From Terriglobia bacterium (GTDB lineage: Bacteria > Acidobacteriota > Terriglobia > UBA7540): a DNA stretch of 64,000 bases. The stretch covers positions 7,065-71,064 of the forward strand of contig DASYZE010000042.1 of NCBI GenBank assembly GCA_035946625.1, given 5' to 3'. Numbering within the stretch: the first letter of the stretch is position 1; every line of letters begins with the position of its first letter. The position numbers and the translations under genes are program-made. This document shows, one piece after another, positions 1-64,000 of the stretch. Below the pieces are notes generated by a model that worked only from the letters and a program-made list of their open reading frames with translations, was not told the DNA's origin and ran no database searches.

Positions 1-479
1 AACTGACCCTGGTGATGGTGAGCCATCGCGCGTATAAAGCTTATGATTTTGACGTGGCGCTCCCCGCCTCGCTATCCGCGAATGTGCTGGAGGGCTTGCT
101 GCGCGTGAAGCTGGATTATCGTGGAGTGGCTTTGGTGGAACCATTCGTCACTTCCGGCACGAAAGCGCGAACCATTCCCCCGCTCGCCTCGGGCGAAACG
201 CAAGAGGGGGGTTCTCTTAACCCGGAAGCAGGGGTGAAGAGTATCGCGGCCGGAGCAGACATGGTCGTGGTCCGGGGCGGTGAAAAGGCTTTCGAACGCG
301 CCGCGGAGAATTTGAGTAAAGCCCTGGAGGCTGGAACGATTGCGGAGCAGCGCGTGGGCGATGCTCTGAAGCGAATTCGGAGGGCCAGGAAAAATATCCC
401 CCCGCCAACGGGAAAATTTTCACGGAACGCTTTCGAACGACTTTGCCGGGAATTTGAACGATTCAGCCAAGAGTTTTGA
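1..479 (+). CDS. GH3-like (NagZ-like) glycosidase, C-terminal fragment; 5' end outside window
   Basis: Frame 3 is open from base 3 (LTLVMVSHRAY...). LPASLSANVLEGLLRVKLDYRGV resembles the NagZ block before the nucleophile, but the usual SDDLxM is VEPFVT here. It lies directly upstream of anmK (murein recycling context). Confidence 0.45.
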   Translation, partial: LTLVMVSHRAYKAYDFDVALPASLSANVLEGLLRVKLDYRGVALVEPFVTSGTKARTIPPLASGETQEGGSLNPEAGVKSIAAGADMVVVRGGEKAFERAAENLSKALEAGTIAEQRVGDALKRIRRARKNIPPPTGKFSRNAFERLCREFERFSQEF

Positions 480-507
480 ACCAACGGGGAAACGATTGAC
501 CAAGGGA

Positions 508-1707
508 ATGATCGTGCACTCCCGCCTGGTGGTGGGCCTGATTTCCGGGACGTCGATGGACGGAATCGACGCGGCTCTGGTGCGGATCACCGGGCCCGGT
601 GACGGGCCCCGCACTCGCTTGCTGGCGTTCACCGTACTTCCCTACCCCCCCGAAATTCGACAACGGCTGATGCACGTAGCCGCCGGTCAACCTGCGATGG
701 CGGCGGAAATCAGCGAGCTCAATTTTATTCTGGGCGAGTTGTTTGGCAATGCCGCGATTGAAGTTTGCCGCCGGGGCGGCGTGCCGCTCCAGCGAATCAC
801 CGCGATCGGCTCCCACGGCCAGACCATTTTTCATGAAGGTGGCTTCGCTCAGGTTCAACAAAAACCTAAACGCGGGAAAGCCCGCCCCGGCGCGGGCAGC
901 CGCGCCTCCACGCTCCAAATCGGTGAACCCGCCGTGATTGCGGCATTGACCGGAGCGACGGTGGTGGCCAATTTCCGCACCGCAGATATGGCCGCAGGAG
1001 GGCAAGGCGCGCCGCTGGTGCCGCTGGTGGATTATCTTTTGTTGGGCGACCACCGCCTCGGGACCGTGGCGTTGAACATCGGAGGCATCGCGAACTTCAC
1101 CGTGATTCCCGCCCGCGCCCGCCCCGAAGATGTGGTGGGATTCGATACCGGGCCGGGCAACATGGTGATGGATGCGCTCATGCGCCACGCGACGGACGGT
1201 CGAAAATCTTTTGATCGTGGTGGCGGATTTGCTGCGCAGGGAAAGGTTCTTCAGCCCGTGCTGGATAAAGTGATGCGTCTGCCCTATTTTCGGCGCACGC
1301 CGCCCAAGAGCGCCGGCCGCGAGCAATTTGGGGCGGACTTTGTGCGGCGCTATTTCCTGAAACGGCGCGGCGTCCGGCCAGCGGATTTGATTTGCACGGC
1401 CACCGAACTGACCGCGCGAACGGTTGCAACCTCGCTGCAGCGATTCGTTTGTCCTGGGACAAAAATCGATCGCCTGATTGTTTCCGGCGGCGGAGCACAC
1501 AACGGATTTCTTCTCCAGCGGCTCCAGGCGCTTTTGCCCGGAATTTCAGTTCATATTTCGGATGATTTCGGATTGCCGGTAGACGCCAAGGAAGCCATTG
1601 CGTTCGCCGTCCTCGCCGATCGCACGATTCACGGCCTCGCCGGGAATCTCCCTTCCGTCACTGGCGCCCGCAGGTCTGTAATTCTCGGTTCTTTGACCCA
1701 AGGCTGA
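508..1707 (+). CDS. anmK: anhydro-N-acetylmuramic acid kinase
   Basis: GLISGTSMDGIDAALV signature near the N-terminus and a full-length AnmK-like sequence. ATG 508 is preferred over TTG 454. Confidence 0.9.
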   Translation: MIVHSRLVVGLISGTSMDGIDAALVRITGPGDGPRTRLLAFTVLPYPPEIRQRLMHVAAGQPAMAAEISELNFILGELFGNAAIEVCRRGGVPLQRITAIGSHGQTIFHEGGFAQVQQKPKRGKARPGAGSRASTLQIGEPAVIAALTGATVVANFRTADMAAGGQGAPLVPLVDYLLLGDHRLGTVALNIGGIANFTVIPARARPEDVVGFDTGPGNMVMDALMRHATDGRKSFDRGGGFAAQGKVLQPVLDKVMRLPYFRRTPPKSAGREQFGADFVRRYFLKRRGVRPADLICTATELTARTVATSLQRFVCPGTKIDRLIVSGGGAHNGFLLQRLQALLPGISVHISDDFGLPVDAKEAIAFAVLADRTIHGLAGNLPSVTGARRSVILGSLTQG

Positions 1708-1740
1708 ACCGTTGACGGGCGGAATTTACCGCCAAGAAAC

Positions 1741-2319
1741 TCATCCCTTGTAACCCAGGTACCACAGGCTGGTGCTGAGCGCCTCGCGCCAGGAATAAAG
1801 CCTACGGTCAAAAGGCGCCGATTCGATGGGGCTCCCCGGGGCAGGAGAACCGAAGGCCGTGACGCCCACCGCCCTGAAAAACACCTTGACGCGATAAAGG
1901 TGAAATCCGTCGCTTACTGCAACGCAGGTTTTTCCATGAAGCTGCCGCAATAAGCTTGCAACCGCCTGCACACTTTCGTAGGTTGATTCACTGCGATCAT
2001 CCACCAGGATTTTTTCCTTGGCGACGCCTTTCTGAACCAAGTAGTCGCGGCTCACTCCTGCCTCTGAGTAAATCGGCTCGCCCCCTTTGCCTCCGGTGGT
2101 TATCACCACGGGGGCCAGACCCCGTTCTTCCAAATCGAACGCGTGGTCCAGGCGCGCTTTGAGGACAGGAGATGGCTCACCGTTGTATTCCGCCGCCCCA
2201 AAGACCACGATGGCATCGGCGGGGCGGGCTTCGTCCCTTGCGGCCTGTTGCCGAATGGCTCGATAGAGAGCCCATTCCATCAATGCCACACACATGAACC
2301 AGACCATGAGGAAAGGCAA
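1741..2319 (-). CDS. DUF218 (YdcF/ElyC/SanA-like) domain protein
   Basis: N-terminal TM helix followed by IVVFGAAEYNGEPSPVLKARLDHA...VVITTGGKG, the DUF218 core. Confidence 0.7.
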   Translation of the reverse strand: MPFLMVWFMCVALMEWALYRAIRQQAARDEARPADAIVVFGAAEYNGEPSPVLKARLDHAFDLEERGLAPVVITTGGKGGEPIYSEAGVSRDYLVQKGVAKEKILVDDRSESTYESVQAVASLLRQLHGKTCVAVSDGFHLYRVKVFFRAVGVTAFGSPAPGSPIESAPFDRRLYSWREALSTSLWYLGYKG

Positions 2320-2345
2320 AATGAAGTGGCGAATGCGGAGGCCGC

Positions 2346-2984
2346 TCAGTCGAGGTACTCCTTCAAGGCAGACTCCGGAACGCCGCCCGGGCGCAGGATG
2401 CGGGCGCGCTCGCCCACAAGATCCACCACGGTGGAGGCCACAGTCCCCTGCGTGGTCCCACCATCAAGGATAAGGGGCAGGTCCGGTCCTAATTGCTCCT
2501 CAACTCCCTCGGCGGTGGAACAAGGTTGATTCTTGGCCAGGTTGGCGCTGGTGCCGGTGATGGGGCGGGCAGCCGCCACAATCATGGCAACGGCCAAGGG
2601 CGCACAGGGCCAACGCAACCCCACTTTGCCAGTGTTGGCGGTGACCTTCAGGGGAATCAAACGGGATGCAGGGACCACAATGGTCAAGGGTCCGGGCCAA
2701 AATTTTTCCGCCAAGTCAAAGAATAGGCGCGGAGGATTAAGTGCCAGGTCGGCAGCTTGGTCGAGCGAAGCCACCAGGAGCGGGAGCGGCCGGTCCGAAG
2801 TCCGCCGCTTGATGCGGAAGATCTCGCTCACCGCGGCAAGATTCAACGGGTCCGCCGCCAGCCCGTAAAATGTATCCGTTGGGATGGCCACGACCTTGCC
2901 GCAAGTGATCAGACGGGTGGCATACTCCAGCACAAACTCCATCCGGGCTGTATCCGTGCTGTCGACCTTGAGGATTTCCGCCAT
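2346..2984 (-). CDS. tsaC: L-threonylcarbamoyladenylate synthase, YrdC-domain only (TsaC type)
   Basis: KVVAIPTDTFYGLAADPLN and ITGTSANL motifs. About 212 aa from ATG 2984, so there is no Sua5 C-terminal domain. Confidence 0.85.
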   Translation of the reverse strand: MAEILKVDSTDTARMEFVLEYATRLITCGKVVAIPTDTFYGLAADPLNLAAVSEIFRIKRRTSDRPLPLLVASLDQAADLALNPPRLFFDLAEKFWPGPLTIVVPASRLIPLKVTANTGKVGLRWPCAPLAVAMIVAAARPITGTSANLAKNQPCSTAEGVEEQLGPDLPLILDGGTTQGTVASTVVDLVGERARILRPGGVPESALKEYLD

Positions 2985-3140
2985 GGGACCACCGGGGTGA
3001 GAAGATTCTTTGGATGAGGAACAGACCGTAACATAAGCACCGAACGGGGTCAATGAGTGATCCCATGAGTGATCCCATTTCTCTGGATAATCCGTTCGGG
3101 AGGGCTTTTGAACCGATTTGGAGCTGTGGAAAAAATAGAC

Positions 3141-3170
3141 TTGACTTTCTTTAAAGGCCTAAGTGACAAT
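3141..3170 (+). promoter_or_regulatory. candidate sigma70-type promoter upstream of rpsU
   Basis: TTGACT at 3141-3146, an 18 nt spacer, then GACAAT at 3165-3170, in an AT-rich stretch about 65 nt upstream of rpsU. Pattern match only. Confidence 0.25.
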
Positions 3171-3233
3171 GCATATATATCTTCAGGTTAAATGGTCTTA
3201 TATTCTCACTAAGGAAACGGGGGTGTTTGCAAG

Positions 3234-3431
3234 TTGGCAGAAGTGCGACTTCAGGAAGGTGAATCTCTCGAAAATGCATTGCGCCGGTTCAAGCGCAAGG
3301 TTCAACAAGAGGACATCATCAAGGAAGTGAAACGACATTCCTTTTACTTGAAACCGGGCGAAAAGCGGCGCGTCAAAGCAGCTTTGGCCAGGAAACGGAA
3401 CCGAAAAAAAGCCAGGCACGAACCCGAATAG
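3234..3431 (+). CDS. rpsU: 30S ribosomal protein S21
   Basis: AEVRLQEGESLENALRRFKRKVQQEDIIKEVKRHSFYLKPGEKRR matches the S21 family. TTG start with AAGGAAA upstream. Confidence 0.9.
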   Translation: MAEVRLQEGESLENALRRFKRKVQQEDIIKEVKRHSFYLKPGEKRRVKAALARKRNRKKARHEPE

Positions 3432-3534
3432 CTTGAAGCAAACCTGGGAAGGAGCACAGCATGAAAGCCAAGCTGTTCTCCTTCCTCGTTTTATCGTACG
3501 GATATTCGACGCCATTTCCAACAGGGGGCCGGGT

Positions 3535-3834
3535 ATGGAATACCAGGACAGGACGCTGAAGTGCATCGACTGTGGCTCGGATTTTGTATTCACTTCCGGC
3601 GAACAGCTTTTCTACGCCGACAAGGGTTTTAAGAATGAGCCCAAGCGGTGCAAGAATTGCAAATCAAAACGCAACCAATCGATGAGTGGGCAGGGCTCCC
3701 AGCGTGTGGAGACCACCACCGTGTGCTCTCAATGCGGCAAGGAAACGACAGTGCCTTTCAACCCGACTCAAGGCAGACCGGTCTTCTGTCGCGAGTGCTT
3801 TCAGCAACGGCGTGCTGCGGGTACTTTGGCTTAA
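3535..3834 (+). CDS. double zinc-ribbon (CxxC-x17-CxxC type) small protein
   Basis: Two modules: CIDCG...CKNCK and CSQCG...CRECF. ATG 3535 (MEYQDRTLKC) is preferred over the ORF-track start at 3433. Confidence 0.7.
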   Translation: MEYQDRTLKCIDCGSDFVFTSGEQLFYADKGFKNEPKRCKNCKSKRNQSMSGQGSQRVETTTVCSQCGKETTVPFNPTQGRPVFCRECFQQRRAAGTLA

Positions 3835-4052
3835 GGCTCAACTCTCTCATTCCGCATTCCTCGCACGCTTGGGCGGAAGCATCCTCCGAAAGTTCTCAGT
3901 GCAAGTCCGCAACGCTCAAGCCCGGTTCTGGGGTGGAATGTCGGTCAGAAGCTGTGAGTGCCCGACCGCCCCCGCAAATGCAGATTCAGGGTTTCGCCTT
4001 GCAAACGGGCGGGCGGGATCAGACTGCAATCGCATACAATGAACTTCTGACC

Positions 4053-5537
4053 ATGTCCACATTTCGCCTTTTCAATTTCGGATGCAGGGCGAGTCAGGCG
4101 GATGGCGCCGCTCTCAAGAAGCAACTTATGGACGCGGGATTGCGCGAAGTTGAAGGCGTGGACCAGAGTTGCGTGGCAGTTTTGAACACCTGCACTGTGA
4201 CGGCCAACGCGGACGCTGAGGTCCGTCAGGTGGTGCGCCGCATTCATCGCGCCAATCCCCAGTGCCAGATCCTGGTAACCGGATGTTATGCCCAGCGGGC
4301 ACCGGATGAAATCGCCCAACTGCCGGGTGTGAAGTGGGTGGTGGGCAATTCGCACAAACACAATGTGGCGGAGTTTCTAAGCGCCGGTCTGGAACAAGTG
4401 CCGGCGAGCGCGGCCGCCCAACCGGCTCCGGACAACGACGATAATTCACCCGAAATTCGCGAGCTCGTCCAGATTTTCCATCCTCGAGGTTCCGGCGGAA
4501 CAGCCGCGTACCCAAACACACCTCAACTTACGCCGGGCGACGATGAATCAACAGCTCAGGTCAGGGTGGGGGAGATTTCGGAAGAATTCCACTTTGCGCC
4601 CGTCTTCCCTGACGACCGTACGCGCCCCACGCTTAAAGTTCAGGATGGCTGCGGCGCGCGCTGCTCGTTCTGCATTATTCCGACCGTGCGCGGTCCAAGC
4701 CGGAGCTTGCCTGCCGACACCGTCATCGCTCAAATCCGAGATCTCGAGCGCGCGGGATTCCTGGAAATTGTTCTTTCAGGAATTAATTTGGGGAGTTACG
4801 GCCGCGACCTTGGGCGTCACATCAGATTCCTGGGCTTGCTCGAACGCATCCTGACGGAGACCGCCATCGCGCGCATCAGAATCAGCTCGATCGAGCCCAT
4901 GGACGTCAGCGAGGATCTCCTTCGCCTTGTGGCCAGTGTCCCGCGCATAGCGCAACATTTTCACGTGCCCTTGCAAAGCGGGTGCGACAGGATTCTGCGC
5001 CAGATGAACCGGCGCTACTGGGCCAGCCAATACGCTGAGCGCCTTCATTCCATCCGCGAACGGATTCCAAACTGCGGCATCGGCGCCGACGTGATGGTGG
5101 GATTCCCCGGCGAGACGGACACCGACCACTCGGCAAGCGTTCGCTTTCTCAAATCACTTCCGCTGACTTACGTACACGTTTTCCCCTATTCCTCGCGGCC
5201 GTCAACGCCGGCAGCAGTCATGCCTGGTCAGGTGAATGGCCGGGTTGCGCACGAGCGCGGCCGGGAAATCAGAAGTCTCGTCGCGGCAAAGCGCCACGCA
5301 TTCCTTGCAAGCCAGGTGGACCACAATCTTTCTGCGCTCACGCTGGATGAATCCGAGGATGGTACGCGGGTGGCGCTGAGCAGTAATTATCTTAAGGTGG
5401 CCCTACCCGGCTCGAACATTCCCCCCAATAAGTTGCTCGACATCCACGTGGGGCGCACCGATGGCAATCTGCTTTATGGGTATGTTCCTGCGAACTCATC
5501 CGCCCACTCCATCCAAGAACTTTCCGTCCAGGCGTAA
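4053..5537 (+). CDS. mtaB: MiaB-family radical SAM methylthiotransferase, MtaB-like
   Basis: N-terminal MTTase domain (FGCRASQADG, LNTCTVT, TGCYAQR), radical-SAM CGARCSFCIIP, and a TRAM-like C-terminus. ATG 4053 (MSTFRLFNFGC) is preferred over 3648. Confidence 0.8.
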   Translation: MSTFRLFNFGCRASQADGAALKKQLMDAGLREVEGVDQSCVAVLNTCTVTANADAEVRQVVRRIHRANPQCQILVTGCYAQRAPDEIAQLPGVKWVVGNSHKHNVAEFLSAGLEQVPASAAAQPAPDNDDNSPEIRELVQIFHPRGSGGTAAYPNTPQLTPGDDESTAQVRVGEISEEFHFAPVFPDDRTRPTLKVQDGCGARCSFCIIPTVRGPSRSLPADTVIAQIRDLERAGFLEIVLSGINLGSYGRDLGRHIRFLGLLERILTETAIARIRISSIEPMDVSEDLLRLVASVPRIAQHFHVPLQSGCDRILRQMNRRYWASQYAERLHSIRERIPNCGIGADVMVGFPGETDTDHSASVRFLKSLPLTYVHVFPYSSRPSTPAAVMPGQVNGRVAHERGREIRSLVAAKRHAFLASQVDHNLSALTLDESEDGTRVALSSNYLKVALPGSNIPPNKLLDIHVGRTDGNLLYGYVPANSSAHSIQELSVQA

Positions 5538-5681
5538 TGCCCAAGAGAGAGAACGTCGAAGAACGGGCGCATCCGTAGCTCTGGACAGGCTATGCAGATT
5601 CATTCAGAATGAATGAGCGGGTGCGGAATGACTTTTGCTTCCGTCGGTCATGCCACGCGTCCCGAACTGAGGTAACTGAGC

Positions 5682-6431
5682 GTGAGCACTTTTCAAACTC
5701 CGGTCCGCGAAGGAATTCCCGTAGCTGATTACGTCAAGGGAGCATTTGTCCCCATTTCACAACTCGTCCGCGGCTGGGAACTGCACTCGGCGGTCGCGCT
5801 GACACCCGCCGAAGAGCGCGGCATTTTACGCGAGCCCGCGCAAGCCATTCCCATGGTGATTGTGGAGCGGTTGGGGAAAGTTCGGGTGCTGGTGGTCCCC
5901 TATGTTGGTTGCAAGGAAAGCGGAGACGTAATTTGTTTTTCGAAACCCAAAGGTGAAACGCATTCCGCCGTATGGGTGGAATCCAGCGAGCGCATTGACC
6001 TGGTGCTTCCCTGCCGGGAACTTGACCCCCATGATACGGGATTTGAGTTTCTCGCCAGCACCGCCGAACTGCTGCGGTCAAGACTTACAACCGAGGAGAT
6101 GGAGCGGTACGTTCAGCTACTTGAAGCTGAAGCGCGCGCCGGCGTGCAAGGCGAAATCGATGAGGAGGCCTTGGGAGCCAAGCGGCAGATTGCGGGCACC
6201 CGCTTCCGCCGCCGCCTCTCCCACGAGCAGTACGATCGTTACTGTGAAATTTCTTTCTCGGCCACCCTCGCCGAATATATGCACGGGCTCTGGCACGACG
6301 TGCAAGTCCGAGTCGGCCCCGAGCACCTTCCGGTCCCGCAACTTCGCCGCCGCATGGTTCTGATGTCCGAAATGTTCCCTCCCAACCAGGGTTACCAGGT
6401 GTTTTCCGAAGAGCTCAAAAAAGAGGAATAG
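5682..6431 (+). CDS. hypothetical protein (249 aa)
   Basis: Long ORF with plausible composition and no recognised family. Only an HGLWH (HxxxH) patch was noted. GTG start. Confidence 0.5.
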   Translation: MSTFQTPVREGIPVADYVKGAFVPISQLVRGWELHSAVALTPAEERGILREPAQAIPMVIVERLGKVRVLVVPYVGCKESGDVICFSKPKGETHSAVWVESSERIDLVLPCRELDPHDTGFEFLASTAELLRSRLTTEEMERYVQLLEAEARAGVQGEIDEEALGAKRQIAGTRFRRRLSHEQYDRYCEISFSATLAEYMHGLWHDVQVRVGPEHLPVPQLRRRMVLMSEMFPPNQGYQVFSEELKKEE

Positions 6432-6453
6432 CGGCGACCGAAGTTTCTGTTCC

Positions 6454-7791
6454 CTACTTGGGCGGGTGCATGAATATACTCAGGACCAGGCCCACAACTG
6501 ACGCCGCGGGCTGGCCTTCTCCTTTCGCCTGGTAAAGGCGATAGATTGATTCCAGGAGCAGGTAGACAGGGACCATCAGGAAAGAGTTCGGCGCGCCCAG
6601 CATCCACATTGCCCATCCTTGCAGAACGGCGCCGGCAAGGAAAAATCCGGCTGTAACGGAGGTCCAACGAGCGGCGGGGAATTGGAACCTGGCTTGAAGC
6701 CGGAACTGTTCTTGGCGAGGATAAGTCCCCCAAACCATGGCCATGATGTGTGCTTTGTCCCGGCGCCGGGTAAATTCTTCCACGACCTTCTGCCGCTCCG
6801 GAGTTCTCGGCTGCGTATACTCTCGATATTTGAGCTTTGGGTCCGCTTCAATTTTCTCGAACTCGTAAACCCACCAACGCTTGAGACCTTTTCCTTCCTC
6901 GTGCCAATGGAGTGATCGGTAGACTTTGCCTTCAAAGAGGATGGGAGCGGTTCCGTACAGCAGATCGTCATAAAGCATGGAACGAATGGTCAGATTGCCG
7001 GAATCAACCCGCCGGATTACCTGGTCATCTTGGAGGGAAAAATCCGGGCTACCGGCTCTCGCGGGCCGGCTTTCCGGGCGCGCCAGAGCCTCCCACAGAA
7101 GGTAGGGCAGGGACAGAATAAAAACGCCGTGGGGCTTGCCGGAGAATACGATGAGGAAAATTCTTGCCATGGAGTCAAAGCAGAGGTACGCGAGCACACT
7201 CTCGATACTATGGGGCGGTTTGGAGCCGTAGACCTGAGCCAGGGTCATGAAGATAAAAAAATTGGTCAGCGTGGAGGCGGCGGAGATCACCACCATGTTC
7301 AGCCCCGTTTCCATTTCCCATTTCCGCTGCAAGGGGTCCGGGGCCAATCCGGCGAGGAAGAAAAAAGTCGTAATGCGTTTGCGGAGATCCTGTCGATACA
7401 ACTCTTCGAGATGCCCTTTTGCCGCCTGCGCCTGACTTTCAGGCGAATAAGATATTGTTTGCCTCACCGCATTGCTGGAATTCCATTTCTTCAAACCATA
7501 ACGCACGACGTAACCGGGCTCAATGGTCCCCTCCGCCGTCATTATCTCGTACAATTCATTAAATATCCGGAGAGCGGTTCCAGGATGGATTGCGTGCGTT
7601 AGGTCGCCCGGTCGGCGCGCCACCCAACCGTCTTTTTCAAATGCTGAATAGACCCAAACTTCAACCGGTTCGCCCGGCTGGGCATTTCGCAGGCGGTCTG
7701 GGACAAGACTGGATGAGGATGGCATGGGCTTTTCGCTCCGCCTCCACTTTGTTTTGTTTCCGGTCGTTCCGGTGGCCCTGATGCTGCGCAC
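6454..7791 (-). CDS. hypothetical polytopic membrane protein (about 8 TM)
   Basis: Two blocks, each a soluble segment followed by about 4 hydrophobic helices. The start is uncertain (7791 or ATG 7725). Confidence 0.55.
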   Translation of the reverse strand: MRSIRATGTTGNKTKWRRSEKPMPSSSSLVPDRLRNAQPGEPVEVWVYSAFEKDGWVARRPGDLTHAIHPGTALRIFNELYEIMTAEGTIEPGYVVRYGLKKWNSSNAVRQTISYSPESQAQAAKGHLEELYRQDLRKRITTFFFLAGLAPDPLQRKWEMETGLNMVVISAASTLTNFFIFMTLAQVYGSKPPHSIESVLAYLCFDSMARIFLIVFSGKPHGVFILSLPYLLWEALARPESRPARAGSPDFSLQDDQVIRRVDSGNLTIRSMLYDDLLYGTAPILFEGKVYRSLHWHEEGKGLKRWWVYEFEKIEADPKLKYREYTQPRTPERQKVVEEFTRRRDKAHIMAMVWGTYPRQEQFRLQARFQFPAARWTSVTAGFFLAGAVLQGWAMWMLGAPNSFLMVPVYLLLESIYRLYQAKGEGQPAASVVGLVLSIFMHPPK

Positions 7792-7852
7792 TTTACCTCA
7801 AAACTCACTGGTCAAGCAAGGCCGGACGGTTAGGGGTTTGTTTGTGGGTTAG

Positions 7853-8899
7853 TCAGGCCGATTTCAGCGCCAGGGAGCTGCTTGCAAAAGCAAGGCTCTT
7901 CTTCACGTTGTCTTCTTCCAGTTCCCGGTGGGCTGAGGCTTCCATGCCCGCGGGTTCGGGAAGGGACGCGCGCGGCGGGTGGGCCCGTACCAGGGTCAAT
8001 GTGCGGGCTAGGAATTCGCCGTTTCGTTCCGGAAAAGTCATCCAATATTTATCGGTGAGACAGGGGATCTTCAGGGGGTTTCGGGTGATCATTTCCAAAG
8101 TAAATTTGGTGTGCGGACGCGCTATTGCAATCGTCTCCACGATCCGCCGCATGTCCAGCATCCCTTCTCCCAAGGGAACTTCCGCCAGTAGAAAGCCCTC
8201 CGGATATTCTTTCACCGCCATGTCCTTGACATGCGTACACACCGCGAAAGGCGCCAGGCGCGTGACCACATCCATGGGGTCGTCGAGCAGAGAAATGCTG
8301 TTGCCCGTATCGAGGCAAACGCCAAAGTATTCGCCGCCAAACTGTTTCATCAGAGCCACAAGATCTTCGGTGGTCCAGTCTTTGTGATTCTCGATCCCCA
8401 TCGGCATATGATGTTTTTCGAGGATGGGCAGGACGCGCGCAATCCTGGCTTTTGAAGTGGAGACAAACTGATTCCAGTCATCCAGACTCGAAAAAGTTTC
8501 GTACCGCCTGCCGCTCAGGCACGCGGACCGAATGCAAATCGCGCCAACATTTTTGGCGGCCGCGACAGTTTGCTCAAAAGCCGCGGTGTCATCCTGGGGG
8601 AGACGGGCTATAACTTCCAGGTACATGTGCAGCTTCTCGGCCCGCTCGCGAACTTTGTTGATGAAGGCAGAGTCGAGCGAAGTGAGCCCCGCCTGAACAC
8701 CCCCCGCCCCGAGCGCGGCGCAATAATTCAGAAACTCGAGGGTGGATTTTCCACGCTGACCAAAGCCGAAGGAATAAATATTGACGCCCATCGGGGTACG
8801 GGGCGGGATCCGGGGGGGAACAAACCCGCTGCGGCTCGCCGATGGCCGCGCGGCGCCCGCGGCGGCGACCGTCGTCAAGAATCTCCGACGGGTGATCAT
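7853..8899 (-). CDS. TAT-exported sugar phosphate isomerase/epimerase (xylose isomerase-like TIM barrel)
   Basis: Twin-arginine leader MITRRRFLTTVAAAGAA. IENH, CLDTGN and HVKD motifs of the AP_endonuc_2 TIM-barrel family. The ATG overlaps the upstream stop (ATGA). Confidence 0.8.
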   Translation of the reverse strand: MITRRRFLTTVAAAGAARPSASRSGFVPPRIPPRTPMGVNIYSFGFGQRGKSTLEFLNYCAALGAGGVQAGLTSLDSAFINKVRERAEKLHMYLEVIARLPQDDTAAFEQTVAAAKNVGAICIRSACLSGRRYETFSSLDDWNQFVSTSKARIARVLPILEKHHMPMGIENHKDWTTEDLVALMKQFGGEYFGVCLDTGNSISLLDDPMDVVTRLAPFAVCTHVKDMAVKEYPEGFLLAEVPLGEGMLDMRRIVETIAIARPHTKFTLEMITRNPLKIPCLTDKYWMTFPERNGEFLARTLTLVRAHPPRASLPEPAGMEASAHRELEEDNVKKSLAFASSSLALKSA

Positions 8900-10236
8900 G
8901 AAAAATCCTTCAAGGCCGCATCCCACGGCTTTCGATAGGGGCGAACAAGGTGGGTTGAAGCTTCCGCGTCCCCCACAATCTCTTCTTTGTCAGGGTTCCA
9001 GCGCAGCTTCCTGCCCAGGCGGATTGAAATATTGGCGAGGTGGCAGGCGGTGGCCGTTCGGTGACCATCCTCCACGTCAGCGACAGGGCGCTGCCGAGAC
9101 TTGATGCAATCCACAAAATTTCTTGCGTGCGAGACCAGCAGAGAGTTTGAAGCCTGCTCCTTGAGCGCATCCACCCAGGGCGTGGGCTTCACATCGGGGT
9201 GGCGTACCGGCCCGCCCGCAGGGTGCCCCATGAATTGCGGAATCTGGTTCTCCGGCGCGGTCTTCAAATCGGCGTAGACTTGGTAATCAGCACGCGAAAT
9301 TGTCATGCTGCCTTTGGTCCCGAAAAACTCGAGCCCTGCCCCTGCCCCGCGCCCCCGGCTTGCTTCGCGGTGGGACCATAGCATGGTGAATCCGGGATAC
9401 TCAAAAAGCGCGTCCTGCGTATCGGGAGTCTCGCCGTTGTCCTGGAGCGCAAACCGTCCGCCGCTCGATTCGACCGCCTGGGGTCCTTGAACGCCCATCC
9501 CCCACTGTACCACGTCTATTTCATGGGCGCCCAGGTTGGTGATTTGCCCCCCGGAGTAATCCCAAAACCATCGGAAGTGATAAATCGACCGGTTCTTGTT
9601 GTAGCGGCGCTTGGGAGCCGGGCCCAGCCAGAGGTCGTAGTCCATGCCGCTGGGTGGATCGGAATCGGGAGGCGATCCGAATCCTGGCATCACGTTGCGG
9701 AAAGAACCCAGGCGCACGGTGTGAATCTTTCCGATATAACCATCGTGGAGGCGCTTTAGAGCGTTGTGGTAGTGGACGCCGCTGCGCTGCTGCGAGCCCA
9801 CTTGCACGATGCGCTTAAAGCGCCGGGCAGCGTTCACCATGCGGCGGCCCTCGGCGACGAATAAGGTCATGGGTTTTTCCACGTAAACATCCTTGCCGGC
9901 CGCGCAAGCCAGAATAGTCAAGGGCGCGTGCCAGTGATCAGGCGTGGAAATCACCACCGCTTGAATGTCCTTGTCGTCCAGCAGGCGCCGAAAGTCCCTG
10001 TAAGCCTTGGCGCGCGGTCCGCAGGCGGCCACGCCCTCGACCAAGCGGGGCTTATAAACCTCACATATGGCTGCCAGGTCAACATCGTTCAGCGTCTTGA
10101 AATCGTGAACATGTTGGGAGCCGATCAGGCCGTAGCCGATAAATCCGACCTGGACCCGGTCGTTGGCGCCCAGCACTCGCGGCATGAATGCGGCCGCCGT
10201 CATGGAACTCAAGAAAGACCTTCGCGTCGTTGACAT
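8896..10236 (-). CDS. TAT-exported Gfo/Idh/MocA family oxidoreductase
   Basis: MSTTRRSFLSSMTAAAF twin-arginine leader, then a VQVGFIGYGLIGSQH Rossmann motif. ATG 10236 is preferred over 10431. Confidence 0.85.
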   Translation of the reverse strand: MSTTRRSFLSSMTAAAFMPRVLGANDRVQVGFIGYGLIGSQHVHDFKTLNDVDLAAICEVYKPRLVEGVAACGPRAKAYRDFRRLLDDKDIQAVVISTPDHWHAPLTILACAAGKDVYVEKPMTLFVAEGRRMVNAARRFKRIVQVGSQQRSGVHYHNALKRLHDGYIGKIHTVRLGSFRNVMPGFGSPPDSDPPSGMDYDLWLGPAPKRRYNKNRSIYHFRWFWDYSGGQITNLGAHEIDVVQWGMGVQGPQAVESSGGRFALQDNGETPDTQDALFEYPGFTMLWSHREASRGRGAGAGLEFFGTKGSMTISRADYQVYADLKTAPENQIPQFMGHPAGGPVRHPDVKPTPWVDALKEQASNSLLVSHARNFVDCIKSRQRPVADVEDGHRTATACHLANISIRLGRKLRWNPDKEEIVGDAEASTHLVRPYRKPWDAALKDFS

Positions 10237-10446
10237 GTGAATAAATATATCACTCATTGGTCCGAGTGGCGTGGCAAGAGTTGCACATGGATGGCTAAAA
10301 TCGAGAAAGCTTCGCTGGGAAAGTTGGGCCACAAATCCCTTGAAGCGAATCCTGGCGTCACACGCGTTGCCGGGCCAGAGGTTTCGGCTTATAATCCAAA
10401 TTGTCGCTATTGACGATTTGTAAATCAGCATTCCACGCGCCCTCTT

Positions 10447-11775
10447 ATGTTTCTGGTGTACAGCCTCCTCTTTGCTCTCGGAGTGATCCTGACGGCTCCC
10501 TACTACCTTTGGCGGATGCGGGGCAGAATCCTTTCCGGCGCCGATTGGCGGGAGCGCCTAGGTTATCTGCCGGCGCAATTCCAGGACATCCGGCACGGGC
10601 CGGGCGCCGTGTGGATCCACGCGGTCTCCATGGGCGAGACGGTGGCAGTGGCGGGACTGGTGCAGGCGCTGCAAGCGGAATGCCCGGAACGGCGCATTTT
10701 CCTGAGCTGCGTCACACGGGCGGGCCGCGAGGTTGGTGAGGCCCGCATGCCCGGCGTGGCGGGCCATTTTTATCTGCCGTTGGATTTTCGATTTTCGGTT
10801 CGGCGCGCATTGGCGCGGGTGCGGCCCGCCCTGTTGATGATTGTCGAGACCGAATTGTGGCCCAACCTCTTGCGGACCGCGCGCGAAAACGGCGCACGAG
10901 TGGTGCTGGTGAATGCCCGGCTCTCGAATCGGTCTTTTCGCGGCTACCGGCTGGCCAGGCCTTTCATGCGCCGGATTCTTAAGTGCATCGATTGGATAGG
11001 GGCTCAAACCGAGGAGGACGCCGAGCGATTCATTGCGTTGGGCGCCAGCCCTGACCGCGTGGCGGTGACAGGCAATTTGAAATTTGATGGCAAGCCCCCC
11101 CAAGCCGGAAGGCTTTCGAGCCCTCTCCGCGCGGGCCTGACCGTCGCGCAGCGCGGCCCGGTTTGGTTGGCCGCCAGCACTATGCCGGGCGAAGAGGCTA
11201 TGCTGCTCCAGGCGTGGAGCGAGATCCGCACGCTGCACTCAAAGTCATTTTTCATTCTTGTGCCGCGCCATCCGAACCGCTTTGAGGAGGTGGCACAACT
11301 CCTTAGAGAATCCGGGCGAAGTTTCGTCCGCCGGACGACCCTGGAACCCGGGGCACAGGATTTCGCGCGCCAACTCCTGGCGCCGGAAATTGTGCTGCTG
11401 GACACGGTGGGCGAACTGGCGGGGATTCTGGAAGTGGCGGACGTGGTTTTTATGGGGGGTAGCCTGGTTCCGACCGGCGGGCACAATCTGCTCGAGCCGG
11501 CCTATTGGGGCAAACCTATTCTGTTTGGCCCTCACATGGAAAACTTTCGCGACATCGCGCACCTCTTTTTGGAGGCGGGAGCGGCCAGCACCGTCCATGA
11601 TCCTGCTGACCTGGCGCAGCGCGTCCATGAACTTTTGCAGGACGAACGCAAGCGGAAAGAGATGGGCAACCGGGCCAGGCAACTTATGCAACTAGGGTCG
11701 GGCGCCACCGAGCGCACCCTCGAACGGCTAAGAATCATGCTGGGCGTATCGGTGCCGACCCATACTCGGATTTAA
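10447..11775 (+). CDS. waaA: 3-deoxy-D-manno-octulosonic acid (Kdo) transferase
   Basis: N-terminal membrane anchor, VWIHAVSMGE motif, and length and C-terminal GT-B fold typical of KdtA/WaaA. Confidence 0.9.
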   Translation: MFLVYSLLFALGVILTAPYYLWRMRGRILSGADWRERLGYLPAQFQDIRHGPGAVWIHAVSMGETVAVAGLVQALQAECPERRIFLSCVTRAGREVGEARMPGVAGHFYLPLDFRFSVRRALARVRPALLMIVETELWPNLLRTARENGARVVLVNARLSNRSFRGYRLARPFMRRILKCIDWIGAQTEEDAERFIALGASPDRVAVTGNLKFDGKPPQAGRLSSPLRAGLTVAQRGPVWLAASTMPGEEAMLLQAWSEIRTLHSKSFFILVPRHPNRFEEVAQLLRESGRSFVRRTTLEPGAQDFARQLLAPEIVLLDTVGELAGILEVADVVFMGGSLVPTGGHNLLEPAYWGKPILFGPHMENFRDIAHLFLEAGAASTVHDPADLAQRVHELLQDERKRKEMGNRARQLMQLGSGATERTLERLRIMLGVSVPTHTRI

Positions 11776-11788
11776 GAAGCGAGGTGCG

Positions 11789-12832
11789 GTGAATCGGATT
11801 CTCATGCCGCTTGCGACCGGCTTCAAACTTGGCGTGGCACTAAGGACTGCGGCCTACCGGCGCGGCTGGCTTGCGACCCGACGGCTAAACCGTCCCGTCG
11901 TCAGCGTAGGAAACTTGAGTGTGGGAGGTACGGGCAAGACTCCGTTTGTCGCATTCCTGGCGGAATTATTCATGAAGCGCGGCTGGAGGCCCGGCATTCT
12001 CACCCGTGGCTATGGCCGCCGCCAAGGGCCGAGTTTGATCGCAATCGAGCCTGGGCCCGCGCGCGCACCCGACCCGGGCGAGGTGGGCGACGAGCCAGCC
12101 TTGCTGGCACGGAAACTTCCGGAAGTTCCCATCGTGGTGGGGGCAGACCGATACCGGGCGGGGATTCTTGCTGAAGAAAAATACAACGTGGATGTACACA
12201 TCCTAGACGATGGCTTCCAGCACTTTGCCTTGGCGCGCGATGTGGACATCGTTCTCCTTGACTCCACCCAGGCGTGTTCGAATCGGGAACTCTTGCCTTC
12301 GGGCAAACTGCGCGAACCTGTGGAGGCTCTGGAACGCGCACAGCTTGTCGTGATGACTCGGACCGAACTGGCCGACCCTCAACCGACGGAAGAGTGCGTA
12401 CGTCAGGTTAACCCGAAAGCTCGAATCTACCGTTGCACGACAAAGCTCAAGGACCTCCTGAATCTTTCGAGGGGGACGCTGGAACAATTCGATCCCCCTC
12501 AAAGCGGGGCCATACATGCATTTTGTGGAATCGGGAATCCATCGGCCTTCTTCAGCGGACTTGAAAAATGGGGATTTACTGTGGAATCCCGGACTGCGTT
12601 CCTCGATCACCATGTTTATCGGGCGGAGGAAATTACGCGCCTCGTCACTCTCGCGGGCAAGTCGGGGGCGAAAGCATTGATCACCACGGAAAAGGATGCG
12701 TTGAATTTTCCGCCCTTGGGCAAGACGGACATTCCCATATTGGCGTGTGTGGTTCAATCCGAGCTGGGCGAAGTAGCTGGGTTTGAAGAGGCGCTGCTCG
12801 ATCGCCTGAAAGCAGTGAGGGTTAACGCTTGA
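11789..12832 (+). CDS. lpxK: tetraacyldisaccharide 4'-kinase
   Basis: VVSVGNLSVGGTGKTPFV P-loop typical of LpxK. GTG start. Confidence 0.9.
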   Translation: MNRILMPLATGFKLGVALRTAAYRRGWLATRRLNRPVVSVGNLSVGGTGKTPFVAFLAELFMKRGWRPGILTRGYGRRQGPSLIAIEPGPARAPDPGEVGDEPALLARKLPEVPIVVGADRYRAGILAEEKYNVDVHILDDGFQHFALARDVDIVLLDSTQACSNRELLPSGKLREPVEALERAQLVVMTRTELADPQPTEECVRQVNPKARIYRCTTKLKDLLNLSRGTLEQFDPPQSGAIHAFCGIGNPSAFFSGLEKWGFTVESRTAFLDHHVYRAEEITRLVTLAGKSGAKALITTEKDALNFPPLGKTDIPILACVVQSELGEVAGFEEALLDRLKAVRVNA

Positions 12833-13923
12833 TGTCACGCAACGGCGGCCTGCAGGACCCGCAAAAGATCATGGTTCGCGCCACGAACTGGGTGGGCGAC
12901 GGGGTGATTTCCCTTCCGGCGCTGGAGGCGCTTCGCAACCGCTTCCCGGAATCAGAAATAGTGCTGGTGGCCAAGCCCTGGGTGAGTGAGTTGTACTTGC
13001 ACCATCCCGCCGTCAGCCGGCAAATGGTTTACGACGCGGACGGTGAACATCGGGGCGTGGCGGGAATGCGGAAATTGATTGAAGCCATTCGCGCCGAACA
13101 GTTTGATGCCGCCATCCTATTTCAAAATGCTTTTCAAGCGGCATGGATGGCGTGGCGTGCGAAAATTCCCGTGCGCCTGGGTTATGCGTGTGATGCCCGT
13201 TCCATGCTTTTGACCAATCCCATTGAGGTGCCACCGCGCGCAGCTTATGGCCATCAAGCCTATTACTATTTGCACCTTTTATTTCGCGCCGGGGTGATTG
13301 AAAGGCCGGAACTACCCCGCCCCGTCACTGAGCCCCTGTTGACCCTGCTGGACACCGAGAGGACTTGGGCGGTCAAACAACTCCGGTCGCTGGGGCTGGA
13401 GGGTCCGCGCTTTCTTGTGGGCCTGAATCCCGGCGCCTTTTTCGGTTCAGCCAAACGCTGGCTGCCCGACCGGTTCGCGGAACTTGCCGACCGGCTGATT
13501 GGTGCGCTTCATGCCGATGTGCTAATCTTCGGGTCCCCCGCCGAGAGACCGCTGGCGGAGACAATCGCGCACACCATGAAGCACACGCCCACCATTGTGG
13601 CCGGCGAAACCACCCTCCGGCAATTCATGGCCCTGCTGGCCCAATGCCGGCTGGTGGTGAACAATGATTCCGGCCCCATGCACCTGGCGGCGGCTCTCGG
13701 TTTGCCCCAGGTGGCTATTTTCGGTTCGACCAACGAGCGCTCCACCGGTCCGCTAAGCTCGAGCGCGCGCATTGTAAAACACGCCGTCCCGTGCAGTCCA
13801 TGCGGACTGCGCGAATGCCCCATCGACTTTCGGTGCATGATGGGTGTGACGGTGGAAAACGTACATCGGGCCGCACTCGAGCTCGTTAAGGAGTTGGATA
13901 TCCGCTATGATCGCTACCGTTAA
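12829..13923 (+). CDS. waaF: ADP-heptose:LPS heptosyltransferase (GT9, WaaF-like)
   Basis: IMVRATNWVGDGVISLPALEAL N-terminus and a DSGPMHLAAA motif (GT9). Overlaps the lpxK stop by 4 nt. Confidence 0.8.
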   Translation: MMSRNGGLQDPQKIMVRATNWVGDGVISLPALEALRNRFPESEIVLVAKPWVSELYLHHPAVSRQMVYDADGEHRGVAGMRKLIEAIRAEQFDAAILFQNAFQAAWMAWRAKIPVRLGYACDARSMLLTNPIEVPPRAAYGHQAYYYLHLLFRAGVIERPELPRPVTEPLLTLLDTERTWAVKQLRSLGLEGPRFLVGLNPGAFFGSAKRWLPDRFAELADRLIGALHADVLIFGSPAERPLAETIAHTMKHTPTIVAGETTLRQFMALLAQCRLVVNNDSGPMHLAAALGLPQVAIFGSTNERSTGPLSSSARIVKHAVPCSPCGLRECPIDFRCMMGVTVENVHRAALELVKELDIRYDRYR

Positions 13924-14617
13924 AAAGAAGAGTGGGAGGAAGACTCCCGCGACCAAGGCCCGCCGGCCGGAGGAGAAACGAGCTCGTTCCCCGCGCCGGC
14001 TGACTGCCGTTTTCCTTGACCGGGACGGAACCCTGAACGAAGAGGTGGGCTACATCAATCACATCGATCGCTTGCGCCTTTATCCGTGGACGGCGGAAGC
14101 CATAAGAAAGTTGAACCGCGCCCGCGTCCCCGTGATCGTGGTCACCAATCAGTCGGGAGTAGGCCGGGGCTATTTCTCCGAGGAGTTGGTCCACAAGGTC
14201 CATCAGAAAATTGCCCTCGAACTCGCCGCCAGTGAAGCGCGATTGGATGCGTTCTATTACTGCCCGCACCACCCGGCCTCAGCCGTGGAAAACTATCGAA
14301 AGAAATGCCAGTGCCGCAAACCCCTGGGCGGTATGCTGGATGAGGCGTCGAAGCGTTTCAATATCGACGTCAAGTCTTCTTATGTGGTGGGCGACAGCAC
14401 GCGCGACATGGAAATGGGATTCAAAGCGGGCGCGCGGACCGTATTGGTGATGACGGGATACGGCCGGGGCAATTACGAATATCTCCGGGCCCGATGGCCT
14501 CGGCAGCCTGACCTGATTGCCGAAAATCTTCTGGAAGCCGTGGAGAAAATCCTGGGAGAGCTGGCGCGTCGCTCGATAAAGCCCAACCGGAACGACAGTG
14601 TGCAGCGAGCCAAATGA
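13907..14617 (+). CDS. gmhB: D-glycero-D-manno-heptose 1,7-bisphosphate phosphatase (HAD-IIIA)
   Basis: FLDRDGTLN, VVTNQSGVGRGY, the CPHHP...CQCRKP Zn site, and GDSTRD. About 33 aa of basic N-terminal extension. Confidence 0.85.
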   Translation: MIATVKKKSGRKTPATKARRPEEKRARSPRRLTAVFLDRDGTLNEEVGYINHIDRLRLYPWTAEAIRKLNRARVPVIVVTNQSGVGRGYFSEELVHKVHQKIALELAASEARLDAFYYCPHHPASAVENYRKKCQCRKPLGGMLDEASKRFNIDVKSSYVVGDSTRDMEMGFKAGARTVLVMTGYGRGNYEYLRARWPRQPDLIAENLLEAVEKILGELARRSIKPNRNDSVQRAK

Positions 14618-15627
14618 AGATCAACACCGCAGGTCGTTCCGCACTAATTGCCGTGATTGAAAAGTTTCCCCAACAGCACATCGTGCTTCTGGGGGACCTG
14701 GTGGCGGACGAATTTGTTTACGGTGAAATTGCCCGTGTCTCCCGCGAAGCTCCGGTGCTGATCCTGAAGGAACGCGAACGGCAAATTGTCCCGGGTGGAG
14801 GAGCCAACGCCGCCAACAACCTGGTGGAAATGGAAGCCCGAGTGACTCTGGTGGGAGGAGTGGGCGATGATGAAGCGGGCGAGGCGCTCCTCGCTTATTT
14901 CCAGCAGAAGGAAGTTTCCACCAGCCGCGTGATCAAGGCGCCGGGATATTCGACGCCCATGAAATCACGCATCCTGGGCGGGCTCAGCCACTGGCAGCGC
15001 CAGCAAATTGTTCGAGTCGATCGGGAGCCGGCTCAGGGTTTGGACCGAAAAGCCCGGCGAAAGTTGAGCGCGAGTGTCGTCCCCCTTCTCAGCAAAGCCT
15101 CTGCCCTGCTCGTCTCCGACTATGGGTTTGGCTCCACAGACGCCCAGGAAGTGGAATATCTGCGGCAGCGCGCCGGAAACCAACCGTTACCCATGACCGT
15201 GGATTCGCGTTATGACCTGCTGAAATTTGCACACCTGACGGCCGCGACGCCCAATGAACCCGAGCTGGAAGCCGCCTACGGAAGGAAAATCGGGAACAAC
15301 CTGGAACTGCTCCATCAACTGGGCCAGAAAACGCTGCGACGGCAATGGCTTCGAGCCTTGCTGGTGACACGAGGCCGCGACGGGATGGTCCTGTTTGAAT
15401 CCCGACGCAAGCCCGAGCACATTCCAATATTCGGCTCGGACCAGGTCACCGATGTGACGGGCGCGGGTGACACCGTAATGGCCGCGTTCACGCTGGCGCT
15501 GGCCGCGGGGGCAACTTTCCTCCAAGCCGCACAACTGGCAAACTGCGCCGGGGGTCTGGTGGTGATGAAACGAGGCACGGCCACCGTGGGCCGGCGCGAA
15601 CTCGAGGAGGCGATCCGCAACGCGTGA
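14614..15627 (+). CDS. hldA: D-glycero-beta-D-manno-heptose-7-phosphate kinase (RfaE domain I as a stand-alone protein)
   Basis: PfkB-type kinase: VLLGDLVADEF...PGGGANAANN...DVTGAGDTV. Overlaps gmhB and hldC by 4 nt each. Confidence 0.85.
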   Translation: MKINTAGRSALIAVIEKFPQQHIVLLGDLVADEFVYGEIARVSREAPVLILKERERQIVPGGGANAANNLVEMEARVTLVGGVGDDEAGEALLAYFQQKEVSTSRVIKAPGYSTPMKSRILGGLSHWQRQQIVRVDREPAQGLDRKARRKLSASVVPLLSKASALLVSDYGFGSTDAQEVEYLRQRAGNQPLPMTVDSRYDLLKFAHLTAATPNEPELEAAYGRKIGNNLELLHQLGQKTLRRQWLRALLVTRGRDGMVLFESRRKPEHIPIFGSDQVTDVTGAGDTVMAAFTLALAAGATFLQAAQLANCAGGLVVMKRGTATVGRRELEEAIRNA

Positions 15628-16109
15628 CGGAAAAGATTATTCCGCGAAGCCAAGTTTCGAACCTTGGTGACCGATTACGGGGCGAGGGTCGTCGCATAGT
15701 ATTTGCCAACGGCTGTTTTGACATACTGCACGTTGGCCACGTTCGTTACCTTCAGGGCGCAAAGAACCAGGGAGACGTGCTGGTGGTGGGCGTGAATAGT
15801 GACCGGACGGTGCGGGAACTCAAAGGCCCCGGCCGTCCCTTGCTGGAAGCCGGAGCGCGTGCGGAGCTCGTGGCGGCGCTCGAATCCGTGGACTTTGTTG
15901 TGATTTTCGACGATTCGACCGCGGTAGGAGTCCTGCGGGACCTGCGTCCCCAAGTGCATTGCAAGGGAACTGATTATACCGAGCAGACGGTCCCGGAGCG
16001 CGAAGTGATGGAGGGTTTGGGAGGAACTGTGCGCATTGTTGGCGATCCCAAGGACCATTCCACGCGCGAGGTTTTGTCTGGAATCATCCAGAGGTATCAA
16101 AAGCATTGA
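15624..16109 (+). CDS. hldC: D-glycero-beta-D-manno-heptose-1-phosphate adenylyltransferase (RfaE domain II as a stand-alone protein)
   Basis: Cytidylyltransferase fold motif IVFANGCFDILHVGHVRYL...VVGVNSD. Confidence 0.85.
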   Translation: MTEKIIPRSQVSNLGDRLRGEGRRIVFANGCFDILHVGHVRYLQGAKNQGDVLVVGVNSDRTVRELKGPGRPLLEAGARAELVAALESVDFVVIFDDSTAVGVLRDLRPQVHCKGTDYTEQTVPEREVMEGLGGTVRIVGDPKDHSTREVLSGIIQRYQKH

Positions 16110-16261
16110 GTGATGGGGTGATTGCATCATCGTACGATTGAGGGATAACCTTCGAAATTCGGAAATCGAGAGCTGAACATTCAAGAACAGGTTTCCAGGT
16201 TCATTTTTCCTCCGTCTTCCATTCGCCCATTCACCCAATTGCAATATTACCCCATCGCTCA
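16107..16261. repeat. inverted repeat bracketing the hldC|waaC spacer
   Basis: 16107-16126 tgagtgatggggtgattgca versus 16240-16261 tgcaatattaccccatcgctca (reverse complement with 2 small mismatches). The left arm contains the hldC stop; the right arm ends 1 nt before the waaC ATG. Confidence 0.8.
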
Positions 16262-17314
16262 ATGCCTATGCGTTTTTTAATCATCCGCCTCAGCTCCATC
16301 GGTGACATTGTCCACGCCCTGCCGGCCGCTACGGCCCTGGCCCGGACATTCCCCGACGCTGAAGTCGATTGGGTCGTCGAGGCTCGTCACGCCGCCTTGC
16401 TCGAGGGTAACCCCTGGGTGAAGCGGGTGGTGAAGCTCGACACGCTGGGCTGGCGCAACAACCTCTCTTCAGCAACAGTGATCGAAGAGGTGGCACGTGG
16501 TATGGCCCTACTTCGCCAAGAAAACTACGACGCTACGCTGGATTTCCAGGGACTGATAAAATCCGCAATTATTTCCAGGTTCAGCCGCTCGCCACGGAGG
16601 CTTGGGTTTGCGGAGCATTGGCTGCGGGAGCCTGCTGCCGGAATCTTTTATGATGAGCGCGTGTCGCCGCGCCATCGCCGTCACATTATCGAAATAAACT
16701 TTTCCCTGGTCGAGCACCTGGGCGCCCGCAATCCCGGCCCGGAGAAATGGGAATTCCCTTTACCCCGGACCCAGCCAGATGATGCCTATATTGAAGAGCA
16801 ACTTGCATGTTTCGGAGCCAAGGAGTTTATGGTGATGAATCCGGGTGGCGGATGGCAGGCCAAGCGTTGGGCGCCCCGGCAATACGCGGAACTTATTCGC
16901 AGCCTTGAACCGGAGTTCGGGGGGAAAATATTTATCACCGGATCGCCGGAAGAAGAGGGGTTGATCCATGAGATTCTGAGCCTCGCAAATTCACGGCGGG
17001 CGCATTACTTCCCTTCCACCCTCGTCCAGCTTATTGCCCTCGTCAGGCATGCGCAGCTCTTCCTAAGCGGAGACACCGGTCCGCTGCATCTGGCCGCTGC
17101 TGTCCGCACCCCCATCGTTGCCATTTTTGGAACCACGGACCCTTTGAACACGCCTGGGCGCAATGGGCCATTTATTCCGGCGGACATTACACTCTCGAAC
17201 GGGGGCCCGCTTTCATCCTGGCGTGAAACCAAAGCGCCGCATTACATCGAGGGTGTTACAACGGAGAATGTGTTAACGGCTGTCCGAGAACGCATGGCGA
17301 GGGCGCATGTCTGA
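16262..17314 (+). CDS. waaC: LPS heptosyltransferase (GT9, WaaC-like)
   Basis: MRFLIIRLSSIGDIVHALPA N-terminus and GDTGPLHLAAA motif (GT9). Confidence 0.75.
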   Translation: MPMRFLIIRLSSIGDIVHALPAATALARTFPDAEVDWVVEARHAALLEGNPWVKRVVKLDTLGWRNNLSSATVIEEVARGMALLRQENYDATLDFQGLIKSAIISRFSRSPRRLGFAEHWLREPAAGIFYDERVSPRHRRHIIEINFSLVEHLGARNPGPEKWEFPLPRTQPDDAYIEEQLACFGAKEFMVMNPGGGWQAKRWAPRQYAELIRSLEPEFGGKIFITGSPEEEGLIHEILSLANSRRAHYFPSTLVQLIALVRHAQLFLSGDTGPLHLAAAVRTPIVAIFGTTDPLNTPGRNGPFIPADITLSNGGPLSSWRETKAPHYIEGVTTENVLTAVRERMARAHV

Positions 17315-17870
17315 AGCCTATGCAGCCTGGGCCGCTCGGTGGCGGGTACCCCTCGGATTTGTCCTGGGCATTGCCTTCATATTCCTTTCCCAACCGACGG
17401 TACGGTTCCTGGTCGCCGGCGCCATCATTGCCTTTGTTGGGCTTACGCTGCGGGCTTACGCTGCGGGCTATTTGGAAAAAAGCCGGGAGTTGGCAGTCAG
17501 CGGCCCTTATCATTACACCCGCAACCCACTATACCTTGGTAGTTTCTTCATGGGCCTCGGTTTCGCGGTCGCCGCCGGGTCGTGGATGTTGGGTCTGATA
17601 TTTGTTGGGTTTTTTATATTGATTTACGTGCCCGTCATGCGCCGCGAGAGGGATTTTTTGCGCCGCCAGTTCGGCGAAGCGTACGACCGGTACGCGAATT
17701 CGGCATCGCTGTTTTTCCCCACCTTCAGAACTTCGATCAGGGTAAAAGAGAACTGCGCTTCCAGGGTTAAGTTTCGATGGGAGCGGTACCGCAGGAACCA
17801 CGAATATGAGGCAGCGATTGGGTATCTCTGCGCATTGGTTTTTCTGGTGATAAAACTTCGAATGCGGTAA
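17307..17870 (+). CDS. isoprenylcysteine carboxyl methyltransferase (ICMT/PEMT) family membrane methyltransferase
   Basis: Polytopic protein with a GPYHYTRNPLYLGSF motif. Overlaps the waaC stop. Confidence 0.7.
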   Translation: MSEAYAAWAARWRVPLGFVLGIAFIFLSQPTVRFLVAGAIIAFVGLTLRAYAAGYLEKSRELAVSGPYHYTRNPLYLGSFFMGLGFAVAAGSWMLGLIFVGFFILIYVPVMRRERDFLRRQFGEAYDRYANSASLFFPTFRTSIRVKENCASRVKFRWERYRRNHEYEAAIGYLCALVFLVIKLRMR

Positions 17871-17920
17871 ATTATTGATGAGGCTGCCTTTCTGCTTTGC
17901 ACGCCGTCTAAGCATAAGCT

Positions 17921-18721
17921 ATGAATTTTCGACTTTCTTGTATCGTTTGCCCCTGCGTAGCCTTGCTTCTCCTGGCAAATATTAACCTGGGCCGGGCGCA
18001 GGCTCCCTCCCTCCCACAGTTCCCGCCGGGAGAAACTCTAACTTACGATGTGGAGTGGTCCATCTTTACAGTCGGAAGTGTTGTGGCTACGCTGGTCGAT
18101 CGCGGCCATGGTGCCATCCCTTCGGAAATTACCACCACGGCTCGTTCGCAGGGTTTTGCATCACTTCTATACAAGCTTCAGGATACTTTCGACTCATTCT
18201 TCAACCCGCAAACCCTTTGTTCGACCCGAATCACAAAGAAGATTAGTGAGAACAGCCGGCACCGGGAGGTCGATATTGTCTTCAACGCGGAACGCGGTAT
18301 AGCCCTCCGGGATGAACGAGATTTGAACTCGCTGAAAGCCCCGCCTAAACACGTGGAAAACAATATTCCGGCTTGCACGGAGGATATCGTCACGGCATTC
18401 TATTTTCTTCGCCGCCATGCCCTTCGCGTGGACCAGGACATTCATATGTCCCTGAATGACGGAGGCGAATCCCACGATGTCACCATCGAAGTTCAGGCGC
18501 GAGAATCCATACAGACTGCGCTGGGTAACCGGATGGCTTTTCGCCTGGAACCGAAAATCTTCGGGACGCTTTACAAGAAAAAGGGGCGACTTCTCGTTTG
18601 GTTAAGCGATGACGACCAGCGGCTGCCTTTGCGGCTTAAGATGACCATATCGGTGGGCACTTTCACGGGAAATCTGAGGTCGGTGGCGGCACTTCCGGCA
18701 AGTCTGCCCGCAGCCCATTAG
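17921..18721 (+). CDS. DUF3108-like secreted protein
   Basis: Signal peptide, then GETLTYDVEW...G and beta-rich repeats resembling DUF3108. Last gene of the LPS string. Confidence 0.55.
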   Translation: MNFRLSCIVCPCVALLLLANINLGRAQAPSLPQFPPGETLTYDVEWSIFTVGSVVATLVDRGHGAIPSEITTTARSQGFASLLYKLQDTFDSFFNPQTLCSTRITKKISENSRHREVDIVFNAERGIALRDERDLNSLKAPPKHVENNIPACTEDIVTAFYFLRRHALRVDQDIHMSLNDGGESHDVTIEVQARESIQTALGNRMAFRLEPKIFGTLYKKKGRLLVWLSDDDQRLPLRLKMTISVGTFTGNLRSVAALPASLPAAH

Positions 18722-18868
18722 AACTGGAAGAGTCCTTGCGCAAGTGAAGCGCGAGGCCATGAACTTTTCCAACCACCACAACCACAATTATTATAATCTG
18801 AGGGACAGCGGGATAGGGGCGCCCCTTTCAATTCTCACGGGTTACCGCCCGACAACCGGCTAAAGACG

Positions 18869-19816
18869 ATGCAACCCTCAATCCTTTTCGGGAAAATAGG
18901 GCAGGCCACCCGCCAATGGCGACACGTCCGCAGGGTCCTGGATGAGTCGTTGGTCACTTTCCTGAAAGAGGACGCCCTGACCATATCGGCATCAATCGCC
19001 TATTTCGCTTTGCTCTCAATTTTTCCCATGTTGCTTCTTCTGGTTAGTCTCACTGGGATCTACATCCGGCGTTTTGAACTGAGCGGAGAGCTCACACAGA
19101 TTCTCGAAGGCCTTCTTCCCATGCGGCCGGACTTTATCATGAAGGAACTTGTCCAAATCTCGAAGGGTTTTGGACGGATTACTTTGATCTCAATTGCGCT
19201 TCTGCTTTGGAGTTCGTCGGGCGTGTTTATTCCCTTGGAGAAGGCGCTCGACCGGGCTTGGGAGGTGGAGAAGGGTCGCGCTTGGTGGAAAAGTTACCTG
19301 GTGGCTTTGGAAATGGCCTTTCTATTCGGTGCGTTTATTCTTGTTTATGCCGGCGTGTTGAGTTTTAGCGTCTATCTTCAGGACAAGTCCTCTCACTGGG
19401 GGATCCTTCAATCGACACCCGCCGTCGTTCAAATCCTTTACCGAATCGGTCTTGCCGCCCTCCCCTTCGGAATGACCCTGGGTGTTTTCATTGTCCTGTT
19501 CAAGCGGCTTCCCAACCGTTATTTGAGAATTGGCAAGGTTCTTCCCGGAGCCTTTCTAACCGCAGTGCTTTGGGAGGGCGCGCGCATGTTGTTCACCTTC
19601 TTCCTTCCAAGATTCAATTACAGCCACATCTACGGCTCGGTCGGTGTGGTGGTGGCCCTCATGACCTGGCTCTACGTTTCCTCGGTGGTCACTCTGTTTG
19701 GCGCGCATGTTTCATATAACCTTTACAAGACGCTGAAAGAGCCGGCGCCGGGCCGCGCCCCCACCCTGGCGCCGCCCGTCGAATCACCGGTTCAATCGGC
19801 AAGTGAGGTTCGGTAG
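18869..19816 (+). CDS. YihY/BrkB family membrane protein
   Basis: FLKEDALTISASIAYFALLSIFPMLLLL and 6 TM helices, typical of the YihY (formerly RNase BN) family. Confidence 0.8.
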   Translation: MQPSILFGKIGQATRQWRHVRRVLDESLVTFLKEDALTISASIAYFALLSIFPMLLLLVSLTGIYIRRFELSGELTQILEGLLPMRPDFIMKELVQISKGFGRITLISIALLLWSSSGVFIPLEKALDRAWEVEKGRAWWKSYLVALEMAFLFGAFILVYAGVLSFSVYLQDKSSHWGILQSTPAVVQILYRIGLAALPFGMTLGVFIVLFKRLPNRYLRIGKVLPGAFLTAVLWEGARMLFTFFLPRFNYSHIYGSVGVVVALMTWLYVSSVVTLFGAHVSYNLYKTLKEPAPGRAPTLAPPVESPVQSASEVR

Positions 19817-22467
19817 GTGTGAACGGAGATCGAGGCTCCTTGCATCTCAACCGTCACTGCGCCGCGGACGTCCGTCCCGAACACTTGGGCCCCTGAAGTC
19901 CTGAGCCTGTCGAGCACGTCCAGGCTCGCCGTTTTCAAGCGGTTCCCGGCTTCGTTGTTCACTACGGCAACCAGCGGCGATACGCGATCCACAAACCTCG
20001 ATGCAGAAGAAGTTCTGGAGTCATCGAGTGCCACGCCCAATGTGTGGCTGGTGAGCGCGGAACCCGAAAGCAACAAGGCCCGCTCCACATTGTCGCTAAT
20101 GCCTCCGGATAACAAAACACTGGCCTCTCCGCTCGAAATCCGGAGGACCAGCGCATTGTCGTGGGACGGAGTGCGAGTTGAAGACCCCATACCGGAGTTT
20201 GCAGGCGGCCAAAGTGTGGAAATCGACGTTATTCCCCGCTCGAATCGGTCTCCGGCGGCCAACTCTCGCGTCCTGATTCCGTGTTGTCGAACCTCCTCCA
20301 GTAAGTCACGATAGGAGTCCGTGAGCTGATTCTTTCCGTGCCAGAATTCTCCCACGTCGAAATTGCGGATCAGCGAGCCCAAACCACCAAGGTGTTCCTG
20401 GCGGGAGTCAGTCAAGACAAGAACGTCAATTCGGTCGATACCTCGCGACCACAAGTAGGGTGAAACAATGTCTTCTCCGGGATCCCAACGCCGCCCAGGA
20501 AAGTGGCCGGCTTGAGCACCCATGGTGCGTCTGCCTCCAGCGTCCATCAATAGCGTGGTCCGATCGGGCAGCACCACAAAAATCGCGTCGCCTCCGCCAC
20601 AGTCGAGTGAAGTCACTTCCAGGACTCCACCGGGAATTTGAGGCGCAAAGGGATGAAGAGAAATCAAAGTGGCAAATACAAGTTGTCCCGTCATGGAAGT
20701 CCAGAAGAGGCGCGGCTTGCGCCCCAAGGTCAATGCCGCGATGACGACGGATATCACGAACCCCCAAGCGACCCACGCGGGAGGTTCCGAGACCCGAAAA
20801 GATAACCAGGCCGGCAGCGAGGGCCAGTCGGTTAAAGAAAAAAGGCACTTCATAATGAGATCCACCAGTTTGGCCGGCCAGGCTGCGAGGGATGGCGCTA
20901 TGGTGCCCAGTAATACCGTGGGGATGGCCGTTGCCAGAAGTAACACCATCACCGGAATCGCCAGCGCGTTCAGCCCTATTCCAGAAATCGCGACGCGATG
21001 GAAAGTCATCGCCATCGGAAGCAACAAACCAATCTGGAGAATGGCGGAAAACAACAAAATGTTTCCGGTCCACAGTGCCAACCTGATGGGAGCCGTTACG
21101 GCCAATGATGCGACAGCCGGATGCCGCTTGGTGAGCCCGACTCGCTCCTTCAGACCTAAAATCAATGCTCTTAAATCAAGGCGAAATTGTACCTGGCCCG
21201 GCTTAAAACTGAAATCCAGGCCAGCCTCCTCGATCCTCCCAAGGGCGCGCCAGTAAGGTTCAGTGGTAAGCATGAGGATGGGAACGGCCAATCCCACAAT
21301 CAGCAGCGCCGCGGCGAATGACAATTCAAACTCTGTTTCGAAGAGCCACGCCGGGCGGTAAAGCAACAGGGCCAAAGCGGCCAGCCCGACGGCGTTCAAA
21401 GCCCCGTGTTCGCGGTAGAGGAGGCGGGCGACAAGATAAACGAAAATCATCAGCAACGCACGCAGAGTGGACGCGCGCTGTTCCACCAGCAGCGAATAAG
21501 CAAGCAGGAATGCCAGAAGAAGAGCCACTCTCCAGGTTTGCCTCAGTGGTGTGCGGCGGAGCAGGAACGCCCCGATCAAGGCCAGCAGTCCGATATGAAG
21601 ACCGGCGATCACAAGCAAATGGTAAAGCCCGGTCTTACGAAAATTGTCAATCGTATCGGAATCGAGCGACGTTCGTTCCCCCAACAGCACGGCTTTCAGA
21701 ACCGCCCCGTCACGCATTTCCCCCGACCACGGCGGATAAAGGGTATCAATCGATCGGATCAAACGCTGGCGGGCCTTCTCCAAAAGCTTGGAGAACCCTG
21801 CACGCTTGTTGCCCGCAAGTTTTTCCACCAGGTGAGGATTCTTGATCGTCCCCAGCCAGTAAACGTCTTCCACGGATTGCAAATAATGGCGAAAATCAAA
21901 GCTGCCGGGATTTCGGTAAACCCGGGGCTTCTGCAACCAGACGAGGGCGCGAATTCCGTCCCCCCTTTGAAGGTGTAGCGCGTTGATGGCGGGCCACGCC
22001 CCGGAATCTCCTGAAGCCTCCAGGCGCACCCGAATGATGCCCGTCCAGGGACGGAGTTCATTGCCCCTCCCGGCGCTTCTTACCTCAATGCTCTTCGCGC
22101 CCAAATCGAATTGAATCCCGTAACGAGTGTGAAAAGGAATCGAGGCCAAAACACCTTCCATTCGCACCGGGTCGGCCAAATCTATCCCCGATGAATCGAG
22201 ATATCGGACGTGGTTGATTGGAAATCGGGCTTCAAACAGGAAAGACGCGGCTGCGCCGGCGACCCCAAATCCGATCAGGGCGAACAAAAGCGAAGGGAAG
22301 TACTTACTTGCCCGCAAAAGCGCGAGACCGGGAATCAAACAAATTCCCGCGATAGCAAGAAGGTATGAGACCGCTTGGATTATTTCGCCGGCGGACCGAC
22401 CTTCAGGGTGGGCTGACAAAATTCCCAGAGCGAAACAACCCGCCAGAACCAGCAAAGGACTTCGCAT
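19792..22467 (-). CDS. comEC: DNA internalisation competence protein ComEC/Rec2
   Basis: 891 aa with an N-terminal TM/OB region, the polytopic Competence domain (GLYHLLVIAGLHIG), and a C-terminal metallo-beta-lactamase-like domain (LDCGGGDAIFV). Confidence 0.85.
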   Translation of the reverse strand: MRSPLLVLAGCFALGILSAHPEGRSAGEIIQAVSYLLAIAGICLIPGLALLRASKYFPSLLFALIGFGVAGAAASFLFEARFPINHVRYLDSSGIDLADPVRMEGVLASIPFHTRYGIQFDLGAKSIEVRSAGRGNELRPWTGIIRVRLEASGDSGAWPAINALHLQRGDGIRALVWLQKPRVYRNPGSFDFRHYLQSVEDVYWLGTIKNPHLVEKLAGNKRAGFSKLLEKARQRLIRSIDTLYPPWSGEMRDGAVLKAVLLGERTSLDSDTIDNFRKTGLYHLLVIAGLHIGLLALIGAFLLRRTPLRQTWRVALLLAFLLAYSLLVEQRASTLRALLMIFVYLVARLLYREHGALNAVGLAALALLLYRPAWLFETEFELSFAAALLIVGLAVPILMLTTEPYWRALGRIEEAGLDFSFKPGQVQFRLDLRALILGLKERVGLTKRHPAVASLAVTAPIRLALWTGNILLFSAILQIGLLLPMAMTFHRVAISGIGLNALAIPVMVLLLATAIPTVLLGTIAPSLAAWPAKLVDLIMKCLFSLTDWPSLPAWLSFRVSEPPAWVAWGFVISVVIAALTLGRKPRLFWTSMTGQLVFATLISLHPFAPQIPGGVLEVTSLDCGGGDAIFVVLPDRTTLLMDAGGRRTMGAQAGHFPGRRWDPGEDIVSPYLWSRGIDRIDVLVLTDSRQEHLGGLGSLIRNFDVGEFWHGKNQLTDSYRDLLEEVRQHGIRTRELAAGDRFERGITSISTLWPPANSGMGSSTRTPSHDNALVLRISSGEASVLLSGGISDNVERALLLSGSALTSHTLGVALDDSRTSSASRFVDRVSPLVAVVNNEAGNRLKTASLDVLDRLRTSGAQVFGTDVRGAVTVEMQGASISVHTYRTSLAD

Positions 22468-22646
22468 GGAAAAGGTGACTCCCTTCGTGTTCCGCCCGGT
22501 GTGGGAAGCTGAAACAACTCCCTGCTTTCATCGGTTAAGCAATGTAGCTACAATACTCAGATGATACACAACGCTGTTTGGCGTCATGTTTGTGGATGGC
22601 GCAAAAGTGCCTGGGTGGGAGCAAGCGGTGATGATCACCGGAGATG

Positions 22647-23924
22647 CTAGGTTTTCTGTGCGGAGAGCTTGGCCACGCATTCAATATGGTAAGTCTGCGG
22701 AAAGAAATCAAACAGCTCGACCGAATTCAATACGTACCCCCGGGCGATCAGAAATCCAAGGTCACGAGCCAGGGTGGGTGGATGGCAACTGGCGTAATGG
22801 ATTCGGCGGGGCTGGATTGCGGTGATGAATTTGAGGGTGTCTGATCCAACGCCCGCGCGCGGAGGGTCAATCACCACCAAGTCCGGCCCCGAGCGGGCGT
22901 ACCGGCGCAAGAAATCAAATGCCGTATCCGCCACGGCGCGGACGTTTTGAAGCGAATGCGCCTTGGCGTTCGCCGCCAGGTCCGCTGCCGCCGCTTGGCT
23001 GGCTTCCACGCCCACCACCTCGTCAAACTGCCGCGCCAGGGGGAGCGAAAACAAACCCACCCCTGCGAAAAGGTCGAGGGCAACCCCGCCCCGCTCTCCC
23101 GCCGTGGTCGAGCCCACGAATTCCGGGAGCAGAAAACGCGACGACTGAAAGAACGAGCCGGGGCTGACTCGATATTCAAAATCTCCCACCCGATATTCCA
23201 GGGCCGGCGCGCCAAAAGTCCGCAAGCCGCTGCCATCGTCGATGACCACGCTGGCTATACTCTTGCAGCCAGCCAAAACATCCGTCGCCAGGGCCTCTCC
23301 GGTTTGCGCGCTGAAACTTCCACAAAAAGTGACCATCGCGCGCTTGTCACAGTCGTCGGCGAGCATTTCGATTTCCCGGCAACCCGCCAGAAGTGCTGAG
23401 CACCTGGGCTGGCGCAGTTCGGCCAGAATCGCATTGAGACAAGGTGAAAGAATCGGGCAATTGTCGATGGGTACGTGCTGGTGAGACTCAGCTTCAAAAA
23501 ATCCCAACTGGGCGTGCCCGTCAGGCAATACGGCCACTTTGATTTGAGCCTGGTTGCGATAGTTCCATGGATTTGCGACGTGGGTTGGAATTTCGGACGC
23601 CCAGAATATCTTCCCGATGCGCCGGAGCGTTTCGCGCAGAATTTCGCGCTTCGTCGCCACCTGATTCTCCGGAGCAAAATGTTGGTACTGGCAGCCTCCG
23701 CAACTCCCAAAGTAAGGGCAAGGGGGATCAATGCGTTCGGGCGCCTCCGCGAGAATTCGTAATGGGCGGGCGTGCACCACGCCCTTGGCGGCACGAACTT
23801 CTTCAACTTCCAGGCGTTCGCCGGGCAACGCTCGCGGAACAAAGATCGCCCGCCCGTGGTGATGCCCGAGCGCGTCGCCTCCGAAGACGAGTTTTTCCGC
23901 CGAGAATTCAAAGGGCTGGCTCAT
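22647..23924 (-). CDS. rlmD: 23S rRNA (uracil-C5)-methyltransferase, RlmD/RumA family
   Basis: N-terminal TRAM-like segment, 4-Cys cluster CPYFGSCGGCQYQH, SAM motif LDLFAGVGLFS, and a C-terminal DPPRAG...SC catalytic motif. Confidence 0.75.
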   Translation of the reverse strand: MSQPFEFSAEKLVFGGDALGHHHGRAIFVPRALPGERLEVEEVRAAKGVVHARPLRILAEAPERIDPPCPYFGSCGGCQYQHFAPENQVATKREILRETLRRIGKIFWASEIPTHVANPWNYRNQAQIKVAVLPDGHAQLGFFEAESHQHVPIDNCPILSPCLNAILAELRQPRCSALLAGCREIEMLADDCDKRAMVTFCGSFSAQTGEALATDVLAGCKSIASVVIDDGSGLRTFGAPALEYRVGDFEYRVSPGSFFQSSRFLLPEFVGSTTAGERGGVALDLFAGVGLFSLPLARQFDEVVGVEASQAAAADLAANAKAHSLQNVRAVADTAFDFLRRYARSGPDLVVIDPPRAGVGSDTLKFITAIQPRRIHYASCHPPTLARDLGFLIARGYVLNSVELFDFFPQTYHIECVAKLSAQKT

Positions 23925-23951
23925 GGACCTTCCAAATCCGTTTCGGTGATT

Positions 23952-24662
23952 TCACAAATAGAAAAGACTGAGGCGCGGCACGGCATAGTGTTCGTATAAC
24001 CGCTTTTTAAGAAACTGGCGCCCCAGGGATTCAATTTGCGGCGCCGTCATTTTCTGGCGGTAGCTCACCAGGCCCCGGTCCACTTCCTTCCGCACTTCGG
24101 TAAGAAGGTCGGTGGACGCGGCCCGGGTCAGTGCAGCCGTCAGTTTTTCTTCCAGCGCCGAGAGTCGTTGCTCCAGATCTTCCAAATCGGTGGAAAACTC
24201 TCCGCGCAACGCGATTTCACAAATCGCCTTTGCGACCTCTTGAAGATCCTCTGCCAGGACCCGCGCGCGCTTCGCATGGCAGTGGGCCGACGCCTTCTCC
24301 AAAGCCTCTGCACTCTGATTGAGGTGGGCTAGAATTTCCTCCGCTGCAAAGGGAGCTTTTTCAGGCGGGCGGTGCGCGGCAGGTGCGCCGCTTTCCACCT
24401 GGGCAGTGTTCAACTCTGCGGCCGCCTGGAGCACAGCCTGGGAACAATAAGCGAGTCCGTTAATTTTTCGGAATCGCTGCGGGCGTTTGGAAAACTTCTG
24501 AAAGGCGCGCTCGATGCCAGTCAGTACGGCCTCCAGCGGGATGCCCGCTTCCTTCCAGGATTCAACTAGCGCCCAGTCCAGAGTGGAAAGTAGGGTGGGA
24601 GTTCCCCGGCACCGGCGAAAACACTCCTCGATTTCCGTAAAGTAGTTGAAGTAGTTGTCCAA
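23952..24662 (-). CDS. hypothetical protein (236 aa), helical
   Basis: TTG start. The N-terminal about 80 aa (MDNYFNYFTEIEECFRRCRG...WKEAGIPLEAV) looks like a small helical or winged-helix-like domain followed by a coiled region. No family recognised. Confidence 0.5.
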   Translation of the reverse strand: MDNYFNYFTEIEECFRRCRGTPTLLSTLDWALVESWKEAGIPLEAVLTGIERAFQKFSKRPQRFRKINGLAYCSQAVLQAAAELNTAQVESGAPAAHRPPEKAPFAAEEILAHLNQSAEALEKASAHCHAKRARVLAEDLQEVAKAICEIALRGEFSTDLEDLEQRLSALEEKLTAALTRAASTDLLTEVRKEVDRGLVSYRQKMTAPQIESLGRQFLKKRLYEHYAVPRLSLFYL

Positions 24663-24678
24663 CGCGCAATCACAAGGC

Positions 24679-24818
24679 GGAGGGAAGTAGTACTTCCGTA
24701 CTTCAGTTCATCAGTATTTCAGTTCTTCAGTGGGTCAGTCTAAATTCTGTTACGCGATTCTCACGACTCATAATTTCTTTACCGGGCAACTGAAATACTG
24801 ACCTACCTCCTTCCCTCC
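24679..24818. repeat. inverted word-repeats bracketing the coaX|hypothetical spacer
   Basis: Perfect 13-nt IR: cagtatttcagtt (24712-24724) and aactgaaatactg (24788-24800). Outer pair: ggagggaagtag (24679-24690) and ctacctccttccctcc (24803-24818). The left half stutters on the word (a/c)ttcagt. Confidence 0.85.
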
Positions 24819-25640
24819 TTACCTCTGGCTCCCGGCTCCTGGCTTCTGCCTTCTTTCTTCCGCATTCCTCTCGTAAATTATTCGCAAGCCTTCCAGCGTC
24901 AAAGACGCCTCAACCGGCGGTTTGTACCTGGACGCGCCTGCCACTAGAGGAGCTTGTCCACCGGTGGCAATCACTTTGGTCTTCTTTCCCAAATCATGGC
25001 AGAGACGATCCAGGACGCCGTCCACCAAACCCACGGCGCCGTAAAACAGACCTGACTGCATGCTGCTGACGGTGTTGGTTCCGATTACGTGACGGGGTTC
25101 GCGAATTTCCACCCGGGGCAGGCGCGCCGCCCTCTGGAAAAGCGCTTCCGCCGAGATCCCGATGCCCGGCGCAATGACACCTCCAAGGTATTCACCTTTT
25201 TCTGACACCACGTCGAAGGTGATGGCGGTGCCAAAATCGACGATGACGCAGGGACCGCCATATTTCTCAAAAGCGGCCACGCCATTGGCAATGCGATCCG
25301 CGCCCACTTCCAGAGGATTGTCATAGTGGATCGCCATCCCCGTGCGGACGCCCGGTTCGAGGAAAAAGGCCTTGAGACGAAAATATTTCTGCGCCATCTC
25401 CTCCAGGAGCGTATTGAGCGGCGGAACTACGCTCGCCACCATGATGGCGGAAATCTGATCCGCTTGAATCCCCTCGAGCGAAAACAGGTTGCGGATCAGG
25501 ATTCCATACTCATCGGCAGTTTGGGCGCGGTTGGTGGTCAATCGCCATTGGGCGAGAAGAGCCTTGTCCTTAAAAACGCCCAGCACAGTGTTGGTATTTC
25601 CGACGTCGATCACCAGAAGATTTGTGTTTGGATTGGCCAT
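24819..25640 (-). CDS. coaX: type III pantothenate kinase
   Basis: LLVIDVGNTNTVLGVF, GADRIAN and VDFGTAITFD motifs of CoaX. Confidence 0.9.
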   Translation of the reverse strand: MANPNTNLLVIDVGNTNTVLGVFKDKALLAQWRLTTNRAQTADEYGILIRNLFSLEGIQADQISAIMVASVVPPLNTLLEEMAQKYFRLKAFFLEPGVRTGMAIHYDNPLEVGADRIANGVAAFEKYGGPCVIVDFGTAITFDVVSEKGEYLGGVIAPGIGISAEALFQRAARLPRVEIREPRHVIGTNTVSSMQSGLFYGAVGLVDGVLDRLCHDLGKKTKVIATGGQAPLVAGASRYKPPVEASLTLEGLRIIYERNAEERRQKPGAGSQR

Positions 25641-25785
25641 AACTGAAATCAGCAGGTGGTAGGTTGTAGCTGGAATGTGGGGAAATCCTGATCGTTATGG
25701 CTTGGGGCTGCGGATGACTTCGGGTTGCAATAGCTATTCTGGAAACTTTTCCCCCCCTGCCCAATGCCCCCACCTACTACCTACC
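25641..25785. repeat. inverted word-repeats bracketing the birA|coaX spacer
   Basis: aactgaaatcagcaggtggtaggttgtagctggaatgtgg (25641-25680) versus cacctactacctacc (25771-25785). The right arm overlaps the birA stop. Confidence 0.75.
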
Positions 25786-26776
25786 GCCTCACCTCCGTAA
25801 TTTCTCCTGAAACCAATAGTTCTTCCCTTCCGTCCTCGCGGCGGATGCGAAGCATTCCAGTGGGATCAAGTCCCGCCGTGACGGCCTGGAAATCCTCGTC
25901 GCTCGTCCGCACTCGGACGGTCTTCCCTTCCGCGAAAGTCGAAGCTTTGGCCCAGGCGCGGACAATCGGCGCGTTGCCTTCGTCTTTCAGCAACCCGTAA
26001 TATCTCTCCAATTCTTTCAACAAGCTCAACGCAATTTGTGTCCGGGAGTAGCTTCTTTTCCCTTCCATGCGCAAAGACGTGGCAATCGCCCCCAGTTCCG
26101 AGGGCATGGTTCTGTTGTTCACGTTCACGCCAATTCCCAAAACGACGTGGTGCAAGCGGCCCAGTTCGGCGTTCATTTCGGTAAGAATACCGCAAACTTT
26201 TTTGCCATTCACCAGCAAATCGTTGGGCCAGCGAATGTCAACCTCAAGTCCGGTGGCTGTGGATACTGCACGATGGGCCGCCACGCCCGCCATCAAAGTG
26301 AGTGCCGGTGCGTCGGCGGGCGAAAGTTTCGGACGCAGGATGACCGAGGCATAGATGCCACTGGATTTTTCTGAATACCACTTTCGTCCGAAGCGGCCCC
26401 GGCCCGCCGTTTGCTCTTCCGCCAGCACCACGGTCCCGTCTGCCGCTCCGTCAGTGGCCAGCGCCAGGGCAGTGTTATTGGTCGAGTCGATTCGGAAATA
26501 ATGAATGATTTTGCGCCCGATTTCATTGTCGCCCAGCTCCGGTTGTATCAGGCTGGGCGCCAGAATGTCCGGTAGGGTGCGGAGTTGGTAGCCGCTTGAC
26601 GTATGCCCCTGAATGTCAACGCCCAGCGCGCGCAGCTTTCCAACGTACTTCCAAACCGTAGAACGCGTCACCCCAATCTGGGAGGCGATTTTGGGGCCGG
26701 GCAACACTACTGTCGCATTCTTCACCAGCACAGAAATCAACTTGTCCATGCGGCGGTCAGTGGCAGCGGCACCCAT
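25781..26776 (-). CDS. birA: bifunctional biotin--[acetyl-CoA-carboxylase] ligase / biotin operon repressor
   Basis: N-terminal HTH (SQIGVTRSTVWKYV), the GRGRFGRKW biotin-binding loop, and a C-terminal SH3-like domain. Confidence 0.9.
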   Translation of the reverse strand: MGAAATDRRMDKLISVLVKNATVVLPGPKIASQIGVTRSTVWKYVGKLRALGVDIQGHTSSGYQLRTLPDILAPSLIQPELGDNEIGRKIIHYFRIDSTNNTALALATDGAADGTVVLAEEQTAGRGRFGRKWYSEKSSGIYASVILRPKLSPADAPALTLMAGVAAHRAVSTATGLEVDIRWPNDLLVNGKKVCGILTEMNAELGRLHHVVLGIGVNVNNRTMPSELGAIATSLRMEGKRSYSRTQIALSLLKELERYYGLLKDEGNAPIVRAWAKASTFAEGKTVRVRTSDEDFQAVTAGLDPTGMLRIRREDGREELLVSGEITEVRR

Positions 26777-26882
26777 AGGGTTTCAACGGTCGATGGGATA
26801 AGTAATAAATACTAGCGACTCCGAGCCGGCGATTACATCCATTATCCTGTTTCTAATCCAAACGCACATGCAAAGGTTGCTT

Positions 26883-27004
26883 GCCCCCTCACCCTCATCC
26901 CCTCTCTCGCCGCGGCGACCGAGGGGAGATATGAAACCAAAGATCATGGCCTTCGCTCCCTTGGGGAGAGGGTGTTCCGCCGGGGCGGGACCGGTGAGGG
27001 GTGC
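26883..27004. repeat. composite imperfect palindrome (REP-like) between valS and birA
   Basis: gccccctcaccctcatcccctctc ... gaggggag ... ggggagaggg ... ggtgaggggtgc. Outer (cccctcaccc/ggtgagggg) and inner (cccctctc/ggggagagg) arms are complementary. Confidence 0.7.
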
Positions 27005-27068
27005 TTAACAAACTTCTCACAATTTAACTTTCTTGGTCACGTTTGTATTAGCTACGATTTTCCATTTG

Positions 27069-29831
27069 CTATTCGTTTCCCAGTCTTTCGAGTGATTCCG
27101 CCACCTTGCCCAGGTGTTCAGTGAGTTCGGCGTGGCGGCGCTCGACTCCGCGCACCACATCGCGCGGCGCCCGGCTCACGAAGCCTTGATTATCCAACTG
27201 CTTCTGCGACTGGCTCAGTGCTTGTTCAAGTTTTTCTTTTTCACGCTCCAGGCGCAAGCGCTCGGCGGCGGGGTCCAGCTTCTCTTCATGCAAAATCCGA
27301 AGGTCAAACGTGGCCGTGTGGTGGACGCCCGCGGCCTCTCCCGTCATCCTCCCGCGGGCAAAATTCGTTGCCTGCAATCCGGTCAGCCGGTGGATGGAAT
27401 CCTGATGGGCGCGAAACAATTCCAGCACGCGCAGGTCATCACAAGCCACCTGGGCGCTGGGCTTCTGTTTTTGCAGGTTCAATTCCGCTTTGGCGTTGCG
27501 CAGGGCAACAATCAACTCCTGCACGGTTTCAAATTGCTTTTCGGCGATGGGGTCGGCCACGCGCTCGCCTACCAGATTAAATGGCGCCAGAGAAATGGAT
27601 TCCTCGCGTGGGTGTCGCCCAAGTTCGTGCCAGAGCTCTTCGGTGATGAAGGGCATGAAGGGATGGAGCAGGTGGAGCGCCGCTTCAAACACCCGAGCCA
27701 GATTGACCCAGGTTGCCGGGGCAGCAGGTTCTTCGCCGGTCTTTGTGATCTCGGATTTCACCCACTCCAAATACCAATCGCAAAATTCGTGCCAGAAGAA
27801 ATGATAGATTTTGTCAGCCGCTTCATGGAAGCGGTACTGGCCCAGGGCCTCGTTGATCTCGCGTGTGATCGTCCACAAACGGGAAAAGATCCAGCGGTCC
27901 GCCAGCGCAAGGTGCTCCGGCGCCGCGGCAGGGTCAAACCCCGCGCCCGGCATAGGCTTCAAGGCGTCGGCAATCTGGTGCTGAACATTTTCCGGAAGTT
28001 TCCGCAGGTTCATCAGCACAAACCGGGCGGCGTTCCAGATTTTATTGGCGAAGCCGCGGTATGAATCAAACTTATCGGGGCTCACTACGATGTCCGTGCC
28101 CGGCGCGGCGCTGATGGCCAGGGCAAAGCGCACCGCATCGGTGCCGTATTTCTCCGTCACTTCAAGAGGGTCGATCACGTTGCCCTTCGTTTTGGACATC
28201 TTCTGCCGCTCTGCGTCTCGCACCAGGGCGTGGATGTAGAGCTCGCGGAACGGCACCTCGCCCATAAATTTCATCCCCATCATGATCATCCGCGCACCCC
28301 AGAAAAACAGGATGTCGAACCCCATGATCATCAGGTTCTGAGGATAAAAATTACCGATGTCGGGTGTTGGTTCCGGCCAGCCGAGCGTGGCAAACGGCCA
28401 CAACGCCGAGCTGAACCAGGTATCGAGCACGTCGGTTTCCGGGCGCAGCGATCCCGACCCGCACTTTGGGCAAACATGGGGAGTCTCTTTGGCCACCATC
28501 ACCGCGTTGCACGACAGGCAATACCATGCCGGGATTCGATGCCCCCACCAGAGTTGGCGTGAGATGCACCAGTCATGAATCCTGGCCATCCAGTCGAGAT
28601 AGATTTTCCGGTATTGGTCGGGGACAACTTGAATTCTTCCCTCTTCCACCACGCGGCGGGCCGGCTCCGCCAGGGGCTGCATTTTCATGAACCACTGGGT
28701 TGATAGCCGCGGCTCAACAATGGAATGGCAGCGCTGGCAAATGCCGACACTCAACGGGTAATCCTCGATTTTTTCCAGCAACCCTTGCGCGGTGAGATCG
28801 CGCACCACGGCCTGGCGCGCTTCAAACCGGTCAAGGCCGCGGTACGGTCCGGCCTCCTCTGTCATACGCCCTTCCTCGTCAATCACCTCAATGCGGGGTA
28901 ATTGGTGGCGCTCGGCAATTTCATAGTCGTTGGGGTCGTGGGCGGGCGTCACCTTCACTGCGCCGGTCCCGAATTTTGGATCCACAAAGTCGTCCGCCAC
29001 CACCGGAATGAATCTCTTGAGCAAGGGCAATTCGACCCTGTAGTCCACCAACTCCCGGTAGCGCGCGTCCGAAGGGTTCACAGCCACTGCCGTATCGCCT
29101 AGCATGGTTTCAGGGCGCGTGGTGGCCACAGTAATATGCCCCGGGCGTTTCTCCAATGGATAGCGGATGTACCAAAGTTTTCCCTGCCGCTCTTCGTGAA
29201 CCACTTCGAGGTCCGAGACGGCGGTGCCGCAGCGCGGGCACCAGTTGACGATGTATTTGCCGCGGTAAATCAGTCCCTCGTCGTACAGGCGGACAAACAC
29301 TTCCACCACAGCACGAGTGTAAGCGGGATCCATGGTGAAGCGGTCGCGAGTCCAATCGCACGAGGCGCCCATGCGCTTCATCTGTTCCCGAATTTTTCCT
29401 CCATTCGCTTCTTTCCATTTCCAGCAGCGCTCGATAAATTTCTCCGGGCCCATCTCCCGTCGGCGGCGCTGCCCTTCATGCTGCCAGGTCCTTTGGGTGG
29501 CGGGGCCGGGCTCGAGGTCCGGTAACGCTTCGCGGCCTAGCTCGCGTTCCACAATCATCTGGGTGGCGATGGAGGCATGGTCGGTGCCCGGAAGCCAGAG
29601 GACGTTTTCACCCTTCATGCGATGCCAGCGCATCAAAATATCAATCTCGCCGTGCTCCAGCATGTGCCCCATGTGGAGCGAGCCGGTAATGTTGGGAGGG
29701 GGAATGACCAGGGCAAAGCGTGGCCGCGAAGGATCATCGGTGGGGCGGTAGATCTTTTGTTCAACCCATTGGCGCGCCCATTGCGTCTCAATCGTTTCGG
29801 GCGAATATATTTTGGGAATCTCGGGTTCCAA
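27069..29831 (-). CDS. valS: valine--tRNA ligase
   Basis: 920 aa with PPPNITGSLHMGH (HIGH), KMSKTKGN (KMSKS), an editing domain and a C-terminal coiled coil. TTG start. Confidence 0.95.
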   Translation of the reverse strand: MEPEIPKIYSPETIETQWARQWVEQKIYRPTDDPSRPRFALVIPPPNITGSLHMGHMLEHGEIDILMRWHRMKGENVLWLPGTDHASIATQMIVERELGREALPDLEPGPATQRTWQHEGQRRRREMGPEKFIERCWKWKEANGGKIREQMKRMGASCDWTRDRFTMDPAYTRAVVEVFVRLYDEGLIYRGKYIVNWCPRCGTAVSDLEVVHEERQGKLWYIRYPLEKRPGHITVATTRPETMLGDTAVAVNPSDARYRELVDYRVELPLLKRFIPVVADDFVDPKFGTGAVKVTPAHDPNDYEIAERHQLPRIEVIDEEGRMTEEAGPYRGLDRFEARQAVVRDLTAQGLLEKIEDYPLSVGICQRCHSIVEPRLSTQWFMKMQPLAEPARRVVEEGRIQVVPDQYRKIYLDWMARIHDWCISRQLWWGHRIPAWYCLSCNAVMVAKETPHVCPKCGSGSLRPETDVLDTWFSSALWPFATLGWPEPTPDIGNFYPQNLMIMGFDILFFWGARMIMMGMKFMGEVPFRELYIHALVRDAERQKMSKTKGNVIDPLEVTEKYGTDAVRFALAISAAPGTDIVVSPDKFDSYRGFANKIWNAARFVLMNLRKLPENVQHQIADALKPMPGAGFDPAAAPEHLALADRWIFSRLWTITREINEALGQYRFHEAADKIYHFFWHEFCDWYLEWVKSEITKTGEEPAAPATWVNLARVFEAALHLLHPFMPFITEELWHELGRHPREESISLAPFNLVGERVADPIAEKQFETVQELIVALRNAKAELNLQKQKPSAQVACDDLRVLELFRAHQDSIHRLTGLQATNFARGRMTGEAAGVHHTATFDLRILHEEKLDPAAERLRLEREKEKLEQALSQSQKQLDNQGFVSRAPRDVVRGVERRHAELTEHLGKVAESLERLGNE

Positions 29832-29982
29832 CAGTTCCAGTCCTCGACGGTGAGCCCATCCCGGAGCGGCGAATATGGCGCATCCGCTCCAACAGCAGGG
29901 CCTGTATCGTTAATGAAATCAAATAACTATAGCCTTTGGCTGGGAATCAGTCAAACATCGGGCATGGCTCCGCGTCGATCGA

Positions 29983-31287
29983 TCAGTTTTTGCGGGTGGA
30001 AGGAGCATTGATCTCCGCGTTAATTTCGGTGGATAAAGGTTTGGCGATTTCCTCAATCGCTTGAGGAGGCAGCCGGGGAGACATCTTGGCCACGACCATG
30101 TAAACGATCGAATACACTTGCGCCGGATCGAGCGCCTGTGGAACAGGAGTCGAGGGCGCTTCGGCCGCAGGCAATTCGCGTTCAGCGCTAGGTGGAGCAA
30201 GCCTCACGTTTCCGGCAGCAGCATCGCTCAGCGAAAAACTCTCGAGCGTCGTCGCAGAAACGGGTGTGGGCTCCACGACGGCTTCAATCTCGCCCGTCTT
30301 AGCCATGGATGCTGCTTCCGAGGAGGCTTGGACCGGCGCCGCCTCCGGGGAGGGCTCTTCAAACGCGGGCGCTGCCACTTGCGGCAGAGCAGGTGAGATT
30401 TCATCACTCAATACCGGCTGCGCTATGTCTGCCGGCGCTCGAAACATGATCGTGCGCTCGGTCTCATGCACGTGCGGGTGCTCGTGCTCCTCATGATGCT
30501 CCGGCGTAGCTTGCTCTTCGATTAGCACGGGTTCGGCAATTGCAGGGGGCTCCGTGACCGTAATAGGTTCGGCAGCCTCGGGCGCAGGCATCTGGGCAAC
30601 GAATTCCGCAGGAGCTGCCGCCACCGGGGTGTGCTCCACCTCGATGATCGGCTCCTCAGTGGACTGAGGCGCTGCCTCCACGACGGGTGAAAGTTCGGGT
30701 TCTACGCTGGATTCAATCGTTGGCGCAGACTCGGAGGGAGTGGCGGATATCTCCTCTAATGCCTCCGCAAAAGCAACACCGCCGCCAAATTGGGAAAAGT
30801 CCGGAGCTGGTTCCTTGGCTTCAATGATCGGCTCTTCATCCACAGGTTCACTGACGAAAGCGGGCGGAGGCGACGCCTTCCTGACGGGAGGAGGGATGGG
30901 AATGGCTGCGGCAGCCTCGGCGATGGCGAGGTACTTGGTTACCGTGGAAATCAACTCATCCCGGTCAAAAGGTTTCCTGATGCGCCCATCGGCGCGGACC
31001 CGCGCACCCTTTTGCTCGTCCAGAATATCGTCGTCGCTGAAGACAAGGATGACGGGCACATTGGCGTATTCCTTTGAGCCTTTGACGAATTCGCAGACTT
31101 CGTAGCCGTCCTTGCCCGGCATGGCTATGTCAGCCAGTATGACCATGGGCAACACAGTGGGTAACTTTTTTATGGCTGCCACCCCGTTCGACACGGTGAC
31201 AACTTCCATGCCCTCGCCCGTCAATACTCCGCTGGCTTTCTTTTGAACGGTTGGACTGTCGTCCGCGATTAGGACTTTACGCGCCAC
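29983..31287 (-). CDS. response regulator receiver protein with a long acidic Pro/Ala/Glu-rich tail
   Basis: The receiver domain occupies the first ~120 aa (KVLIADDSPTVQ..., ILADIAMPGKDGYEV, IRKPF). The following about 310 aa are low complexity, including HHEEHEHPHVHE. GTG start. Confidence 0.8.
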   Translation of the reverse strand: MARKVLIADDSPTVQKKASGVLTGEGMEVVTVSNGVAAIKKLPTVLPMVILADIAMPGKDGYEVCEFVKGSKEYANVPVILVFSDDDILDEQKGARVRADGRIRKPFDRDELISTVTKYLAIAEAAAAIPIPPPVRKASPPPAFVSEPVDEEPIIEAKEPAPDFSQFGGGVAFAEALEEISATPSESAPTIESSVEPELSPVVEAAPQSTEEPIIEVEHTPVAAAPAEFVAQMPAPEAAEPITVTEPPAIAEPVLIEEQATPEHHEEHEHPHVHETERTIMFRAPADIAQPVLSDEISPALPQVAAPAFEEPSPEAAPVQASSEAASMAKTGEIEAVVEPTPVSATTLESFSLSDAAAGNVRLAPPSAERELPAAEAPSTPVPQALDPAQVYSIVYMVVAKMSPRLPPQAIEEIAKPLSTEINAEINAPSTRKN

Positions 31288-31406
31288 TCTTGGCCTCCTG
31301 GTTTGGGGTCAAAGACTTCACCGCCGTGAGAAATACCATTTCAGGACACTTAAGTCAAGGTGCATCGGTGCAATCGCGTGCAATTCATCCCGGAAGGCAT
31401 CACAAT

Positions 31407-31832
31407 CTAAGGATAAAGCCTATAAAGCAGCCAGTAAATCACCACTCCTGTAACGGAAACATAGAGCCAGGCCGGGAACGTCCAACGGGCGATGCGCCTG
31501 TGAAGGTCGAATCGCTTCTTCCAGGCGCGATAGAGCGTGGTGAGGACCAACGGAACAATCAGCGCCGCTAATATGGTGTGTGAGCCAAGCAAGGCAAAAT
31601 AGAACGGACGAATCAAGCCCAGCCCCCTGAAGTGTGTGACCCCATGTTGAACGTGGTACCAGAGATAGCAGACAAGAAAAAGGGAGGAAGTCCCAAACGC
31701 GGATAGCATGCAGATTTTATGAGCGAGGATGCGTTTGTTCCTGACGAAAAAATAACCCAAGGTCAGCAAGACCGCGCTGGCGGCATTCAGCGAGGCGTCG
31801 ATAGCGGGAAAGTCGGAAAGTTGAAGGGACAC
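31407..31832 (-). CDS. DUF420 (CtaM-like) membrane protein
   Basis: Four TM helices with AIDASLNAASAVLLTLGYFF and HRRIARWTFPAWLYVSVTGVV, typical of DUF420. Last gene of the oxidase string. Confidence 0.75.
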   Translation of the reverse strand: MSLQLSDFPAIDASLNAASAVLLTLGYFFVRNKRILAHKICMLSAFGTSSLFLVCYLWYHVQHGVTHFRGLGLIRPFYFALLGSHTILAALIVPLVLTTLYRAWKKRFDLHRRIARWTFPAWLYVSVTGVVIYWLLYRLYP

Positions 31833-31946
31833 CCTTTGAGTTTATAGTTGAAAGTCGAAAGTGAATAGTCAAAAACAACAGCAGGTAAGCTTTTGGGGCA
31901 CCCGAATCCTTCACAGTATCTGACGCGGCGAAAATCCTGGACTGCT

Positions 31947-32216
31947 TTATCTGGGGCCTTCGCCGGCAGGTTTATCTGGTGGCTCGCTGGAGGGAGGTTT
32001 CTTGTGCCTATACTCCAATATCTGCTTCAACTCGCCCGTGTAAAACGACCAAACCACCATCAACACGAAGAGGCCGCCGATGGTGGCGCAAATCAAGCTC
32101 AGCGAAAGACCGTCCAGGGTGAGAAACTGGCCCGACACCACAAGATAGCCACACACGGCCATCGAGATCAGTCCGACGACAAGACAAAATGCCAGTAGGA
32201 GGAGACTTTCAAGCAT
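31947..32216 (-). CDS. small 2-TM membrane protein (hypothetical)
   Basis: MLESLLLLAFCLVVGLISMAVCGYLV...ICATIGGLFVLMVVWSFY plus a Pro-rich tail. Start uncertain (32216, 32270 or 32327). Confidence 0.35.
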   Translation of the reverse strand: MLESLLLLAFCLVVGLISMAVCGYLVVSGQFLTLDGLSLSLICATIGGLFVLMVVWSFYTGELKQILEYRHKKPPSSEPPDKPAGEGPR

Positions 32217-32341
32217 GGAAGTTCGTTCCTTGACCAGGGTGATAGCCTGAGGATCATGACGCTCAGCCATCGGTTGTCTAAGAGGATTTTGTTGTTTCGC
32301 CCTGGGCGATATCCGCAAATCTTTCAATTGCCTGGCGGCGC

Positions 32342-33277
32342 CTATTTTAAAACCTTATCCAGAATCATGAGGCCAAACACCAAAGGCAGATAAAAAACCG
32401 AAGCCATTAACAGGCGCCGGGCCAGCAACTTGGATCTGACCACCGAGGTCAAAACTCCGCAGTACAAAATGCTTAGTCCGAGCGCGAGTGTCCCGAAAAA
32501 ATATAACCAGCCCATTTGGCCCAGCCAGGTGGGGAGCAAGCTGACCGGCAACAGGGCCAACGAGGTCACCAGGATCTGCCGCGCGGCCTTTCGCCCTTGC
32601 GGGTCATCGAGCGGGAGCATCAAAAGACCCGCCCGCTCGTAATCCTCCCGGTACATCCAGGCGATGGAAAGAAAGTGTGGGAACTGCCAGATAAAGAGGA
32701 TGGCGTAAAGGATCCACGCTTCAAGATTCAAGGAACCGCGTGCGGCTGCCCATCCGATCAATGGTGGCATGGCGCCGGGGAAGGCGCCCACCAAAGTGCA
32801 GTAAGTGGTTTTCCGTTTGAGTGGAGTGTAAAGCAGCAGGTAGCTGGCGAGCGTGAGCATCGCCAAGCCGCTGGCCAGAAAGTTGGCAGCCCACCAGAGA
32901 TATAAACCCCCGGCAACGGAAAGAACAATCCCAAACCACAGGGCTTCTGGAGCCGAAAGCCTTCCCGAGGGCAAGGGTCGATTGGCTGTTCGCCGCATGC
33001 GGGCGTCTGACACGCGTTCAAACCATTGGTTCAGCGTCGCCGTGCCACTCGCCACCAGCAGGGTGCCGGCGAGAGTGTGAAACAGGAGCAGATAATTCAT
33101 GGCGCCGCGCCAACCCAGATAGAAACCCGCCAGCGAGCTGGCCACCACCAGTGAATTGACTTCTGGCTTGGTGAGCGTCCAATAGTCAGCGACTTTGCTG
33201 CGCCACCTGGCCACGACTGCGCGCGGCCGCGGATTCACCGCGGCTGCCACCGTATTGTCCACCACAATACTGCCCAT
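32342..33277 (-). CDS. ctaB: protoheme IX farnesyltransferase (heme O synthase)
   Basis: UbiA-family motifs (NQWFERVSDARMRRTANRPL, YREDYERAG) and 8-9 TM helices. ATG 33277 avoids overlap with ctaA. Confidence 0.9.
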   Translation of the reverse strand: MGSIVVDNTVAAAVNPRPRAVVARWRSKVADYWTLTKPEVNSLVVASSLAGFYLGWRGAMNYLLLFHTLAGTLLVASGTATLNQWFERVSDARMRRTANRPLPSGRLSAPEALWFGIVLSVAGGLYLWWAANFLASGLAMLTLASYLLLYTPLKRKTTYCTLVGAFPGAMPPLIGWAAARGSLNLEAWILYAILFIWQFPHFLSIAWMYREDYERAGLLMLPLDDPQGRKAARQILVTSLALLPVSLLPTWLGQMGWLYFFGTLALGLSILYCGVLTSVVRSKLLARRLLMASVFYLPLVFGLMILDKVLK

Positions 33278-33287
33278 TAAATTTCCT

Positions 33288-34211
33288 TCAAACCGCCACA
33301 TTCTCCCGCATTGAAGAGAGCTCGGGGGCCGAGTCAGGCACCGCCACAAAGCGATAAGTCTGATAGGTTAGGGCCAAACTTGCCGCCAGAACCAACGCGC
33401 CCACGGCCACGTGCGTGGTGGTGACCAGAACCACCGGGGGCAAAGGCTGGGGTGCATTTTGATTGGTCCAGACTTCCCAGTACGAGCCAACGCCGAGGGC
33501 TACCTGCACCACCAGAAGGCCGGTGAGGAGCCAAATCGGCCGAGTCAAGCGGCGTTCGGTTCGAAATTCGGAGAGCACGCGCACCAACATCCAAAGCACC
33601 GCGATGGTCACCAAGCCCGCGCCCACCACGTGCGGGATGATTCCAAATCCATGATGCCGGAAAGCCGCACCCACCATCAACTGAAGAAATATCAATGCGG
33701 TGGTCGCGGTGGCCAGGCGCCGCAAAGAAATCGTTGAGGTTTCTTTTACCTTGGGCTCGTCCCAACGCCAGTCCGCCTGGGTAAATAATGCGAGGCTCAC
33801 CATAATGCAGAAAAATGCCTGGGCCAGGCAGGCATGAGCCACGGAAACGTCCACGGGCAAAAAGAAAAGAACGGTAATCCCGCCCAGAATGGCCTGAGCG
33901 ATGATGGTGAGAACGGAAATCGCGCCCAGGCGCCGTACCCAGCGTCGCGGCTCGCTGCGCCACAGCCAGACCGCGAGAATCAGAGTGAAGATCACGACGG
34001 TCCCCGCCACCATGCGGTGGCCGTGCTCAAATTTAACCCCCCCCACCATGCGCGGCATGCGAAAGGTCCCAAACGAAGTCGGCCAGTCCGGAACGGAAAG
34101 GCCGGCGTCGTTGGAGGTGACCAGCGCGCCGGCGATAATCAAAATGAAAGTGGCGGCGGCAACGAACGTCGCGTAGCGGTGCAGCCATCGTTGCTGTAAG
34201 GTCTGAGCCAT
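33288..34211 (-). CDS. ctaA: heme A synthase (COX15/CtaA family)
   Basis: Eight TM helices with His pairs (FEHGHRM, AFRHHGF, TTHVAVG) as in CtaA. Confidence 0.8.
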   Translation of the reverse strand: MAQTLQQRWLHRYATFVAAATFILIIAGALVTSNDAGLSVPDWPTSFGTFRMPRMVGGVKFEHGHRMVAGTVVIFTLILAVWLWRSEPRRWVRRLGAISVLTIIAQAILGGITVLFFLPVDVSVAHACLAQAFFCIMVSLALFTQADWRWDEPKVKETSTISLRRLATATTALIFLQLMVGAAFRHHGFGIIPHVVGAGLVTIAVLWMLVRVLSEFRTERRLTRPIWLLTGLLVVQVALGVGSYWEVWTNQNAPQPLPPVVLVTTTHVAVGALVLAASLALTYQTYRFVAVPDSAPELSSMRENVAV

Positions 34212-34219
34212 TTTCGAAA

Positions 34220-34507
34220 CTATGCTCTCCAAGGCGCGGCCGCCACGTTCGGCATTTCCTCATTGGCCGGATCCTGGTGAATCCCAGATCCTTCATCGGT
34301 CCTGGTGTTAAAGCTATTCCGGCGGCGGAACGCCACCCCGAATATCAAAATAAACATCAAAAGAGTGGGAAATATCATCACCAGAACACCGGTCTTCAAA
34401 GCCTGCAACATCCCCGGAGCCTGCGTGGCGGCGTTCTGATAACAAGCAGGACACATCTGCGCGAACGCCACGCTGGGGGTGGCAAGCGCGGCAAATCCCG
34501 CTGCCAT
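34220..34507 (-). CDS. small hypothetical protein with signal-like N-terminus, CxxC and one TM helix
   Basis: MAAGFAALATPSVAFAQMCPACYQN...GVLVMIFPTLLMFILIFGVAF. The ORF-track start at 34669 would translate the repeat region. Start uncertain. Confidence 0.4.
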   Translation of the reverse strand: MAAGFAALATPSVAFAQMCPACYQNAATQAPGMLQALKTGVLVMIFPTLLMFILIFGVAFRRRNSFNTRTDEGSGIHQDPANEEMPNVAAAPWRA

Positions 34508-34524
34508 TCGAGCCGGAATTTTCC

Positions 34525-34579
34525 AAATCTGAGATCGGAAATCTGAGATTTGAAATCTCATGATCGGTTTTTGAAATCC
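34525..34579. repeat. stuttering word repeat (tctgagat / ttgaaatc) with a local palindrome
   Basis: aaatctgagatcggaaatctgagatttgaaatctcatgatcggtttttgaaatcc, which contains the near-palindrome gagatttgaaatctc. Confidence 0.7.
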
Positions 34580-34691
34580 ACCCTTCACCACTTGATGTCT
34601 CTCTCGGTTCGCCTTGCCGTTTTTAATTTTCTCACGCCCCGTTCTCAACCTTCTTAATTCATCATTCATAATTCAACCTTCATACATTTCT

Positions 34692-35006
34692 TCAATGCAC
34701 CTTCATCACCAGAATGCGCAAACTGTCGGGAAATACCACAAACAACATGCCCACCACAAAGAGCAGCGCCGGCATCAAGGTCAAAATCAGGCTTCGGCGC
34801 TCGTACCGGAGGTGCATGAAGTAGGCGATGATCAATGATGCTTTGATGAGCGAGAGGCCCATCAACAGGGTCAGCATCAGCTTCAGCTCCAGTTGCGCAT
34901 AGGCCAGGAAGACCTCCACCCCGGTGAGTCCCAGCAGCGAAAACCAGACAGTGAATGTCACCTTCTTGCTGATTTCATTGTGGGCGTGTTCCATGGTTGC
35001 GTTCAT
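34692..35006 (-). CDS. ctaF: cytochrome c oxidase subunit IV (prokaryotic COX4 family)
   Basis: 104 aa with 3 TM helices and position after subunit III. TFTVWFSLLGLTGVEVFLAY resembles COX4_pro. Confidence 0.7.
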   Translation of the reverse strand: MNATMEHAHNEISKKVTFTVWFSLLGLTGVEVFLAYAQLELKLMLTLLMGLSLIKASLIIAYFMHLRYERRSLILTLMPALLFVVGMLFVVFPDSLRILVMKVH

Positions 35007-35124
35007 TCAGTCTCAAACCTCCGATTGCAGGCGCGGTCTCTGACCGCCGTCCCCGGCGCTCCGTAAGCGCCGAATTATTCGGCGGTCCCCGCCCCGTGAA
35101 GCAGGCACCGACCGCCGGGACAGA

Positions 35125-35769
35125 TCATCCTATTCTTGCCGACAGCAAATAGACCAGGGGGAAGATGAACATCCACACCAGGTCAACGAAGTGCCAATAC
35201 AGTCCGGCCACTTCCACTACTTCATCGTTGTACTTGCCCCGCGCCGTGCCGAATGCCACCACGGCCAGATAAACGACGCCGATGGTGACGTGAGTCATGT
35301 GCAGCCCAGTCAATCCGAAAAATGTGGCGCCGAATAGCGGTGTGCCCCACGGATTCCCCCAGGGTGTCACGCCCTGGTGAAACAGTCCAAACCACTCGCG
35401 CAGGTGGAGGACGTCAAACGTCACCCCCCCCATCAGGGTGGCCACCAGCCATCCGGCCGCGCGGGAGCGAATGCCCATCTTGGCGGCGCGCACGCCCAGC
35501 ACCATGGTGACGCTGCTGGTCAGCAGGACCAGGGTCATCACGGTGGCGTTGATGACGCTGGCTGATTCAAAAGGCCTCGGCCATGCTTCCGTCGACGTGC
35601 GCACATAACTATAGGCCACCAGGAGAGCTGAGAAGGTGATGGCATCGGAAACGATGAACAACCACATTCCCAGCTTATTCGAACCGATTGCGTACGGAGA
35701 CCCGCCCCCGGACCAGATCGATTCGTGGCCGCCCTCATGGGCGGCTAGATCTTGAGCATGGCTCGACAT
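35125..35769 (-). CDS. ctaE: cytochrome c oxidase subunit III
   Basis: Heme-copper oxidase subunit III-like helices (GLHMTHVTIGVVYL, YWHFVDLVWMFIFPLVYL). Confidence 0.85.
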   Translation of the reverse strand: MSSHAQDLAAHEGGHESIWSGGGSPYAIGSNKLGMWLFIVSDAITFSALLVAYSYVRTSTEAWPRPFESASVINATVMTLVLLTSSVTMVLGVRAAKMGIRSRAAGWLVATLMGGVTFDVLHLREWFGLFHQGVTPWGNPWGTPLFGATFFGLTGLHMTHVTIGVVYLAVVAFGTARGKYNDEVVEVAGLYWHFVDLVWMFIFPLVYLLSARIG

Positions 35770-35770
35770 C

Positions 35771-36442
35771 CTATAACCTCACCGTGAGCAAGAGTAGGAG
35801 ATAAATCCAAAGTCCGTCCATAAAATGCCAGTAAAGGGCAGTCACATCCACTGCCACACGCTTTTTCAGTCCGGCAGCCAATCGCGGAGCCTGCCCCACG
35901 AGGTAGCAAAGCGCGATGACGCCACCCAGCAGGTGGAGCCCGTGCGCCGCCGTCAGCAGGTAGAAGAACGAACTGCTGGGATTGGTGGAAAGATATACGC
36001 CATGCGACGCCAGCTCGCGCCACGCCACCAGTTGACCGCCAATGAACGCCACGCCGAGGATCGACGTGACCTTGAGCCAAATCTTGAATTGACTGGCTCG
36101 GCCGGCTCCCAGGGCCCGGCGCGATATTTCGAAGGCGACGCTGCTGGCCAGCAGGATTAGAGTATTGAAATAAAGAATGCGTGGTAGCGCAATCGCGGCC
36201 CAGTCGGACGACCCGCCCTTGCGGACGATCAGCGCGCTGGTGAACGACGCGAACAACATCACAATGGCAACCAGCGCCATCCACATGCCGGTGCGATAGG
36301 TTTGTGCCGGCACACTCCAATCCCGGTAATCTCTGCCGCCATACCCTCCGTACCCTCTTCGGCCGAAACCACTCCCGTTGCCACCGGTCGAATCGCTCCC
36401 GGGGGGGGTTGTGAGCCTTGGCGGAGTTAGTACGGTGGCCAT
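35771..36442 (-). CDS. second cytochrome c oxidase subunit III-family protein
   Basis: AAHGLHLLGGVIALCYL and LYWHFMDGLWIYLLLLL, with a Gly/Tyr/Arg-rich N-terminus. ATG 36442 preferred. Confidence 0.8.
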   Translation of the reverse strand: MATVLTPPRLTTPPGSDSTGGNGSGFGRRGYGGYGGRDYRDWSVPAQTYRTGMWMALVAIVMLFASFTSALIVRKGGSSDWAAIALPRILYFNTLILLASSVAFEISRRALGAGRASQFKIWLKVTSILGVAFIGGQLVAWRELASHGVYLSTNPSSSFFYLLTAAHGLHLLGGVIALCYLVGQAPRLAAGLKKRVAVDVTALYWHFMDGLWIYLLLLLTVRL

Positions 36443-36505
36443 TTCCAAACCCATCAGAAAGCGGACGAGGGAATCAGTAAACCCCTCCAAAAATTTATTT
36501 CAACC

Positions 36506-36533
36506 TTTCTGACTCCTGTCTTCTGACTCCTTC
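36506..36533. repeat. direct word repeat in the ctaD|ctaE spacer
   Basis: tttctgactcctgtcttctgactccttc. Its reverse complement contains ggagtcagaag, the same 11-mer repeated at 59446-59478. Confidence 0.75.
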
Positions 36534-36534
36534 T

Positions 36535-38316
36535 TTATTCCGCCGGCACTATTTCCGGCGAATCCTGCATGATGAAATCCTTCTCGGCGCCGGGTACGCC
36601 AAATTCATAAGCTCCGTGATAGACCACCGGATGTTTTCCGGCAAAATTGTCAAAGGGAGGCGGCGATGGAATTGTCCACTCCAGCGTCGTCGCCTCCCAC
36701 GGATTCTCGGAAGCCTTGCCACCTTTGAACATGCTCCAGAAAAGATTGACCACGAAAATCAGTTGCGCGCCCGCGGTGATGAAGGCCGCATAGGACATGA
36801 ACATGTGCAGGTCAATAATATGCGGCGTATTCAGGAAATCGACTTCCGTGAACTGGGAGTACCTTCGTATGTTGCCCGCCACGCCCAGGAAATGCATGGG
36901 CATGAAGATGCAATAGACACCCACAAAGGTAATCCAGAAATGAATTTTGCCCAGGGTTTCGTTCAGCATGCGGCCAAACATCTTGGGGAACCAGAAAAAC
37001 GTTCCGGCGAACATCCCGAAGATGGCGGCCACGCCCATCACCAGGTGGAAATGGCCGACCACGAAATAGGTGGCGTGCAAAGGAACGTCCACCGGGGGCT
37101 GGGCGAGGAACAATCCACTGAGTCCGCCGCTCACGAAAAGCGAAACGAACCCGATGGAAAACAGCATGGCGGAAGTCATTCGCAGTCTGCCACCCCATAG
37201 CGTTCCCAACCAGTTGAAAGTCTTGATCGCACTCGGCACGCCGATCGCCATGGTCATCATCGAAAAGGCAAAGCCGGAATAGGGGCTCATCCCACTCAGG
37301 AACATGTGGTGACCCCAAACCATAAAGCCGAGGAATCCGATGGCCATCATGGCGTAGACCATGGCCTTGTAACCGAAGATGGGCTTGCGCGAAAAGGTTG
37401 AGATGATGTGCGAGGTCATTCCCATCCCAGGCAGGATGGCGATGTAGACCTCCGGATGGCCGAAAAACCAGAACAAGTGTTGCCAGAGGAGTGGCGACCC
37501 GCCGCTGTGTGGAATGATTTGATCGCTGACCACAAGGCCGGCGGGGATAAAGAAACTGGTGCCGCCCAACCGGTCAAGGAGCAACAAGACGCCGGCGGCC
37601 AGAAGAACGGCGAAAGAAAGAAGCATCAGGACGGCGGTGATCAGCCACGCCCATGCGGTGAGAGGGAGACGGCTCAAGGTCAATCCGCGAGCGCGAAGAT
37701 CCAGGGTGGTGGCGATGAAATTCAGGCTGCCCAAAAGCGAGCCGAGGCAAAAAATAGCAATTGAAACAATCCAGAGGGTCTGGCCCATGCCCTCTCCGGG
37801 CCCGGCGGCGGTGCCGATGGCGCTTAAAGGCGGATACGCCGTCCACCCCGACAAAGGCGGGCCATCGGTGATAAAGAAAGTGCTGAGGAGAACCACAAAG
37901 CCTACAAAAGTCGTCCAGAACGAAAGCATGTTCAGTGTGGGGAAGGCCATATCCTCCGCGCCAAGCTGAATGGGCAATATATAGTTTCCAAACCCGCTTT
38001 GGGGCGCCGTGGTGAGCACAAAGAAAACCATCAGAGTTCCATGCATGGTCATGAGAGAAAGATAATATTCCGGGGTCATCACGCCGCCAGGGGCGCCGTT
38101 AGGAGAGAGCTTTTCGAGCAGCGGCATGTGGGCGCCAGGCCACACCATGTGCCAGCGCATCAAAACGGACAGGATGATGCCCACAAAAACTGACGCCAAC
38201 GCCAGGAAGTAATACTGTTTCCCGATCACCTTGTGATCGAGACTGAAGATGTACTTCCGGATAAAACCGGTGGGCGCCGTGTGATGGTGAACGGCCTCCG
38301 CGTGCGCATCTGCCAT
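36535..38316 (-). CDS. ctaD: cytochrome c oxidase subunit I (A-type heme-copper oxidase)
   Basis: 593 aa with 12+ TM helices. WFFGHPEVYI, the HH pair (VWGHHMF), and VVGHFHLVM His ligands. Confidence 0.95.
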   Translation of the reverse strand: MADAHAEAVHHHTAPTGFIRKYIFSLDHKVIGKQYYFLALASVFVGIILSVLMRWHMVWPGAHMPLLEKLSPNGAPGGVMTPEYYLSLMTMHGTLMVFFVLTTAPQSGFGNYILPIQLGAEDMAFPTLNMLSFWTTFVGFVVLLSTFFITDGPPLSGWTAYPPLSAIGTAAGPGEGMGQTLWIVSIAIFCLGSLLGSLNFIATTLDLRARGLTLSRLPLTAWAWLITAVLMLLSFAVLLAAGVLLLLDRLGGTSFFIPAGLVVSDQIIPHSGGSPLLWQHLFWFFGHPEVYIAILPGMGMTSHIISTFSRKPIFGYKAMVYAMMAIGFLGFMVWGHHMFLSGMSPYSGFAFSMMTMAIGVPSAIKTFNWLGTLWGGRLRMTSAMLFSIGFVSLFVSGGLSGLFLAQPPVDVPLHATYFVVGHFHLVMGVAAIFGMFAGTFFWFPKMFGRMLNETLGKIHFWITFVGVYCIFMPMHFLGVAGNIRRYSQFTEVDFLNTPHIIDLHMFMSYAAFITAGAQLIFVVNLFWSMFKGGKASENPWEATTLEWTIPSPPPFDNFAGKHPVVYHGAYEFGVPGAEKDFIMQDSPEIVPAE

Positions 38317-38331
38317 CTGTTATCTCCCTTT

Positions 38332-38448
38332 CGATATTTGCCGATTGCTCACAGAAGATTTAAGGCTCGGTACGCCAGGTCAGTCAGGTTATTTCAAATA
38401 ATTCACAGCCCGATCAGCTTGGATCTTAAAATCGCCAATCGCAAATCG
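38332..38448. repeat. inverted repeat bracketing the ctaC|ctaD spacer
   Basis: cgatatttgccgattgc (38332-38348) versus aaatcgccaatcgcaaatcg (38428-38448). The arms lie 16 nt from the ctaD start and 8 nt from the ctaC stop. Confidence 0.7.
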
Positions 38449-38455
38449 TTAATTC

Positions 38456-39292
38456 TCACTGCGACGCCGCCTGGTCTTGCAGCCACTTCTCATAATCTGC
38501 TTCGGTCATGACCTTCAAAAATGCCCGCATCTTGTAATGTCCTAGCCCGCAAAGCTGCGTGCAGACGATTTCGTAAGTTCCGTTGGGCAATTTTGGGCTG
38601 CTGCTGTGATTGAGGGCGTCCGGGGTGGTGGTGAAATGGATGGGAATCTCGAGTCCCGGAACCAGGTCCTGGTGCACCCTCAGCTCGCGAACATAGAACG
38701 AATGGCCCACGTCCTTGGAGCGCAGGATCAGCTCGATTTCCCTGTTCACGGGAATGCCCAGCGTGGCGGTCACAATGTCGTCCTTGGCAACGGCGTCGTG
38801 ATCCCGGTCGAGACCAAAGAAATTTCCCGTCGCGTCGTTGATCAGGTTGACGTGGGTGGGACCAAATTGTCCGTCGGGGCCGGGATAGCGAAAGGACCAG
38901 GCGAATTGTTGTCCCTGCGCCTGAATCCTCAGCGCGCCCGGCGCCGCGCCGGTGAAATGCATCGCCGCCCAGATGCGGTAGCCCATCAAATTCAGGCCAA
39001 TAAACAAAATCGCCGCTGCTGTGGTCCACATCGATTCGAGCTTGTTGTTCCCGTGCGAGTAGATGACCTTGCGGCCGTCGCCCCGATCGCGGTACTTGTA
39101 AACGAACCAGGCCAGGCCGAGTTGAGCGAGGACGAAAATGATGCCGCAAAGGGTGAGCGTCAATATGAACTGCTGGTCCACCGCAGCACCGTGGGTTGAA
39201 ATGGAGGGAGGAAACCACCAGATGTGCGCCGCGAATATATATACCGTTACGACCGTGATCAGCGCCACTACCAGCGCGAAGGCCAGCGCCAT
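38456..39292 (-). CDS. ctaC: cytochrome c oxidase subunit II (CuA, no fused cytochrome c domain)
   Basis: Two N-terminal TM helices and a CuA site (H...CTQLCGLGHYKM). The protein ends about 25 aa after the CuA motif and has no CxxCH. Confidence 0.9.
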   Translation of the reverse strand: MALAFALVVALITVVTVYIFAAHIWWFPPSISTHGAAVDQQFILTLTLCGIIFVLAQLGLAWFVYKYRDRGDGRKVIYSHGNNKLESMWTTAAAILFIGLNLMGYRIWAAMHFTGAAPGALRIQAQGQQFAWSFRYPGPDGQFGPTHVNLINDATGNFFGLDRDHDAVAKDDIVTATLGIPVNREIELILRSKDVGHSFYVRELRVHQDLVPGLEIPIHFTTTPDALNHSSSPKLPNGTYEIVCTQLCGLGHYKMRAFLKVMTEADYEKWLQDQAASQ

Positions 39293-39306
39293 AAGTTCTC
39301 CTCTTC

Positions 39307-39471
39307 AAAAGTAGACAGTAAACAGTAGTCTGTAGACAGGGTTACGGAATTGTTTTTATAGCTCAAGACTCAGGGCTGATTTCCAAGCACACTCCACGGC
39401 GCGAATCTCATCGATCCGGTCTTGTTTGTTGCTCTTCCCAGTCTACTGTATACGGTCTTCTGTCTACTTTT
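39307..39471. repeat. inverted word-repeats bracketing the cupredoxin|ctaC spacer
   Basis: aaaagtagacagtaaacagtagtctgtagacag (39307-39339) versus cagtctactgtatacggtcttctgtctactttt (39439-39471). The terminal 12 nt are perfectly complementary. Confidence 0.8.
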
Positions 39472-39475
39472 CTAT

Positions 39476-40258
39476 TCAGCCCTTGAAACTAAAGTCCACC
39501 GTCTTTGATTCCTTGGGTGCCACGGTTACTTTTTGTTCTTGCGTCCCAAAAGTGGCTGACCATGCCCCGAGGGTATAGTCGCCCGGAGGAAGCCCTTTAA
39601 TCGTGAACGTGCCATCGCTCCCTGAAACTGCGAAGAGAGGATTCTTGGTCACTCCGATGTAAGCCCTCATCCAGGGGTGTTGGTTGCACTTTACCGGGAT
39701 CATGATTTCCGAGCGGGCAAACGTCTTATCCAGCGCCGGTGCGCCGGGGGCCTGGGACTCATTCCACTCGCGATTGTCCTTGGGCTGCGGGTGGATATTG
39801 TGCGTGGTGGCATCACTGCTGACGATGTGCAGCGTCTGGTCCACTTGCACCCCCACCACGTGGGGTTGGTACATGCAGCCATTCTGGTCCAGGGTCACGG
39901 CCTCGGTAGGCGTGGGCCAGGCGTATTTGTCCGCCCCATCTTTCACATAAACGAAAACGTTGGGCAGCGTTCCATTTTCATTTACTTCGCCGTCTTCCAC
40001 GTGGACAGGGGACTTGTGCTTGGCCACGCACACCGGGTCCTGATCCATATGAATCACGGCCAGCTTGGGCTTGGCGCCGGTAAAAGTAATTTTACCCGTC
40101 ACCGTACCCACCGTGGCTTGATCGACAGGCGTACCTGCAGGCGCGGTGGCGGTCGCCGCCGGCTGCTCGGTGGTTTCCGGCGCCTTCTCGCTGCTACAGC
40201 CAAACATTAAAATCGTTGTGGCGATAATCGAGAACCCTATCATCAATTTCTTGTTCAT
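39476..40258 (-). CDS. lipoprotein with an amicyanin-like type-1 copper (cupredoxin) domain fused to a CarboxypepD_reg-like beta-sandwich
   Basis: Lipobox LMFGC. THNIH-(34 aa)-CNQHPWM parallels amicyanin PHNVH-(35 aa)-CTPHPFM (His/Cys/His/Met ligands). The C-terminus GTFTIKGLPPGDYTL is CarboxypepD_reg-like. Confidence 0.7.
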   Translation of the reverse strand: MNKKLMIGFSIIATTILMFGCSSEKAPETTEQPAATATAPAGTPVDQATVGTVTGKITFTGAKPKLAVIHMDQDPVCVAKHKSPVHVEDGEVNENGTLPNVFVYVKDGADKYAWPTPTEAVTLDQNGCMYQPHVVGVQVDQTLHIVSSDATTHNIHPQPKDNREWNESQAPGAPALDKTFARSEIMIPVKCNQHPWMRAYIGVTKNPLFAVSGSDGTFTIKGLPPGDYTLGAWSATFGTQEQKVTVAPKESKTVDFSFKG

Positions 40259-40309
40259 GTTTTAAAACCTTCCTATCAAATTAGATTTGTCCGAATCATT
40301 ATCGCGCCA

Positions 40310-43300
40310 TTAATGAGCTTTTACCAGCATTCCGATCAGCGTTGGCCGGGCATGGGCATTCGGTCCTTCCTGTTTCTCGGTCGTCTGCTTCATGCTGTTC
40401 GCACTGAGTCCGGTGAGTTTGCGTTGTTCTTCCGGCGTAATCTCAAACATATAACGAACCAGCAGGTCGGCCTGATCGCCCGTATATCCGTTGAAGATGG
40501 GGGGCGTGGGGCCGGCAAAAACATTGTGCCCATCCTGGGTCTTAAAGAGACCGGAGGGCATGGCGGTGCCCGGGCTGATCATGGCCGGGTCGAGAATCCA
40601 ATGCTTGGTCCAATCCGGCTTCAACCGCTCCGGCGCCAGCAGGAAATTGGGCGCGGTGGCAAATTTATCGTGGGTCGCATCGCCCGTGGCGTGGCACTTC
40701 AGGCACGGAGCCGCCCGGCTGGTGAACAGCGCTCGCGCCATTTCCAATTCCTTGGGAGTCAATGGATCGAGCCGGGGCGAAATGTATGGCATAGGTTGGC
40801 TGGACATGGCTTGGAAGAATCTCACCAGTTTGCGCACTTCGATGGGTGAGAAGTAGAAAGTCGGCATCCTGACTTTCAGGTACGGACGCACGCCGTCGCG
40901 ATCCGTGTCCGTGTCGCTCATGGCGGGATTGGAAAGGAACTTCGCCAGCCATTCCGGATTTACCCGCGCCCCTTCGGTGAGCAATTTGGGCGGAAGCTGA
41001 TCCTTCCATTCCGGCGTTTGATAGCGCGGGATATCCATCAGCACCGAATCCTGGCCCACTTTGAATTGGTGGCAGCCCTCGCAATTGTATTTCTTGACCA
41101 GCCACCATCCGTCTTGAACGTCCCGGCGCTGATCGGCGGGCAGATACCAATAGCGTTGGGGAATTTCCGAAGTCACGCTGCCCATCAGGAAAGTGGTGAG
41201 TTCGGAAATCTGCTTTTGGTCGGCGGGCGCCAGGTCGGGCATGCCTTCCGTCACTTTGGAGCTGACGGGCTCGAAGAAGTCGGGCATTTTCAGTTCTTCT
41301 GCTTCCGTCTTAATCATGCCCTTGTCATACATTTCCGGCTTGGCCAGCTTGTGTTCGAAAAAGCCCTTGTGGCTGTACCAATCTTCGTTCTTGGCTTCGC
41401 GAATGTAGAGGGCAAAGTCAATCTGCTCCAGAGGCTTGCTGCCTTCAGCGGTAAGCTCCGTCCCGATTCTCCCTTCGTCTTCCATACCCTCAATTTCGTG
41501 GCAGCCCGCGCAACCATAAAACCGGATTTTCTTTTTGCCCTCTTCCTTCAACTTCGGATTGTTCATGAAGGGCGCCGCGGCGTAGGTCGCATCCGGGCGC
41601 TTGAGAGTCTCGAGGTAACTGGCGATGTCCCGCGCTTCATCCCAGGAGAGTCGCAGGTTGGGCATCACCGTCATCTGCTCCACCACCATCTCGTGGCCGT
41701 CGTTCGGACACTTGGTGTGGTTTAAGTCAAACGTGTAAGGCGGCAGGCCGTGCTTCTTGTAATCTTCATCCGTAATATCTCTTTTCTCAAAGGGGCAATA
41801 AGGGCGGGTGCGCTCGCGCGGGTTATGAATCCAGCGCACCAGGAAATCGTAATTGTCCTTTTCACCCACCCGGGTCAAGTTGGCGGCGAACCAGCCGCCC
41901 ACCTGGTTGGCGCCTTCGCCCACCGAGTGGCAGCCCATGCAGCCGCGCGTCTCAAAGCTTTCCTTGCCCTTCACCGGATCGCCCGGCGCCTGGTGAGACA
42001 GGGTGGTCTGAATCGCCGTCTGCCAAAGGTAAGCGGAAATATCCTCAATGTCGTCATCGTCCAAGCGGAATCGGGGCATCTTGGTGGTGGGCCGCCAGGC
42101 GTGAGGATTCTTCAGCCACACCGGAATCCATTCCGGCCGAATCTTTACCCGGACTTCCTTCAAGTCCGGGCCGACTTTCTTGCGGCCCATCATCAGGTAC
42201 TTGGCTTTCACTTCGAGCTGGTCCAACTGCATGGAAACCTTGCTGGAGGCGACCCGCAGCGCGTCCGCATCGGTGTAATCCTGGCGCGCGGTCGCGTTGT
42301 CGGCAGCGTGGTCGCCCGCGTCGATATCCCGCTGCGCGTTGCGCAGATCATCGGCGCGTTCCGTTTCCATCTGCAAAATTTGCTGCTGATTGGCGACGAG
42401 ATCTTCGGGCTCCGAATCGTATCCCTGGAAGCGATGGCAGCCGATGCAGCCTTTCCACTGGAGAAGCCGCTTGCCCTCGGTCAACTCCGGCGCGTGGTCC
42501 ACGACCATGTCGGACGCGTGGCACTGCTGGCAGCCGGCCTGCATGTTGGCTTTGTGGTAGAGCGGCCAAAGCCAGTGCTCGTATTCTCCGTGGCCCATCG
42601 CCACGCTATCCACTTGCATCCCGTTGCCGTTATGGCACGGCGTGCAGCCATATTTATCCGGATCGTGAATTTGAAGCAACTCCATGTCCGGATGGCTGGT
42701 GAACGCCGCGGACATGGGATCCTTATCGCCGCCCATATTCTGGCGGGTCAGCAGCACCGGCTCGCGAATCCCCAGGTGGCACGATTCGCAACGGTCCACA
42801 ACTCCGGCGTCCGGGATGTTGATCTGCTTAATCTCGATGGCCATCGTCTCGGCCTTATTCAGCAATCCCCGCAACTGCTCGGCGCTGAGGCCATTCAAAT
42901 GGTCGTGGAGATAGGCCCTAAGTTTTTTCGCCGCCTCGCCCTGAGGCTTCAGGATGTCACCTTCCTGCTGCTGCAGTTTCCCTTTTTCGGTCTGTAGGTT
43001 GGCGAACTCGTTTTCCAGCTCCTCGAAGGTGAACGTTTTCCCGGCGAAGGAAGGCCCGTTGAGCGTGAATGGGCCCTTCTTGTACATATCCAGATTGTGT
43101 TCCAGCGACGTTCTGCCCGGCCCGTCGGGGGTATGCTCGGCCACATAGATCATGGACCCGACCCGGGCCCGCTCGTTGGTCAATGTCCCGAGAACCGCGG
43201 CAATTTTGCCGTCAATGGCGGCGGTCTGCTCGTGGATTTGCGTCAGTTGTGGCGCAGCCGCGTCATGCGCGTCCTTCACTTGTTTTTCCAGCGCCTGGTA

Positions 43301-43534
43301 GTCGGGAGAATTCTCGATGGCCTTTTCAGCTTTTTCCTGCCGGGGAATCTCTTTTTTCAGGAGGGACGCGTAAAGCGTGGCAAATCGACGCTCGTAACCC
43401 TTCCACGGCCTCAGGCCGAAGAACTCGTCGTAGAGCGACCAGCTCAAACTGAAGATCAGGAGGAACGCCGCGATCACAAAATAGCCGGCCAGCGAACGGC
43501 CAACAATAGGGTCTTTCTCGGGGGCGTCAGGCAA
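40310..43534 (-). CDS. membrane-anchored octaheme c-type cytochrome (1074 aa)
   Basis: N-terminal TM helix plus a coiled region. Eight CxxCH: CESCH, CTPCH, CQQCH, CIGCH, CMGCH, CAGCH, CEGCH, CLKCH. Several class-I-like modules end in MPxF/L...YL. Confidence 0.85.
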   Translation of the reverse strand: MPDAPEKDPIVGRSLAGYFVIAAFLLIFSLSWSLYDEFFGLRPWKGYERRFATLYASLLKKEIPRQEKAEKAIENSPDYQALEKQVKDAHDAAAPQLTQIHEQTAAIDGKIAAVLGTLTNERARVGSMIYVAEHTPDGPGRTSLEHNLDMYKKGPFTLNGPSFAGKTFTFEELENEFANLQTEKGKLQQQEGDILKPQGEAAKKLRAYLHDHLNGLSAEQLRGLLNKAETMAIEIKQINIPDAGVVDRCESCHLGIREPVLLTRQNMGGDKDPMSAAFTSHPDMELLQIHDPDKYGCTPCHNGNGMQVDSVAMGHGEYEHWLWPLYHKANMQAGCQQCHASDMVVDHAPELTEGKRLLQWKGCIGCHRFQGYDSEPEDLVANQQQILQMETERADDLRNAQRDIDAGDHAADNATARQDYTDADALRVASSKVSMQLDQLEVKAKYLMMGRKKVGPDLKEVRVKIRPEWIPVWLKNPHAWRPTTKMPRFRLDDDDIEDISAYLWQTAIQTTLSHQAPGDPVKGKESFETRGCMGCHSVGEGANQVGGWFAANLTRVGEKDNYDFLVRWIHNPRERTRPYCPFEKRDITDEDYKKHGLPPYTFDLNHTKCPNDGHEMVVEQMTVMPNLRLSWDEARDIASYLETLKRPDATYAAAPFMNNPKLKEEGKKKIRFYGCAGCHEIEGMEDEGRIGTELTAEGSKPLEQIDFALYIREAKNEDWYSHKGFFEHKLAKPEMYDKGMIKTEAEELKMPDFFEPVSSKVTEGMPDLAPADQKQISELTTFLMGSVTSEIPQRYWYLPADQRRDVQDGWWLVKKYNCEGCHQFKVGQDSVLMDIPRYQTPEWKDQLPPKLLTEGARVNPEWLAKFLSNPAMSDTDTDRDGVRPYLKVRMPTFYFSPIEVRKLVRFFQAMSSQPMPYISPRLDPLTPKELEMARALFTSRAAPCLKCHATGDATHDKFATAPNFLLAPERLKPDWTKHWILDPAMISPGTAMPSGLFKTQDGHNVFAGPTPPIFNGYTGDQADLLVRYMFEITPEEQRKLTGLSANSMKQTTEKQEGPNAHARPTLIGMLVKAH

Positions 43535-43567
43535 AGCACTGCTCCTCAGGCGGATAAATTTCGGATG

Positions 43568-44509
43568 CTAAACGTTAAACCACCACGTGACCCAGACGTA
43601 CTTGATGCGAAACACCAGCCGCAAAATCATCTTGACGGGCAACAACAGCATGGTGATCAAGAAAAACTGCAAGGTGAGGTACTGGATCAAGCTCATCCTC
43701 TGGTAAATCTTTCGGCTGAATTCCGTCAGGGTAATGACCCGGTGAAATAAGTAGCCGGCGGCGCCAAAATACAGGCCCATCACGATGGCGCCAAACACCG
43801 CCTTGCCCGCCATGGTGGTGATGCCAAAGATGTCGGGCAAATCGCGATTGACTTCATACACCACCCGGCTCGGATCCCAAGTCTGTCCCGGCCAGAACCA
43901 CATCCACCCCGGGCCTCGAATAAACGTCCCCACCAGAACCATCAGGACCCAGAGAAAAAGGAAGCCAAAACAGAAGGTGGCGATGGAAAACCGGCGCTGC
44001 TTCCAAGTGTAGTACCCCGAGCCCAATGGATTGGTATCCACATACGGGATAATCATCAGCCCGAGAACGATCAAGGTGGGCATCACCACGCCCGCGATCC
44101 AGGGATCGAAATAAACCAGCATCTCCTGAAGTCCCAGGAAATACCACGGCGCCTTGGCGGGGTTCATGGTCAGGTTGGGATTCGCCAGTTCTTCCAGGGG
44201 AGCGTTGAGCGTAATCGACCAGACAAACAAAATAATGGTGACTATTATGGCCGCCAGAAATTCCACCCGCATCAGGTACGGCCAGGTCTGGAGTTCCTTG
44301 GCCCAGCCCGACTTCCACGGATAATTTTTCCGGTGGGCGGTTTTGGCCAGTTGGGGATCGCTCTCGAGCTGCGCAATCAGGCGGTCATTGGCAAAAGCCT
44401 GGCGGAAAGCCATCCAGCAGAAAAATGGGATTAGGAAAATGAGCGCGACAATCGGAATATTATCCGGCGCCGAGCTGATTTCCCAAAGTTGGTGCCAGTC
44501 AAAACCCAT
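43568..44509 (-). CDS. cytochrome b C-terminal half (b6f subunit IV-like), extended
   Basis: PAKAPWYFLGLQEML corresponds to the PEWY/Qo motif of the cytochrome b C-terminal domain or subunit IV. Extra TM helices at both ends. Confidence 0.8.
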   Translation of the reverse strand: MGFDWHQLWEISSAPDNIPIVALIFLIPFFCWMAFRQAFANDRLIAQLESDPQLAKTAHRKNYPWKSGWAKELQTWPYLMRVEFLAAIIVTIILFVWSITLNAPLEELANPNLTMNPAKAPWYFLGLQEMLVYFDPWIAGVVMPTLIVLGLMIIPYVDTNPLGSGYYTWKQRRFSIATFCFGFLFLWVLMVLVGTFIRGPGWMWFWPGQTWDPSRVVYEVNRDLPDIFGITTMAGKAVFGAIVMGLYFGAAGYLFHRVITLTEFSRKIYQRMSLIQYLTLQFFLITMLLLPVKMILRLVFRIKYVWVTWWFNV

Positions 44510-44530
44510 ACCATGACCTCAAGTCTCGAA

Positions 44531-44643
44531 AGTAGGTGGTAGGTGGAATGTGGTATGTAGGGATTCCAAACCCATGTGGTCCACAGAACCCAAGTACAAC
44601 CTTCCGCGGCCTTCCCTGCCTACCACCTGCCACCTACCCCTAC
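44531..44643. repeat. inverted word-repeats bracketing the cyt b|subunit IV spacer
   Basis: agtaggtggtaggtggaatgtggtatgtaggg (44531-44562) versus ccctgcctaccacctgccacctacccctac (44614-44643). Shares aggtggtaggt and ggaatgtgg with 25654-25680. Confidence 0.8.
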
Positions 44644-45547
44644 AATTTCCTCTCCGGCTTGATCTCCGACTCCAGCATCACGGGCGCCGGGCCGGAAATT
44701 CCACCGTCTTTTCGCACCCGCCAGAAATGCACGCCCATAAAAGTTCCGGCAATCAGCGGGATGGCAATGCAGTGCCAAATGTAAGCGCGCAGCAGCGCAT
44801 TGGCATCCACAATCGACCCGCCCAGGAGGGCAAAGCGGACGTCATTATAAGGAGTCATCCCCAACTGCCGCCCCAGCGGTCCCTGGTAGCCCAAGCCGGG
44901 CGTATTCTGCGCCATGGTGGTTCCCACCGTCACCGCCCAGAATCCCAGTTGGTCGTCGGGCAGAAGATAGCCGGTGAAGGAGAGCAGCAGGGTCAGCACC
45001 AACAGGACCACGCCCACGCACCAATTGAATTCGCGCGGCTTCTTGTAAGAGCCGGTGAGGAAGACGCGGAACATGTGCAGCCACACGGCGATGACCATCA
45101 GGTGGGCAGCCCAGCGGTGCATGTTGCGCAAAAGCTTTCCGAACGGGACGTCGGCCATCAGGTAAATGATGTCGTTGTAAGCCTGCCCCTTGGTGGGGTG
45201 GTAGTAGAACATCAGCAGGACGCCAGTGATGGTGAGAACGATGAAAAGATAAAATGTGATGCCGCCCATGCCCCAAGTGTAGTTGTAACGGACTGCGTCC
45301 CGATTCACCTTGGCGGGGTGGAGATGCAGGAAGACGTTGGAGAGGACTCCTAGGGCCCGGCTGCGCTCGCTCTCGTCGTGCTTGACGCGAAAAATTGATT
45401 TATAAAGTTGGGTCTTTTCGGGCTTCTTGAGCGCTTCTGCTTCTTCGATGACCCTCTCCTTCAAGGCCTTCGTGTCACTGAGAAGCTTCTCCACAAAACC
45501 GGGCGACTCTTTCTTTTCGGGAACCTCGGGGCTTGGACGATCAGCCA
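44640..45547 (-). CDS. cytochrome b N-terminal half (b6-like, four-helix di-heme core)
   Basis: His pairs in RNMHRWAAHLMVIAVWLHMF and AYIWHCIAIPL...GVHFWRV. The heme ci Cys position reads WGMGG (no Cys). ATG 45547 preferred. Confidence 0.9.
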
Positions 45548-45563
45548 TGAATCTCCTCAAGAC

Positions 45564-45736
45564 TAATGACGAGAGATGAGTGACGAGCATGGACCGGAAG
45601 CTTTTGGTGTTCGCCGATCAATGCGTTACCTTCACACGTTTGCTTCTCGAAATTACTGACTTAAAAAGCCTGGCTCTGTTGGGTAAAGGTGTTTTCTTAT
45701 TTCCTGCCCGTCACTTGTCACTCTTCACTGGTCACT
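45564..45736. repeat. inverted word-repeats bracketing the Rieske|cyt b spacer
   Basis: aatgacgagagatgagtgacgag (45564-45586) versus cgtcacttgtcactcttcactggtcactg (45708-45736). Confidence 0.75.
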
Positions 45737-45743
45737 GCTTTTC

Positions 45744-46442
45744 CTACACCGGGATGAACGCACCCGGATCGTTGAATTCGTCCCGGCCGCCTTTGCTGCG
45801 ATCCCACATAAAAAGTATGCTTTTGTCCGCGATGATCTGGCCCTGGGCGTTCAACTCAACGTGCGCGCGGTCCATGGGCCGAGGGGCCGGCCCTTCAAAA
45901 TTGATTCCTTCCGGGGTATAGCCGCTGCCGTGGCAGGGGCACTTGAATTTGTTTTCAGCCGGCTTCCAGTCCGGCGTGCAGCCGAGGTGCGTGCACTTGG
46001 CGAAAATGGCAAAAATCTGAGTGGGTTCCCTCACCACGTAAATGCGGCACTCTTGCTTGAACCGGTCGCTGACTCCGAGCACGTAATCGGACGGGTAGCC
46101 AAGATTGCAAATGTTGCTGGGCTCAAAGAGGGCGCGCGGGAAAAAGAACCGGAGGAACATCAGGAAATTCGCGGCCAGGAATGCCGCCATGCACGCCCAG
46201 GTCAGGCGACGGCGCAATTGATTGGGGTCAGGCTCTGTGGTTTCCTTCGCCGGGGCGGCTGCGGGCGCCGCAGGTTTGGGTGCCGGGGGAGTGGTGGCTT
46301 TCGCTGCCGCTGCTGGAGGAGCCGCCGGCTTGGCGGTTGCAGGTGCGGCGGATTTTTCCACCGGCTTCGCCGCCCCAGTCCCCGCTGCTGCAGCGGGGAG
46401 TTTTGAAGGAACTGGGGCGCTCGGATCTTCAGGATTCGACAT
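45744..46442 (-). CDS. Rieske [2Fe-2S] protein of the bc-type complex
   Basis: CTHLGCTPDW...CPCHGSGY cluster boxes. RRR-containing leader plus TM helix, preceded by an Ala/Pro/Lys-rich extension of about 75 aa. Confidence 0.9.
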   Translation of the reverse strand: MSNPEDPSAPVPSKLPAAAAGTGAAKPVEKSAAPATAKPAAPPAAAAKATTPPAPKPAAPAAAPAKETTEPDPNQLRRRLTWACMAAFLAANFLMFLRFFFPRALFEPSNICNLGYPSDYVLGVSDRFKQECRIYVVREPTQIFAIFAKCTHLGCTPDWKPAENKFKCPCHGSGYTPEGINFEGPAPRPMDRAHVELNAQGQIIADKSILFMWDRSKGGRDEFNDPGAFIPV

Positions 46443-46513
46443 TACTCTTTACCCTTCGTTTTTATTATATGCCCGCAGAGAAAATCTTCGACGCAAAACT
46501 TAAGAAATGGAAA

Positions 46514-46541
46514 TCTATATGATGGCCGCTGAGTCTGTCAA
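46514..46541 (-). promoter_or_regulatory. candidate sigma70-type promoter for the respiratory string
   Basis: On the minus strand: TTGACA (46541-46536), a 16 nt spacer, TATAGA (46519-46514). A perfect TATAAT also lies at 46469-46464. Pattern match only. Confidence 0.25.
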
Positions 46542-46817
46542 GACGATTTGATGACCACCATGCGATATTCTTTGCGGTCGAGCGAAAAAAGGTTGCAGTT
46601 GGACAAAAATTTCTTTGCTTGTCGTAGGGCCGGGGCTTGCCCCGGCCCATGTCCGGTGTGAGTGAATGAAGCTAGGGAAATCCTTGGCCCTACACACGCC
46701 AACACACCCAGTCCCCTCTGCGAAATTAAGGCTTCGCAAGACCAGTTGGTTTTGATATCCCTCCGCCCTGGCCGGCGAATACCTTGGTGAGTGTGGCTGC
46801 CAAACCCTCGACGGCGC

Positions 46818-47174
46818 CTATTTTGCCGACCGATGCAGAATGACGCGCACTTTTTCCAGAGTAATCATGCCCCCTCCCAGCATTTCGTCGAGCTTGGGAA
46901 GAATTTTCTCAATGCGCTCGGAATATTCGACCACCTCGACCACGATGGGCAAATCCTGAGAGAGGCGCAAAATGGCCGTGGTGTGGAACGGGTGCTGGCC
47001 CAGGCTGGAAGAACCGTACCCACCCACCCCGCGCAGGACGGTCACCCCATAAAAACTCTCGGCGCGGAAAAGATCCACCAAAGCCTTGTACAGGGGTTTG
47101 CCTTCCCAATTGTCGGCTTCGCCAAAATGAATCCGCATCAAGGTGCGTTCGCCTTCGAATCTTTGGTGCTCCAT
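46818..47174 (-). CDS. DUF190 (PII-like) protein, CrcB-associated
   Basis: LMRIHFGEADNWEGKPLYKALVDLFR...GVTVLRGVGGYG is the DUF190 core. Immediately downstream of crcB. Confidence 0.75.
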   Translation of the reverse strand: MEHQRFEGERTLMRIHFGEADNWEGKPLYKALVDLFRAESFYGVTVLRGVGGYGSSSLGQHPFHTTAILRLSQDLPIVVEVVEYSERIEKILPKLDEMLGGGMITLEKVRVILHRSAK

Positions 47175-47183
47175 CGTCTCCTC

Positions 47184-47555
47184 CTACATCCGGTCCGCCA
47201 AAACCATTCCGATGCGAAGCAACAGAAGTCCGCCGACCATGCTCGTGCAAACGTAGATGCCGGCCTTCATCCACTCGCCGTCTTGTAACAGATGCACGGT
47301 CTCCCAGCCAAAGCTTGAGAAAGTTGTAAAAGCGCCAAAAAAACCGATGGTGAGCCCAATGCGCCACTCGGGGGGAAAAGAAATATGATTGAGCGCGTAT
47401 TGTCCCACGCCCCCCAGAAGGAAACATCCCAAAAGGTTCACCACCAAAGTGCCGCTGGGAAATCCAGGGCCGGTGCGAGACTGCACCAAACCCTGAAGTC
47501 CGTAGCGGGCCAGTGTTCCGGCAATTCCAAAAACAATCAACAGAGTAATTTGCAA
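47184..47555 (-). CDS. crcB: fluoride ion channel CrcB/FluC
   Basis: 123 aa with 4 TM helices. GIAGTLARY and GAFTTFSSF motifs. TTG start with a GGAAGG SD. Confidence 0.9.
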   Translation of the reverse strand: MQITLLIVFGIAGTLARYGLQGLVQSRTGPGFPSGTLVVNLLGCFLLGGVGQYALNHISFPPEWRIGLTIGFFGAFTTFSSFGWETVHLLQDGEWMKAGIYVCTSMVGGLLLLRIGMVLADRM

Positions 47556-47590
47556 GTTGTCCCTTCCTTCTGCCTGTGCTCACACCCAAC

Positions 47591-47625
47591 AAAAAAACTC
47601 CTGGGCGCTCACCAGTGGCCAGGAG
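47591..47625 (-). terminator. intrinsic terminator forming the expression platform of the fluoride riboswitch
   Basis: Minus strand CUCCUGGCCACUGGUGAGCGCCCAGGAG followed by U7. The 5' arm reuses the aptamer 3' pseudoknot strand. Confidence 0.75.
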
Positions 47626-47672
47626 TTATCAGTCCCGCCAGGCGGGACGGTTTTGGCGAACTCCATCGCCTT
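47617..47672 (-). promoter_or_regulatory. fluoride riboswitch aptamer (crcB motif)
   Basis: Minus strand reads AGGCGAUGGAGUUCGCCAAAACCGUCCCGCCUGGCGGGACUGAUAACUCCUGGCC. It matches the GGCGAUGGxGUUCGCC ... CUxAUxAxxCCU consensus, including the GGAG/CUCC pseudoknot. Confidence 0.85.
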
Positions 47673-47782
47673 CAAATTTTAATCTTACCACAGACACTGC
47701 CCAAGCATCGGGCCGCACCACGGCCCATGTCTTGCGCAATTGAATTCCCACCGCATGCTGCACTAAGATGGGTGAGCACAAC

Positions 47783-49372
47783 ATGGAATCGCGGTTCAAG
47801 TCTCGAAATGCAAGTTTGGCCGCCGCCTTGGCCGCGATGGTGATGGCGGCTTGGCCCGCCTGGAGCGCGCATCCGTGCGCCGAGTGTCACCCCAAAGAGG
47901 TTGCCGGCTATGCTGCCACGCAGATGGCACACTCACTCGGGCATCCCGGAAGCGAGCCATCGGGAAAGTATTTCCACGCGCCCTCCAAGACGCAATTCAC
48001 AATCCAAGTTAGCCACGGCCGGATGATCCAGCGGATGGAGCGCGGCGGAGTCACATCCGAATACCCGGTCGCCTACGAGATCGGCTCCGGCACGCACGCC
48101 TTTGCCTATGTGATTCAACTTGGCGATCACCTTTTCCAGTCGCCCCTCGGTTATTTTTCGGGGCGCGGCTGGGCGATGTCGCCCGGTTACGAAAACGCGA
48201 AGGCGCCCGACTTTCTTAGGCCCATCACACCGGACTGCCTGGTGTGCCACGCTGGCAAAGCGCGGCCCATTCCAAAGACCTTCAGCAGTTATCAATCGCC
48301 GCCGTTTGAAGCGGAGTCCATAACCTGCGAGCGCTGTCACGGCCCCGTGGAGGCCCACTTGCGCAACCCCGTGCCGGGCTCAATTGTGAACCCCGCCACG
48401 CTTCCGCCCCGGGCGCGCGACAGCGTTTGCGAGCAGTGCCACCTGGCCGGCGAGGAACGCGTACCCAATCCCGGAAAGCAGGTCAGCGATTTCCGCCCCG
48501 GAGAGAAATTGGAGGATGTTTACTCGGTTTACGTTTCCGCGGATTCGCGCGATCCCGCGCGCCCTGCCGCCCTGAGGGTCATCAGCCAGGTGCAGCAACT
48601 CGCGTTGAGCATGTGCGCGCGTAAAAGCGGAGGCAAGCTGTGGTGCGGCACCTGCCACGATCCTCACTTCCAACCGTCCAATCCAAGAACCTATTTTCGC
48701 GAAAAGTGCCTTTCGTGCCACGGCGCGGTGCTCCTGAAAACGCACGCCAAGCCCAATCTGGATTGCATTGGCTGCCACATGCCGCGCCGCCCCGTGACCG
48801 ACGGCGCGCACACCGTGTTCACTGACCACCGCATTGCGCGCCGCCCTCCGCCTGCGCGCGCCACGGTGCCTGCCCATGAATCGTTGTCGCTCGTGGCCTG
48901 GCACGAGCCCCAGGGCGCGCTGGCCCAGCGCAACCGTGGCATTGCAGATATCAAAGTGGGTGAACGTCAGGAGTCTTTCCCACTTGTCAACCAGGGTTTT
49001 GATTTATTACGTGATTGCTGGGGAAAATTTCCCAAGGACCCGCCCACGTTGACGGGTCTCGGCGATGCGCTTCTCACGGCCGGTCAGGGCGCGGAGGCGG
49101 CCGCCGCGTTCGAGCAGGCGATTCAGATCGAACCCCATGACGCCGTCCTTTACCTCCACGCCGGGCTGGCCTGGAAGCAGGCGGGAGAATTGCAAAAGGC
49201 GACGGAGGACTTCGAGAAGGTTCTCCAACTCGATTCGCTGATGGAGCAGCCCTACCGCGAACTCATCAGTATTTATTCCCAGACGCATAATTCTGAGAAG
49301 GCCGATGAAGTCCATGCCCGGTTTATGAAAGCCTTCCAAAAAACCGACCGAACCAACGGTCCACCCCATTGA
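47783..49372 (+). CDS. secreted heptaheme c-type cytochrome with C-terminal TPR repeats
   Basis: Signal peptide (AAMVMAAWPAWSA). Seven CxxCH: CAECH, CLVCH, CERCH, CEQCH, CGTCH, CLSCH, CIGCH. The C-terminal about 130 aa is TPR-like (AAAAFEQAIQIEPHDAVLYLHAGLAW). Confidence 0.8.
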   Translation: MESRFKSRNASLAAALAAMVMAAWPAWSAHPCAECHPKEVAGYAATQMAHSLGHPGSEPSGKYFHAPSKTQFTIQVSHGRMIQRMERGGVTSEYPVAYEIGSGTHAFAYVIQLGDHLFQSPLGYFSGRGWAMSPGYENAKAPDFLRPITPDCLVCHAGKARPIPKTFSSYQSPPFEAESITCERCHGPVEAHLRNPVPGSIVNPATLPPRARDSVCEQCHLAGEERVPNPGKQVSDFRPGEKLEDVYSVYVSADSRDPARPAALRVISQVQQLALSMCARKSGGKLWCGTCHDPHFQPSNPRTYFREKCLSCHGAVLLKTHAKPNLDCIGCHMPRRPVTDGAHTVFTDHRIARRPPPARATVPAHESLSLVAWHEPQGALAQRNRGIADIKVGERQESFPLVNQGFDLLRDCWGKFPKDPPTLTGLGDALLTAGQGAEAAAAFEQAIQIEPHDAVLYLHAGLAWKQAGELQKATEDFEKVLQLDSLMEQPYRELISIYSQTHNSEKADEVHARFMKAFQKTDRTNGPPH

Positions 49373-49453
49373 TTGCAAACCAGCGATAACAATATTCACT
49401 TGTCAGTGGCGAACTTGAACGGCGTAAGAGTTGAAGATACCTCGGAGACCGCA

Positions 49454-50320
49454 TCAGCGCTGCGAAGCGTCTTGCAGCCCCTGAGGCTCGTAACGGACGC
49501 CATAGATTTTGCGCGACGTTCCGGCGAGTCCCTGGGCGCGGACGATGCGCGCCGGTATCTCGAGGTTTTCTCCAGTAGCATTGTAAGGGCAGGCCGCGAG
49601 GATGCCTTGCCCCGCATAATAAGTTTTTTCGCTGAGAAAGCAGAATCCTTCCTTGGAAAGATTTTCGCTGCGCAGAACTTCGTTGGCGCCGTAGTAGTCG
49701 CGGATCAGGACAGGAAGCTGAAGGGCAACCCGACGATGCTGGCGCTCGTCGCTGTCCGGGCCACCTTTTTCGGCCCGCGCTCTTGCCTCCGCAAAAAGCC
49801 GCGCTTCGCCGGGTGGGCAGTTCAAATCCATTTTCTTTTCTGCAAATCCCCAGGGGCTGTCGGACCCGCATGTCTCGCAAGGCAAGGAAAGGATGCCCGC
49901 CGTTTCCAGGACCTCCAATCCTACCGTGGAAAGCGGCAGAAAGGCAGTGTTGTGGCACTTTCGACATTCCAGCAAGCCCTTCGCGTAAGCGGACTCGCCC
50001 TCGACCAAGGGGGGGAATTTAATTCCCCAGATGTTGAGGTGGGGGTTGGTACACTCCACCCCCCAGTCGCAACCACTCTCGGCAGGAGGCGCCAGCGGCC
50101 CCACCACACGGAACTCCGCGTCACTGTCACCTGCCAGATTAATCAGGCGCACCGCCTGTCCCGCCCGTAGGGGCACCCGAGTCCGGATGCGTGCGCCGTG
50201 CCGGTTCACAGTGATGGCGCGCGCGTCTTCTTTAAAGTGCCTGCCAGCCGGGTCAGTCCCCAGAATTCGCAGGCGCACCGTGAGCATGATGCGATCGGAA
50301 CGCCGTTTTACAATGGACAT
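49454..50320 (-). CDS. PilZ-like / 4-Cys zinc ribbon / PilZ protein (paralogue 1)
   Basis: N-terminal RRSDRI...VNRHGARI. Central NIWGIKFPP...LECRKC...CETC. C-terminal canonical PilZ motifs RQHRR and NLSKEG. Confidence 0.7.
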   Translation of the reverse strand: MSIVKRRSDRIMLTVRLRILGTDPAGRHFKEDARAITVNRHGARIRTRVPLRAGQAVRLINLAGDSDAEFRVVGPLAPPAESGCDWGVECTNPHLNIWGIKFPPLVEGESAYAKGLLECRKCHNTAFLPLSTVGLEVLETAGILSLPCETCGSDSPWGFAEKKMDLNCPPGEARLFAEARARAEKGGPDSDERQHRRVALQLPVLIRDYYGANEVLRSENLSKEGFCFLSEKTYYAGQGILAACPYNATGENLEIPARIVRAQGLAGTSRKIYGVRYEPQGLQDASQR

Positions 50321-50601
50321 CGGGATGGCCGCCTTCCCTTAATTATCCTTATTCTCATTCCCCTCTGCAAGCTATTCGGCGGGAGTGATGGCCGGGATGA
50401 ATATTGCTCATGCAGCTTATCCCATTTGTTGCAAGAGTAGCCGGGTGGCGCGGCCAGCATTGGGCCGGCGGGCAAAAACTCCAGGGTATATCAATAGCAA
50501 AAATCCGATGCTTGAAAGCCCCGGTTGCGATATCATGGGCCGGACGTTTTGAATCATCATGGAAGGTCGCCGAATTCGTCCATTAAACGTGAGGCTCAGT
50601 C

Positions 50602-51405
50602 ATGAAGAGCGATCGCATATCCGTAGAGGTGGCCATTGTTGTGGCAGGGACAGACTTGATGGGCACGGCGTTTATGGTTGACGGCAAAACGATTCTTGTA
50701 GGCCGCCAGGGGGCGAACATCACTCTGTCGCGAAAACTTGCGCCTCAGCAGGAGATCAACATCCGCTGTGTGGAGACATCCAAAGAGGCGGAAGCGCGAG
50801 TGGTGGGACAAGTCGGACAAGCAGATAAGGACTACTCCTATAGCGTCGAATTTCTTACCCCGGATGCCAACCTGTGGGGCATTGAGTTTCCTCCCATGGC
50901 TGAAGGCGAAGAGGCGGTGGGCCGCGTGGTTTTGGAGTGTGCCGCCTGCCATACGCGCGAATTGACTTACCTCAATGAGTCCCAACTTGAGGTTTTGGAA
51001 AACAATAACAGCCTGGCCCGCCACTGCAAGCGCTGTGCGGATTACACCGTGTGGAAGAAATCGACGGCCGAAATGGGCGAGACGGAAGCGGCCGCTCCCG
51101 CAGCCGTGCCACCGCCTGTCTATAAGCGAACTGAGAACCTGCGCCGCGAACACCGGCGCGAGGTTCGCGTGACCACATGCATCCGCAGCAACGAATATAA
51201 CGACGACATCGTGAGGAGCCGCAACGCCTCGCGCGGCGGAGTTTGCTTTGAGAGCACCCGGGTGTATGCCAAGGGCTGGAAAATCGAAGTCGCGATCCCT
51301 TACACGCGCGGCGGCGCCAATATATTTCTTTCCGCCCAAATTGTCCGGGTTCAAGCTGCGCCAAGCGGAGAGTTGAGTGTCTACGGCGTGGCCTACATCC
51401 AGTAA
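50602..51405 (+). CDS. PilZ-like / 4-Cys zinc ribbon / PilZ protein (paralogue 2)
   Basis: KSDRI...VGRQGANI. NLWGIEFPP...LECAAC...CKRC. C-terminal REHRR and NASRGG. The longer antisense ORF 50596-51690 is rejected. Confidence 0.7.
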   Translation: MKSDRISVEVAIVVAGTDLMGTAFMVDGKTILVGRQGANITLSRKLAPQQEINIRCVETSKEAEARVVGQVGQADKDYSYSVEFLTPDANLWGIEFPPMAEGEEAVGRVVLECAACHTRELTYLNESQLEVLENNNSLARHCKRCADYTVWKKSTAEMGETEAAAPAAVPPPVYKRTENLRREHRREVRVTTCIRSNEYNDDIVRSRNASRGGVCFESTRVYAKGWKIEVAIPYTRGGANIFLSAQIVRVQAAPSGELSVYGVAYIQ

Positions 51406-51987
51406 ATAGAACTGAGGCCGCCGCAAAAGCCATGGGCGAATTTGGAGGCTCGGCTTTCCGGGAAGCTCCGGCCGCGGAGTGAGGACGTTTATCGAAAACA
51501 ACCAGCCTGCCCCGCAGACCTTGATCCTACCCGACTCGCAGTTGGGAGCGGGTCTCAATTGAAATACCGCGGCGCTTCCGTCAGTCAAAACAAACCTTCT
51601 GATCGGACGGAATCGCGACAAATATAGATTCTCAGGTGTCCTCTTTGGGGGGCGGCGTCGAACTCCCGAACTGTCGAATGCGGGCGGCATCGAAGCTCAA
51701 GATTAAATCCATGTGTTCCTCTGACTTTGTTGTTTGTGCCGGAGATGTGAATTCCTGGCCCTCATCACCCGCCACCCGATAGAATTTTGACTCGATCTCA
51801 GCAATACCCCCCCCTTTTGCCGACAAGATTTACACGGGGCTTGGGGTTAACTCATGTCCTCAGGACAATCCCCATCCGCCAACCCACGCACACCAGCCCG
51901 CGGTGCGAAGGAGTGCTTTGTTCTTGGGGTCACGGGCGCCTTGGCGGTTGCAGGTTGAAGTGAAAAGATACTGGGTCTTCTTTAGTT

Positions 51988-52064
51988 GGTACGCCCGGAG
52001 AGATTCGAACTCCCGACCCCTTGCTTCGTAGGCAAGTGCTCTATCCAGCTGAGCTACGGGCGCA
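51988..52064 (-). tRNA. tRNA-Arg (anticodon ACG), CCA encoded
   Basis: The reverse complement gcgcccgtagctcagctggatagagcacttgcctacgaagcaaggggtcgggagttcgaatctctccgggcgtacca folds as a 77-nt cloverleaf. Anticodon loop is CUACGAA. Confidence 0.95.
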
Positions 52065-52180
52065 CAGGTGAGGACCGCGCGTTGGGACAGTGGATTGCCC
52101 GCAGGGGACCAGGCCCATCGAACATCCAGATTCATATCCCAGGAAGTTAAGTTTTGCACGGTGGGGCGAGTCTGTCAATC

Positions 52181-52200
52181 CGTCAGTAGACGTCAGTAGA
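52181..52200. repeat. tandem 10-mer cgtcagtaga x2
   Basis: cgtcagtagacgtcagtaga followed by the degenerate cggacgttca. Lies between tRNA-Arg and the citrate synthase gene. Confidence 0.8.
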
Positions 52201-52219
52201 CGGACGTTCAGCCGGTCGG

Positions 52220-52314
52220 GGAGCGCGGGCGTCCCGCCCGCTTTTCCAAAGTTCGGAGTTGAAGGCTATGATTTACGGCGAAGAAAGTAAGAGCGGGCGG
52301 GATGCCCGCGCTCC
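52220..52314. repeat. inverted pair of GC-rich hairpin units upstream of citrate synthase
   Basis: ggagcgcgggcgtcccgcccgctt (52220-52243) versus gagcgggcgggatgcccgcgctcc (52291-52314). Near-perfect reverse complements 47 nt apart; each unit is also self-complementary. Confidence 0.8.
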
Positions 52315-52418
52315 CAGGGAAACGCGAAGGCTTCTTGTTTTGCGATGTGGGCATCGTGTATGATGTGCCTTCAAAAAATTCCGGCTGAGCTCACATGGGG
52401 GAGCGGGGGAGCGCGCGG

Positions 52419-53540
52419 ATGGCGGAGCTAAAAGCAGGCCTGCAGGATGTGGTGGTGGCGACATCCTCGATCTGCTCGATTGACGGGCAGCGGGGCCGGT
52501 TGATTTACCGCGGGTACGATATCCACGATCTGGCGGCGCACTCGACATTTGAAGAAGTGGTATATCTGCTTTGGAACGGCCGCCTTCCCAAGCGCACTGA
52601 GCTGGACGATCTTCAACAACAACTGGCTCTGAACCGGACGATTTCACCTGAAATGATCGACCTGCTGAAGCGCCTGCCGCCTCCCCAGCATCCGATGGAG
52701 ACGCTGCGCACGGCCATTTCCGCCCTGTCGCTTTACGATCCTGAAGCTGAGGACATGTCCGAAGAAGCGAATCGCCGCAAGGCCCTGCGCCTGACCGGAC
52801 AGATGGGAACGCTGGTGGCGGCTTTCGGGCGCCTGCGCGAAGGAAAGGATCCCATCGCCCCGGTACCGAAACTGGATCATGCGGCCAATTTTCTTTACAT
52901 GCTTCAGGGCAAAGTGCCGCATGCGGACGACGCCCGCTGGTTTGATGTGGCGCTGATCCTGCACGCCGACCACAGTTACAACGCGTCCACCTTTGCCGCG
53001 CGCGTGACCGCGTCCACCCTTTCGGACATGCATTCGGCCGTCACTTCCGCTCTCGGCGCCCTGAAAGGTCCGCTGCACGGCGGCGCCAACGAGCAAGTGA
53101 TGAAGATGCTGCTGGAAATTCAGACCCATGACCAAGCCGAGGCTTACATTCATGATCGCCTGGCGCAAAAAAGGAAGATCATGGGCTTTGGCCATCGCGT
53201 TTATCACACCGAGGATCCGCGCGCCAACGTGCTGCGGCGAATGTCGGAAGAGCTGGGGCGGCGCGGCCATCAAGCAAAATGGTTTGAGATTTCCAAAAAG
53301 ATCGAAGACTTGATGATCCGGGAAAAGAAAATCAACGCCAACGTTGATTTTTATTCCGCCTCGGCCTATTACGTTTTGGGAATTCCCGTCGACCTCTATC
53401 CGCTCATTTTTGCCGTCAGCCGCATTTCCGGGTGGACGGCGCACATCCTGGAACAATACGCCAACAATAAATTGATCCGTCCCCTCGCCGAATATACCGG
53501 GCCCACCGACTTGAAGTATGCGCTCATTGACCAGCGGTAG
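52419..53540 (+). CDS. gltA: citrate synthase (short, about 370 aa type)
   Basis: GLQDVVVATSSICSIDG..LIYRGY, GPLHGGANE and GFGHRVYHTEDPRA motifs. ATG 52419 (MAELKAGL) preferred. Confidence 0.9.
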   Translation: MAELKAGLQDVVVATSSICSIDGQRGRLIYRGYDIHDLAAHSTFEEVVYLLWNGRLPKRTELDDLQQQLALNRTISPEMIDLLKRLPPPQHPMETLRTAISALSLYDPEAEDMSEEANRRKALRLTGQMGTLVAAFGRLREGKDPIAPVPKLDHAANFLYMLQGKVPHADDARWFDVALILHADHSYNASTFAARVTASTLSDMHSAVTSALGALKGPLHGGANEQVMKMLLEIQTHDQAEAYIHDRLAQKRKIMGFGHRVYHTEDPRANVLRRMSEELGRRGHQAKWFEISKKIEDLMIREKKINANVDFYSASAYYVLGIPVDLYPLIFAVSRISGWTAHILEQYANNKLIRPLAEYTGPTDLKYALIDQR

Positions 53541-53572
53541 GATGCCTTGTCTCCTCCTTTTACGGCGGCGCA

Positions 53573-54148
53573 TCATGCTCCCGCGCGAAGTTGCGCCAGG
53601 TCGCGCGTGATCCGGTCCAGCCGTTCCAGCAGCTCGCTGTGGCGGGTATCTTCCGGACTCGGCTTCTTACCCAGAAAAGAGATGATCCCGCCGGGCTCGA
53701 GGACGGCGCGATCCACCTCGCGGAGTGAAGCAAATCCCTGGCGGTGGGCGGCGGCGGCGAGTTCCGCCATGGTCACGGCCTCTTTATTCAGCCGCCCCGT
53801 GTTGATCTTCCCTGTGTCAATCAGCACGTCTTGATCGCCTTCAATCAGGTGGTCCAAGGCCGGGTGCTTGAAAAGAAACCGGACCACGACATAATTGATT
53901 ACGAGCAGAGTCGATGCGCCGATAATCCCGCCGGTTATAGACACATCATCGCCAATGATGGCGTTCTGGACGGTGTTTGAGAGCGTCAAGAGCACGACCA
54001 GATCGAACGGATTGAGCTGTGCCAACTCGCGCTTGCCGCCCAATCGCAGACCTACGACCAGGAAAACGTAAATGATCGCCGGGCGCAAGACCTTCTCCAA
54101 CCAGGGCAGTCCCAGAACAAACATGTCAGTCCAAATCTTGCTATGCAT
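53573..54148 (-). CDS. DUF421 (YetF-like) membrane protein
   Basis: GKRELAQLNPFDLVVLLTLSNTVQNAIIG plus a C-terminal soluble domain. ATG 54148 (MHSKIW) is preferred over 54457. Confidence 0.75.
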   Translation of the reverse strand: MHSKIWTDMFVLGLPWLEKVLRPAIIYVFLVVGLRLGGKRELAQLNPFDLVVLLTLSNTVQNAIIGDDVSITGGIIGASTLLVINYVVVRFLFKHPALDHLIEGDQDVLIDTGKINTGRLNKEAVTMAELAAAAHRQGFASLREVDRAVLEPGGIISFLGKKPSPEDTRHSELLERLDRITRDLAQLRAGA

Positions 54149-54259
54149 AATCTCTCCTTGGTGCTCAGAGTCCTTCGCCGGTCCACTGTCTCCCGTAAAA
54201 ATATCGGCTGTCAACCAATTATGATATATTCGCCAGGCGATATTCGGAGTCAGACATCG

Positions 54260-54709
54260 ATGGCCCTCGTAGCCCAAATTGATGAAGACCTGGTCGCCGC
54301 CATGAAGGCGAAGGAAGAGCTGCGGCTCTCCGTGCTGCGCATGATGAAAACGGCGCTGAAGCTCAAGCAGACCGAAACGGGGAAGGCGCTCGACGATGCG
54401 CAAGCGTTCGCCGTTTGCCGCATCCTCGTGAATCAGCGGCGCGATTCCGCGGAGCAATTTCGCAAGGGTGGGCGCGAGGAAATGGCCGCCAAAGAGGAAG
54501 CGGAAATCAAAATAGTGGAAGGCTATTTGCCCGCCGGGGCCAGTGATGAGGATATCGACGACGCCGTGGCCGCCGCGCTCGCCGAAACCGGCATTACCGC
54601 CGTTAAAGAAATGGGCAAGGTGATGAAAGCCGCCATGGCAAAACTGGCGGGCAAAAACGCGGACGGCAAACGCGTGAGCGAGCGCGTTCGGATGAAACTG
54701 GGCGAGTAA
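54260..54709 (+). CDS. yqeY: GatB/YqeY domain protein
   Basis: LVAQIDEDLVAAMKAKEELRLSVLRMMKTALK...EIKIVEGYLP is typical of YqeY. ATG 54260. Confidence 0.8.
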   Translation: MALVAQIDEDLVAAMKAKEELRLSVLRMMKTALKLKQTETGKALDDAQAFAVCRILVNQRRDSAEQFRKGGREEMAAKEEAEIKIVEGYLPAGASDEDIDDAVAAALAETGITAVKEMGKVMKAAMAKLAGKNADGKRVSERVRMKLGE

Positions 54710-54712
54710 AGC

Positions 54713-54810
54713 AGGATGATGAAGGCTGAATGCTGAATTAAGGCGAAATTATGACCTTGACTTGTCTGGATTCGGATTCATGGTTCATCGTTCCGCCTTC
54801 ATCATTTCCT
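54713..54810. repeat. inverted word-repeats bracketing the yqeY|OPT spacer
   Basis: aggatgatgaaggctgaatgctgaat (54713-54738) versus attcggattcatggttcatcgttccgccttcatcatttcct (54770-54810). The word is (g/a)atgatgaa. Confidence 0.8.
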
Positions 54811-54826
54811 GGAAGAGGCTGAGATC

Positions 54827-56950
54827 ATGGCAACCAGATCAAAAATCCCAGTGCCGGCCTTCACCCCCTTCGTTTCGTCGGACACGATTATTCCCGAGTT
54901 CACTTTCCGCGCCGTCATCGTGGGCGCGTTGCTGGGCATTGTTTTCGGAGCCGTCTCGGTTTATCTCGCCCTGCGCGCGGGGCTGACGGTGAGTGCGTCC
55001 ATTCCCATCTCCGTCCTCTCCATCAGCATTTTCAAGTGGCTGGGCAAATCCACCATTCTGGAAAACAACATTGTGCAGACCACAGGGTCGGCGGGGGAAT
55101 CGGTGGCCGCGGGCGTGGTGTTCACTTTGCCCGCCCTGATTTTTCTCGGCTTCCAACTGGATTACTCCCGAATATTCTTCTCGGCGCTGGCGGGCGGAAT
55201 TCTCGGCATCCTTTTTGTGATTCCCATCCGTATGGCGCTGGTGGTGAAGGAACACGGTATGCTTCCCTATCCGGAAGGCCAGGCTTGCGCCGACGTTTTG
55301 ATTGCGGGAGAAAAGGGCGGCATCCAGGCGGGCAAGGTTTTCGCGGGCGCGGGCATCGGCATGCTTTACAAATTTATGATGGGCCAGCGCGGCGGAATGT
55401 TTTTCTGGAAGGATACCCCGGAATGGCACCCCAGTTGGTATCCGGGCGCGACCCTGGCGGGCGAAATTACGCCGGAATATCTAGGAGTAGGCTACATCAT
55501 CGGGACGCGCGTGGCCGGGCTGATGTTTGCCGGCGGAGTGGTTTCCTGGCTGGTTCTGATTCCCCTGTTCAAGTTTTTTGGCGCCCACTTGCACGAAGTG
55601 ATTTTCCCCGCCACGCTCCAGATTGCGGATATGTCGCCGGGAGAGATTTGGGGAAGCTATATTCGCTACATTGGCGCGGGCGCGGTGACCATGGCGGGGC
55701 TGATTACGCTCGCGCGCACCATTCCCACCATCATCAGCGCCTTCAAAGGGGCCTTCGCGCAGATCAAGGAAACGGGCCTGGGCGGCGGCAAAGCCATCGA
55801 ACGGACGGCGCGCGACCTCCCGCTGTCCGTCGTGATGGGCGGTACGCTCTTCATGGTGATTGCCATCTGGGCGCTGCTTGCTTTCCGCGTGAATCCGGGG
55901 GCGGGTGGAAATTTATTCTCCGCGATCATGATCATTATCTTCGGATTCTTTTTTGCCACCGTATCCGCGCGCATCGTGGGCCTGCTGGGCAATTCTTCCA
56001 ATCCTATTTCGGGCATGACCATTGCCACCTTGGTGGCCACCTGTCTGATTTTTGTGCTGGTAGGCTGGACGGGCAACATCTATTCGGCCGTCGCCCTGAG
56101 CATCGGCGCCATCGTTTGCATCAGCGCGGCCAGCGGCGGCGCTACCACGCAGGACTTGAAGACCGGATTCCTGGTGGGCGCCACGCCGAGTTTGCAGGAG
56201 CTGGGCTTGGCCGTGGGCGTCCTCACTTCCGTCTTCGCCATCGGGATGACGCTGAATTTCATCAACAAAACCTATACCCAGGTAAACCCGATTCAGATTG
56301 CAAACGTCGTAATGACCGCTGAAATGAAACAGCAAGGCGCGGTGAGTTACCAAGACCACGAATACGAACTGCTCACCGTTCTCGGTTCGCGGACCATTCC
56401 CGATGGGCGTTATTATTATGACGCGGCGGCGAAACAGATCGACTTCCAGGAAGTTCCGGGCATCGGCTCCAAGGATTTTGCCGCGCCCCAGGCCACGCTG
56501 ATGAGCGTGGTGATCAGTGGAATCCTGAACCAGCGTCTGCCGTGGACACTACTTCTTTTCGGCGCCTTCATCGTGATCTCTCTCGAGCTGTGCGGTGTGC
56601 GGTCGCTGGCCTTCGCCGTGGGATCTTACCTTCCCATTTCCACCACCGCCACCATTTTTGCCGGCGGCGTGGTGAAGTGGCTGGTGCAGCGGGGCGATAA
56701 ATCGGGGGCGGAAGAATCGGAAGCGGGCAGTGGCGCGCTGTTCAGTTCCGGTTTGATCGCGGGGGGGTCGCTGGGAGGTTTGGCGCTGGCGGTGGTGGTG
56801 GGATTTAAATTTGAAGATGCGGTGAACCTCGGCACGCGGTGGTTCCCCGGTTTCGCCCGGAGCGACCTGGCGGCGCTCATTATTTTCATCGGACTCGCGG
56901 CGCTGCTTTACTTCGTGGCCAAATCGAAAAGCCCGGCGGCGAGCGACTAG
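54827..56950 (+). CDS. OPT family oligopeptide transporter
   Basis: 707 aa with about 16 TM helices. PEFTFRAVIVGALLGIVFGAVSVYLALRAGLTVSASIP and NPISGMTIAT motifs of bacterial OPT proteins. Confidence 0.85.
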   Translation: MATRSKIPVPAFTPFVSSDTIIPEFTFRAVIVGALLGIVFGAVSVYLALRAGLTVSASIPISVLSISIFKWLGKSTILENNIVQTTGSAGESVAAGVVFTLPALIFLGFQLDYSRIFFSALAGGILGILFVIPIRMALVVKEHGMLPYPEGQACADVLIAGEKGGIQAGKVFAGAGIGMLYKFMMGQRGGMFFWKDTPEWHPSWYPGATLAGEITPEYLGVGYIIGTRVAGLMFAGGVVSWLVLIPLFKFFGAHLHEVIFPATLQIADMSPGEIWGSYIRYIGAGAVTMAGLITLARTIPTIISAFKGAFAQIKETGLGGGKAIERTARDLPLSVVMGGTLFMVIAIWALLAFRVNPGAGGNLFSAIMIIIFGFFFATVSARIVGLLGNSSNPISGMTIATLVATCLIFVLVGWTGNIYSAVALSIGAIVCISAASGGATTQDLKTGFLVGATPSLQELGLAVGVLTSVFAIGMTLNFINKTYTQVNPIQIANVVMTAEMKQQGAVSYQDHEYELLTVLGSRTIPDGRYYYDAAAKQIDFQEVPGIGSKDFAAPQATLMSVVISGILNQRLPWTLLLFGAFIVISLELCGVRSLAFAVGSYLPISTTATIFAGGVVKWLVQRGDKSGAEESEAGSGALFSSGLIAGGSLGGLALAVVVGFKFEDAVNLGTRWFPGFARSDLAALIIFIGLAALLYFVAKSKSPAASD

Positions 56951-57052
56951 AAAAAAATGATGAACGCAGAATGATGAATTAAAAAGGCGGGAGCAACTTT
57001 AGGGGGTAAGGTTTGTTGCTTAACATTCAACATTTATTCATTTTTTTCCGCC
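56951..57052. repeat. A-tract / imperfect inverted word-repeat / T-tract between convergent genes
   Basis: aaaaaaatgatgaacgcagaatgatgaattaaaaagg (56951-) versus ttaacattcaacatttattcatttttttcc (-57050). Possible bidirectional terminator. Shares aatgatgaatt with the reverse complement of 34661-34679. Confidence 0.6.
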
Positions 57053-57070
57053 TGCCAATTCTCTCCGGCC

Positions 57071-57910
57071 TTAAATACCTGCGGGCGTCGCCGAGGCGTA
57101 GCGCAAACCGTATAGGACTCTGTCTTTGGCGCTGAAGGTGTCTTTGCGCAGGACTTTGGCGCTCCGCTCGAGGTTTCGACCGGTGGCGGTAAGGGGACAA
57201 ACCACCGTCACATAATCGCCCACAGCCAGCTTGAGCCCCAGAGCCACGGCAAGATCAGCCTGGGACATATTCTCCGTCCGGGTCGCCTCTGTTTCGCCTT
57301 TCTGATTGCGGACGAGAACGGGCAGCCTCAGCAGGAGGCGTCTTTTCGCACGTCTTTCTTCCTCCGGTTGAGTCAAGGAGTCGAGACGGCTGGCAAGCGA
57401 AAGTTGTGTCGGACGGTGGGCGGGGTCAGCGTAAATCCAGGAAGTGGATTGGCCGCAATGGTTGCAAAAATTTTGAATCACACCTGTTGACTCGATCACT
57501 TCAATTTCCACCAAGGTCAGGGGCCAGAAGAATTTCTTCATGCACGCCTGGCACTCGAGCAGGGCCGAAGCGTGCGCTTTGCCTTCCTCGGCCGCGGGCG
57601 GGAAATCAATGCCCCAGATGTTCATGCCGTCTTTCAAATACTCCACGCCCCATTCCACGCCTTCCGGGGTGGCTTCACTGGTGGGGCCGACCACGCGAAA
57701 ATCCGCTGCCGCGTCGCTGATCAAATTAAAAATTCGAAGTTGGTCTTCAGGATGGAGTTCGTGCTTTAGGAGGATCAAGGCGCCGCCCCGATTCACCACC
57801 AAGGTGCGCGTTTCTTCCGCGAACTCACCCGCCGCAGTGTCCGGCCCCGCCACTAAGATGGGGATGGACATCCTGATCCTGTCCGAACGTCTTTGTCCGG
57901 GGCTTGCCAT
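57071..57910 (-). CDS. PilZ-like / 4-Cys zinc ribbon / PilZ-like protein (paralogue 3)
   Basis: QRRSDRI...VNRGGALI. NIWGIDFPP...LECQAC...CNHC. C-terminal RAKRR, but the second motif is degenerate (NMSQAD). Confidence 0.65.
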   Translation of the reverse strand: MASPGQRRSDRIRMSIPILVAGPDTAAGEFAEETRTLVVNRGGALILLKHELHPEDQLRIFNLISDAAADFRVVGPTSEATPEGVEWGVEYLKDGMNIWGIDFPPAAEEGKAHASALLECQACMKKFFWPLTLVEIEVIESTGVIQNFCNHCGQSTSWIYADPAHRPTQLSLASRLDSLTQPEEERRAKRRLLLRLPVLVRNQKGETEATRTENMSQADLAVALGLKLAVGDYVTVVCPLTATGRNLERSAKVLRKDTFSAKDRVLYGLRYASATPAGI

Positions 57911-58032
57911 TTCCTCAATATGCAAAATCCAGGGAGTACTTACCGACTGCTAAGCCCATCTTGCACAAATGAAGGGCCTGATGCAACTATATTCACGCAA
58001 GACCTTCCTCAATTCCAATTGCATTGTGGGTG

Positions 58033-58052
58033 GATTCCCGCTTTCGCGGGAA
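58033..58052. repeat. short GC hairpin attcccgc-tttc-gcgggaat
   Basis: Perfect 8-bp stem with a 4-nt loop in the PilZ3|rhomboid divergent spacer. Looks like widely dispersed REP-type hairpins. Confidence 0.6.
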
Positions 58053-58148
58053 TGACAGCACTTGGGAACGCGCCCATCTTGCGAATGACACGTCTACCGG
58101 GACGGCCAAGTCCGTTGGCCGTGCTCGCAGGGCTGTGATAGGCTGTGA

Positions 58149-58910
58149 ATGATGTCGTATCGTCAACAAGGTTCCATTTCGTTCGGCCCGCCGCTTACTG
58201 GAGTGGTGAAGTATCTCATTATTTCTACTTCCGCCGTCTTTTTGCTGACCTTTCTTCCCGCCCAATTGTTCCACTGGGACTATCCCAATTTGTACTTCAG
58301 CCTCATCCCCTATGCCGTCACCCACTTTGTTCCGCTGGCGGGTGGCTTGCGGCTGCCCTACATCTGGCAGCCCGTCACCTACCTTTTTCTTCACGGCGGG
58401 TGGTTTCACATCATCTTCAACCTCTTTGCCCTTTGGATGTTTGGCGCAGACCTTGAACGCCTGTGGGGTCCACGCCAATTTTTGTTTTATTTTTTCCTTA
58501 CAGGAATCGGCGCGGGACTTTTTGACGTGCTGCTTCAACCGAACGCCACCATCCCCACCATCGGAAACTCGGGTGCGATTTACGGGATTCTTCTCGCCTA
58601 CGGCGTCCTCTTTCCTGACCGTCCGATATTTCTCTGGATGATCATCCCCATCAAGGCGAAATGGTTTGTGGTGATCATGGGCGCGATTGAATTCGTTAGT
58701 TCGTTGAGCGGGCCGGGCACCGGGGTTGCTCACGTGGCCCACCTGGGCGGCATGTTGTTTGGCTACCTCTATCTGCGCGGGGGAGGGATGCCTTACCGGT
58801 GGCAGCTCAAATATCATGAGTGGCGGCGCGCACGGCTGCGCAGGAAATTTGAAGTCTATATGACCAAGCAAGACAAGAAGAAGGATCAACACGGGCCGTG
58901 GATCAATTAG
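58149..58910 (+). CDS. rhomboid family intramembrane serine protease
   Basis: GNSGAIYGIL (catalytic Ser) and HVAHLGGMLFG (catalytic His) motifs, WQPVTYLFLHGGWFH, and 6 TM helices. Confidence 0.85.
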   Translation: MMSYRQQGSISFGPPLTGVVKYLIISTSAVFLLTFLPAQLFHWDYPNLYFSLIPYAVTHFVPLAGGLRLPYIWQPVTYLFLHGGWFHIIFNLFALWMFGADLERLWGPRQFLFYFFLTGIGAGLFDVLLQPNATIPTIGNSGAIYGILLAYGVLFPDRPIFLWMIIPIKAKWFVVIMGAIEFVSSLSGPGTGVAHVAHLGGMLFGYLYLRGGGMPYRWQLKYHEWRRARLRRKFEVYMTKQDKKKDQHGPWIN

Positions 58911-58911
58911 G

Positions 58912-58951
58912 AATTGGTGATTGGTGATTTGTGATTGGTGATTTGCGATTG
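58912..58951. repeat. stuttering direct word repeat ggtgatt(t)g x5
   Basis: aattggtgattggtgatttgtgattggtgatttgcgattg. Its reverse complement shares caatcgcaaatc with 38436-38447. Confidence 0.8.
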
Positions 58952-59069
58952 AAGAGCAGGGCGCAAGTTCGAGATTGGTTTTTGCAAAAGGGTGCCTTGA
59001 CACTCGCTCCGCTGGATGCTAGTTTGTTTTCGTTCAATCGTTCTTTGAAATTTCATGTTCCTGCGGTGA

Positions 59070-59252
59070 TCCCGATTTCGCTTCGCGAGGTCGGGAATAA
59101 AAGGAAAGGCCGTGAAAATCGGCCGCGGTCCCGCCACTGTGATCGGCGAGCCGAATCCTCGAATGCAGAAATGCAGGCCACTGTCCGTCGACTGACGGAT
59201 GGGAAGGCTGAGGATGAGGCGATAACCCGAAAGCCAGGAAGCCTGCCCGGGA
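59070..59252 (+). promoter_or_regulatory. cobalamin (B12) riboswitch
   Basis: GGGAAUAAAAGGAAAGGCCGUGAAAAUCGGCCGCGGUCCCGCCACUGUGA core, GGCCACUG...GGGAAGGC extension, and B12 box AGCCAGGAAGCCUGCC (59232-59247). Boundaries approximate. Confidence 0.8.
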
Positions 59253-59416
59253 ACTCTCACTCAACCTAACTCTTCGGCGGAAAGAGTCCTGGGGAAGCGA
59301 CCACGCCTCCCGATTCCGATTCGATGGATTGGGGGGCGTTTTGTTTTCCTGCCCCGATTCTTCCGGAACTCCTTCTGCCGTCAACCACCCGTCGAGTGAA
59401 CGGGAAGGAGATCCAA

Positions 59417-61753
59417 ATGAAGCCAGAAGTCAGAAGATCGAAACCAGAAGTCAGGAGTCAGAAGTCAGGAGTCAGAAGCCGAAGGCCGGAAATCTCCCGA
59501 CCTCCTTGTTACTTCCAAAAAGGTATCAATGTATTCCTCACTGCCTTGTTTCTGCTCTGTGGAGCGGGCGCGTGGGCTGCGACGATCCAGGGAACCGTTC
59601 TTGATCCGGGAGGACGCCCGGTCGCGCGGGCGAAAGTCAGTTTGCTCGCGTCACGCATTGCCATTGAGCAACGCGAGACCGATTCAAAAGGTGAATATCG
59701 GTTTGAAGGATTGAAAGCGGGAGCGTACACCCTGGTCTCCAACGCGCCGGGCCTTTCCGCCACGGCAAGCGACTTGCGAATCCAGGCCGACGAGAGTCGG
59801 AAGGCAGATTTGCATCTCGAGATCAGCGCCGTGCAGCAACACGTGGTGGTTTCGGCCTCGCTGGGAGGAGCGCTCGCTCCGGAAATCGGGTCATCGGTGA
59901 GCGTGGTTACCCGCCAGGAAATGGATGACCGCGACGCGCAGTCCGTTCTCGACGTCCTGAGTGGCGTGCCCGGCGTGGCAGTGAACCAGACAGGACGGCG
60001 CGGCGGCGTGACCGGAGTCTTCATCCGAGGCGGCAATTCCAATTACAATCTGGTGATGATCGACGGGATCCCGTTGAACGAGTTTGGCGGAGATTTCGAT
60101 TTTGCGCCGCTGCCCGCCGATGGCGTGGACCACGTGGAGATCACTCGAGGGCCCGAGAGCGCCCTCTATGGCTCCAATGCCGTGACCGGCGTCATCAACA
60201 TTGTCACCCGGCAGGGCGAGGGGCCGCCGCACTTTACCGTCCTGGCGGAAGGCGGCAGCTTTGACACGGGGCGCGCGGCGGCCAGCGGCAGCGGCCTCAC
60301 CCACGGTGTGGGTTGGGCAGTGGACCTTTCAAGGCTCGATTCGGGCGGGGTGGTGACCAATGACCGGTACCGAAACCAGTCCGCGTTCCTCAGCCTTGGA
60401 TATGCGCGCAATCCGCGCCGCCAGATCAATTTCCATTTCTTCGGCAACGCGAATGATGCCGGCGCGCCCGGCCCCTACGGGTCCGACCCCGATCAACTTT
60501 TTACGGGTATTGATACTGTCTCGCGCGACAAACAAAACATGTTCGGGTATGAGGGCAGTTACGCCGAACAATTCTCCCCGCGCTTCCGCCAGGTGGTGAG
60601 CCTGAGTGCGGCCACTAACGATTACTATTTCAAGTCGCCCTTTGGCGATTCCTATTCCAACAATCTGCGCGGCGTGTTGAACACACAAAGCGAGTTGACT
60701 CTCTCGAGCAAGGATTTTTTAGTGGCAGGTTTTGAATACAACCGCGAGCAGACGAAGAACACTTACATCGCTGATGCTAACAACACGCCGTTTCTCCTGC
60801 CGCGAACCAGCCTGGCTTATTTCGTCGAGAACCGGTGGAGCCCCACTCGGCGCCTGTTTGTGACCACCGGAGTGCGCGCGGACGATCTTCGCACTCACTC
60901 GCTTCCGGCGGACGCCTTCGGCTCGCGGCCATTCCTCCCCGCAACTTCAATTGTAAAAATTAATCCGCGAACCTCGGTGGCCTACCTGGTGCGGGAAGGG
61001 ACGGCTGGAAATAGGTTGGGCGCCACGCGCCTGCATTCGAGCTTTGGCACCGGCATCCGCGCCGCCAACGGATTCGAGTTGGCGTTCACCAACAATCCGC
61101 GCTTGAAGCCCGAGAAAAGCATCAGTTTCGACGCGGGAGTCGAGCAGAGATTCTTTTCCAACCGCGCCGTGCTGGACGCGACTTACTTTTACAATCGCTT
61201 CGAGGATCAAATTGTTGTCCTAGGCGGCTCGTTGACCAATCTCAGCACGTTCACCTCCGCGAACCTGGGCAACGCTCGCGCGCAGGGCGCGGAGCTATCC
61301 TTCCGACTCCAACCCACACGTTCATTACAAATCGAAACTGTATACACGCTGCTCGACAGCTCCATCCTGGCGCTTGAGAATGCCAGCGTCGCTTTGTCCC
61401 CTTTCCATGTGGGCCAAGCTCTGGTGAGGCGACCCAGGAACTCTGCTTTCTATAACGTCACCTGGCAGCGCGGCCGGCTGATGCTCAATACCGACGCCTA
61501 TATTCGCGGGCAGGAGCTTGACCTCGAACCCAATGACGGCACCTTCGCGTGCACCCTCGGACTCCCTTGTTTTTTCAATAACAAAGGTTACACGCGGGCC
61601 GACGCTGGATTCGCCTACCGGTTGCCGGGCGGGGTTGAAATTTATGGGCGAGTGAACAATTTCTTGAATCACAAATATGAGGAATCTTTTGGATTCCCTT
61701 CCCTTCGTCTGAATTTTATTGCCGGACTGAAATTTACCTTCCCCTGGGAATAG
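59417..61753 (+). CDS. TonB-dependent receptor with N-terminal CarboxypepD_reg domain (probable corrinoid receptor)
   Basis: SD GAAGGAG lies 6 nt before ATG 59417. TIQGTVLDPGGRPV (CarboxypepD_reg), plug domain (VSVVTRQEMDDR, GVAVNQTG, IRGG), C-terminal beta-barrel ending in F-x-W. Sits behind the B12 riboswitch. Confidence 0.85.
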   Translation: MKPEVRRSKPEVRSQKSGVRSRRPEISRPPCYFQKGINVFLTALFLLCGAGAWAATIQGTVLDPGGRPVARAKVSLLASRIAIEQRETDSKGEYRFEGLKAGAYTLVSNAPGLSATASDLRIQADESRKADLHLEISAVQQHVVVSASLGGALAPEIGSSVSVVTRQEMDDRDAQSVLDVLSGVPGVAVNQTGRRGGVTGVFIRGGNSNYNLVMIDGIPLNEFGGDFDFAPLPADGVDHVEITRGPESALYGSNAVTGVINIVTRQGEGPPHFTVLAEGGSFDTGRAAASGSGLTHGVGWAVDLSRLDSGGVVTNDRYRNQSAFLSLGYARNPRRQINFHFFGNANDAGAPGPYGSDPDQLFTGIDTVSRDKQNMFGYEGSYAEQFSPRFRQVVSLSAATNDYYFKSPFGDSYSNNLRGVLNTQSELTLSSKDFLVAGFEYNREQTKNTYIADANNTPFLLPRTSLAYFVENRWSPTRRLFVTTGVRADDLRTHSLPADAFGSRPFLPATSIVKINPRTSVAYLVREGTAGNRLGATRLHSSFGTGIRAANGFELAFTNNPRLKPEKSISFDAGVEQRFFSNRAVLDATYFYNRFEDQIVVLGGSLTNLSTFTSANLGNARAQGAELSFRLQPTRSLQIETVYTLLDSSILALENASVALSPFHVGQALVRRPRNSAFYNVTWQRGRLMLNTDAYIRGQELDLEPNDGTFACTLGLPCFFNNKGYTRADAGFAYRLPGGVEIYGRVNNFLNHKYEESFGFPSLRLNFIAGLKFTFPWE
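59421..59485. repeat. stuttering word repeat (c)agaagtcag(g) inside the 5' end of the receptor CDS
   Basis: agccagaagtcagaagatcgaaaccagaagtcaggagtcagaagtcaggagtcagaagccgaagg. Translated as PEVRRSKPEVRSQKSGVRSRRPE. Confidence 0.8.
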
Positions 61754-61814
61754 ATTCAGGCGGCAGGCGTGCGGAGCGGGCGTGGAGGTCCGCGGACACT
61801 GTGCCAACAGTAAT

Positions 61815-63278
61815 CTACTTTTCGATTCGGTGCAATTTAAGCAGGTTGGTGGTTCCCCGGCGGGAAATGGGAGTGCCGGCAATGACCGCAATAATGTCGC
61901 CGGGCTTGACCTCCCCTGATTTCCGAAGCCAGGCGGCCGCTTCCTCCACCATGCTGTCCGTTGATTGAACGGGCGGAAGATGAACGGGATGCACGCCCCA
62001 ATAAAGCGCAGTGCGGCGGGTAATTTCGAGCAAGGGCGAGAAGGCAAAGACGGGGACGCGCGGCCGGTATTTTGAGATCAGGCGGGCGCTCGATCCGGAC
62101 TGAGTGAAGACCGCAATGGCGCTGATGTTCAGCGCCTCCGTCATGTGGGCCACGCTCTCGCAAATGGATTCCGGAACCGTCATCGTGCCGCTCGTCGCGC
62201 GGCGGTTGCGACCGTGCCAGCCGTAACGCGGGCTGATTTCCGCCGCCGAAATAATTCGCGCCATCATGCGCACCGACTCAACCGGATATCGCCCGGAAGC
62301 GGTCTCGGCGGAAAGCATTACCGCGTCCGTGCCATCAAAAATGGCGTTGGCAACGTCCGAGGCTTCCGCGCGCGTAGGCCGGGGATTCACAGTCATCGAT
62401 TCGAGCATTTGCGTGGCGGTAATCACCGGCACCTTCATGGCGTTGGCGCGCTCGATCACGTGTTTCTGAATCACCGGAACTTTTTCGGGGGCCAATTCCA
62501 CGCCCAGATCGCCGCGCGCCACCATCACCGCATCAGCGACCTTCAGGATATCTTCCAGCCGGTCGATGGCTTCGGGTTTTTCAAGTTTGGCCACGACGTC
62601 GGGCCGCCGCTTGGCGCGCTTCAACAGCTTCTTCAGCTCCAAAACATCTTCCGGCCGCCGAACGAACGAAAGGGCAACGTAATCCACTCCATGTTCGAGC
62701 CCAAATTTCAGGTCCTCGCGGTCCTTATCCGTCAGAGCGGATATTTTGAGCGCAATGCCTGGAAGGTTGATTCCTTGGTGTTCGAGCAGAGTGCCGCCGC
62801 TCACCACCCGGCACTCAATGTCATTGCCCCTGAGCCGCTCCACGCAAAGCTCCATCAAGCCGTCTGCCAGCAAAATGCGGTTGCCAGCCTTAACTTCGCC
62901 GGGAAGTTCCTGGTAGTTGGTGGAAATCTCACGCGCGTCGCCCAGCCGGTGGCGGGTGGTGAGGGTCACTATGGAATGAGGGCGTAGTTCCACGGGCTGC
63001 CCGCCCTGGAGCGCGCCGGTGCGAATCTTGGGACCCTGAAGGTCCTGAAGCACGGCCAGGGTCTTGCCGCGTGCTTTGGCCAGGCGACGCAGCAGGGTGA
63101 GACGTGCGGCGTGTTCAGCGTGTGTCCCGTGCGAGAAATTCAGCCTGGCGATGTCCATTCCGGCATCGATGAGGGCTGCGAGACTTTGCGAGGTGTTCGT
63201 GGCCGGGCCCAAGGTGCAAACAATTTTCGCCCTCCGCTGTTCTACCGAATTGCCGGATGGAAAGAGTGCATTCTTCAT
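61815..63278 (-). CDS. pyk: pyruvate kinase
   Basis: RRAKIVCTLGPA, ARLNFSHG, MVARGDLGVE and the TQMLESM motif, with a C-terminal regulatory domain. Confidence 0.95.
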   Translation of the reverse strand: MKNALFPSGNSVEQRRAKIVCTLGPATNTSQSLAALIDAGMDIARLNFSHGTHAEHAARLTLLRRLAKARGKTLAVLQDLQGPKIRTGALQGGQPVELRPHSIVTLTTRHRLGDAREISTNYQELPGEVKAGNRILLADGLMELCVERLRGNDIECRVVSGGTLLEHQGINLPGIALKISALTDKDREDLKFGLEHGVDYVALSFVRRPEDVLELKKLLKRAKRRPDVVAKLEKPEAIDRLEDILKVADAVMVARGDLGVELAPEKVPVIQKHVIERANAMKVPVITATQMLESMTVNPRPTRAEASDVANAIFDGTDAVMLSAETASGRYPVESVRMMARIISAAEISPRYGWHGRNRRATSGTMTVPESICESVAHMTEALNISAIAVFTQSGSSARLISKYRPRVPVFAFSPLLEITRRTALYWGVHPVHLPPVQSTDSMVEEAAAWLRKSGEVKPGDIIAVIAGTPISRRGTTNLLKLHRIEK

Positions 63279-63345
63279 GTGTATTACGATGGATGGGCGG
63301 GAAACGCAAGAGAGGGACTGAAGTTGGGTCAGGCCGCCGATCGGA

Positions 63346-63822
63346 TTATAGATTCAAGAGATAGTCCGAAGGCGCCAGATTCCCGAACCGGACCGTGTTG
63401 ACTCGCTGCCCCACGACATTGGCGAAGTACTGCAAAATCGCCGTTAGGTTGACCAGGGCGCTCTTTTCTTTCAGCCGGATGGCGTGCCGCGTCACCAGGA
63501 CAAGGTAAACGGCTTGGAAGTACAACATAAGGATTTGCTCTTCCCAGGTGAAGCGTTGGTTGACATTGGCTGCGTTCTTCAACAAATAGGTGAGCGCCAG
63601 GTAATCGCATTTGAGCGTCATCCGGAAACGGGCATAGTCCACCGGCCCGTCATATTCCTCCAAAGCCTTTCGGACTGAAGGAAACTCGAGACGGTTGGCA
63701 TGCACGATGGACTGAAAATAATCCTGTTGGAATTTTCTCCGCAGGATCTTTTGACAGGTGGTCTGGAGGTAGAACAGGAACAACGCGCTCGAGACGATGA
63801 GAATCAAGGATGCAAGAATCAT
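63346..63822 (-). CDS. hypothetical N-terminally anchored protein (158 aa)
   Basis: MILASLILIVSSALFLFYL TM anchor, then a helical domain. No family recognised. ATG 63822 is preferred over 63954. Confidence 0.45.
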   Translation of the reverse strand: MILASLILIVSSALFLFYLQTTCQKILRRKFQQDYFQSIVHANRLEFPSVRKALEEYDGPVDYARFRMTLKCDYLALTYLLKNAANVNQRFTWEEQILMLYFQAVYLVLVTRHAIRLKEKSALVNLTAILQYFANVVGQRVNTVRFGNLAPSDYLLNL

Positions 63823-64000
63823 TTTACCCTCAATACAAACACTCTTTACCCTGGCACCCTGGCAGGAACCATCTCGCCGGATGCGGGCACACGGGCAGTT
63901 GCAGGCTTTCGAGTAACAGCATAAGACCAGATTAATAGCATTCCCAAAGTGCAAAGGGGACCAATGAAATCCATCAACATCTCGGTAAAACCGCTTGTGG

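Follow-up and report, generated by a model that had tools for sequence, protein, structure and literature searches.

Tandem repeats of short units are already known between the genes of cyanobacteria and a few other bacteria, with putative functions. In Nostoc and Anabaena, STRR hairpins are located between hupS and hupL (PMC2670836), and they have been suggested to affect transcript stability or translational coupling (PMC2670836; PMC4692102). The heptamers GGGAATC in Xanthomonas and GGGGA(T/C)T in Nostoc are also intergenic, occur in part as inverted pairs and differ at a given gap from one closely related species to the next (PMC4692102), in Beggiatoaceae direct repeats of TAACTGA precede start codons, where they are proposed to regulate translation (PMC4679880), and RNase III raises the expression of H. 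influenzae hmw1A by cleaving a 5′-UTR hairpin, one arm of which is a heptamer repeat (PMC12721329). The REP and BIME sequences of enterobacteria and pseudomonads are RAYT-associated extragenic palindromes (PMC3733652).

The elements described here come from a 64-kb stretch of Acidobacteriota DNA (the window) and from related loci. Like cyanobacterial STRR, they have tandem units of 7 bp, lie between genes, fall into several families per genome and can form hairpins between co-transcribed genes, but they belong to another phylum, have other unit sequences, typically take the form of an inverted pair reaching from stop codon to Shine-Dalgarno sequence, and consist of short arrays (3–5 units) that are often degenerate. 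As with the (ATCTTTC)n tract of hmw1A, a heptamer repeat with a variable number of units serves as the arm of a long hairpin near a gene start; hmw1A, however, is a single contingency locus of at least 10 units, paired with a G-rich arm that is not a repeat, whereas here both arms are repeat arrays, they occur in many housekeeping operon gaps, and any processing is putative. The Xanthomonas and Nostoc heptamers share the intergenic over-representation, the occasional inverted pairs and the variation in length and sequence between close species, but there each genus has one G-rich, quadruplex-prone unit, whereas here many unrelated units occur with no requirement for G-tracts. Beggiatoaceae likewise have heptamer arrays that precede start codons by a few nt, but use one unit that is nearly always direct (1/170 sets inverted), in contrast to the inverted pairs and many units found here.

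An earlier note had reported that short words recur at distant loci of the window, almost exclusively between genes, and had ascribed them either to a dispersed REP/MITE-like family or to replication slippage. Every cited word is present: AGGTGGTAGGT at 25654 and 44534; GGAATGTGG at 25672 and 44545, with a reverse-complement copy at 35662 within COX3; GGAGTCAGAAG at 36520(−), 59454 and 59468; CAATCGCAAATC at 38436 and 58940(−); AATGATGAATT at 56970(+) and 34656(−), the latter about 5 nt from the 34661–34679 given previously; and AACTGAAAT at 24788, 25641 and 24716(−), with coding copies at 1543(−) and 21207. Restriction to intergenic DNA holds for long words, but not for those at 59454 and 59468, which fall within the first ~21 codons of a TonB-receptor ORF (ATG 59417), nor for 8–9-mers, which are also found inside genes. 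Repeated 9–12-mers are by themselves unremarkable. The window contains 2320 repeated pairs of 11-mers and 658 of 12-mers, exact words are shared between different gaps at the expected rate (k = 11, 7 observed vs 5.5 ± 3.1; k = 12, 1 vs 1.5) with mild enrichment at k = 8–9 only, and an objective sharing test on TRF-defined loci returned just one shared pair. Expectations for single words (0.00–0.8) overstate significance because they were calculated as if the words had been chosen in advance. By the exact-word and shuffle tests, several of the cited coincidences are no better than chance, among them the 12-mer at 38436/58940 and GGAATGTGG taken alone. Three local alignments between gaps do exceed dinucleotide shuffles: 54716–54741 with 56957–56982 (26 nt, 88%), 25659–25680 with 44532–44553 (22 nt, 91%; by eye, 20/20 identity plus one 7-nt indel) and 34649–34667 with 56969–56987(−) (19 nt, 95%). 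The word families GGTAGGT and ATGATGAA/ATGCTGAATT are common to gaps beyond chance and also occur at other gaps of close relatives, and GGAGTCAGAAG is probably a third such family.

The recurring words are fragments of tandem simple-sequence repeats with a unit of 7 nt, less often 8 or 14. Across the window and 61 acidobacterial loci, with gene boundaries taken from crude ORF calls, we counted 53 period-7 arrays in 104 kb of intergenic DNA vs 12 in 1059 kb of coding DNA, a ~45-fold difference in density; coding DNA shows periods of 6, 9, 12 and 15 rather than 7. Repeat loci in the window number 16 in 6.6 kb of intergenic vs 22 in 57.4 kb of coding sequence, and such repeats occupy about one in three intergenic gaps of this genome. 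Co-directional gaps contain stutters roughly twice as often as convergent or divergent gaps (41/363 vs 11/189).

A complete element is an inverted pair of arrays whose units are complementary. One array begins at the upstream gene's stop codon or a few nt past it, and the other ends a few nt before the downstream gene's Shine-Dalgarno sequence and start codon; because the arrays sit at the two ends of the spacer, the 20–35-bp stem loops out the remainder, which is 13–150 nt long and not conserved. Array pairs are inverted in 22 cases and direct in 2, with 18 of the 22 inverted pairs between co-directional genes. In + + pairs, arm 1 mostly starts within ~8 nt of the stop codon and arm 2 mostly ends 8–37 nt upstream of the start codon. 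Since the Shine-Dalgarno sequence lies outside the stem in most cases, simple masking is not general. Both the 7-nt period and this stop-codon-to-Shine-Dalgarno placement inside operons had been overlooked in the earlier note. The window contains the following features:

16098–16270, + strand: hairpin between a CTP-transferase-like gene and a heptosyltransferase gene (z −4.21, 0/200 shuffles); arms ~16103–16126 (GAGTGATGGGGTGATTGCA) and 16243–16265 (TGCAATATTACCCCATCGCTC), whose stem pairs the stop codon (16107–16109) with the AUG of the next gene (heptosyltransferase ATG 16262).
24676–24825, − strand: hairpin over the entire gap between coaX and the next gene (z −5.47); a period-8 stutter, AGTNNTTC, at 24689–24739 pairs with 24785–24823, with the coaX (pantothenate kinase) stop codon (24819–24821) in the stem base.
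25641–25790, − strand: hairpin between birA (biotin ligase) and coaX (borderline, z −2.17); GGTAGGT-family arms 25654–25680 and 25762–25789.
31840–31880, − strand: unpaired period-7 stutter shortly before the start of the DUF420 gene (no significant fold, z +2.2); + strand units AGTTGAA AGTCGAA AGTGAAT AGTCAAA.
34508–34691, − strand: two stutters in the gap following COX4, one of the ATGAATG/ATGATGA family immediately past the stop codon (34645–34691) and a period-14 AAATCTGAGATCGG array (34525–34567) ahead of the probable true start near 34507.
36491–36534, − strand: single arm of the AGAAGTC/GGAGTCA family immediately past the COX1 stop codon; in relative L084 the orthologous gap has both arms and a complete hairpin.
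38317–38455, − strand: COX2/COX1 gap (no significant fold, z +1.6); AAATCGC stutter past the COX2 stop codon (38429–38448) and a weak partner (38330–38350).
39293–39478, − strand: hairpin upstream of COX2 (z −3.0) with AGTAGAC/AGTAAAC units; arms 39437–39471, past the TGA that ends the preceding gene, and 39307–39341, followed by GAGGAG and then ATG 39292; loop 95 nt.
44510–44645, − strand: hairpin linking two cytochrome b genes (z −3.23); GGTAGGT-family arms 44613–44643 and 44532–44563.
45705–45743, − strand: unpaired GTCACTG ×4 stutter immediately past the Rieske gene stop codon (z +0.27).
52181–52202, no strand assigned: CGTCAGTAGA ×2.2 stutter in the tRNA-Arg/citrate synthase gap.
54710–54826, + strand: hairpin between yqeY and an OPT transporter gene (z −2.88); arms 54716–54741 (ATGATGA/ATGCTGA units) and 54784–54805.
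56957–56987, + strand: ATGATGAACGCAGAATGATGAATT stutter immediately past the OPT gene stop codon (no significant fold, z +0.38), 88% identical to 54716–54741.
58913–58951, + strand: ATTGGTG ×5.6 stutter beginning 3 nt past the stop codon of a rhomboid gene (58149–58910).
59419–59478, + strand: GAAGTCA ×8.6 stutter within the TonB-dependent receptor ORF, in the part encoding the N-terminus; a cobalamin riboswitch lies upstream.

Low-complexity, mostly hairpin-forming intergenic elements are thus the source of the words, as had been proposed, with the qualification that six gaps of the window fold significantly (z −2.2 to −5.5) and four other tested gaps do not. The mean fold z-score is −4.8 for gaps with stutters vs −0.75 for gaps without, and the hairpins of relatives range from −2.4 to −8.5. 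No promoter, terminator signature or Rfam family fits the elements.

Among comparison sequences that are mostly MAG or metagenome contigs, in which repeats can be mis-assembled, and loci that are phylogenetically non-independent, the gap preceding COX2 carries a hairpin in the window and in 8/12 Blastocatellia-type loci vs 7/54 other co-directional gaps (p = 3.5e-4), and its unit is different in nearly every one of the nine genomes. Among the near-identical contigs L085, L086, L087 and L089, both arms vary by ±7-nt units, and a hairpin found in L086 is absent from L087. Between the window and L084, COX2 is 88% identical and short gaps are almost identical, with hairpins gained, lost or cut to one arm and entire gaps replaced. 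These comparisons show that arrays grow or shrink by whole units and that arms or the entire hairpin come and go, and the 7-nt units, together with the whole-unit differences, clearly point to a slippage process, which the earlier note had offered. Arrays of close relatives match window units (≤1 mismatch) in 10/16 cases vs 16.5% by chance, or ~4 times as often, while those of distant genomes match at chance level. Close relatives use the same unit families as the window at different gaps, and single families also recur within other genomes (CCGTGAA at three gaps in L016, GATTTTR at three gaps in L039). The units fall into a few clade-specific families, and the previously noted limited vocabulary is common to the lineage by both inter-gap alignments and unit matches in close relatives. 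The single-arm stutters of the window look like decay remnants, and because hairpins are present or absent between close relatives and four window stutters do not fold, most individual copies are dispensable.

We favor, with a probability of about 0.6, the reading that these elements are slippage-built, STRR-like intercistronic RNA hairpins that act in cis in polycistronic mRNAs. Replication slippage would build and remodel the arrays, and the complementarity of the arms may be maintained by selection for pairing, by one arm serving as template for the other, or by both. A possible but clearly less probable alternative is a neutral mutational footprint, in which slippage grows arrays and hairpin-templated repair makes palindromes that are functionless and tolerated between genes. 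This would account for the presence/absence and unit-number polymorphism of close relatives and the single-arm remnants, for shuffle-normalised fold z-scores that are equal on both strands (−4.83 vs −4.67), for stems of at least 90% Watson-Crick pairs, as expected of recent templated copies, and for a first arm with no enrichment of stops in all three frames. It does not readily explain why one orthologous gap still holds a hairpin in nine genomes although its units have turned over completely, why arms abut the stop codon on one side and end just before the Shine-Dalgarno sequence on the other, why the first arm is G-rich in 28/34 hairpins (28 to 6), or why mismatches in 36 stems are G·U-compatible on the sense strand in 37 cases and on the antisense strand in 16 (p = 0.0055). 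The G·U excess could alternatively stem from a transcription-linked C-to-T mutation bias.

REP and BIME sequences are themselves credited with influencing mRNA stability and translation as RNA hairpins, and like the elements described here they are extragenic palindromes inside operons, often just past stop codons. An origin as REP/MITE-like mobile elements, with heptamer-array terminal inverted repeats copied by a RAYT/TIRYT-type transposase encoded elsewhere in the genome, is nevertheless unlikely. It would fit the recurrence of one unit family at several gaps per genome (GGTAGGT and ATGATGA in the window, and the families of L016 and L039 named above), the differing gaps of unit families in close relatives, the entire gaps replaced relative to L084, and the TIR-associated tyrosine transposases reported in Acidobacteria (PMC3733652). 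Against it, copies have nothing but the repeat unit in common, which leaves a REP/MITE-like family with a common sequence unsupported, and loops align neither between copies nor between close relatives; there are many small families rather than a single abundant consensus, and variation is in whole 7-nt units. REPs have one conserved 20–40-bp consensus, a GTAG or CGTC tag, high copy number, short loops and no 7-nt periodicity, and we found neither the consensus, fixed tag, high copy number nor short loops in these elements. The suggested RAYT partner did not appear either, as a Pfam scan found neither a RAYT nor another transposase among the called ORFs of the window.

Still harder to sustain is a transcription-independent role at the DNA level, with inverted arrays extruding cruciforms or binding a nucleoid, replication or recombination protein: strand-symmetric, nearly perfect stems and the stutters in convergent or divergent gaps are compatible with it, but the roughly twofold preference for co-directional gaps, the placement tied to stop codon and ribosome-binding site and the sense-strand G·U excess count against it, and the many different units within one genome argue against one sequence-specific binding protein. 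Chance and composition, by which shared 9–12-mers would be coincidences of 64 kb with AT-enriched intergenic DNA, best accounts for single words like CAATCGCAAATC and agrees with the exact-word counts and the single TRF-defined pair, but is refuted for the phenomenon as a whole by the alignments, the period-7 enrichment, the inverted pairing with its structure z-scores and the units shared with close relatives.

We infer transcription, cleavage and any role in RNase III processing, stability, translational coupling or expression from the arrangement of the elements. As intercistronic RNA hairpins, they would be transcribed within polycistronic mRNAs and act in cis, where a near-perfect stem of at least 20 bp would serve as an RNase III substrate and exonuclease barrier, and a stem that adjoins the stop codon and the ribosome-binding site could adjust how strongly the neighboring cistrons are expressed or preserve their translational coupling.

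The short words that recur between genes in this window belong to tandem arrays with a period of 7 nt, sometimes 8 or 14, as resolved by Tandem Repeats Finder (TRF), and most intergenic arrays of the window have period 7 (or 14). The earlier note had read them as a dispersed vocabulary of 9–12-mers shared by distant sites, an observation that was confirmed in part: every cited word is present where it was placed or within a few bases, but repetition of 9–12-mers is by itself uninformative. The window holds 2320 pairs of repeated 11-mers, and words common to different intergenic gaps show no excess at k = 11 (7 vs 5.5 ± 3.1 expected) or k = 12 (1 vs 1.5 expected). When all gaps were aligned locally against each other, with 60 dinucleotide shuffles as the null, three similarities proved real, namely 54716–54741 with 56957–56982 (26 nt, 88%), 25659–25680 with 44532–44553 (22 nt, 91%, or 20/20 by eye if one 7-nt indel is allowed) and 34649–34667 with the reverse strand of 56969–56987. 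Also proposed as shared words, the 12-mer CAATCGCAAATC and the 9-mer GGAATGTGG are at chance level. A vocabulary test on TRF-defined loci only, with column-permuted units, gave one sharing pair and is low in power because TRF misses degenerate arms. The 88%-identical copies at 54716–54741 and 56957–56982 (+) are direct, bracket an OPT transporter gene, and each immediately follow a stop codon.

These heptamer elements have a strong intergenic bias and a defined anatomy, and the earlier note had overlooked their 7-nt periodicity and their stop-to-start arrangement. Across the window and 61 acidobacterial loci (104 kb intergenic and 1059 kb coding), period-7 arrays numbered 53 in intergenic and 12 in coding DNA, making them ~45-fold denser between genes; intergenic arrays of period 8 numbered 16, and the periods seen in coding DNA were 6, 9, 12 and 15. 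Stutter, as we call these short arrays, occurs in 41 of 363 co-directional gaps vs 11 of 189 other gaps, a roughly twofold difference. Paired arrays are overwhelmingly inverted (22 vs 2 direct in the census of the window and its relatives), 18 of the 22 inverted pairs lie between co-directional genes, and nine further array pairs were found in a later set. Where both flanking genes are on the plus strand, the first arm mostly starts no more than ~8 nt from the stop codon of the upstream gene, and the end of the second mostly lies 8–37 nt ahead of the downstream start codon. This design is clearest in the cleaner relatives, as in comparison locus L016:

...AAA TGA ACGTGAACCGTGAACCGTAAACCGTGA - loop - TCACGGTTCACGGTTTACGGTTTACG AGAGGAG N8 ATG

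Intergenic period-14 tandem arrays are also present in a planctomycete, the Pirellulaceae MAG L070 (342–397 and 15515–15607), so related stutter may occur beyond Acidobacteriota.

Gaps with stutter are also structured, with a mean fold z of −4.8 against shuffles and 73% below −2, vs a mean z of −0.75 for gaps without it. Six gaps of the window have a significant fold:

16095–16275, plus strand, hairpin gap, z −4.21
24676–24825, minus strand, hairpin gap, z −5.47
25641–25790, minus strand, hairpin gap, z −2.17
39293–39478, minus strand, hairpin gap, z −3.0
44510–44645, minus strand, hairpin gap, z −3.23
54710–54826, plus strand, hairpin gap, z −2.88

Four other stutter gaps (31833–31946, 38317–38455, 45595–45743 and 56951–57070) gave no significant fold. 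The predicted stems are 20–35 bp long and end 8–37 nt ahead of start codons, and in the predicted stem at 16103–16265 base-pairing takes in the stop codon upstream as well as the AUG downstream. None of the hairpins has an Rfam match at the gathering and E-value thresholds, the only Rfam 15 matches in the window being a cobalamin riboswitch, a fluoride riboswitch and tRNA-Arg.

The window has a G+C content of 57% over 64 kb and carries housekeeping genes. Identity between its COX1 protein and the best matches, all from Acidobacteriota MAGs, does not exceed 72%; these matches identify the host as an acidobacterium, and the gene order around COX2 is that of Blastocatellia/Pyrinomonadaceae-type loci. 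A Logan contig (L081, run SRR12347820) is 100% identical to window positions 21819–28314 across 6.5 kb, which places the source organism in that public sample; a search for strain variation among contigs encoding window sequence returned this identical contig alone. Pfam annotation of the called ORFs revealed LPS-core genes, birA-coaX, valS and others, together with a long minus-strand respiratory operon:

45744–46442, minus strand, Rieske protein
minus strand, cytochrome b (two genes), 1074-aa multihaem cytochrome, CarboxypepD_reg-domain protein
minus strand, COX2, COX1, two COX3, COX4, CtaA, CtaB

Cytochrome b is encoded by two separate genes at 43568–45590 (−), an N-terminal b/b6-like part and a C-terminal petD-like part, with one heptamer hairpin positioned exactly between the two halves and the 1074-aa multihaem cytochrome c gene following. 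Within the operon's hairpin gaps (31–47 kb), a scan found no promoter-like or terminator-like site, the single good promoter-like site of the operon lying upstream of the Rieske gene, which fits read-through transcription.

Stutter also disturbs gene calling, and three ORF calls in the window were over-extended or on the wrong strand because of it. The real rhomboid gene is 58149–58910 (+), not 57993–59003 (−), and the stutter at 58913–58951 therefore starts 3 nt past a stop codon; the gene called at 34220 probably starts near 34507. The heptamer arrays keep largely to non-coding DNA, with one exception at the N-terminus of a CDS, where stutter at 59419–59478 falls within the first ~21 codons of a TonB-receptor ORF (ATG at 59417, Shine-Dalgarno GGAAGGAG) downstream of the cobalamin riboswitch at 59046–59264 (+). 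There the heptamers, which precede the signal peptide, are translated as KPEVRRS KPEVRSQ KSGVRSR, a case of a repeat array tolerated in a coding N-terminus. In a separate case, a naive longest-ORF call at 46909–47592 masked both crcB (47184–47555) and a DUF190 gene (46818–47174), which follow the fluoride riboswitch at 47613–47679 (−).

Comparison with other loci, among them close relatives obtained by a metagenome scan with COX2, showed that the elements vary by whole units, persist at one orthologous position and use clade-specific units. Between the window and its close relative L084 (COX2 88% identical), gaps of 33 and 51 nt are nearly identical whereas hairpin gaps are very different: L084 lacks the cytochrome b hairpin of the window, and both loci have a hairpin ahead of COX2, whose arms are homologous in part and whose loops cannot be aligned. 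Between COX1 and COX3, L084 contains a full hairpin and the window the first arm only; the window's unpaired stutters thus look like what is left of such hairpins. In four near-identical contigs (L085, L086, L087 and L089) the two arms vary by whole 7-nt units, and where L086 carries a ~90-nt hairpin L087 shows a 17-nt gap. Upstream of COX2, a heptamer hairpin occurs in the window and 8 of 12 Blastocatellia-type loci vs 7 of 54 other co-directional gaps (p = 3.5e-4), with a different unit in nearly every genome. In 10 of 16 arrays of close relatives the unit matches a window unit with at most one mismatch, vs 16.5% by chance, and matches in distant acidobacteria are at chance (6/45). The window has at least 8 different units and each relative has its own set, with sharing only among close relatives and a given unit turning up at different gaps from one genome to the next; there is thus a real 'vocabulary', but it belongs to the clade. 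From these patterns we infer that the arrays arose by slippage and arm-to-arm copying.

Intergenic heptamer repeats known as STRRs have been reported in bacteria since 1990, and to our knowledge such repeats lack an established general function. The window elements resemble the STRR type in their 7-nt unit, mostly non-coding location and several unit families per genome that differ between lineages. However, the cyanobacterial STRR1–3 families belong to heterocystous cyanobacteria and their units (CCCCAGT, TTGGTCA and CAACAGT) are absent from the TRF consensus units of the window arrays, so that in an acidobacterial host these elements are an analogue of STRR1–3 rather than a member. Heptameric repeats are described, in a secondary citation, as more frequent than expected in the intergenic DNA of bacteria (Mrazek 2007, cited in PMC4692102), with examples including GGGAATC in Xanthomonas (PMC4692102), TAACTGA in Beggiatoaceae (PMC4679880) and a cyanobacterial STRR hairpin between hupS and hupL, for which a role in translational coupling or transcript stability has been suggested (PMC2670836). 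One arm of a 5′-UTR hairpin cut by RNase III in H. influenzae consists of an (ATCTTTC)n array (PMC12721329), and this hmw1A-type arrangement, a heptamer repeat as one arm of a long stem beside a start codon, is shared by the window elements as a prediction. Our full-text literature search turned up no account of such repeats from Acidobacteria, and the heptamer hairpins add a well-behaved new case to an already known class of repeats.

We infer that the elements work as RNA hairpins, which may be processed by RNase III, alter stability or couple translation. By raw folding energy, 33 of 41 gaps favour the sense strand, but this preference disappears after dinucleotide-shuffle normalisation and is therefore a composition effect. 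A first, ungapped count of G·U vs A·C oppositions was not significant (16 vs 11), and an extended gapped count over 36 stems gave 37 G·U-compatible oppositions on the sense strand vs 16 antisense (p = 0.0055), an excess that suggests RNA-level tolerance and is compatible too with a transcription-linked C-to-T bias. Independently of strand calling, 28 of 34 hairpins have a G-rich first arm and a G-poor second arm, and NTG triplets across these 34 hairpins number 72 in first arms vs 21 in second arms; this arm order would hold spurious Shine-Dalgarno-like and start triplets off the real start. The idea that heptamers supply stops in all three frames was dropped (11 first arms vs 8 second, not significant). 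It is improbable, in our estimate, that the hairpins are a lineage-wide translational device that folds spacers away and passes the terminating ribosome directly to the next cistron. Under such a scheme the stop-codon sequence would pair with sequence just ahead of the next ribosome-binding site, handover would occur by termination-reinitiation or by shunting over 70–180 nt, and the stems, being built of slippage-prone heptamers, would renew themselves and retune coupling in ±7-nt steps.

The earlier note was right about low complexity, hairpins and slippage, but its likening of the words to REP or MITE elements did not hold. REP/REPIN elements are a single conserved, imperfect 20–40-bp palindrome in many copies, unlike the unit families here, which have 2–4 loci each in 64 kb and similarity confined to 19–26 nt of repeat units; GTAG occurs inside GGTAGGT and AGTAGAC units, is absent from the other families and is not at a fixed end. 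The arms are inverted repeats as in a MITE, but there is no conserved interior, loops being unalignable between copies and between close relatives, and target-site duplications are not obvious in the copies inspected. Pfam scanning of the window's called ORFs found no RAYT or other transposase, and on the features tested (common consensus, conserved interior and transposase in the window) we rejected membership in either family. Intrinsic terminators, which are short G+C-rich stems followed by a T/U run, were likewise rejected, as the second arm is followed by a Shine-Dalgarno sequence rather than a U-tract and the hairpin gaps of the 31–47 kb operon contain no terminator-like site.

The window also contains structured gaps of other kinds. 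Between tRNA-Arg and citrate synthase, 52219–52315 carries a G+C-rich 27-bp inverted repeat (93% complementary, z −7.4) with each arm a terminator-like palindrome, GCGGGCGTCCCGCCCGC then TTTT; this is another kind of element than the heptamer stutter, and GCCGGCGTCC units resembling it were seen in comparison loci L012 and L092. Two G+C-rich structured gaps at 35007–35124 and 26880–27010 (−) have z of −2.8 and −2.9 without 7-nt periodicity, one lying between COX3 and COX4 and the other upstream of birA.

For annotation, stutter matters because it misleads ORF callers. For the biology of heptamer repeats, this acidobacterial lineage is a useful comparative system, in which the repeats lie inside essential respiratory and housekeeping operons with a precise stop-to-ribosome-binding-site geometry, remain at one orthologous junction even as their sequence is replaced, and vary by whole units between near-identical genomes, so that RNA processing, translational coupling and neutral slippage become directly testable.

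Follow-up and report, generated by a model that had tools for sequence, protein, structure and literature searches.

A respiratory gene string in a Terriglobia genome joins a Rieske/split-cytochrome b module and an octaheme cytochrome c to cupredoxin, aa3 oxidase, and heme A synthesis genes

Introduction

Partial precedents are known for the locus described here, namely, Rieske/split-cytochrome b/octaheme operons and acidobacterial complex III-IV "superoperons" of different composition. Operons in Nitrospina gracilis, "Ca. Kuenenia stuttgartiensis," and "Ca. Methylomirabilis oxyfera" encode a Rieske protein, b6-like and subunit-IV-like proteins, and a multiheme (hexa- or octaheme) cytochrome c that replaces cytochrome c1 or f (Lücker et al. 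2013, PMC3578206; PMC12954380), and a large c subunit with long helices, Kustd1485, has been reported for the anammox R/b complexes (PMC12954380). The acidobacterial superoperons, of bc1-A1 caa3 and ACIII-A2 caa3 types, link complex III and IV genes, the products of which possibly form supercomplexes (Trojan et al. 2021, PMC8407424). The bc1 type reads ctaC-ctaD-ctaE-ctaF-petC-petA-petB-ctaG, with the oxidase genes upstream, an unsplit petB, and an A1-type oxidase that the authors class as caa3 type (PMC8407424). In Actinobacteria, linked qcr and cta genes encode an obligate bcc-aa3 supercomplex in which physical association has been shown (PDB 6adq and 7q21).

Here we describe a respiratory gene string of ~15 kb (positions 31407-46442, - strand) from a Terriglobia (Acidobacteriota) soil bacterium, contained in an analyzed stretch of 64,000 nucleotides (the window). 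Compared with the Nitrospina, Kuenenia, and Methylomirabilis operons, the octahemes of which are likened to that of the string by description only, the string adds a cupredoxin, an aa3 oxidase, and heme A genes and has no NAD(P) oxidoreductase/HAO-like subunit. It shares an A1-type oxidase with the bc1-type superoperon but differs in placing the bc genes first and in having a split cytochrome b, an octaheme c, a cupredoxin, and a subunit II without heme c. The string resembles the actinobacterial system in its bc-cta linkage, an aa3 oxidase without a c domain, and a membrane-bound multiheme c as candidate donor; however, actinobacterial QcrC is diheme, QcrB is unsplit, and there is no cupredoxin, and the actinobacterial NCBIfam models score far below cut-off on the string proteins.

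More distant systems share single traits. Cytochrome b6f and the Bacillus/heliobacterial b6c complexes have the same cytochrome b split point and four heme-ligand His residues, whereas the string has Gly for the heme ci Cys, APWY for PEWY/PDWY, no cytochrome f, no subunit IV-cytochrome c fusion, and a subunit IV with ~6 rather than 3 transmembrane (TM) helices. A haloarchaeal halocyanin-Rieske/split-cytochrome b cluster likewise has no ci Cys, has extra helices and a high-potential S-Y Rieske protein, and encodes a type-1 copper protein, but it is archaeal, with no multiheme c described and no linked oxidase genes (Baymann et al. 2012, PMC3509893). CoxMNOP-type alternative aa3 oxidases of Bradyrhizobium and Pseudomonas KF707 also have two subunit III homologues after subunits II and I, but CoxM of KF707 has two c hemes and CoxMNOP is without bc or cupredoxin linkage (PMC5492768).

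Results

Genes were identified by Pfam and NCBIfam HMM matches, motifs, and one fold prediction. The open reading frames of the string were found at the positions listed below, all on the - strand; coordinates give the longest possible starts, and several real starts are probably further in (cytochrome b at ~45548 and ctaB at ~33277). HMM searches with each product recovered the series from Rieske through DUF420, with two small proteins matching no family, and the gene identities and order of the original prediction were borne out by HMMs, motifs, and the fold prediction of the cupredoxin. The string begins with a Rieske protein and the two halves of a cytochrome b.

45744..46442, - strand, Rieske [2Fe-2S] subunit (PF00355, 31.9 bits)
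44640..45590, - strand, cytochrome b6-like N-terminal half of cytochrome b (PF00033, 137 bits)
43568..44509, - strand, subunit-IV-like (petD-like) C-terminal half of cytochrome b, 313 amino acids (PF00032, 24.4 bits)

The Rieske subunit, with PetC-like NCBIfam matches below cut-off, has an Ala/Pro-rich N-terminal tail, an RRR twin-arginine motif, and one TM helix. Its cluster boxes, CTHLGC and CPCHGSGY, carry the S-Y "high-potential" signature according to the rule taken from PMC4122944. The N-terminal half of cytochrome b has four TM helices and four His heme ligands, and its best PDB match was cytochrome b6 (1q90_B; E 8.7e-43). The best-scoring named HMMs for the two halves were Geobacter ExtP and ExtQ of a selenite/tellurite reduction cluster (NF040969 and NF040970), at 263.6 and 45.1 bits, under the curated cut-offs of 290 and 150, and the ExtP/ExtQ genes have other neighbors. 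The CxGG motif of heme ci is replaced by WGMGG, which aligns with YCIGG of b6 and thus puts Gly107 opposite Cys35. The predicted absence of the heme ci Cys was therefore upheld, as was that of cytochromes c1 and f, for which no Pfam match was found in the string. Hydropathy predicted ~6 TM helices for the subunit-IV-like protein (one extra N-terminal and two extra C-terminal), and its Qo motif, APWY, lies opposite PEWY in the petD alignment. PAKAPWYFL was kept in related loci wherever the motif region was recovered (it was not found in L003, and L014 holds a gene fragment only). The related loci also agree in having Gly for the ci Cys, a Rieske signature of the high-potential type, and a subunit II that has CuA but no heme c domain.

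Downstream of the cytochrome b genes lie two candidate electron carriers.

40310..43534, - strand, membrane-anchored octaheme cytochrome c, 1074 amino acids (eight CxxCH motifs; Pfam Cytochrom_C, Cytochrome_C7, and Paired_CXXCH_1)
39476..40258, - strand, lipoprotein with a type-1-copper cupredoxin domain (AlphaFold2/Foldseek fold and ligand pattern)

The octaheme protein consists of an N-terminal TM helix, ~200 residues of long helices, three close-set CxxCH motifs with conserved distal His candidates, and five class-I-like modules, each with a conserved Met-Pro. All eight CxxCH motifs were invariant in 27 homologues, as were H281, H290, H315, and H320 and M486, M624, M750, M890, and M992. Judging from the sequence, three of the eight hemes look bis-His ligated. 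Bis-His ligation usually means low potential, and these hemes are therefore a poor fit to a simple high-potential path from Rieske to CuA. A PDB sequence search with the octaheme protein returned no relative, and its AlphaFold2 model (pLDDT 54.8; confident only for residues 9-230 and 376-449) was too poor for a heme wire to be traced. A 7-heme TPR protein is encoded near the string.

The sole Pfam match of the cupredoxin protein was a C-terminal CarboxypepD_reg beta-sandwich, but its AlphaFold2 model (pLDDT 81.6) matched amicyanin, plastocyanin, pseudoazurin, and CuA domains in Foldseek. The ligand pattern H153/H156...C191-x2-H194-x2-M197 was invariant in 24 homologues. A second Cys/His quartet (C77, H81, C128, and H133) is also invariant, and the lipobox has the family consensus LAGC. 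JGI labels homologues "plastocyanin." The equivalent place is taken by a homologue in Planctomycetota (28% identity, E 3e-20), in Chlorobiota, and in other loci.

The remainder of the string encodes the oxidase, heme A synthesis, and assembly proteins.

38456..39292, - strand, oxidase subunit II, CtaC (PF00116; TIGR02866 at 122 bits, below cut-off)
36535..38316, - strand, oxidase subunit I, CtaD, A1-type (PF00115, 472 bits)
35771..36490, - strand, first short subunit III paralogue, CtaE/CyoC/QoxC-like (PF00510, 49 bits)
35125..35769, - strand, second short subunit III paralogue (PF00510, 55.9 bits)
34692..35006, - strand, prokaryotic oxidase subunit IV, CtaF-like, COX4_pro (PF03626, 54.4 bits)
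34220..34669, - strand, small CxxC protein (no family match)
33288..34232, - strand, heme A synthase, CtaA/Cox15 family (PF02628, 80 bits; 8 TM helices by hydropathy)
32342..33349, - strand, heme O synthase, CtaB/CyoE (TIGR01473 at 277 bits, above the 210 cut-off; PF01040)
31947..32327, - strand, small 2-TM protein (no family match; conserved core starts MLES)
31407..31832, - strand, DUF420 protein, family of CtaM (PF04238, 145.6 bits)

CtaC has the CuA motif CTQLCGLGHYKM and two TM helices, its PDB matches were subunit II of caa3 and aa3 oxidases, and a scan of it for CxxCH found none, indicating that it has no heme c domain. Because the subunit II proteins of the related loci have CuA but no CxxCH, an external donor is needed. 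CtaD carries GHPEVY, with the D-channel Glu present, and its best PDB match was the Paracoccus aa3 oxidase (1ar1_A; E 1.3e-127). The subunit III paralogues, the first of which matches the 5-TM C-terminal part of COX3, are 1 nt apart, and L001, L003-L007, and L013 have the tandem pair as well. Searches of the two small proteins against Pfam and NCBIfam found no family. The CxxC protein has a signal-like segment, a conserved C-P-x-C-Y, one TM helix, and RRRNSF, and its core is conserved at the same position in L001, L004, L005, and L006; the 2-TM protein is likewise kept in place in L001 and L004-L006. According to work cited by PMC8239418, Staphylococcus and Bacillus require CtaM as an assembly factor to obtain active aa3 oxidase (Hammer 2016; von Wachenfeldt 2021).

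Synteny was compared in 19 related loci with enough flanking sequence, from Acidobacteriota, Planctomycetota, Chlorobiota, and further lineages. The bc/octaheme module adjoined oxidase structural or heme A/assembly genes in 19/19 loci. Oxidase structural genes were present in 13/19, and the other six (L008-L012 and L019) had only ctaA/ctaB/DUF420, without ctaCDEF there, which indicates that the bc module is not bound to any single oxidase locus. The full order was found in Acidobacteriota loci L001-L007 and L013, in the last of which an IS element separates the octaheme and cupredoxin genes and one additional gene is present within the string. A Planctomycetota MAG (L015) and L018 have the order Rieske/position-equivalent gene-cytochrome b-subunit IV-octaheme-cupredoxin-COX2-COX1-CtaA-CtaB-COX3-...-SCO1-DUF420, and a Chlorobiota genome (L016) keeps the order as far as COX1. 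L020 adds a diheme c, and in L017, the oxidase and cupredoxin genes are divergent from the bc genes. We conclude that the arrangement is real and conserved, recurring in at least three bacterial phyla, and that, as predicted, the genes for quinol oxidation, carriers, oxidase, and cofactors belong together.

Discussion

The products of the string likely form the high-potential end of a chain for aerobic respiration, with electrons passing from Rieske/b through the octaheme to the CuA oxidase, and the data support a membrane-tethered menaquinol-to-O2 chain. The sequence in which electrons are passed on, the choice of quinol, cotranscription, and any stable association of the products are inferences. 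Menaquinol would be oxidized at the Qo site of the b6-type Rieske/cytochrome b complex (split b, APWY, no ci Cys), and the Rieske cluster would pass electrons to the octaheme c, standing in for cytochrome c1 or f. Electrons would then reach CuA of the A1-type aa3 oxidase, whose subunit II is without heme c, either directly from the terminal His/Met hemes or via the lipid-anchored type-1-copper cupredoxin; both candidate donors are membrane anchored, by a TM helix and a lipobox, respectively. CtaB, CtaA, and the CtaM-like DUF420 protein would make heme O and heme A and help oxidase loading. Consistent with an aerobic role, a four-gene cluster of a Terriglobia MAG, annotated as Rieske, b6, petD, and multiheme "petC," was up in oxic versus anoxic metatranscriptomes (log2FC 5.2, 1.2, 3.7, and 4.3; 3/4 significant), its multiheme "petC" being likened to the window octaheme by shared Pfam domains (PMC10564751, Suppl. 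Data 3). Counting against the path, APWY-type complexes have been proposed to run in reverse (Kao and Hunte, PMC4122944).

A supercomplex of the string products is plausible, but we consider doubtful the stronger reading that they are bound in a single stable and obligate bc-aa3 supercomplex of the actinobacterial kind, in which octaheme and cupredoxin would be integral bridges and no carrier would be free. Adjacency kept in at least three phyla, an oxidase without its own heme c domain, and the tethering of both carriers to the membrane all speak for such a complex, and the octaheme has long N-terminal helices like those described as wrapping around the anammox Rieske/b complex (PMC12954380). 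However, oxidase structural genes are missing beside the bc-octaheme module in six loci, MAG CO124 has its only listed A-type oxidase with ACIII on another contig, and the existence of divergent, interrupted, and oxidase-less variants speaks against a single fixed unit. Moreover, physical association cannot be read from gene order.

Less probable still, and in our view unlikely, is that forward quinol oxidation for O2 is not the main task of the module, the oxidase then being a parallel downhill branch. Electrons may instead run from a high-potential periplasmic donor to the quinone pool, as in iron or nitrite oxidizers, or the low-potential hemes may feed other periplasmic or extracellular acceptors. 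The conserved neighbors of the module are oxidase and heme A genes, the string has no gene for an outer-membrane or substrate-oxidizing enzyme, and, unlike in the anammox complexes, there is no NAD(P) oxidoreductase subunit. Furthermore, the carriers of the string are widespread soil Acidobacteria, which are known mainly as aerobic heterotrophs, and the like-annotated module induced by O2 belonged to a heterotrophic bioreactor MAG. On the other side, APWY and a high-potential Rieske protein are the traits that Kao and Hunte tied to reverse operation (PMC4122944), reverse or unusual flow is discussed for the related operons of Nitrospina, Kuenenia, and Methylomirabilis, and the pairing of cupredoxin with aa3 oxidase recalls the Acidithiobacillus rus operon (PMC8239418). 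The nearby 7-heme TPR gene would also suit such a role.

We return to the menaquinol-to-O2 chain and its transcription. The original prediction of a single-strand string held in that all genes are on the - strand, but the codirectional run is wider, spanning 19792-47555 (~28 kb) and entering comEC, tRNA methyltransferase, coaX, birA, valS, and response regulator genes downstream; upstream lies a fluoride-riboswitch/crcB/DUF190 unit. Strand alone therefore does not define the unit, which is defined by function and conserved gene order. The rival reading that separate respiratory operons came to lie side by side by chance, in a grouping without functional meaning, would fit a same-strand run that enters unrelated housekeeping genes and several spacers of >100 nt, but it is very unlikely given that the order holds in other phyla even where octaheme identity falls to ~25-40%, with different flanking genes in every lineage.

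The claim of one unit fared less well, as spacers of 118-183 nt separate gene blocks, L017 is divergent, L013 is interrupted, and six loci lack ctaCDEF. The string is probably a superoperon of two or three transcription units, bc-octaheme-cupredoxin, oxidase, and cofactor plus assembly genes, within which cotranscription would be expected. A scan of the internal spacers found no terminator-like site. Two intergenic features may bear on regulation.

46512..46541, - strand, sigma-70-like promoter candidate TTGACA-18-TAGATT (10/12 consensus matches only)
39293..39475, - strand, spacer between the cupredoxin gene and ctaC (three octamer copies, CTGTCTAC/GTAGACAG, in inverted arrangement)

The promoter candidate lies ~70 nt upstream of the Rieske start, inside the 375-nt spacer after DUF190, with a GC hairpin upstream of it (46627-46648). 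Three of the four octamer copies in the window fall within the 39293-39475 spacer, versus 0.45 expected. RNA folding of this spacer gave a z-score of -2.53, with no conserved consensus structure across 6 relatives, and the spacer could act as an operator, contain an internal promoter region, or form an RNA stem between the cistrons.

Gene content and limits of the respiratory string

An ORF check placed all fifteen genes of the respiratory string on the minus strand at 31407-46442, from the Rieske gene to the DUF420 gene, and the profile searches called for in the original prediction, here with Pfam and NCBIfam, confirmed 12 of the 15. The two small proteins of the string, one with a CxxC motif and one with two predicted transmembrane (TM) helices, had no family match in these searches, and both hold the same positions in close relatives.

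Profile matches of string genes (31407-46442, minus strand)
Rieske protein: PF00355
Cytochrome b N-terminal half: PF00033, 137 bits
Cytochrome b C-terminal half: PF00032, 24.4 bits
Cytochrome c, 1074 aa: profile match and eight CxxCH motifs
Oxidase subunit II: COX2 profile
Oxidase subunit I: COX1 (PF00115), 472 bits
Two oxidase subunit III genes: COX3 profile
Oxidase subunit IV: COX4_pro profile
Heme A synthase: CtaA profile
Heme O synthase: TIGR01473, 277 bits, exceeding the cut-off
DUF420 protein: PF04238, 145.6 bits

The absence of cytochromes c1 and f, also predicted, was borne out, as no gene of the string matched Cytochrom_C1 or Apocytochr_F and an octaheme cytochrome c is encoded instead of c1. 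Profile searches of the genes at 31407-46442 likewise detected no NAD(P) oxidoreductase and no HAO-like octaheme domain. A reading of the string as alternative complex III (ACIII) was dropped, as the same kind of search found no ActB/ActC-type genes within it.

The original prediction had also taken the shared strand as evidence for a single unit. The genes do lie on one strand, but strand does not set their boundary: the co-directional run spans 19792-47555, taking in comEC, a tRNA methyltransferase gene, coaX, birA, valS, and a response regulator gene downstream and crcB and a DUF190 gene, with their fluoride riboswitch, upstream. The strand argument is therefore weaker than first stated. 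We conclude that the respiratory block is delimited by function and synteny.

Features flanking the string
47613-47679 (-), fluoride riboswitch RF01734, 46.7 bits, followed by crcB and the DUF190 gene in a unit directly 5′ of the string
47184-47555 (-), crcB, 3′ of the fluoride riboswitch
46818-47174 (-), DUF190 gene, 3′ of crcB
29983-31287 (-), response regulator receiver domain without output domain, 119 nt 3′ of the DUF420 gene

A 227-aa ORF at 46909-47592 was rejected as the upstream neighbor because it is a spurious frame overlapping crcB and the DUF190 gene. The response regulator carries an Ala/Pro/Glu-rich tail of about 300 residues and is kept at this position in two related loci (L001 and L004), and no terminator-like site was found between it and the DUF420 gene.

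The Rieske/cytochrome b complex

Cytochrome b is split as in the b6f complex, into a four-TM b6-like protein and the product of a petD-like second gene. The b6-like protein aligned to b6 (1q90_B; E 8.7e-43) with both His pairs, the four ligands of hemes bL and bH, retained. The sequence WGMGG lies opposite YCIGG of b6, such that Gly replaces the heme ci ligand Cys35, in agreement with the original prediction, and WGMGG was present in the window and in 13 of 13 related loci in which this gene region was recovered. Thus, the complex resembles b6f in its split cytochrome b and four His residues and differs from it in lacking Cys35 and cytochrome f. Moreover, the subunit IV-like protein (suIV) is 313 aa long with about six predicted TM helices and carries the Qo motif APWY (context PAKAPWYFL) opposite petD PEWY, whereas b6f subunit IV has three TM helices and PEWY. 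Canonical bc1 differs further, with an unsplit eight-TM cytochrome b and a monoheme c1 in place of the two cytochrome b genes and the octaheme protein found here.

The Rieske protein contains the cluster boxes CTHLGC and CPCHGSGY, and S-Y in the second box is the signature of a high-potential cluster by a rule quoted by Kao and Hunte (PMC4122944). Both traits by which those authors recognize their "APWY clade," APWY on a split cytochrome b and a Mid+ to high-potential Rieske signature, are present, and the complex therefore has the defining traits of that clade as judged by motifs alone. Most clade members with CxGG have WCMGG, a putative heme ci motif (Kao and Hunte, 2014, PMC4122944), whereas the window lineage has WGMGG and lacks the cysteine. 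Kao and Hunte (2014, PMC4122944) reported that no member of the clade had been characterized and suggested that its complexes might run in reverse. The best named HMMs for the cytochrome b halves were those of Geobacter ExtP and ExtQ, both under cut-off (263.6 against 290 and 45.1 against 150). Where recovered, the related loci share (Y/F)TWGMGG, P(A/S)KAPWYFL, and CPCHGSG(Y/F). Residues 1 to 75 of the Rieske protein (45744-46442, minus strand) form an Ala/Pro/Lys-rich low-complexity extension ahead of a twin-arginine motif. In the Planctomycetota and Chlorobiota homologues (139 to 141 aa) this extension is reduced or missing.

The octaheme cytochrome c

All eight CxxCH motifs of the octaheme protein were invariant among 27 homologues, as were His281, His290, His315, and His320, which lie close to hemes 1 to 3, and five Met-Pro pairs with a spacing like that of class I domains. 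These motifs suggest three bis-His and five His/Met hemes. A sequence search against the PDB returned nothing significant for the octaheme protein, and its AlphaFold2 model was poor (pLDDT 54.8, pTM 0.29). The family comprises 755 clusters at 50% identity (E <= 1e-30), with named full-length members in Terriglobia/Acidobacteriota, Planctomycetota, and Chlorobiota, and the five octahemes checked from other lineages all had eight CxxCH motifs with identical spacing.

The cupredoxin lipoprotein and the oxidase

The gene after the octaheme gene encodes a protein whose only Pfam match was a C-terminal CarboxypepD_reg domain; no Pfam copper-binding model matched it, and a PDB sequence search with its profile gave nothing significant. 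A match of that profile to 7q21_L (E 0.025) was dismissed, as it covers the lipoprotein signal region only. Foldseek matched about 90 residues of an AlphaFold2 model built from 24 homologues (pLDDT 81.6) to amicyanin, plastocyanin, pseudoazurin, and CuA domains at probability 1.00. Putative type 1 copper ligands H153/H156, C191, H194, and M197 (pattern His...Cys-x2-His-x2-Met) are invariant, and the copper loop C-x2-H-x-W-M is common to the related loci where recovered, other phyla included. The predicted fold and the ligand set support a type 1 cupredoxin-like protein, and an LAGC lipobox is present in the family consensus. A further invariant Cys/His quartet (C77, H81, C128, and H133) lies outside the copper loop of this protein (39476-40258, minus strand). 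It is also recognizable in the Planctomycetota homologue and might bind a second metal or form a disulfide.

CtaD is an A1-type subunit I with GHPEVY, which includes the D-channel Glu, and its best PDB match was the Paracoccus aa3 oxidase (E 1.3e-127). The oxidase genes adjoin ctaA and ctaB, and their sequences point to the aa3 class. CtaC has the CuA motif CTQLCGLGHYKM but neither CxxCH nor a heme c domain, and thus an outside electron donor would be needed; subunit II of the three relatives checked (L015-L017) likewise had CuA and lacked the heme c domain. CoxO and CoxP (PMC5492768) set a precedent for the two short subunit III paralogues. The four-TM DUF420 protein (PF04238) that ends the string belongs to the CtaM family (PMC8239418) and occupies the same terminal position in L001, L004-L006, L008-L010, L015, L018, and L019.

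Conservation of the cluster in related loci

Twenty related loci were compared, 12 close ones from a single-protein scan of a genome collection and a wider range from a search of representatives and their contigs; L014 was too short, and 19 had enough flank. The synteny comparison, also called for in the original prediction, found oxidase-related neighbors beside the bc module (Rieske, b6-like, suIV, and octaheme genes) in all 19, and outer flanks differed everywhere. The full gene order occurs in eight acidobacterial loci (L001-L007 and L013). In L015 (Planctomycetota) and L018 the order is Rieske-b-suIV-octaheme-cupredoxin-COX2-COX1-CtaA-CtaB-COX3-...-SCO1-DUF420, with no Pfam match for the L018 gene at the Rieske position, and the complete Chlorobiota genome of L016 keeps the string order up to COX1. 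L020 has an extra diheme c, the oxidase and cupredoxin genes of L017 are divergent from its bc genes, and in six loci (L008-L012 and L019) the genes beside the bc module are limited to ctaA/ctaB/DUF420, plus SCO1 in some cases.

The original prediction had gone further and proposed an obligate bc-aa3 supercomplex. Comparative genomics upholds the part of that proposal in which the bc and oxidase genes belong together, and functional coupling of the two, as predicted from gene linkage, is well supported. The single unit and the obligate supercomplex stand as hypotheses, and arrangements in several related loci speak against a strictly obligate pairing.

Relatives show that the string can accommodate insertions. 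In L013 a DDE transposase gene (13350-14720) separates the octaheme and cupredoxin genes, and a glyoxalase gene (17124-17519) separates COX2 from COX1. In L001 the small two-TM gene and DUF420 are separated by a UbiE-like methyltransferase gene (21418-22311), and L004 has a gap of similar size at that position. L010 (contig DATKNR010000020.1) is a typical acidobacterial type-B locus labeled "Patescibacteria group bacterium," probably a binning or labeling error given 50-76% identity to acidobacterial proteins.

Candidate transcription signals

The 375-nt spacer 5′ of the Rieske gene contains a GC hairpin (46627-46648), which may be the end of the crcB/DUF190 unit, and a candidate promoter, TTGACA-18-TAGATT (46541-46512, minus strand). 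No terminator-like site was found in the internal spacers of the string. Spacers of 118 to 183 nt precede the cytochrome b, suIV, ctaC, ctaD, and ctaF genes, and two of these are unusually structured (z of -2.5 and -2.8).

39293-39475 (-), cupredoxin-ctaC spacer, fold z = -2.53
35007-35124 (-), GC-rich spacer between the second subunit III gene and ctaF, MFE -60.5 kcal/mol, z = -2.77

The cupredoxin-ctaC spacer holds three of the window's four copies of CTGTCTAC/GTAGACAG, in inverted arrangement, where 0.45 were expected, and GTAGAC repeats resembling this octamer are visible in L001, L002, and L006. RNAalifold detected no conserved structure in this spacer among six relatives, and support for an RNA element here is therefore limited to the local repeat. 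One possible role of the spacer is as an operator, or as an internal promoter region that serves the oxidase genes. No U-tract follows the structured spacer at 35007-35124. The structured spacers and octamers indicate that the string could have internal promoters or processing sites. The window sequence was found only in eight soil metagenome runs (contigs, flagged as probable DNA) and in no RNA run.

A proposed quinol-to-oxygen chain

The best-supported reading of the string is a membrane-tethered chain from quinol to O2. Menaquinone is, from general knowledge of Acidobacteria, the expected substrate. Menaquinol would be oxidized at the Qo site, with electrons passing to the Rieske cluster, then to the octaheme protein, (by way of the cupredoxin) to CuA, and through heme a and heme a3-CuB to O2; the cofactor and assembly genes lie beside those of the chain.

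Consistent with an aerobic role, a cluster of four genes in the Terriglobia MAG CO124, annotated as Rieske, b6, petD, and multiheme "petC," was upregulated under oxic conditions (PMC10564751, Suppl. Data 3), with log2 fold changes of 5.2, 1.2, 3.7, and 4.3, three of the four significant (PMC10564751). Its multiheme gene, likened to the window octaheme by annotation and domains only, has the same Pfam domains. This metatranscriptome lends independent support to the proposed role by analogy. The A-type oxidase of CO124 is encoded with ACIII, on a different contig from the multiheme cluster (PMC10564751), which argues against an exclusive pairing.

A broader reading, which we regard as tentative and rather doubtful, is that the bacterial III-IV assembly encoded here belongs to a third class of architecture, distinct from actinobacterial bcc-aa3 and from ACIII-aa3 and present in Acidobacteriota, Planctomycetota, and Chlorobiota. 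In such an assembly, an APWY-type b6 complex that lacks heme ci and combines a 10-TM split cytochrome b with an octaheme subunit would be hard-wired to aa3 through a lipid-anchored blue-copper protein. If so, the first clear physiological role of the APWY clade would be forward aerobic quinol oxidation, contrary to the published reverse-flow proposal.

Relation to known systems

A Rieske/split-b/octaheme operon has been noted in Nitrospina, Kuenenia, and Methylomirabilis (Lücker et al., 2013), and the window resembles this Nitrospina/anammox type in having Rieske, b6, subunit IV, and multiheme c genes in a row, the octahemes being compared by description only. Anammox complexes have hexa- or octaheme c subunits, which contain long helices, and NAD(P) oxidoreductase subunits; unlike R/b-2 and R/b-3, the string lacks an NAD(P) oxidoreductase subunit. 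Acidobacterial complex III-IV "superoperons" were described by Trojan et al. (2021), who suggested supercomplexes and whose bc1-type order is ctaCDEF-petC-petA-petB(unsplit)-ctaG. In the actinobacterial III-IV supercomplex, with diheme QcrC and unsplit QcrB, the two complexes associate, whereas the window system is known from gene linkage alone; the actinobacterial models NF050120 and NF050122 scored 100.6 and 28.5 bits against cut-offs of 500 and 200. A partial parallel is offered by the halocyanin-Rieske/split-b cluster of haloarchaea.

The present gene combination was not found in the literature searched, which did not include the main review of bc complex evolution; acidobacterial complex III was treated there as "bc1" or ACIII, and Hausmann 2018 and Eichorst 2018 do not mention this cluster. 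One metatranscriptome table annotates, without comment, a Rieske/b6/petD/multiheme cluster of like composition (PMC10564751). We conclude that linked complex III-IV genes were already known and that the present variant is widespread and biochemically untouched. The results suggest that at least three phyla have a second, widespread kind of Rieske/cytochrome b complex whose genes are linked to those for an aa3 oxidase and for heme A synthesis. Acidobacteriota rank among the most abundant bacteria in soil, and their mode of respiration influences models of carbon turnover there. Cultivable Acidobacteria and Planctomycetes are probably among the carriers. The conserved cluster offers a system for asking how a Qo site functions when the acidic residue is missing, what a bc complex requires eight hemes for, and whether a copper protein can take over the role of cytochrome c between complexes III and IV.

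Other features of the window

47768-49372 (+), 534-aa protein with seven CxxCH motifs and C-terminal TPR repeats
59046-61753 (+), cobalamin riboswitch (RF00174, 92 bits) directly 5′ of a TonB-dependent receptor gene

The gene for the seven-CxxCH protein, whose DmsE/GSU2203-like matches were under cut-off, lies on the strand opposite the fluoride riboswitch, about 90 nt past it, and is directed away from the crcB unit. The TonB-dependent receptor 3′ of the cobalamin riboswitch has an N-terminal CarboxypepD_reg domain.

Follow-up and report, generated by a model that had tools for sequence, protein, structure and literature searches.

Pairs of inverted short-word arrays occupy the long intergenic spacers of an acidobacterial respiratory operon. 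With modest confidence, we favor the reading that its four long spacers belong to a genome- and phylum-wide class of intergenic inverted-heptamer hairpins that act as generic filler between a stop codon and the following Shine-Dalgarno (SD) sequence. Each such element has two arms in inverted orientation, in which a word of 7 nt (sometimes 8 nt) is repeated in tandem; the G-rich arm comes first, and the interior between the arms is variable. Similar repeats separate many unrelated genes in the phylum, so a device peculiar to the respiratory operon is unlikely. For the source genome, the scope of the analysis is a 64-kb stretch of DNA, hereafter the window.

Paired word arrays in the respiratory spacers

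The respiratory operon has the gene order and minus-strand orientation first described for it (Table 1), with one change of label: the gene at 39476-40258 had been called a cupredoxin, and its Pfam matches are CarboxypepD_reg-like domains. The spacers are long, as claimed (130-195 nt), although the 195-nt length of the Rieske/cyt b spacer requires cyt b to begin at ATG 45548. This ATG is preceded by the SD GAGGAG and fits because cyt b homologues are 301-303 aa in length; the longest cyt b open reading frame starts at 45590 and would take in the spacer's 3' arm. Co-transcription of these genes is plausible: the respiratory spacers contain no promoter-like or terminator-like sites, and one promoter-like site was detected upstream of Rieske.

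Table 1. Respiratory genes, their long spacers and further elements in the window
Feature	Position	Strand	Evidence
Rieske gene	45744-46442	-	
cyt b gene	44640-45548	-	
subunit IV gene	43568-44509	-	
multihaem cytochrome c gene	40310-43534	-	
260-aa protein gene, CarboxypepD_reg-like	39476-40258	-	Pfam
ctaC	38456-39292	-	
ctaD	36535-38316	-	
ctaE	35771-36490	-	
Rieske/cyt b spacer, 195 nt	45549..45743	-	fold, duplex test, TRF
cyt b/subunit IV spacer, 130 nt	44510..44639	-	IR I3, fold, TRF
CarboxypepD_reg-like gene/ctaC spacer, 183 nt	39293..39475	-	IR I1, fold, duplex test, TRF
ctaC/ctaD spacer, 139 nt	38317..38455	-	TRF; fold and duplex at chance level
BirA/type III pantothenate kinase (CoaX) element	25641..25780	-	IR scan, sequence, Pfam on flanking genes
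CoaX/ORF 23952-24662 element	24678..24818	-	IR I19, TRF, sequence
rfaE-like/heptosyltransferase element	16098..16270	+	IR I4, duplex test, sequence, Pfam
YqeY-like/OPT transporter element	54710..54826	+	IR I6, TRF period 7, sequence, Pfam
unpaired heptamer array GATTGGT, 5.6 copies	58913..58951	+	TRF, sequence, Rfam, Pfam

In these spacers, the first arm begins 0-10 nt past the stop codon; between the end of the second arm and the start codon lie 14-25 nt, so that the SD stays unpaired. Tandem Repeats Finder (TRF) recovered the "stuttering words" that had been noted in the arms, with period 7 at 38429-38448, 44532-44555, 44619-44643 and 45710-45737 and period 14 at 39310-39339 and 39441-39467. 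Between the CarboxypepD_reg-like gene and ctaC lies the window's longest inverted repeat (IR; 39307-39341 versus 39437-39471; 35 nt, 80% complementary). Its word is GTAGACA, and the 12 terminal nt of its arms are perfectly complementary, just as the earlier note stated (AAAAGTAGACAG / CTGTCTACTTTT). Third in length is the cyt b/subunit IV repeat (44538-44563 versus 44613-44638; 26 nt, 85% complementary), whose arm at 44613-44638 reads GGTAGGT GGCAGGT GGTAGGC and begins at the TAG stop. At Rieske/cyt b, the 5' arm (~45702-45737) is AGTGACC AGTGAAG AGTGACA AGTGACG and the 3' arm (~45558-45594) CGTCACT CATCTCT CGTCATT; GAGGAG and ATG 45548 follow directly 3' of the helix. The ctaC/ctaD spacer carries a heptamer array at its 5' end (38428-38448; GATTTGC GATTGGC GATTTTA) and a weak partner of two units at 38332-38348.

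Pairing statistics and predicted fold

The earlier note had described inverted repeats at all four junctions and proposed folding the spacers against dinucleotide-shuffled controls. With 200 shuffles per spacer, whole-spacer folds gave z = -2.5 for CarboxypepD_reg-like/ctaC (2/200 shuffles as good), -1.9 for cyt b/subunit IV (9/200) and -1.7 for Rieske/cyt b with the corrected start (10/200), but +1.6 for ctaC/ctaD (194/200). In an end-to-end duplex test, which pairs a spacer's first 45 nt with its last 45 nt, the sense/antisense z-scores were -3.1/-4.8, -0.85/-4.3 and -2.5/-4.3 for the same three junctions and at chance level (+0.7/-0.1) for ctaC/ctaD. From the fold and duplex scores together, three of the claimed inverted repeats are therefore supported and the fourth, at ctaC/ctaD, is not; we class it as a decayed or marginal pair. 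The same division applies to the long-range stems proposed to loop out each spacer, which are predicted, with 20-35 imperfect pairs, at all junctions except ctaC/ctaD. On a polycistronic RNA, the helix predicted at these three spacers would put the stop codon beside a free SD and start codon. We found no strand-specific signal favoring RNA structure over a DNA-level palindrome: antisense duplexes score like sense ones, and the sense-strand energy advantage is modest and equal in element-free spacers.

The same architecture at unrelated junctions

Specificity to the respiratory operon does not hold: four unrelated junctions in the window, as well as convergent and divergent gene pairs in relatives, share the architecture. 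The window contains at least eight elements of this kind, at unrelated junctions. Between BirA (25781-26776) and CoaX (24819-25640), arms at 25770-25789 and 25654-25673 use GGTAGGT, the word found at cyt b/subunit IV. Downstream of CoaX, an outer pair (GGAGGGAAG / CTTCCCTCC) is accompanied by a perfect 14-nt inner inverted repeat (24711-24724 / 24788-24801) and by arrays of an 8-nt word at 24689-24739. The arms between a cytidylyltransferase-like (rfaE-like) gene (15624-16109) and a heptosyltransferase gene (16262-17314) span the stop codon (16098-16122) and reach the start codon (16246-16270), with a duplex z of -5.7 that none of 200 shuffles equaled. Between the YqeY-like (54143-54709) and OPT transporter (54827-56950) genes, arms at 54716-54737 (GATGAAG GCTGAAT GCTGAA) and 54784-54805 are followed by the SD GGAAGAGG. 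The array at 58913-58951, directly 3' of a rhomboid gene stop and 5' of a cobalamin riboswitch, shares a word family with the ctaC/ctaD array; it demonstrates that these arrays can also stand alone and can lie where a transcription unit ends.

A TRF survey of 2.02 Mb of acidobacterial DNA, from loci centered on one gene cluster, returned 260 intergenic and 159 coding short-period arrays, counts by context being approximate because the gene calls are crude. Period 7 accounted for 170 of the intergenic arrays versus 16 of the coding ones. An inverted partner lies within 350 nt of half of the intergenic arrays (130/260); a direct partner accompanies only 14. The G-rich arm leads in 68 of 89 unique pairs and the C-rich arm in 17. 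The respiratory cluster of 160 related loci offers 286 long junctions; end-to-end duplexes reached z < -2 at 51 of them, mostly with visible tandem words, and z < -3 at 33. Pfam-verified elements also lie between divergent genes (locus L012) and between convergent genes (L051).

Turnover in relatives

Conservation at orthologous junctions was not borne out. Across the 160 related loci, respiratory spacers range from ~0 to 400 nt, many species having junctions of 0-60 nt, and the cyt b/subunit IV words differ or are absent among near relatives. Turnover is rapid. Where cyt b is 91-94% identical, this junction either lacks an element or has one drawn from three unrelated word families: L169 and L170 have related elements, and in L163 and L164 the site is empty (27-nt spacer). 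Unit number also varies, with one more 3' unit in L166 than in L165 and ~13 units in L102 against 5 in L103. The Rieske/cyt b element can be followed through five genomes (the window, L165, L166, L168 and L170), which keep an 18-bp helix; at two of its positions the pair is G-C in three of these genomes, G-U in another and A-U in the window. Identity in the arms (75% and 59%) exceeds that in the interior (43%). The helix of this element is thus kept through coordinated changes in the arms and through changes in unit number. At CarboxypepD_reg-like/ctaC, a SNP at 39459 in a strain variant (L162) converts an A.A stem mismatch to U-A. Sequence comparison shows that the arrays act like simple-sequence repeats, varying in unit number between near relatives, that word families swap at one site or leave it empty, and that arms stayed complementary in the five genomes while the interior diverged.

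Alternative explanations

That low-complexity spacers merely happen to pair, by chance or as a compositional artefact, is highly improbable. The ctaC/ctaD result and the whole-spacer z-scores of only -1.7 to -2.5 would accord with it, but of the window's three longest inverted repeats two lie in these spacers, and at three junctions the end-to-end duplexes outscore every one, or almost every one, of the 200 shuffles. Together with the related junctions at z < -3 and the excess of inverted over direct partners, these results refute chance for three of the four junctions. Insertion of small mobile elements (MITE-, REPIN- or Correia/ERIC-like) into the post-stop gap, with the arms as terminal inverted repeats recognized by a transposase, also seems improbable, if less so. 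The interiors of the window spacers do not recur elsewhere in the window or in 2.2 Mb of relatives; no target-site duplication can be seen where elements end; arms differ between elements, with slippage-like variation in unit number; and what a genome shares among its elements is arms, not whole elements. Such insertions would nevertheless fit the presence/absence polymorphism and differing elements at one site, the recurrence of words at several junctions per genome (GGTAGGT and GATTKGY twice each in the window; also L039, L007 and L148), a dispersed repeat (GGACAGGCTTCAGCCTGTCC) at different junctions in L025, L143, L150 and L155, and cross-junction matches of 77-86% over 79-115 nt in related loci.

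A less remote but still doubtful alternative is that these are selected RNA structures on the polycistronic mRNA. By looping out the spacer, the helix would bring a terminating ribosome close to the downstream SD and so couple translation, or it would fix subunit stoichiometry as a site of processing by a double-strand (RNase III-type) RNase or of transcript stability. The predicted helices with a free SD always directly 3', a 5' arm starting within the ribosome footprint of the stop codon, the pairing kept in five relatives as the interior diverged, the recurrence of some hairpin at respiratory junctions across many lineages and the mismatch-mending SNP all speak for it. However, the elements also lie between unrelated, convergent and divergent genes, a close relative with the same operon has an empty site, many species have very short junctions, near relatives carry unrelated words at one junction, no element-specific sense-strand advantage was seen and ctaC/ctaD is not significant.

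If the elements are generic filler, as we favor, their origin and turnover may reflect replication slippage plus an arm-to-arm copying process, or selection for pairing. Surviving elements would be harmless configurations that keep the SD free and place no G-rich arm resembling a start or SD beside the start codon. Because the G-rich arm is transcribed first, the C-rich arm would pair as soon as it emerges, and we speculate that the closed helix folds the untranslated gap and hides C-rich RNA from Rho or RNases. On the respiratory mRNA, harmless configurations and a folded gap would amount to generic structural filler or insulators, possibly substrates for double-strand RNases, rather than a purpose-built stoichiometry device. 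An RNA-level role in insulation, processing or coupling is plausible, and the elements could possibly exert coupling, processing or stoichiometry control. Positive selection for RNA function could instead account for arms better conserved than the interior and for hairpins that recur at given junctions across many lineages.

Relation to known elements

Although the earlier note recognized no described element class, convergent inverted pairs of intergenic heptamers near upstream ORF ends have been reported in Xanthomonas (PMC4692102) and are the closest precedent. Rehm et al. (2015; PMC4692102) described intergenic heptamer simple-sequence repeats in Xanthomonas (GGGAATC) and Nostoc, including convergent inverted pairs; those of Xanthomonas lie near the closest upstream ORF, are transcribed, vary in length and carry no assigned function. 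The heptamer excess among long bacterial simple-sequence repeats has been attributed to polymerase slippage (Mrazek 2007, as summarized in PMC4679880; also PMC4692102). Xanthomonas and acidobacterial repeats alike are built of 7-nt units in tandem, are strongly biased to non-coding DNA, lie near the upstream ORF end, mostly between co-oriented ORFs, and in many cases have a nearby inverted copy in convergent orientation; in both, close relatives differ in unit number and keep the paired or single type (PMC4692102). The G-rich strand would come first in Xanthomonas too, if the plus- and minus-strand repeats of that paper both denote the G-rich motif (PMC4692102). Xanthomonas has essentially one word, whose G3 tracts give G-quadruplexes (PMC4692102), whereas the acidobacterial elements use many unrelated words, often several per genome and most without three-tetrad quadruplex capacity. 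Unlike those of Xanthomonas, a different phylum, acidobacterial pairs bracket the entire stop-to-SD gap, and unrelated words swap at one site among close relatives.

Correia (Neisseria) and ERIC/IRU (enterobacteria) elements are small palindromic insertions co-transcribed with genes, 100-150 nt hairpin-forming inserts in transcribed intergenic gaps that create structures sensitive to double-strand RNase or RNase E. They form multi-copy families with full-length sequence conservation and target duplications. The window elements are likewise hairpin-forming and lie in gaps that are plausibly transcribed, but each interior is unique and no duplications can be seen. The RNase III processing hairpins between cistrons of phage T7 early mRNA and the processing stems of rRNA operons are also long imperfect helices between cistrons of one transcript. 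The acidobacterial elements differ from these in occurring outside operons as well and in having no conserved internal-loop architecture that we could see; if processed, they would work in the same way.

REP dimers, or REPINs, are repetitive extragenic palindromes in inverted pairs, mobilized by RAYT transposases (PMC3733652). They too are extragenic and lie in transcribed gaps, their inverted pairs, 20-100 bp apart, can form one long hairpin, and mRNA stability roles have been proposed for them (PMC3733652); two window words contain GTAG, a further likeness. REP units are palindromic, share a conserved sequence within a family and carry a GTAG or CGTC tag (PMC3733652). The acidobacterial arms are non-palindromic tandem heptamers whose words vary between sites.

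Other heptamers include the cyanobacterial STRR repeats, as cited in PMC4692102, and the TAACTGA direct repeats of Beggiatoaceae, Cyanobacteria and Bacteroidetes (PMC4679880). The latter are likewise intergenic tandem heptamers, and their arrays abut or overlap ORF ends because forward copies give stop codons in all frames (PMC4679880). They differ in being single direct arrays of one word, mostly directly upstream of start codons, with an inverted pair in only 1 of 170 sets (PMC4679880).

Inverted heptamer arrays in the long spacers of a respiratory gene cluster

The window derives from a Terriglobia-like acidobacterium, whose ctaD is at most 72–74% identical to those of MAGs from Terriglobia, Pyrinomonadaceae and Bryobacterales. 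Pfam matches identify the gene ahead of ctaC as encoding CarboxypepD_reg-like domains (cpd hereafter) instead of the cupredoxin named in an earlier note; its position between the multihaem cytochrome gene and ctaC is kept in many acidobacterial loci. A promoter and terminator scan detected a promoter-like site (TTGACA-18-TAGATT) upstream of Rieske and neither promoter-like nor terminator-like sites within the four long spacers, making it plausible that the cluster lies on a single transcript. Directly upstream of the cluster is a crcB-DUF190 pair (47184-47555 and 46818-47174) preceded by a fluoride riboswitch (47613-47679, minus strand), and the same neighbors are found in the relative L163.

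Respiratory genes and heptamer elements of the window
Feature	Position	Strand	Remarks
Rieske	45744-46442	minus	Pfam
Cytochrome b (cyt b)	44640-45548	minus	Pfam
Subunit IV-like protein	43568-44509	minus	Pfam
Multihaem cytochrome c	40310-43534	minus	Pfam; 1074 aa
CarboxypepD_reg-like protein (cpd)	39476-40258	minus	Pfam; 260 aa
ctaC	38456-39292	minus	Pfam
ctaD	36535-38316	minus	Pfam
ctaE, followed by a second COX3-like gene and COX4	35771-36490	minus	Pfam
Element, rfaE-like/heptosyltransferase	16098-16270		duplex z = -5.7; flanking genes verified with Pfam
Element, YqeY/OPT transporter	54716-54805		flanking genes verified with Pfam
Element, BirA/CoaX	25654-25789		word GGTAGGT, as at cyt b/subunit IV; genes verified with Pfam
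Element, CoaX/next ORF	24678-24818		same architecture
Unpaired GATTGGT array, 5.6 copies (ctaC/ctaD word family)	58913-58951		after rhomboid gene; TRF

The cyt b start is placed at ATG 45548, with a GAGGAG SD, giving a product of 302 aa, in line with the 301–303 aa of homologues from a protein search; the Rieske/cyt b spacer is then 195 nt. The longest cyt b ORF begins instead at ATG 45590, within the 3' arm of the Rieske/cyt b repeat. Repeat arms can thus mislead start-codon calls into false extensions, and they also inflate apparent operon spacer lengths. With this start, the spacers measure 195 (Rieske/cyt b), 130 (cyt b/subunit IV), 183 (cpd/ctaC) and 139 nt (ctaC/ctaD), in agreement with the earlier estimate of about 130–195 nt. 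The short ctaD/ctaE spacer (36491-36534, minus strand) carries a tandem duplication of 13–14 nt (GGAGTCAGAAGAC / AGGAGTCAGAAAG), which places two SD-like GGAG motifs ahead of a TTG start.

The earlier note had described bracketing inverted repeats at all four junctions, and we find that the observation is real for three. The cpd/ctaC arms (39307-39341 and 39437-39471; 35 nt, 80% complementary) rank first among inverted repeats of the window within 300 nt, and those of cyt b/subunit IV (44538-44563 and 44613-44638; 26 nt, 85% complementary) rank third in the 64-kb repeat scan. Folding each whole spacer against 200 dinucleotide shuffles, the check suggested at the outset, gave z scores of -2.5 for cpd/ctaC, -1.9 for cyt b/subunit IV and -1.7 for Rieske/cyt b, but +1.6 for ctaC/ctaD. 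In a sharper test, the two terminal 45-nt segments of a spacer were paired with each other; on at least one strand, only 0–3 of 200 shuffles equaled this end-to-end duplex at the same three junctions, and ctaC/ctaD showed nothing beyond shuffles. The description of the arms as degenerate tandems of short words held throughout, with arrays of period 7 or 14 detected by TRF on the arms in all four spacers, including ctaC/ctaD, where a heptamer array is present and its inverted partner is weak.

The arms occupy defined positions. The 5' arm begins 0–10 nt past the stop codon, and at cyt b/subunit IV its first word includes TAG; the 3' arm ends 14–25 nt ahead of the start codon, immediately 5' of an unpaired SD. 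RNA folding predicts helices with arms of 26–36 nt at three junctions, which would be long enough for the double-stranded stem of an RNase III substrate (about 20 bp or more). The 64-kb window contains at least six words (GTAGACA, GGTAGGT, AGTGACN, GATTKGY, GCTGAAT and a CATTGAG-like word), most of them without G3 tracts.

Heptamer elements are widespread in acidobacterial DNA

The same architecture recurs at unrelated junctions of the window (table), and two words are each found twice in its 64 kb. When 13 window spacers were compared by blastn with the window and 2.2 Mb of DNA from relatives, the matches comprised one of 23 nt in an arm and four of 16–19 nt at chance level. A GAAGTCA tandem repeat of period 7/21 (8.6 copies, 59419-59478) lies in the N-terminal region of a TonB-dependent receptor gene (59324-61753); because it is in frame as 21-nt units, it is a heptamer array recruited into coding sequence. 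A cobalamin riboswitch (59046-59264, plus strand) stands ahead of this gene.

The comparison covered 160 loci, half of them (80) centered on ctaD in species-representative genomes and the other 80 on cyt b in metagenomes. Orthologous cluster junctions range from overlapping genes to about 400 nt. Among the 286 junctions of 60–480 nt, end-to-end duplexes reached z < -2 in 51 and z < -3 in 33, and in the non-acidobacterial loci (L061–L080) none of roughly 12 long junctions tested had z < -2.5. In the examples inspected, inverted tandem words again abut stop codon and SD, among them (CCGTGAA)n, (GTCGTTR)n, (GATTTTRG)n, (CTAGTGC)n, (TAGGGAA)n and (CTGAGTS)n, and one genome often repeats a given word at several junctions. 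A clear repeat period could be assigned to 20 duplex-significant elements, in 17 of which it was 7.

This period is characteristic of intergenic DNA. In 2.02 Mb of acidobacterial sequence, TRF found 419 arrays with periods of 5–11; period 7 accounted for 170 of 260 intergenic arrays versus 16 of 159 coding arrays, the latter dominated by periods 6 and 9. Put differently, 170 of 186 period-7 arrays are intergenic, though 82% of the DNA is coding. For half of the intergenic arrays (130/260), an inverted partner lies no more than 350 nt away; only 14 have a direct partner. The pairs are also polar: among 89 unique pairs, G outnumbers C in the first arm of 68 and C outnumbers G in that of 17. The asymmetry in stop-codon content is smaller (33 versus 19), which argues against a preference for stop codons in the first arm as the cause of this polarity.

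Elements are not confined to co-oriented genes. A word-type element lies between divergent pdxS and GntR-aminotransferase genes (locus L012), and another between convergent DUF420 and NHL-repeat genes, its arms abutting both stops (L051). Examples of this kind are limited to Pfam-checked cases because the crude gene caller misassigns some contexts, as at L148; by these approximate calls, 10–20% of long spacers in each orientation class contain inverted repeats. The repeats are thus not specific to the respiratory operon, the same architecture being found at unrelated window junctions and between divergent or convergent genes of relatives, and the operon-centered interpretation is supported only in part.

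Turnover and maintained pairing among close relatives

None of the 160 loci contained nucleotide homologues of the window spacers, so that examining covariation in these spacers required closer relatives. Exact-protein look-ups gave no match for cyt b (with either start codon) or subunit IV, and only near-identical strains for ctaC. A protein search did identify closer relatives, with cyt b 89–94% identical, and we compared their contigs (L163–L166, L168–L170) with the window.

At cyt b/subunit IV, GGTAGGT-type arms are common to the window, L169 and L170, with GTTGAYA-type arms in L166 and L168 and ATCAGCN-type arms in L165. L163 and L164 have the same operon with a 27-nt spacer that lacks an element. 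L165 and L166 have nearly identical Rieske/cyt b spacers and unrelated cyt b/subunit IV elements. At ctaC/ctaD, a clean inverted pair of (TCAGAAN)n words in L163 takes the place of the window's GATTKGC array.

The window, L165, L166, L168 and L170 share an orthologous Rieske/cyt b element, and the complementarity of its arms is kept in all of them, with RNAalifold recovering an 18-bp bracket helix in five of five genomes. At two positions of this helix, three genomes have G-C, the window has A-U and one genome has G-U; these positions correspond to a word change from AGTGGC/GCCACT to AGTGAC/GTCACT in several units of both arms. Mean identity is 75% in the 5' arm, 59% in the 3' arm and 43% in the interior, and the 3' arm of L166 has one unit (+7 nt) beyond that of L165. 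Coordinated changes thus maintain the Rieske/cyt b helix; the cyt b/subunit IV element is absent or replaced in near relatives. L162, a variant strain of the window organism that differs by 3 SNPs in 2051 nt, has one of these SNPs in the cpd/ctaC stem, where it converts an A.A mismatch to U-A.

Other orthologous pairs show large differences in unit number, and some of their arm changes are uncompensated; unit number also differs between L102 and L103 and between L081 and L084. Point-by-point compensation in these two pairs of loci, and in L089/L098 and L006/L007, must be read against several pairing registers of the repeated words and unequal unit numbers.

In L170 (about 1620–1820), a long near-perfect palindrome (GCAGGGTGATGAAAAAC...GTTTTTCATCACCCTG) lies downstream of cyt b and its GGTAGGT-type element, and a gene on the opposite strand takes the place of subunit IV, which suggests a rearrangement at the element.

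Proposed origin and possible roles

The spacer sequences belong to a class of hairpin elements that lie between genes and are made of inverted heptamer arrays. These elements have the unit dynamics of simple repeats, a G-first polarity and a free SD, and are dispensable at a given site. The simple reading of their closeness to stop and start codons is that an originally tight junction, such as the 27-nt empty site, has had all of its free space filled by the element. We infer that heptamer arrays expand through slippage, that an inverted partner arises or persists via templating or selection, and that the configurations that survive would be those harmless in a transcribed gap. If the G-rich arm is transcribed first, the C-rich arm could pair as soon as it is made, and a long untranslated gap would become a closed helix, not exposed C-rich RNA usable by Rho or RNases.

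The main rival is a positive role in the transcript, possibly in coupling, processing by a double-strand RNase or differential stability. The helix kept in five genomes and the helices predicted at three junctions speak for this proposal; the loss and replacement of elements at one site speak against it. Strand comparisons do not favor it. Duplexes with z < -2 were nearly as frequent on the antisense strand (49 versus 51 sense, in 286 junctions). Of 41 elements, 30 had the more stable duplex on the sense strand and 11 on the antisense strand, but the same bias holds in control spacers without elements (128 of 178; 128 versus 50), leaving no element-specific signal for a sense RNA. G.U pairs are in excess on the sense strand (102/1058 versus 63/962), a figure subject to the same control-spacer caveat and to transcription-linked deamination. 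A G-rich 5' arm on the sense strand is equally uninformative: an inverted repeat reads alike on both strands, so that the G-first polarity belongs to the element rather than to the transcript, and does not indicate which strand matters. The pairing fits an RNA helix and a DNA hairpin or cruciform equally.

A further reading, which we consider improbable, is that Acidobacteriota possess a self-renewing hairpin system, in which arrays are created in situ beside stop codons and their arms actively kept complementary, selected as universal gap insulators or processing sites. Such hairpins may block Rho loading, guide double-strand RNase cleavage or pass terminating ribosomes to the next SD. If so, operon stoichiometry would depend on the elements although their sequence can change.

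The combination of many different words, a G-first bias (68 versus 17), arms abutting stops, gain, loss and replacement at single sites among close relatives, and pairing kept in one five-genome element provides a tractable comparative system for distinguishing replication by-products from selected RNA structures.

Relation to known element classes

Among long simple repeats in bacterial non-coding DNA, heptamers show the greatest over-representation; to our knowledge Xanthomonas is the subject of the only detailed study of inverted heptamer pairs. The intergenic GGGAATC repeats of that genus are the closest described case, and they qualify the earlier statement that no described element class could be recognized (PMC4692102). 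They form convergent inverted pairs, with about 70–75 cases per genome, have an average distance of 28 nt to the closest ORF upstream, are mostly transcribed and vary in length among species, and no function was found for them (PMC4692102). A general heptamer excess and a slippage hypothesis are attributed to Mrazek 2007 in the summaries given by PMC4679880 and PMC4692102.

Like the Xanthomonas type, the acidobacterial elements consist of tandem 7-nt units of at least two copies with a strong non-coding bias, often have a nearby inverted copy with the G-rich strand first, and vary in unit number between close relatives. Unlike it, they use many words rather than one G3-tract, G-quadruplex-forming word, unrelated words replace one another at a single site, and the pair brackets the entire stop-to-SD gap; the phylum is also different. 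Our results extend such repeats to a little-studied soil phylum, where the paired heptamer form is the rule and many words are used.

Correia and ERIC elements are functional analogues of these hairpins. The window copies do not resemble a MITE of that kind, as they have unique interiors and no visible target duplications; by inspection, no direct repeat was present at the element ends or in the comparison of empty and filled cyt b/subunit IV sites. REP dimers and REPINs (PMC3733652) are likewise functional analogues, yet the elements fall outside that class, their arms being direct tandem words, not palindromic units, with GTAG in only two words. Intrinsic terminators were set aside given the loops of 50–120 nt and the lack of a terminator-like match in the four spacers, and Rfam returned no spacer match at gathering thresholds across the whole window or at E <= 5 in 34000-47500.

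Other repeats were observed alongside the heptamer elements. One, a G+C-rich inverted repeat (52219-52315; 27 nt, 93% complementary; GGGAGCGCGGGCGTCCCGCCCGC...), does not belong to the heptamer type; it is flanked by a tRNA gene (51990-52063, minus strand) and the next gene on the plus strand. Upstream of Rieske is a REP-like hairpin tagged with GTAG/CTAC (46624-46693; GTAGGGCCGGGGCTTGCCC / GGGAAATCCTTGGCCCTAC), and sequence much like it replaces the heptamer element in the Rieske/cyt b spacer of L169. A dispersed palindromic repeat (GTAGGACAGGCTTCAGCCTGTC...) occurs at ctaC/ctaD in locus L025, at Rieske/cyt b in L143 and L150, and between subunit IV and the multihaem cytochrome gene in L155; the junction it occupies differs from one acidobacterial genome to another, behavior like that of a mobile family of the REP or MITE kind.
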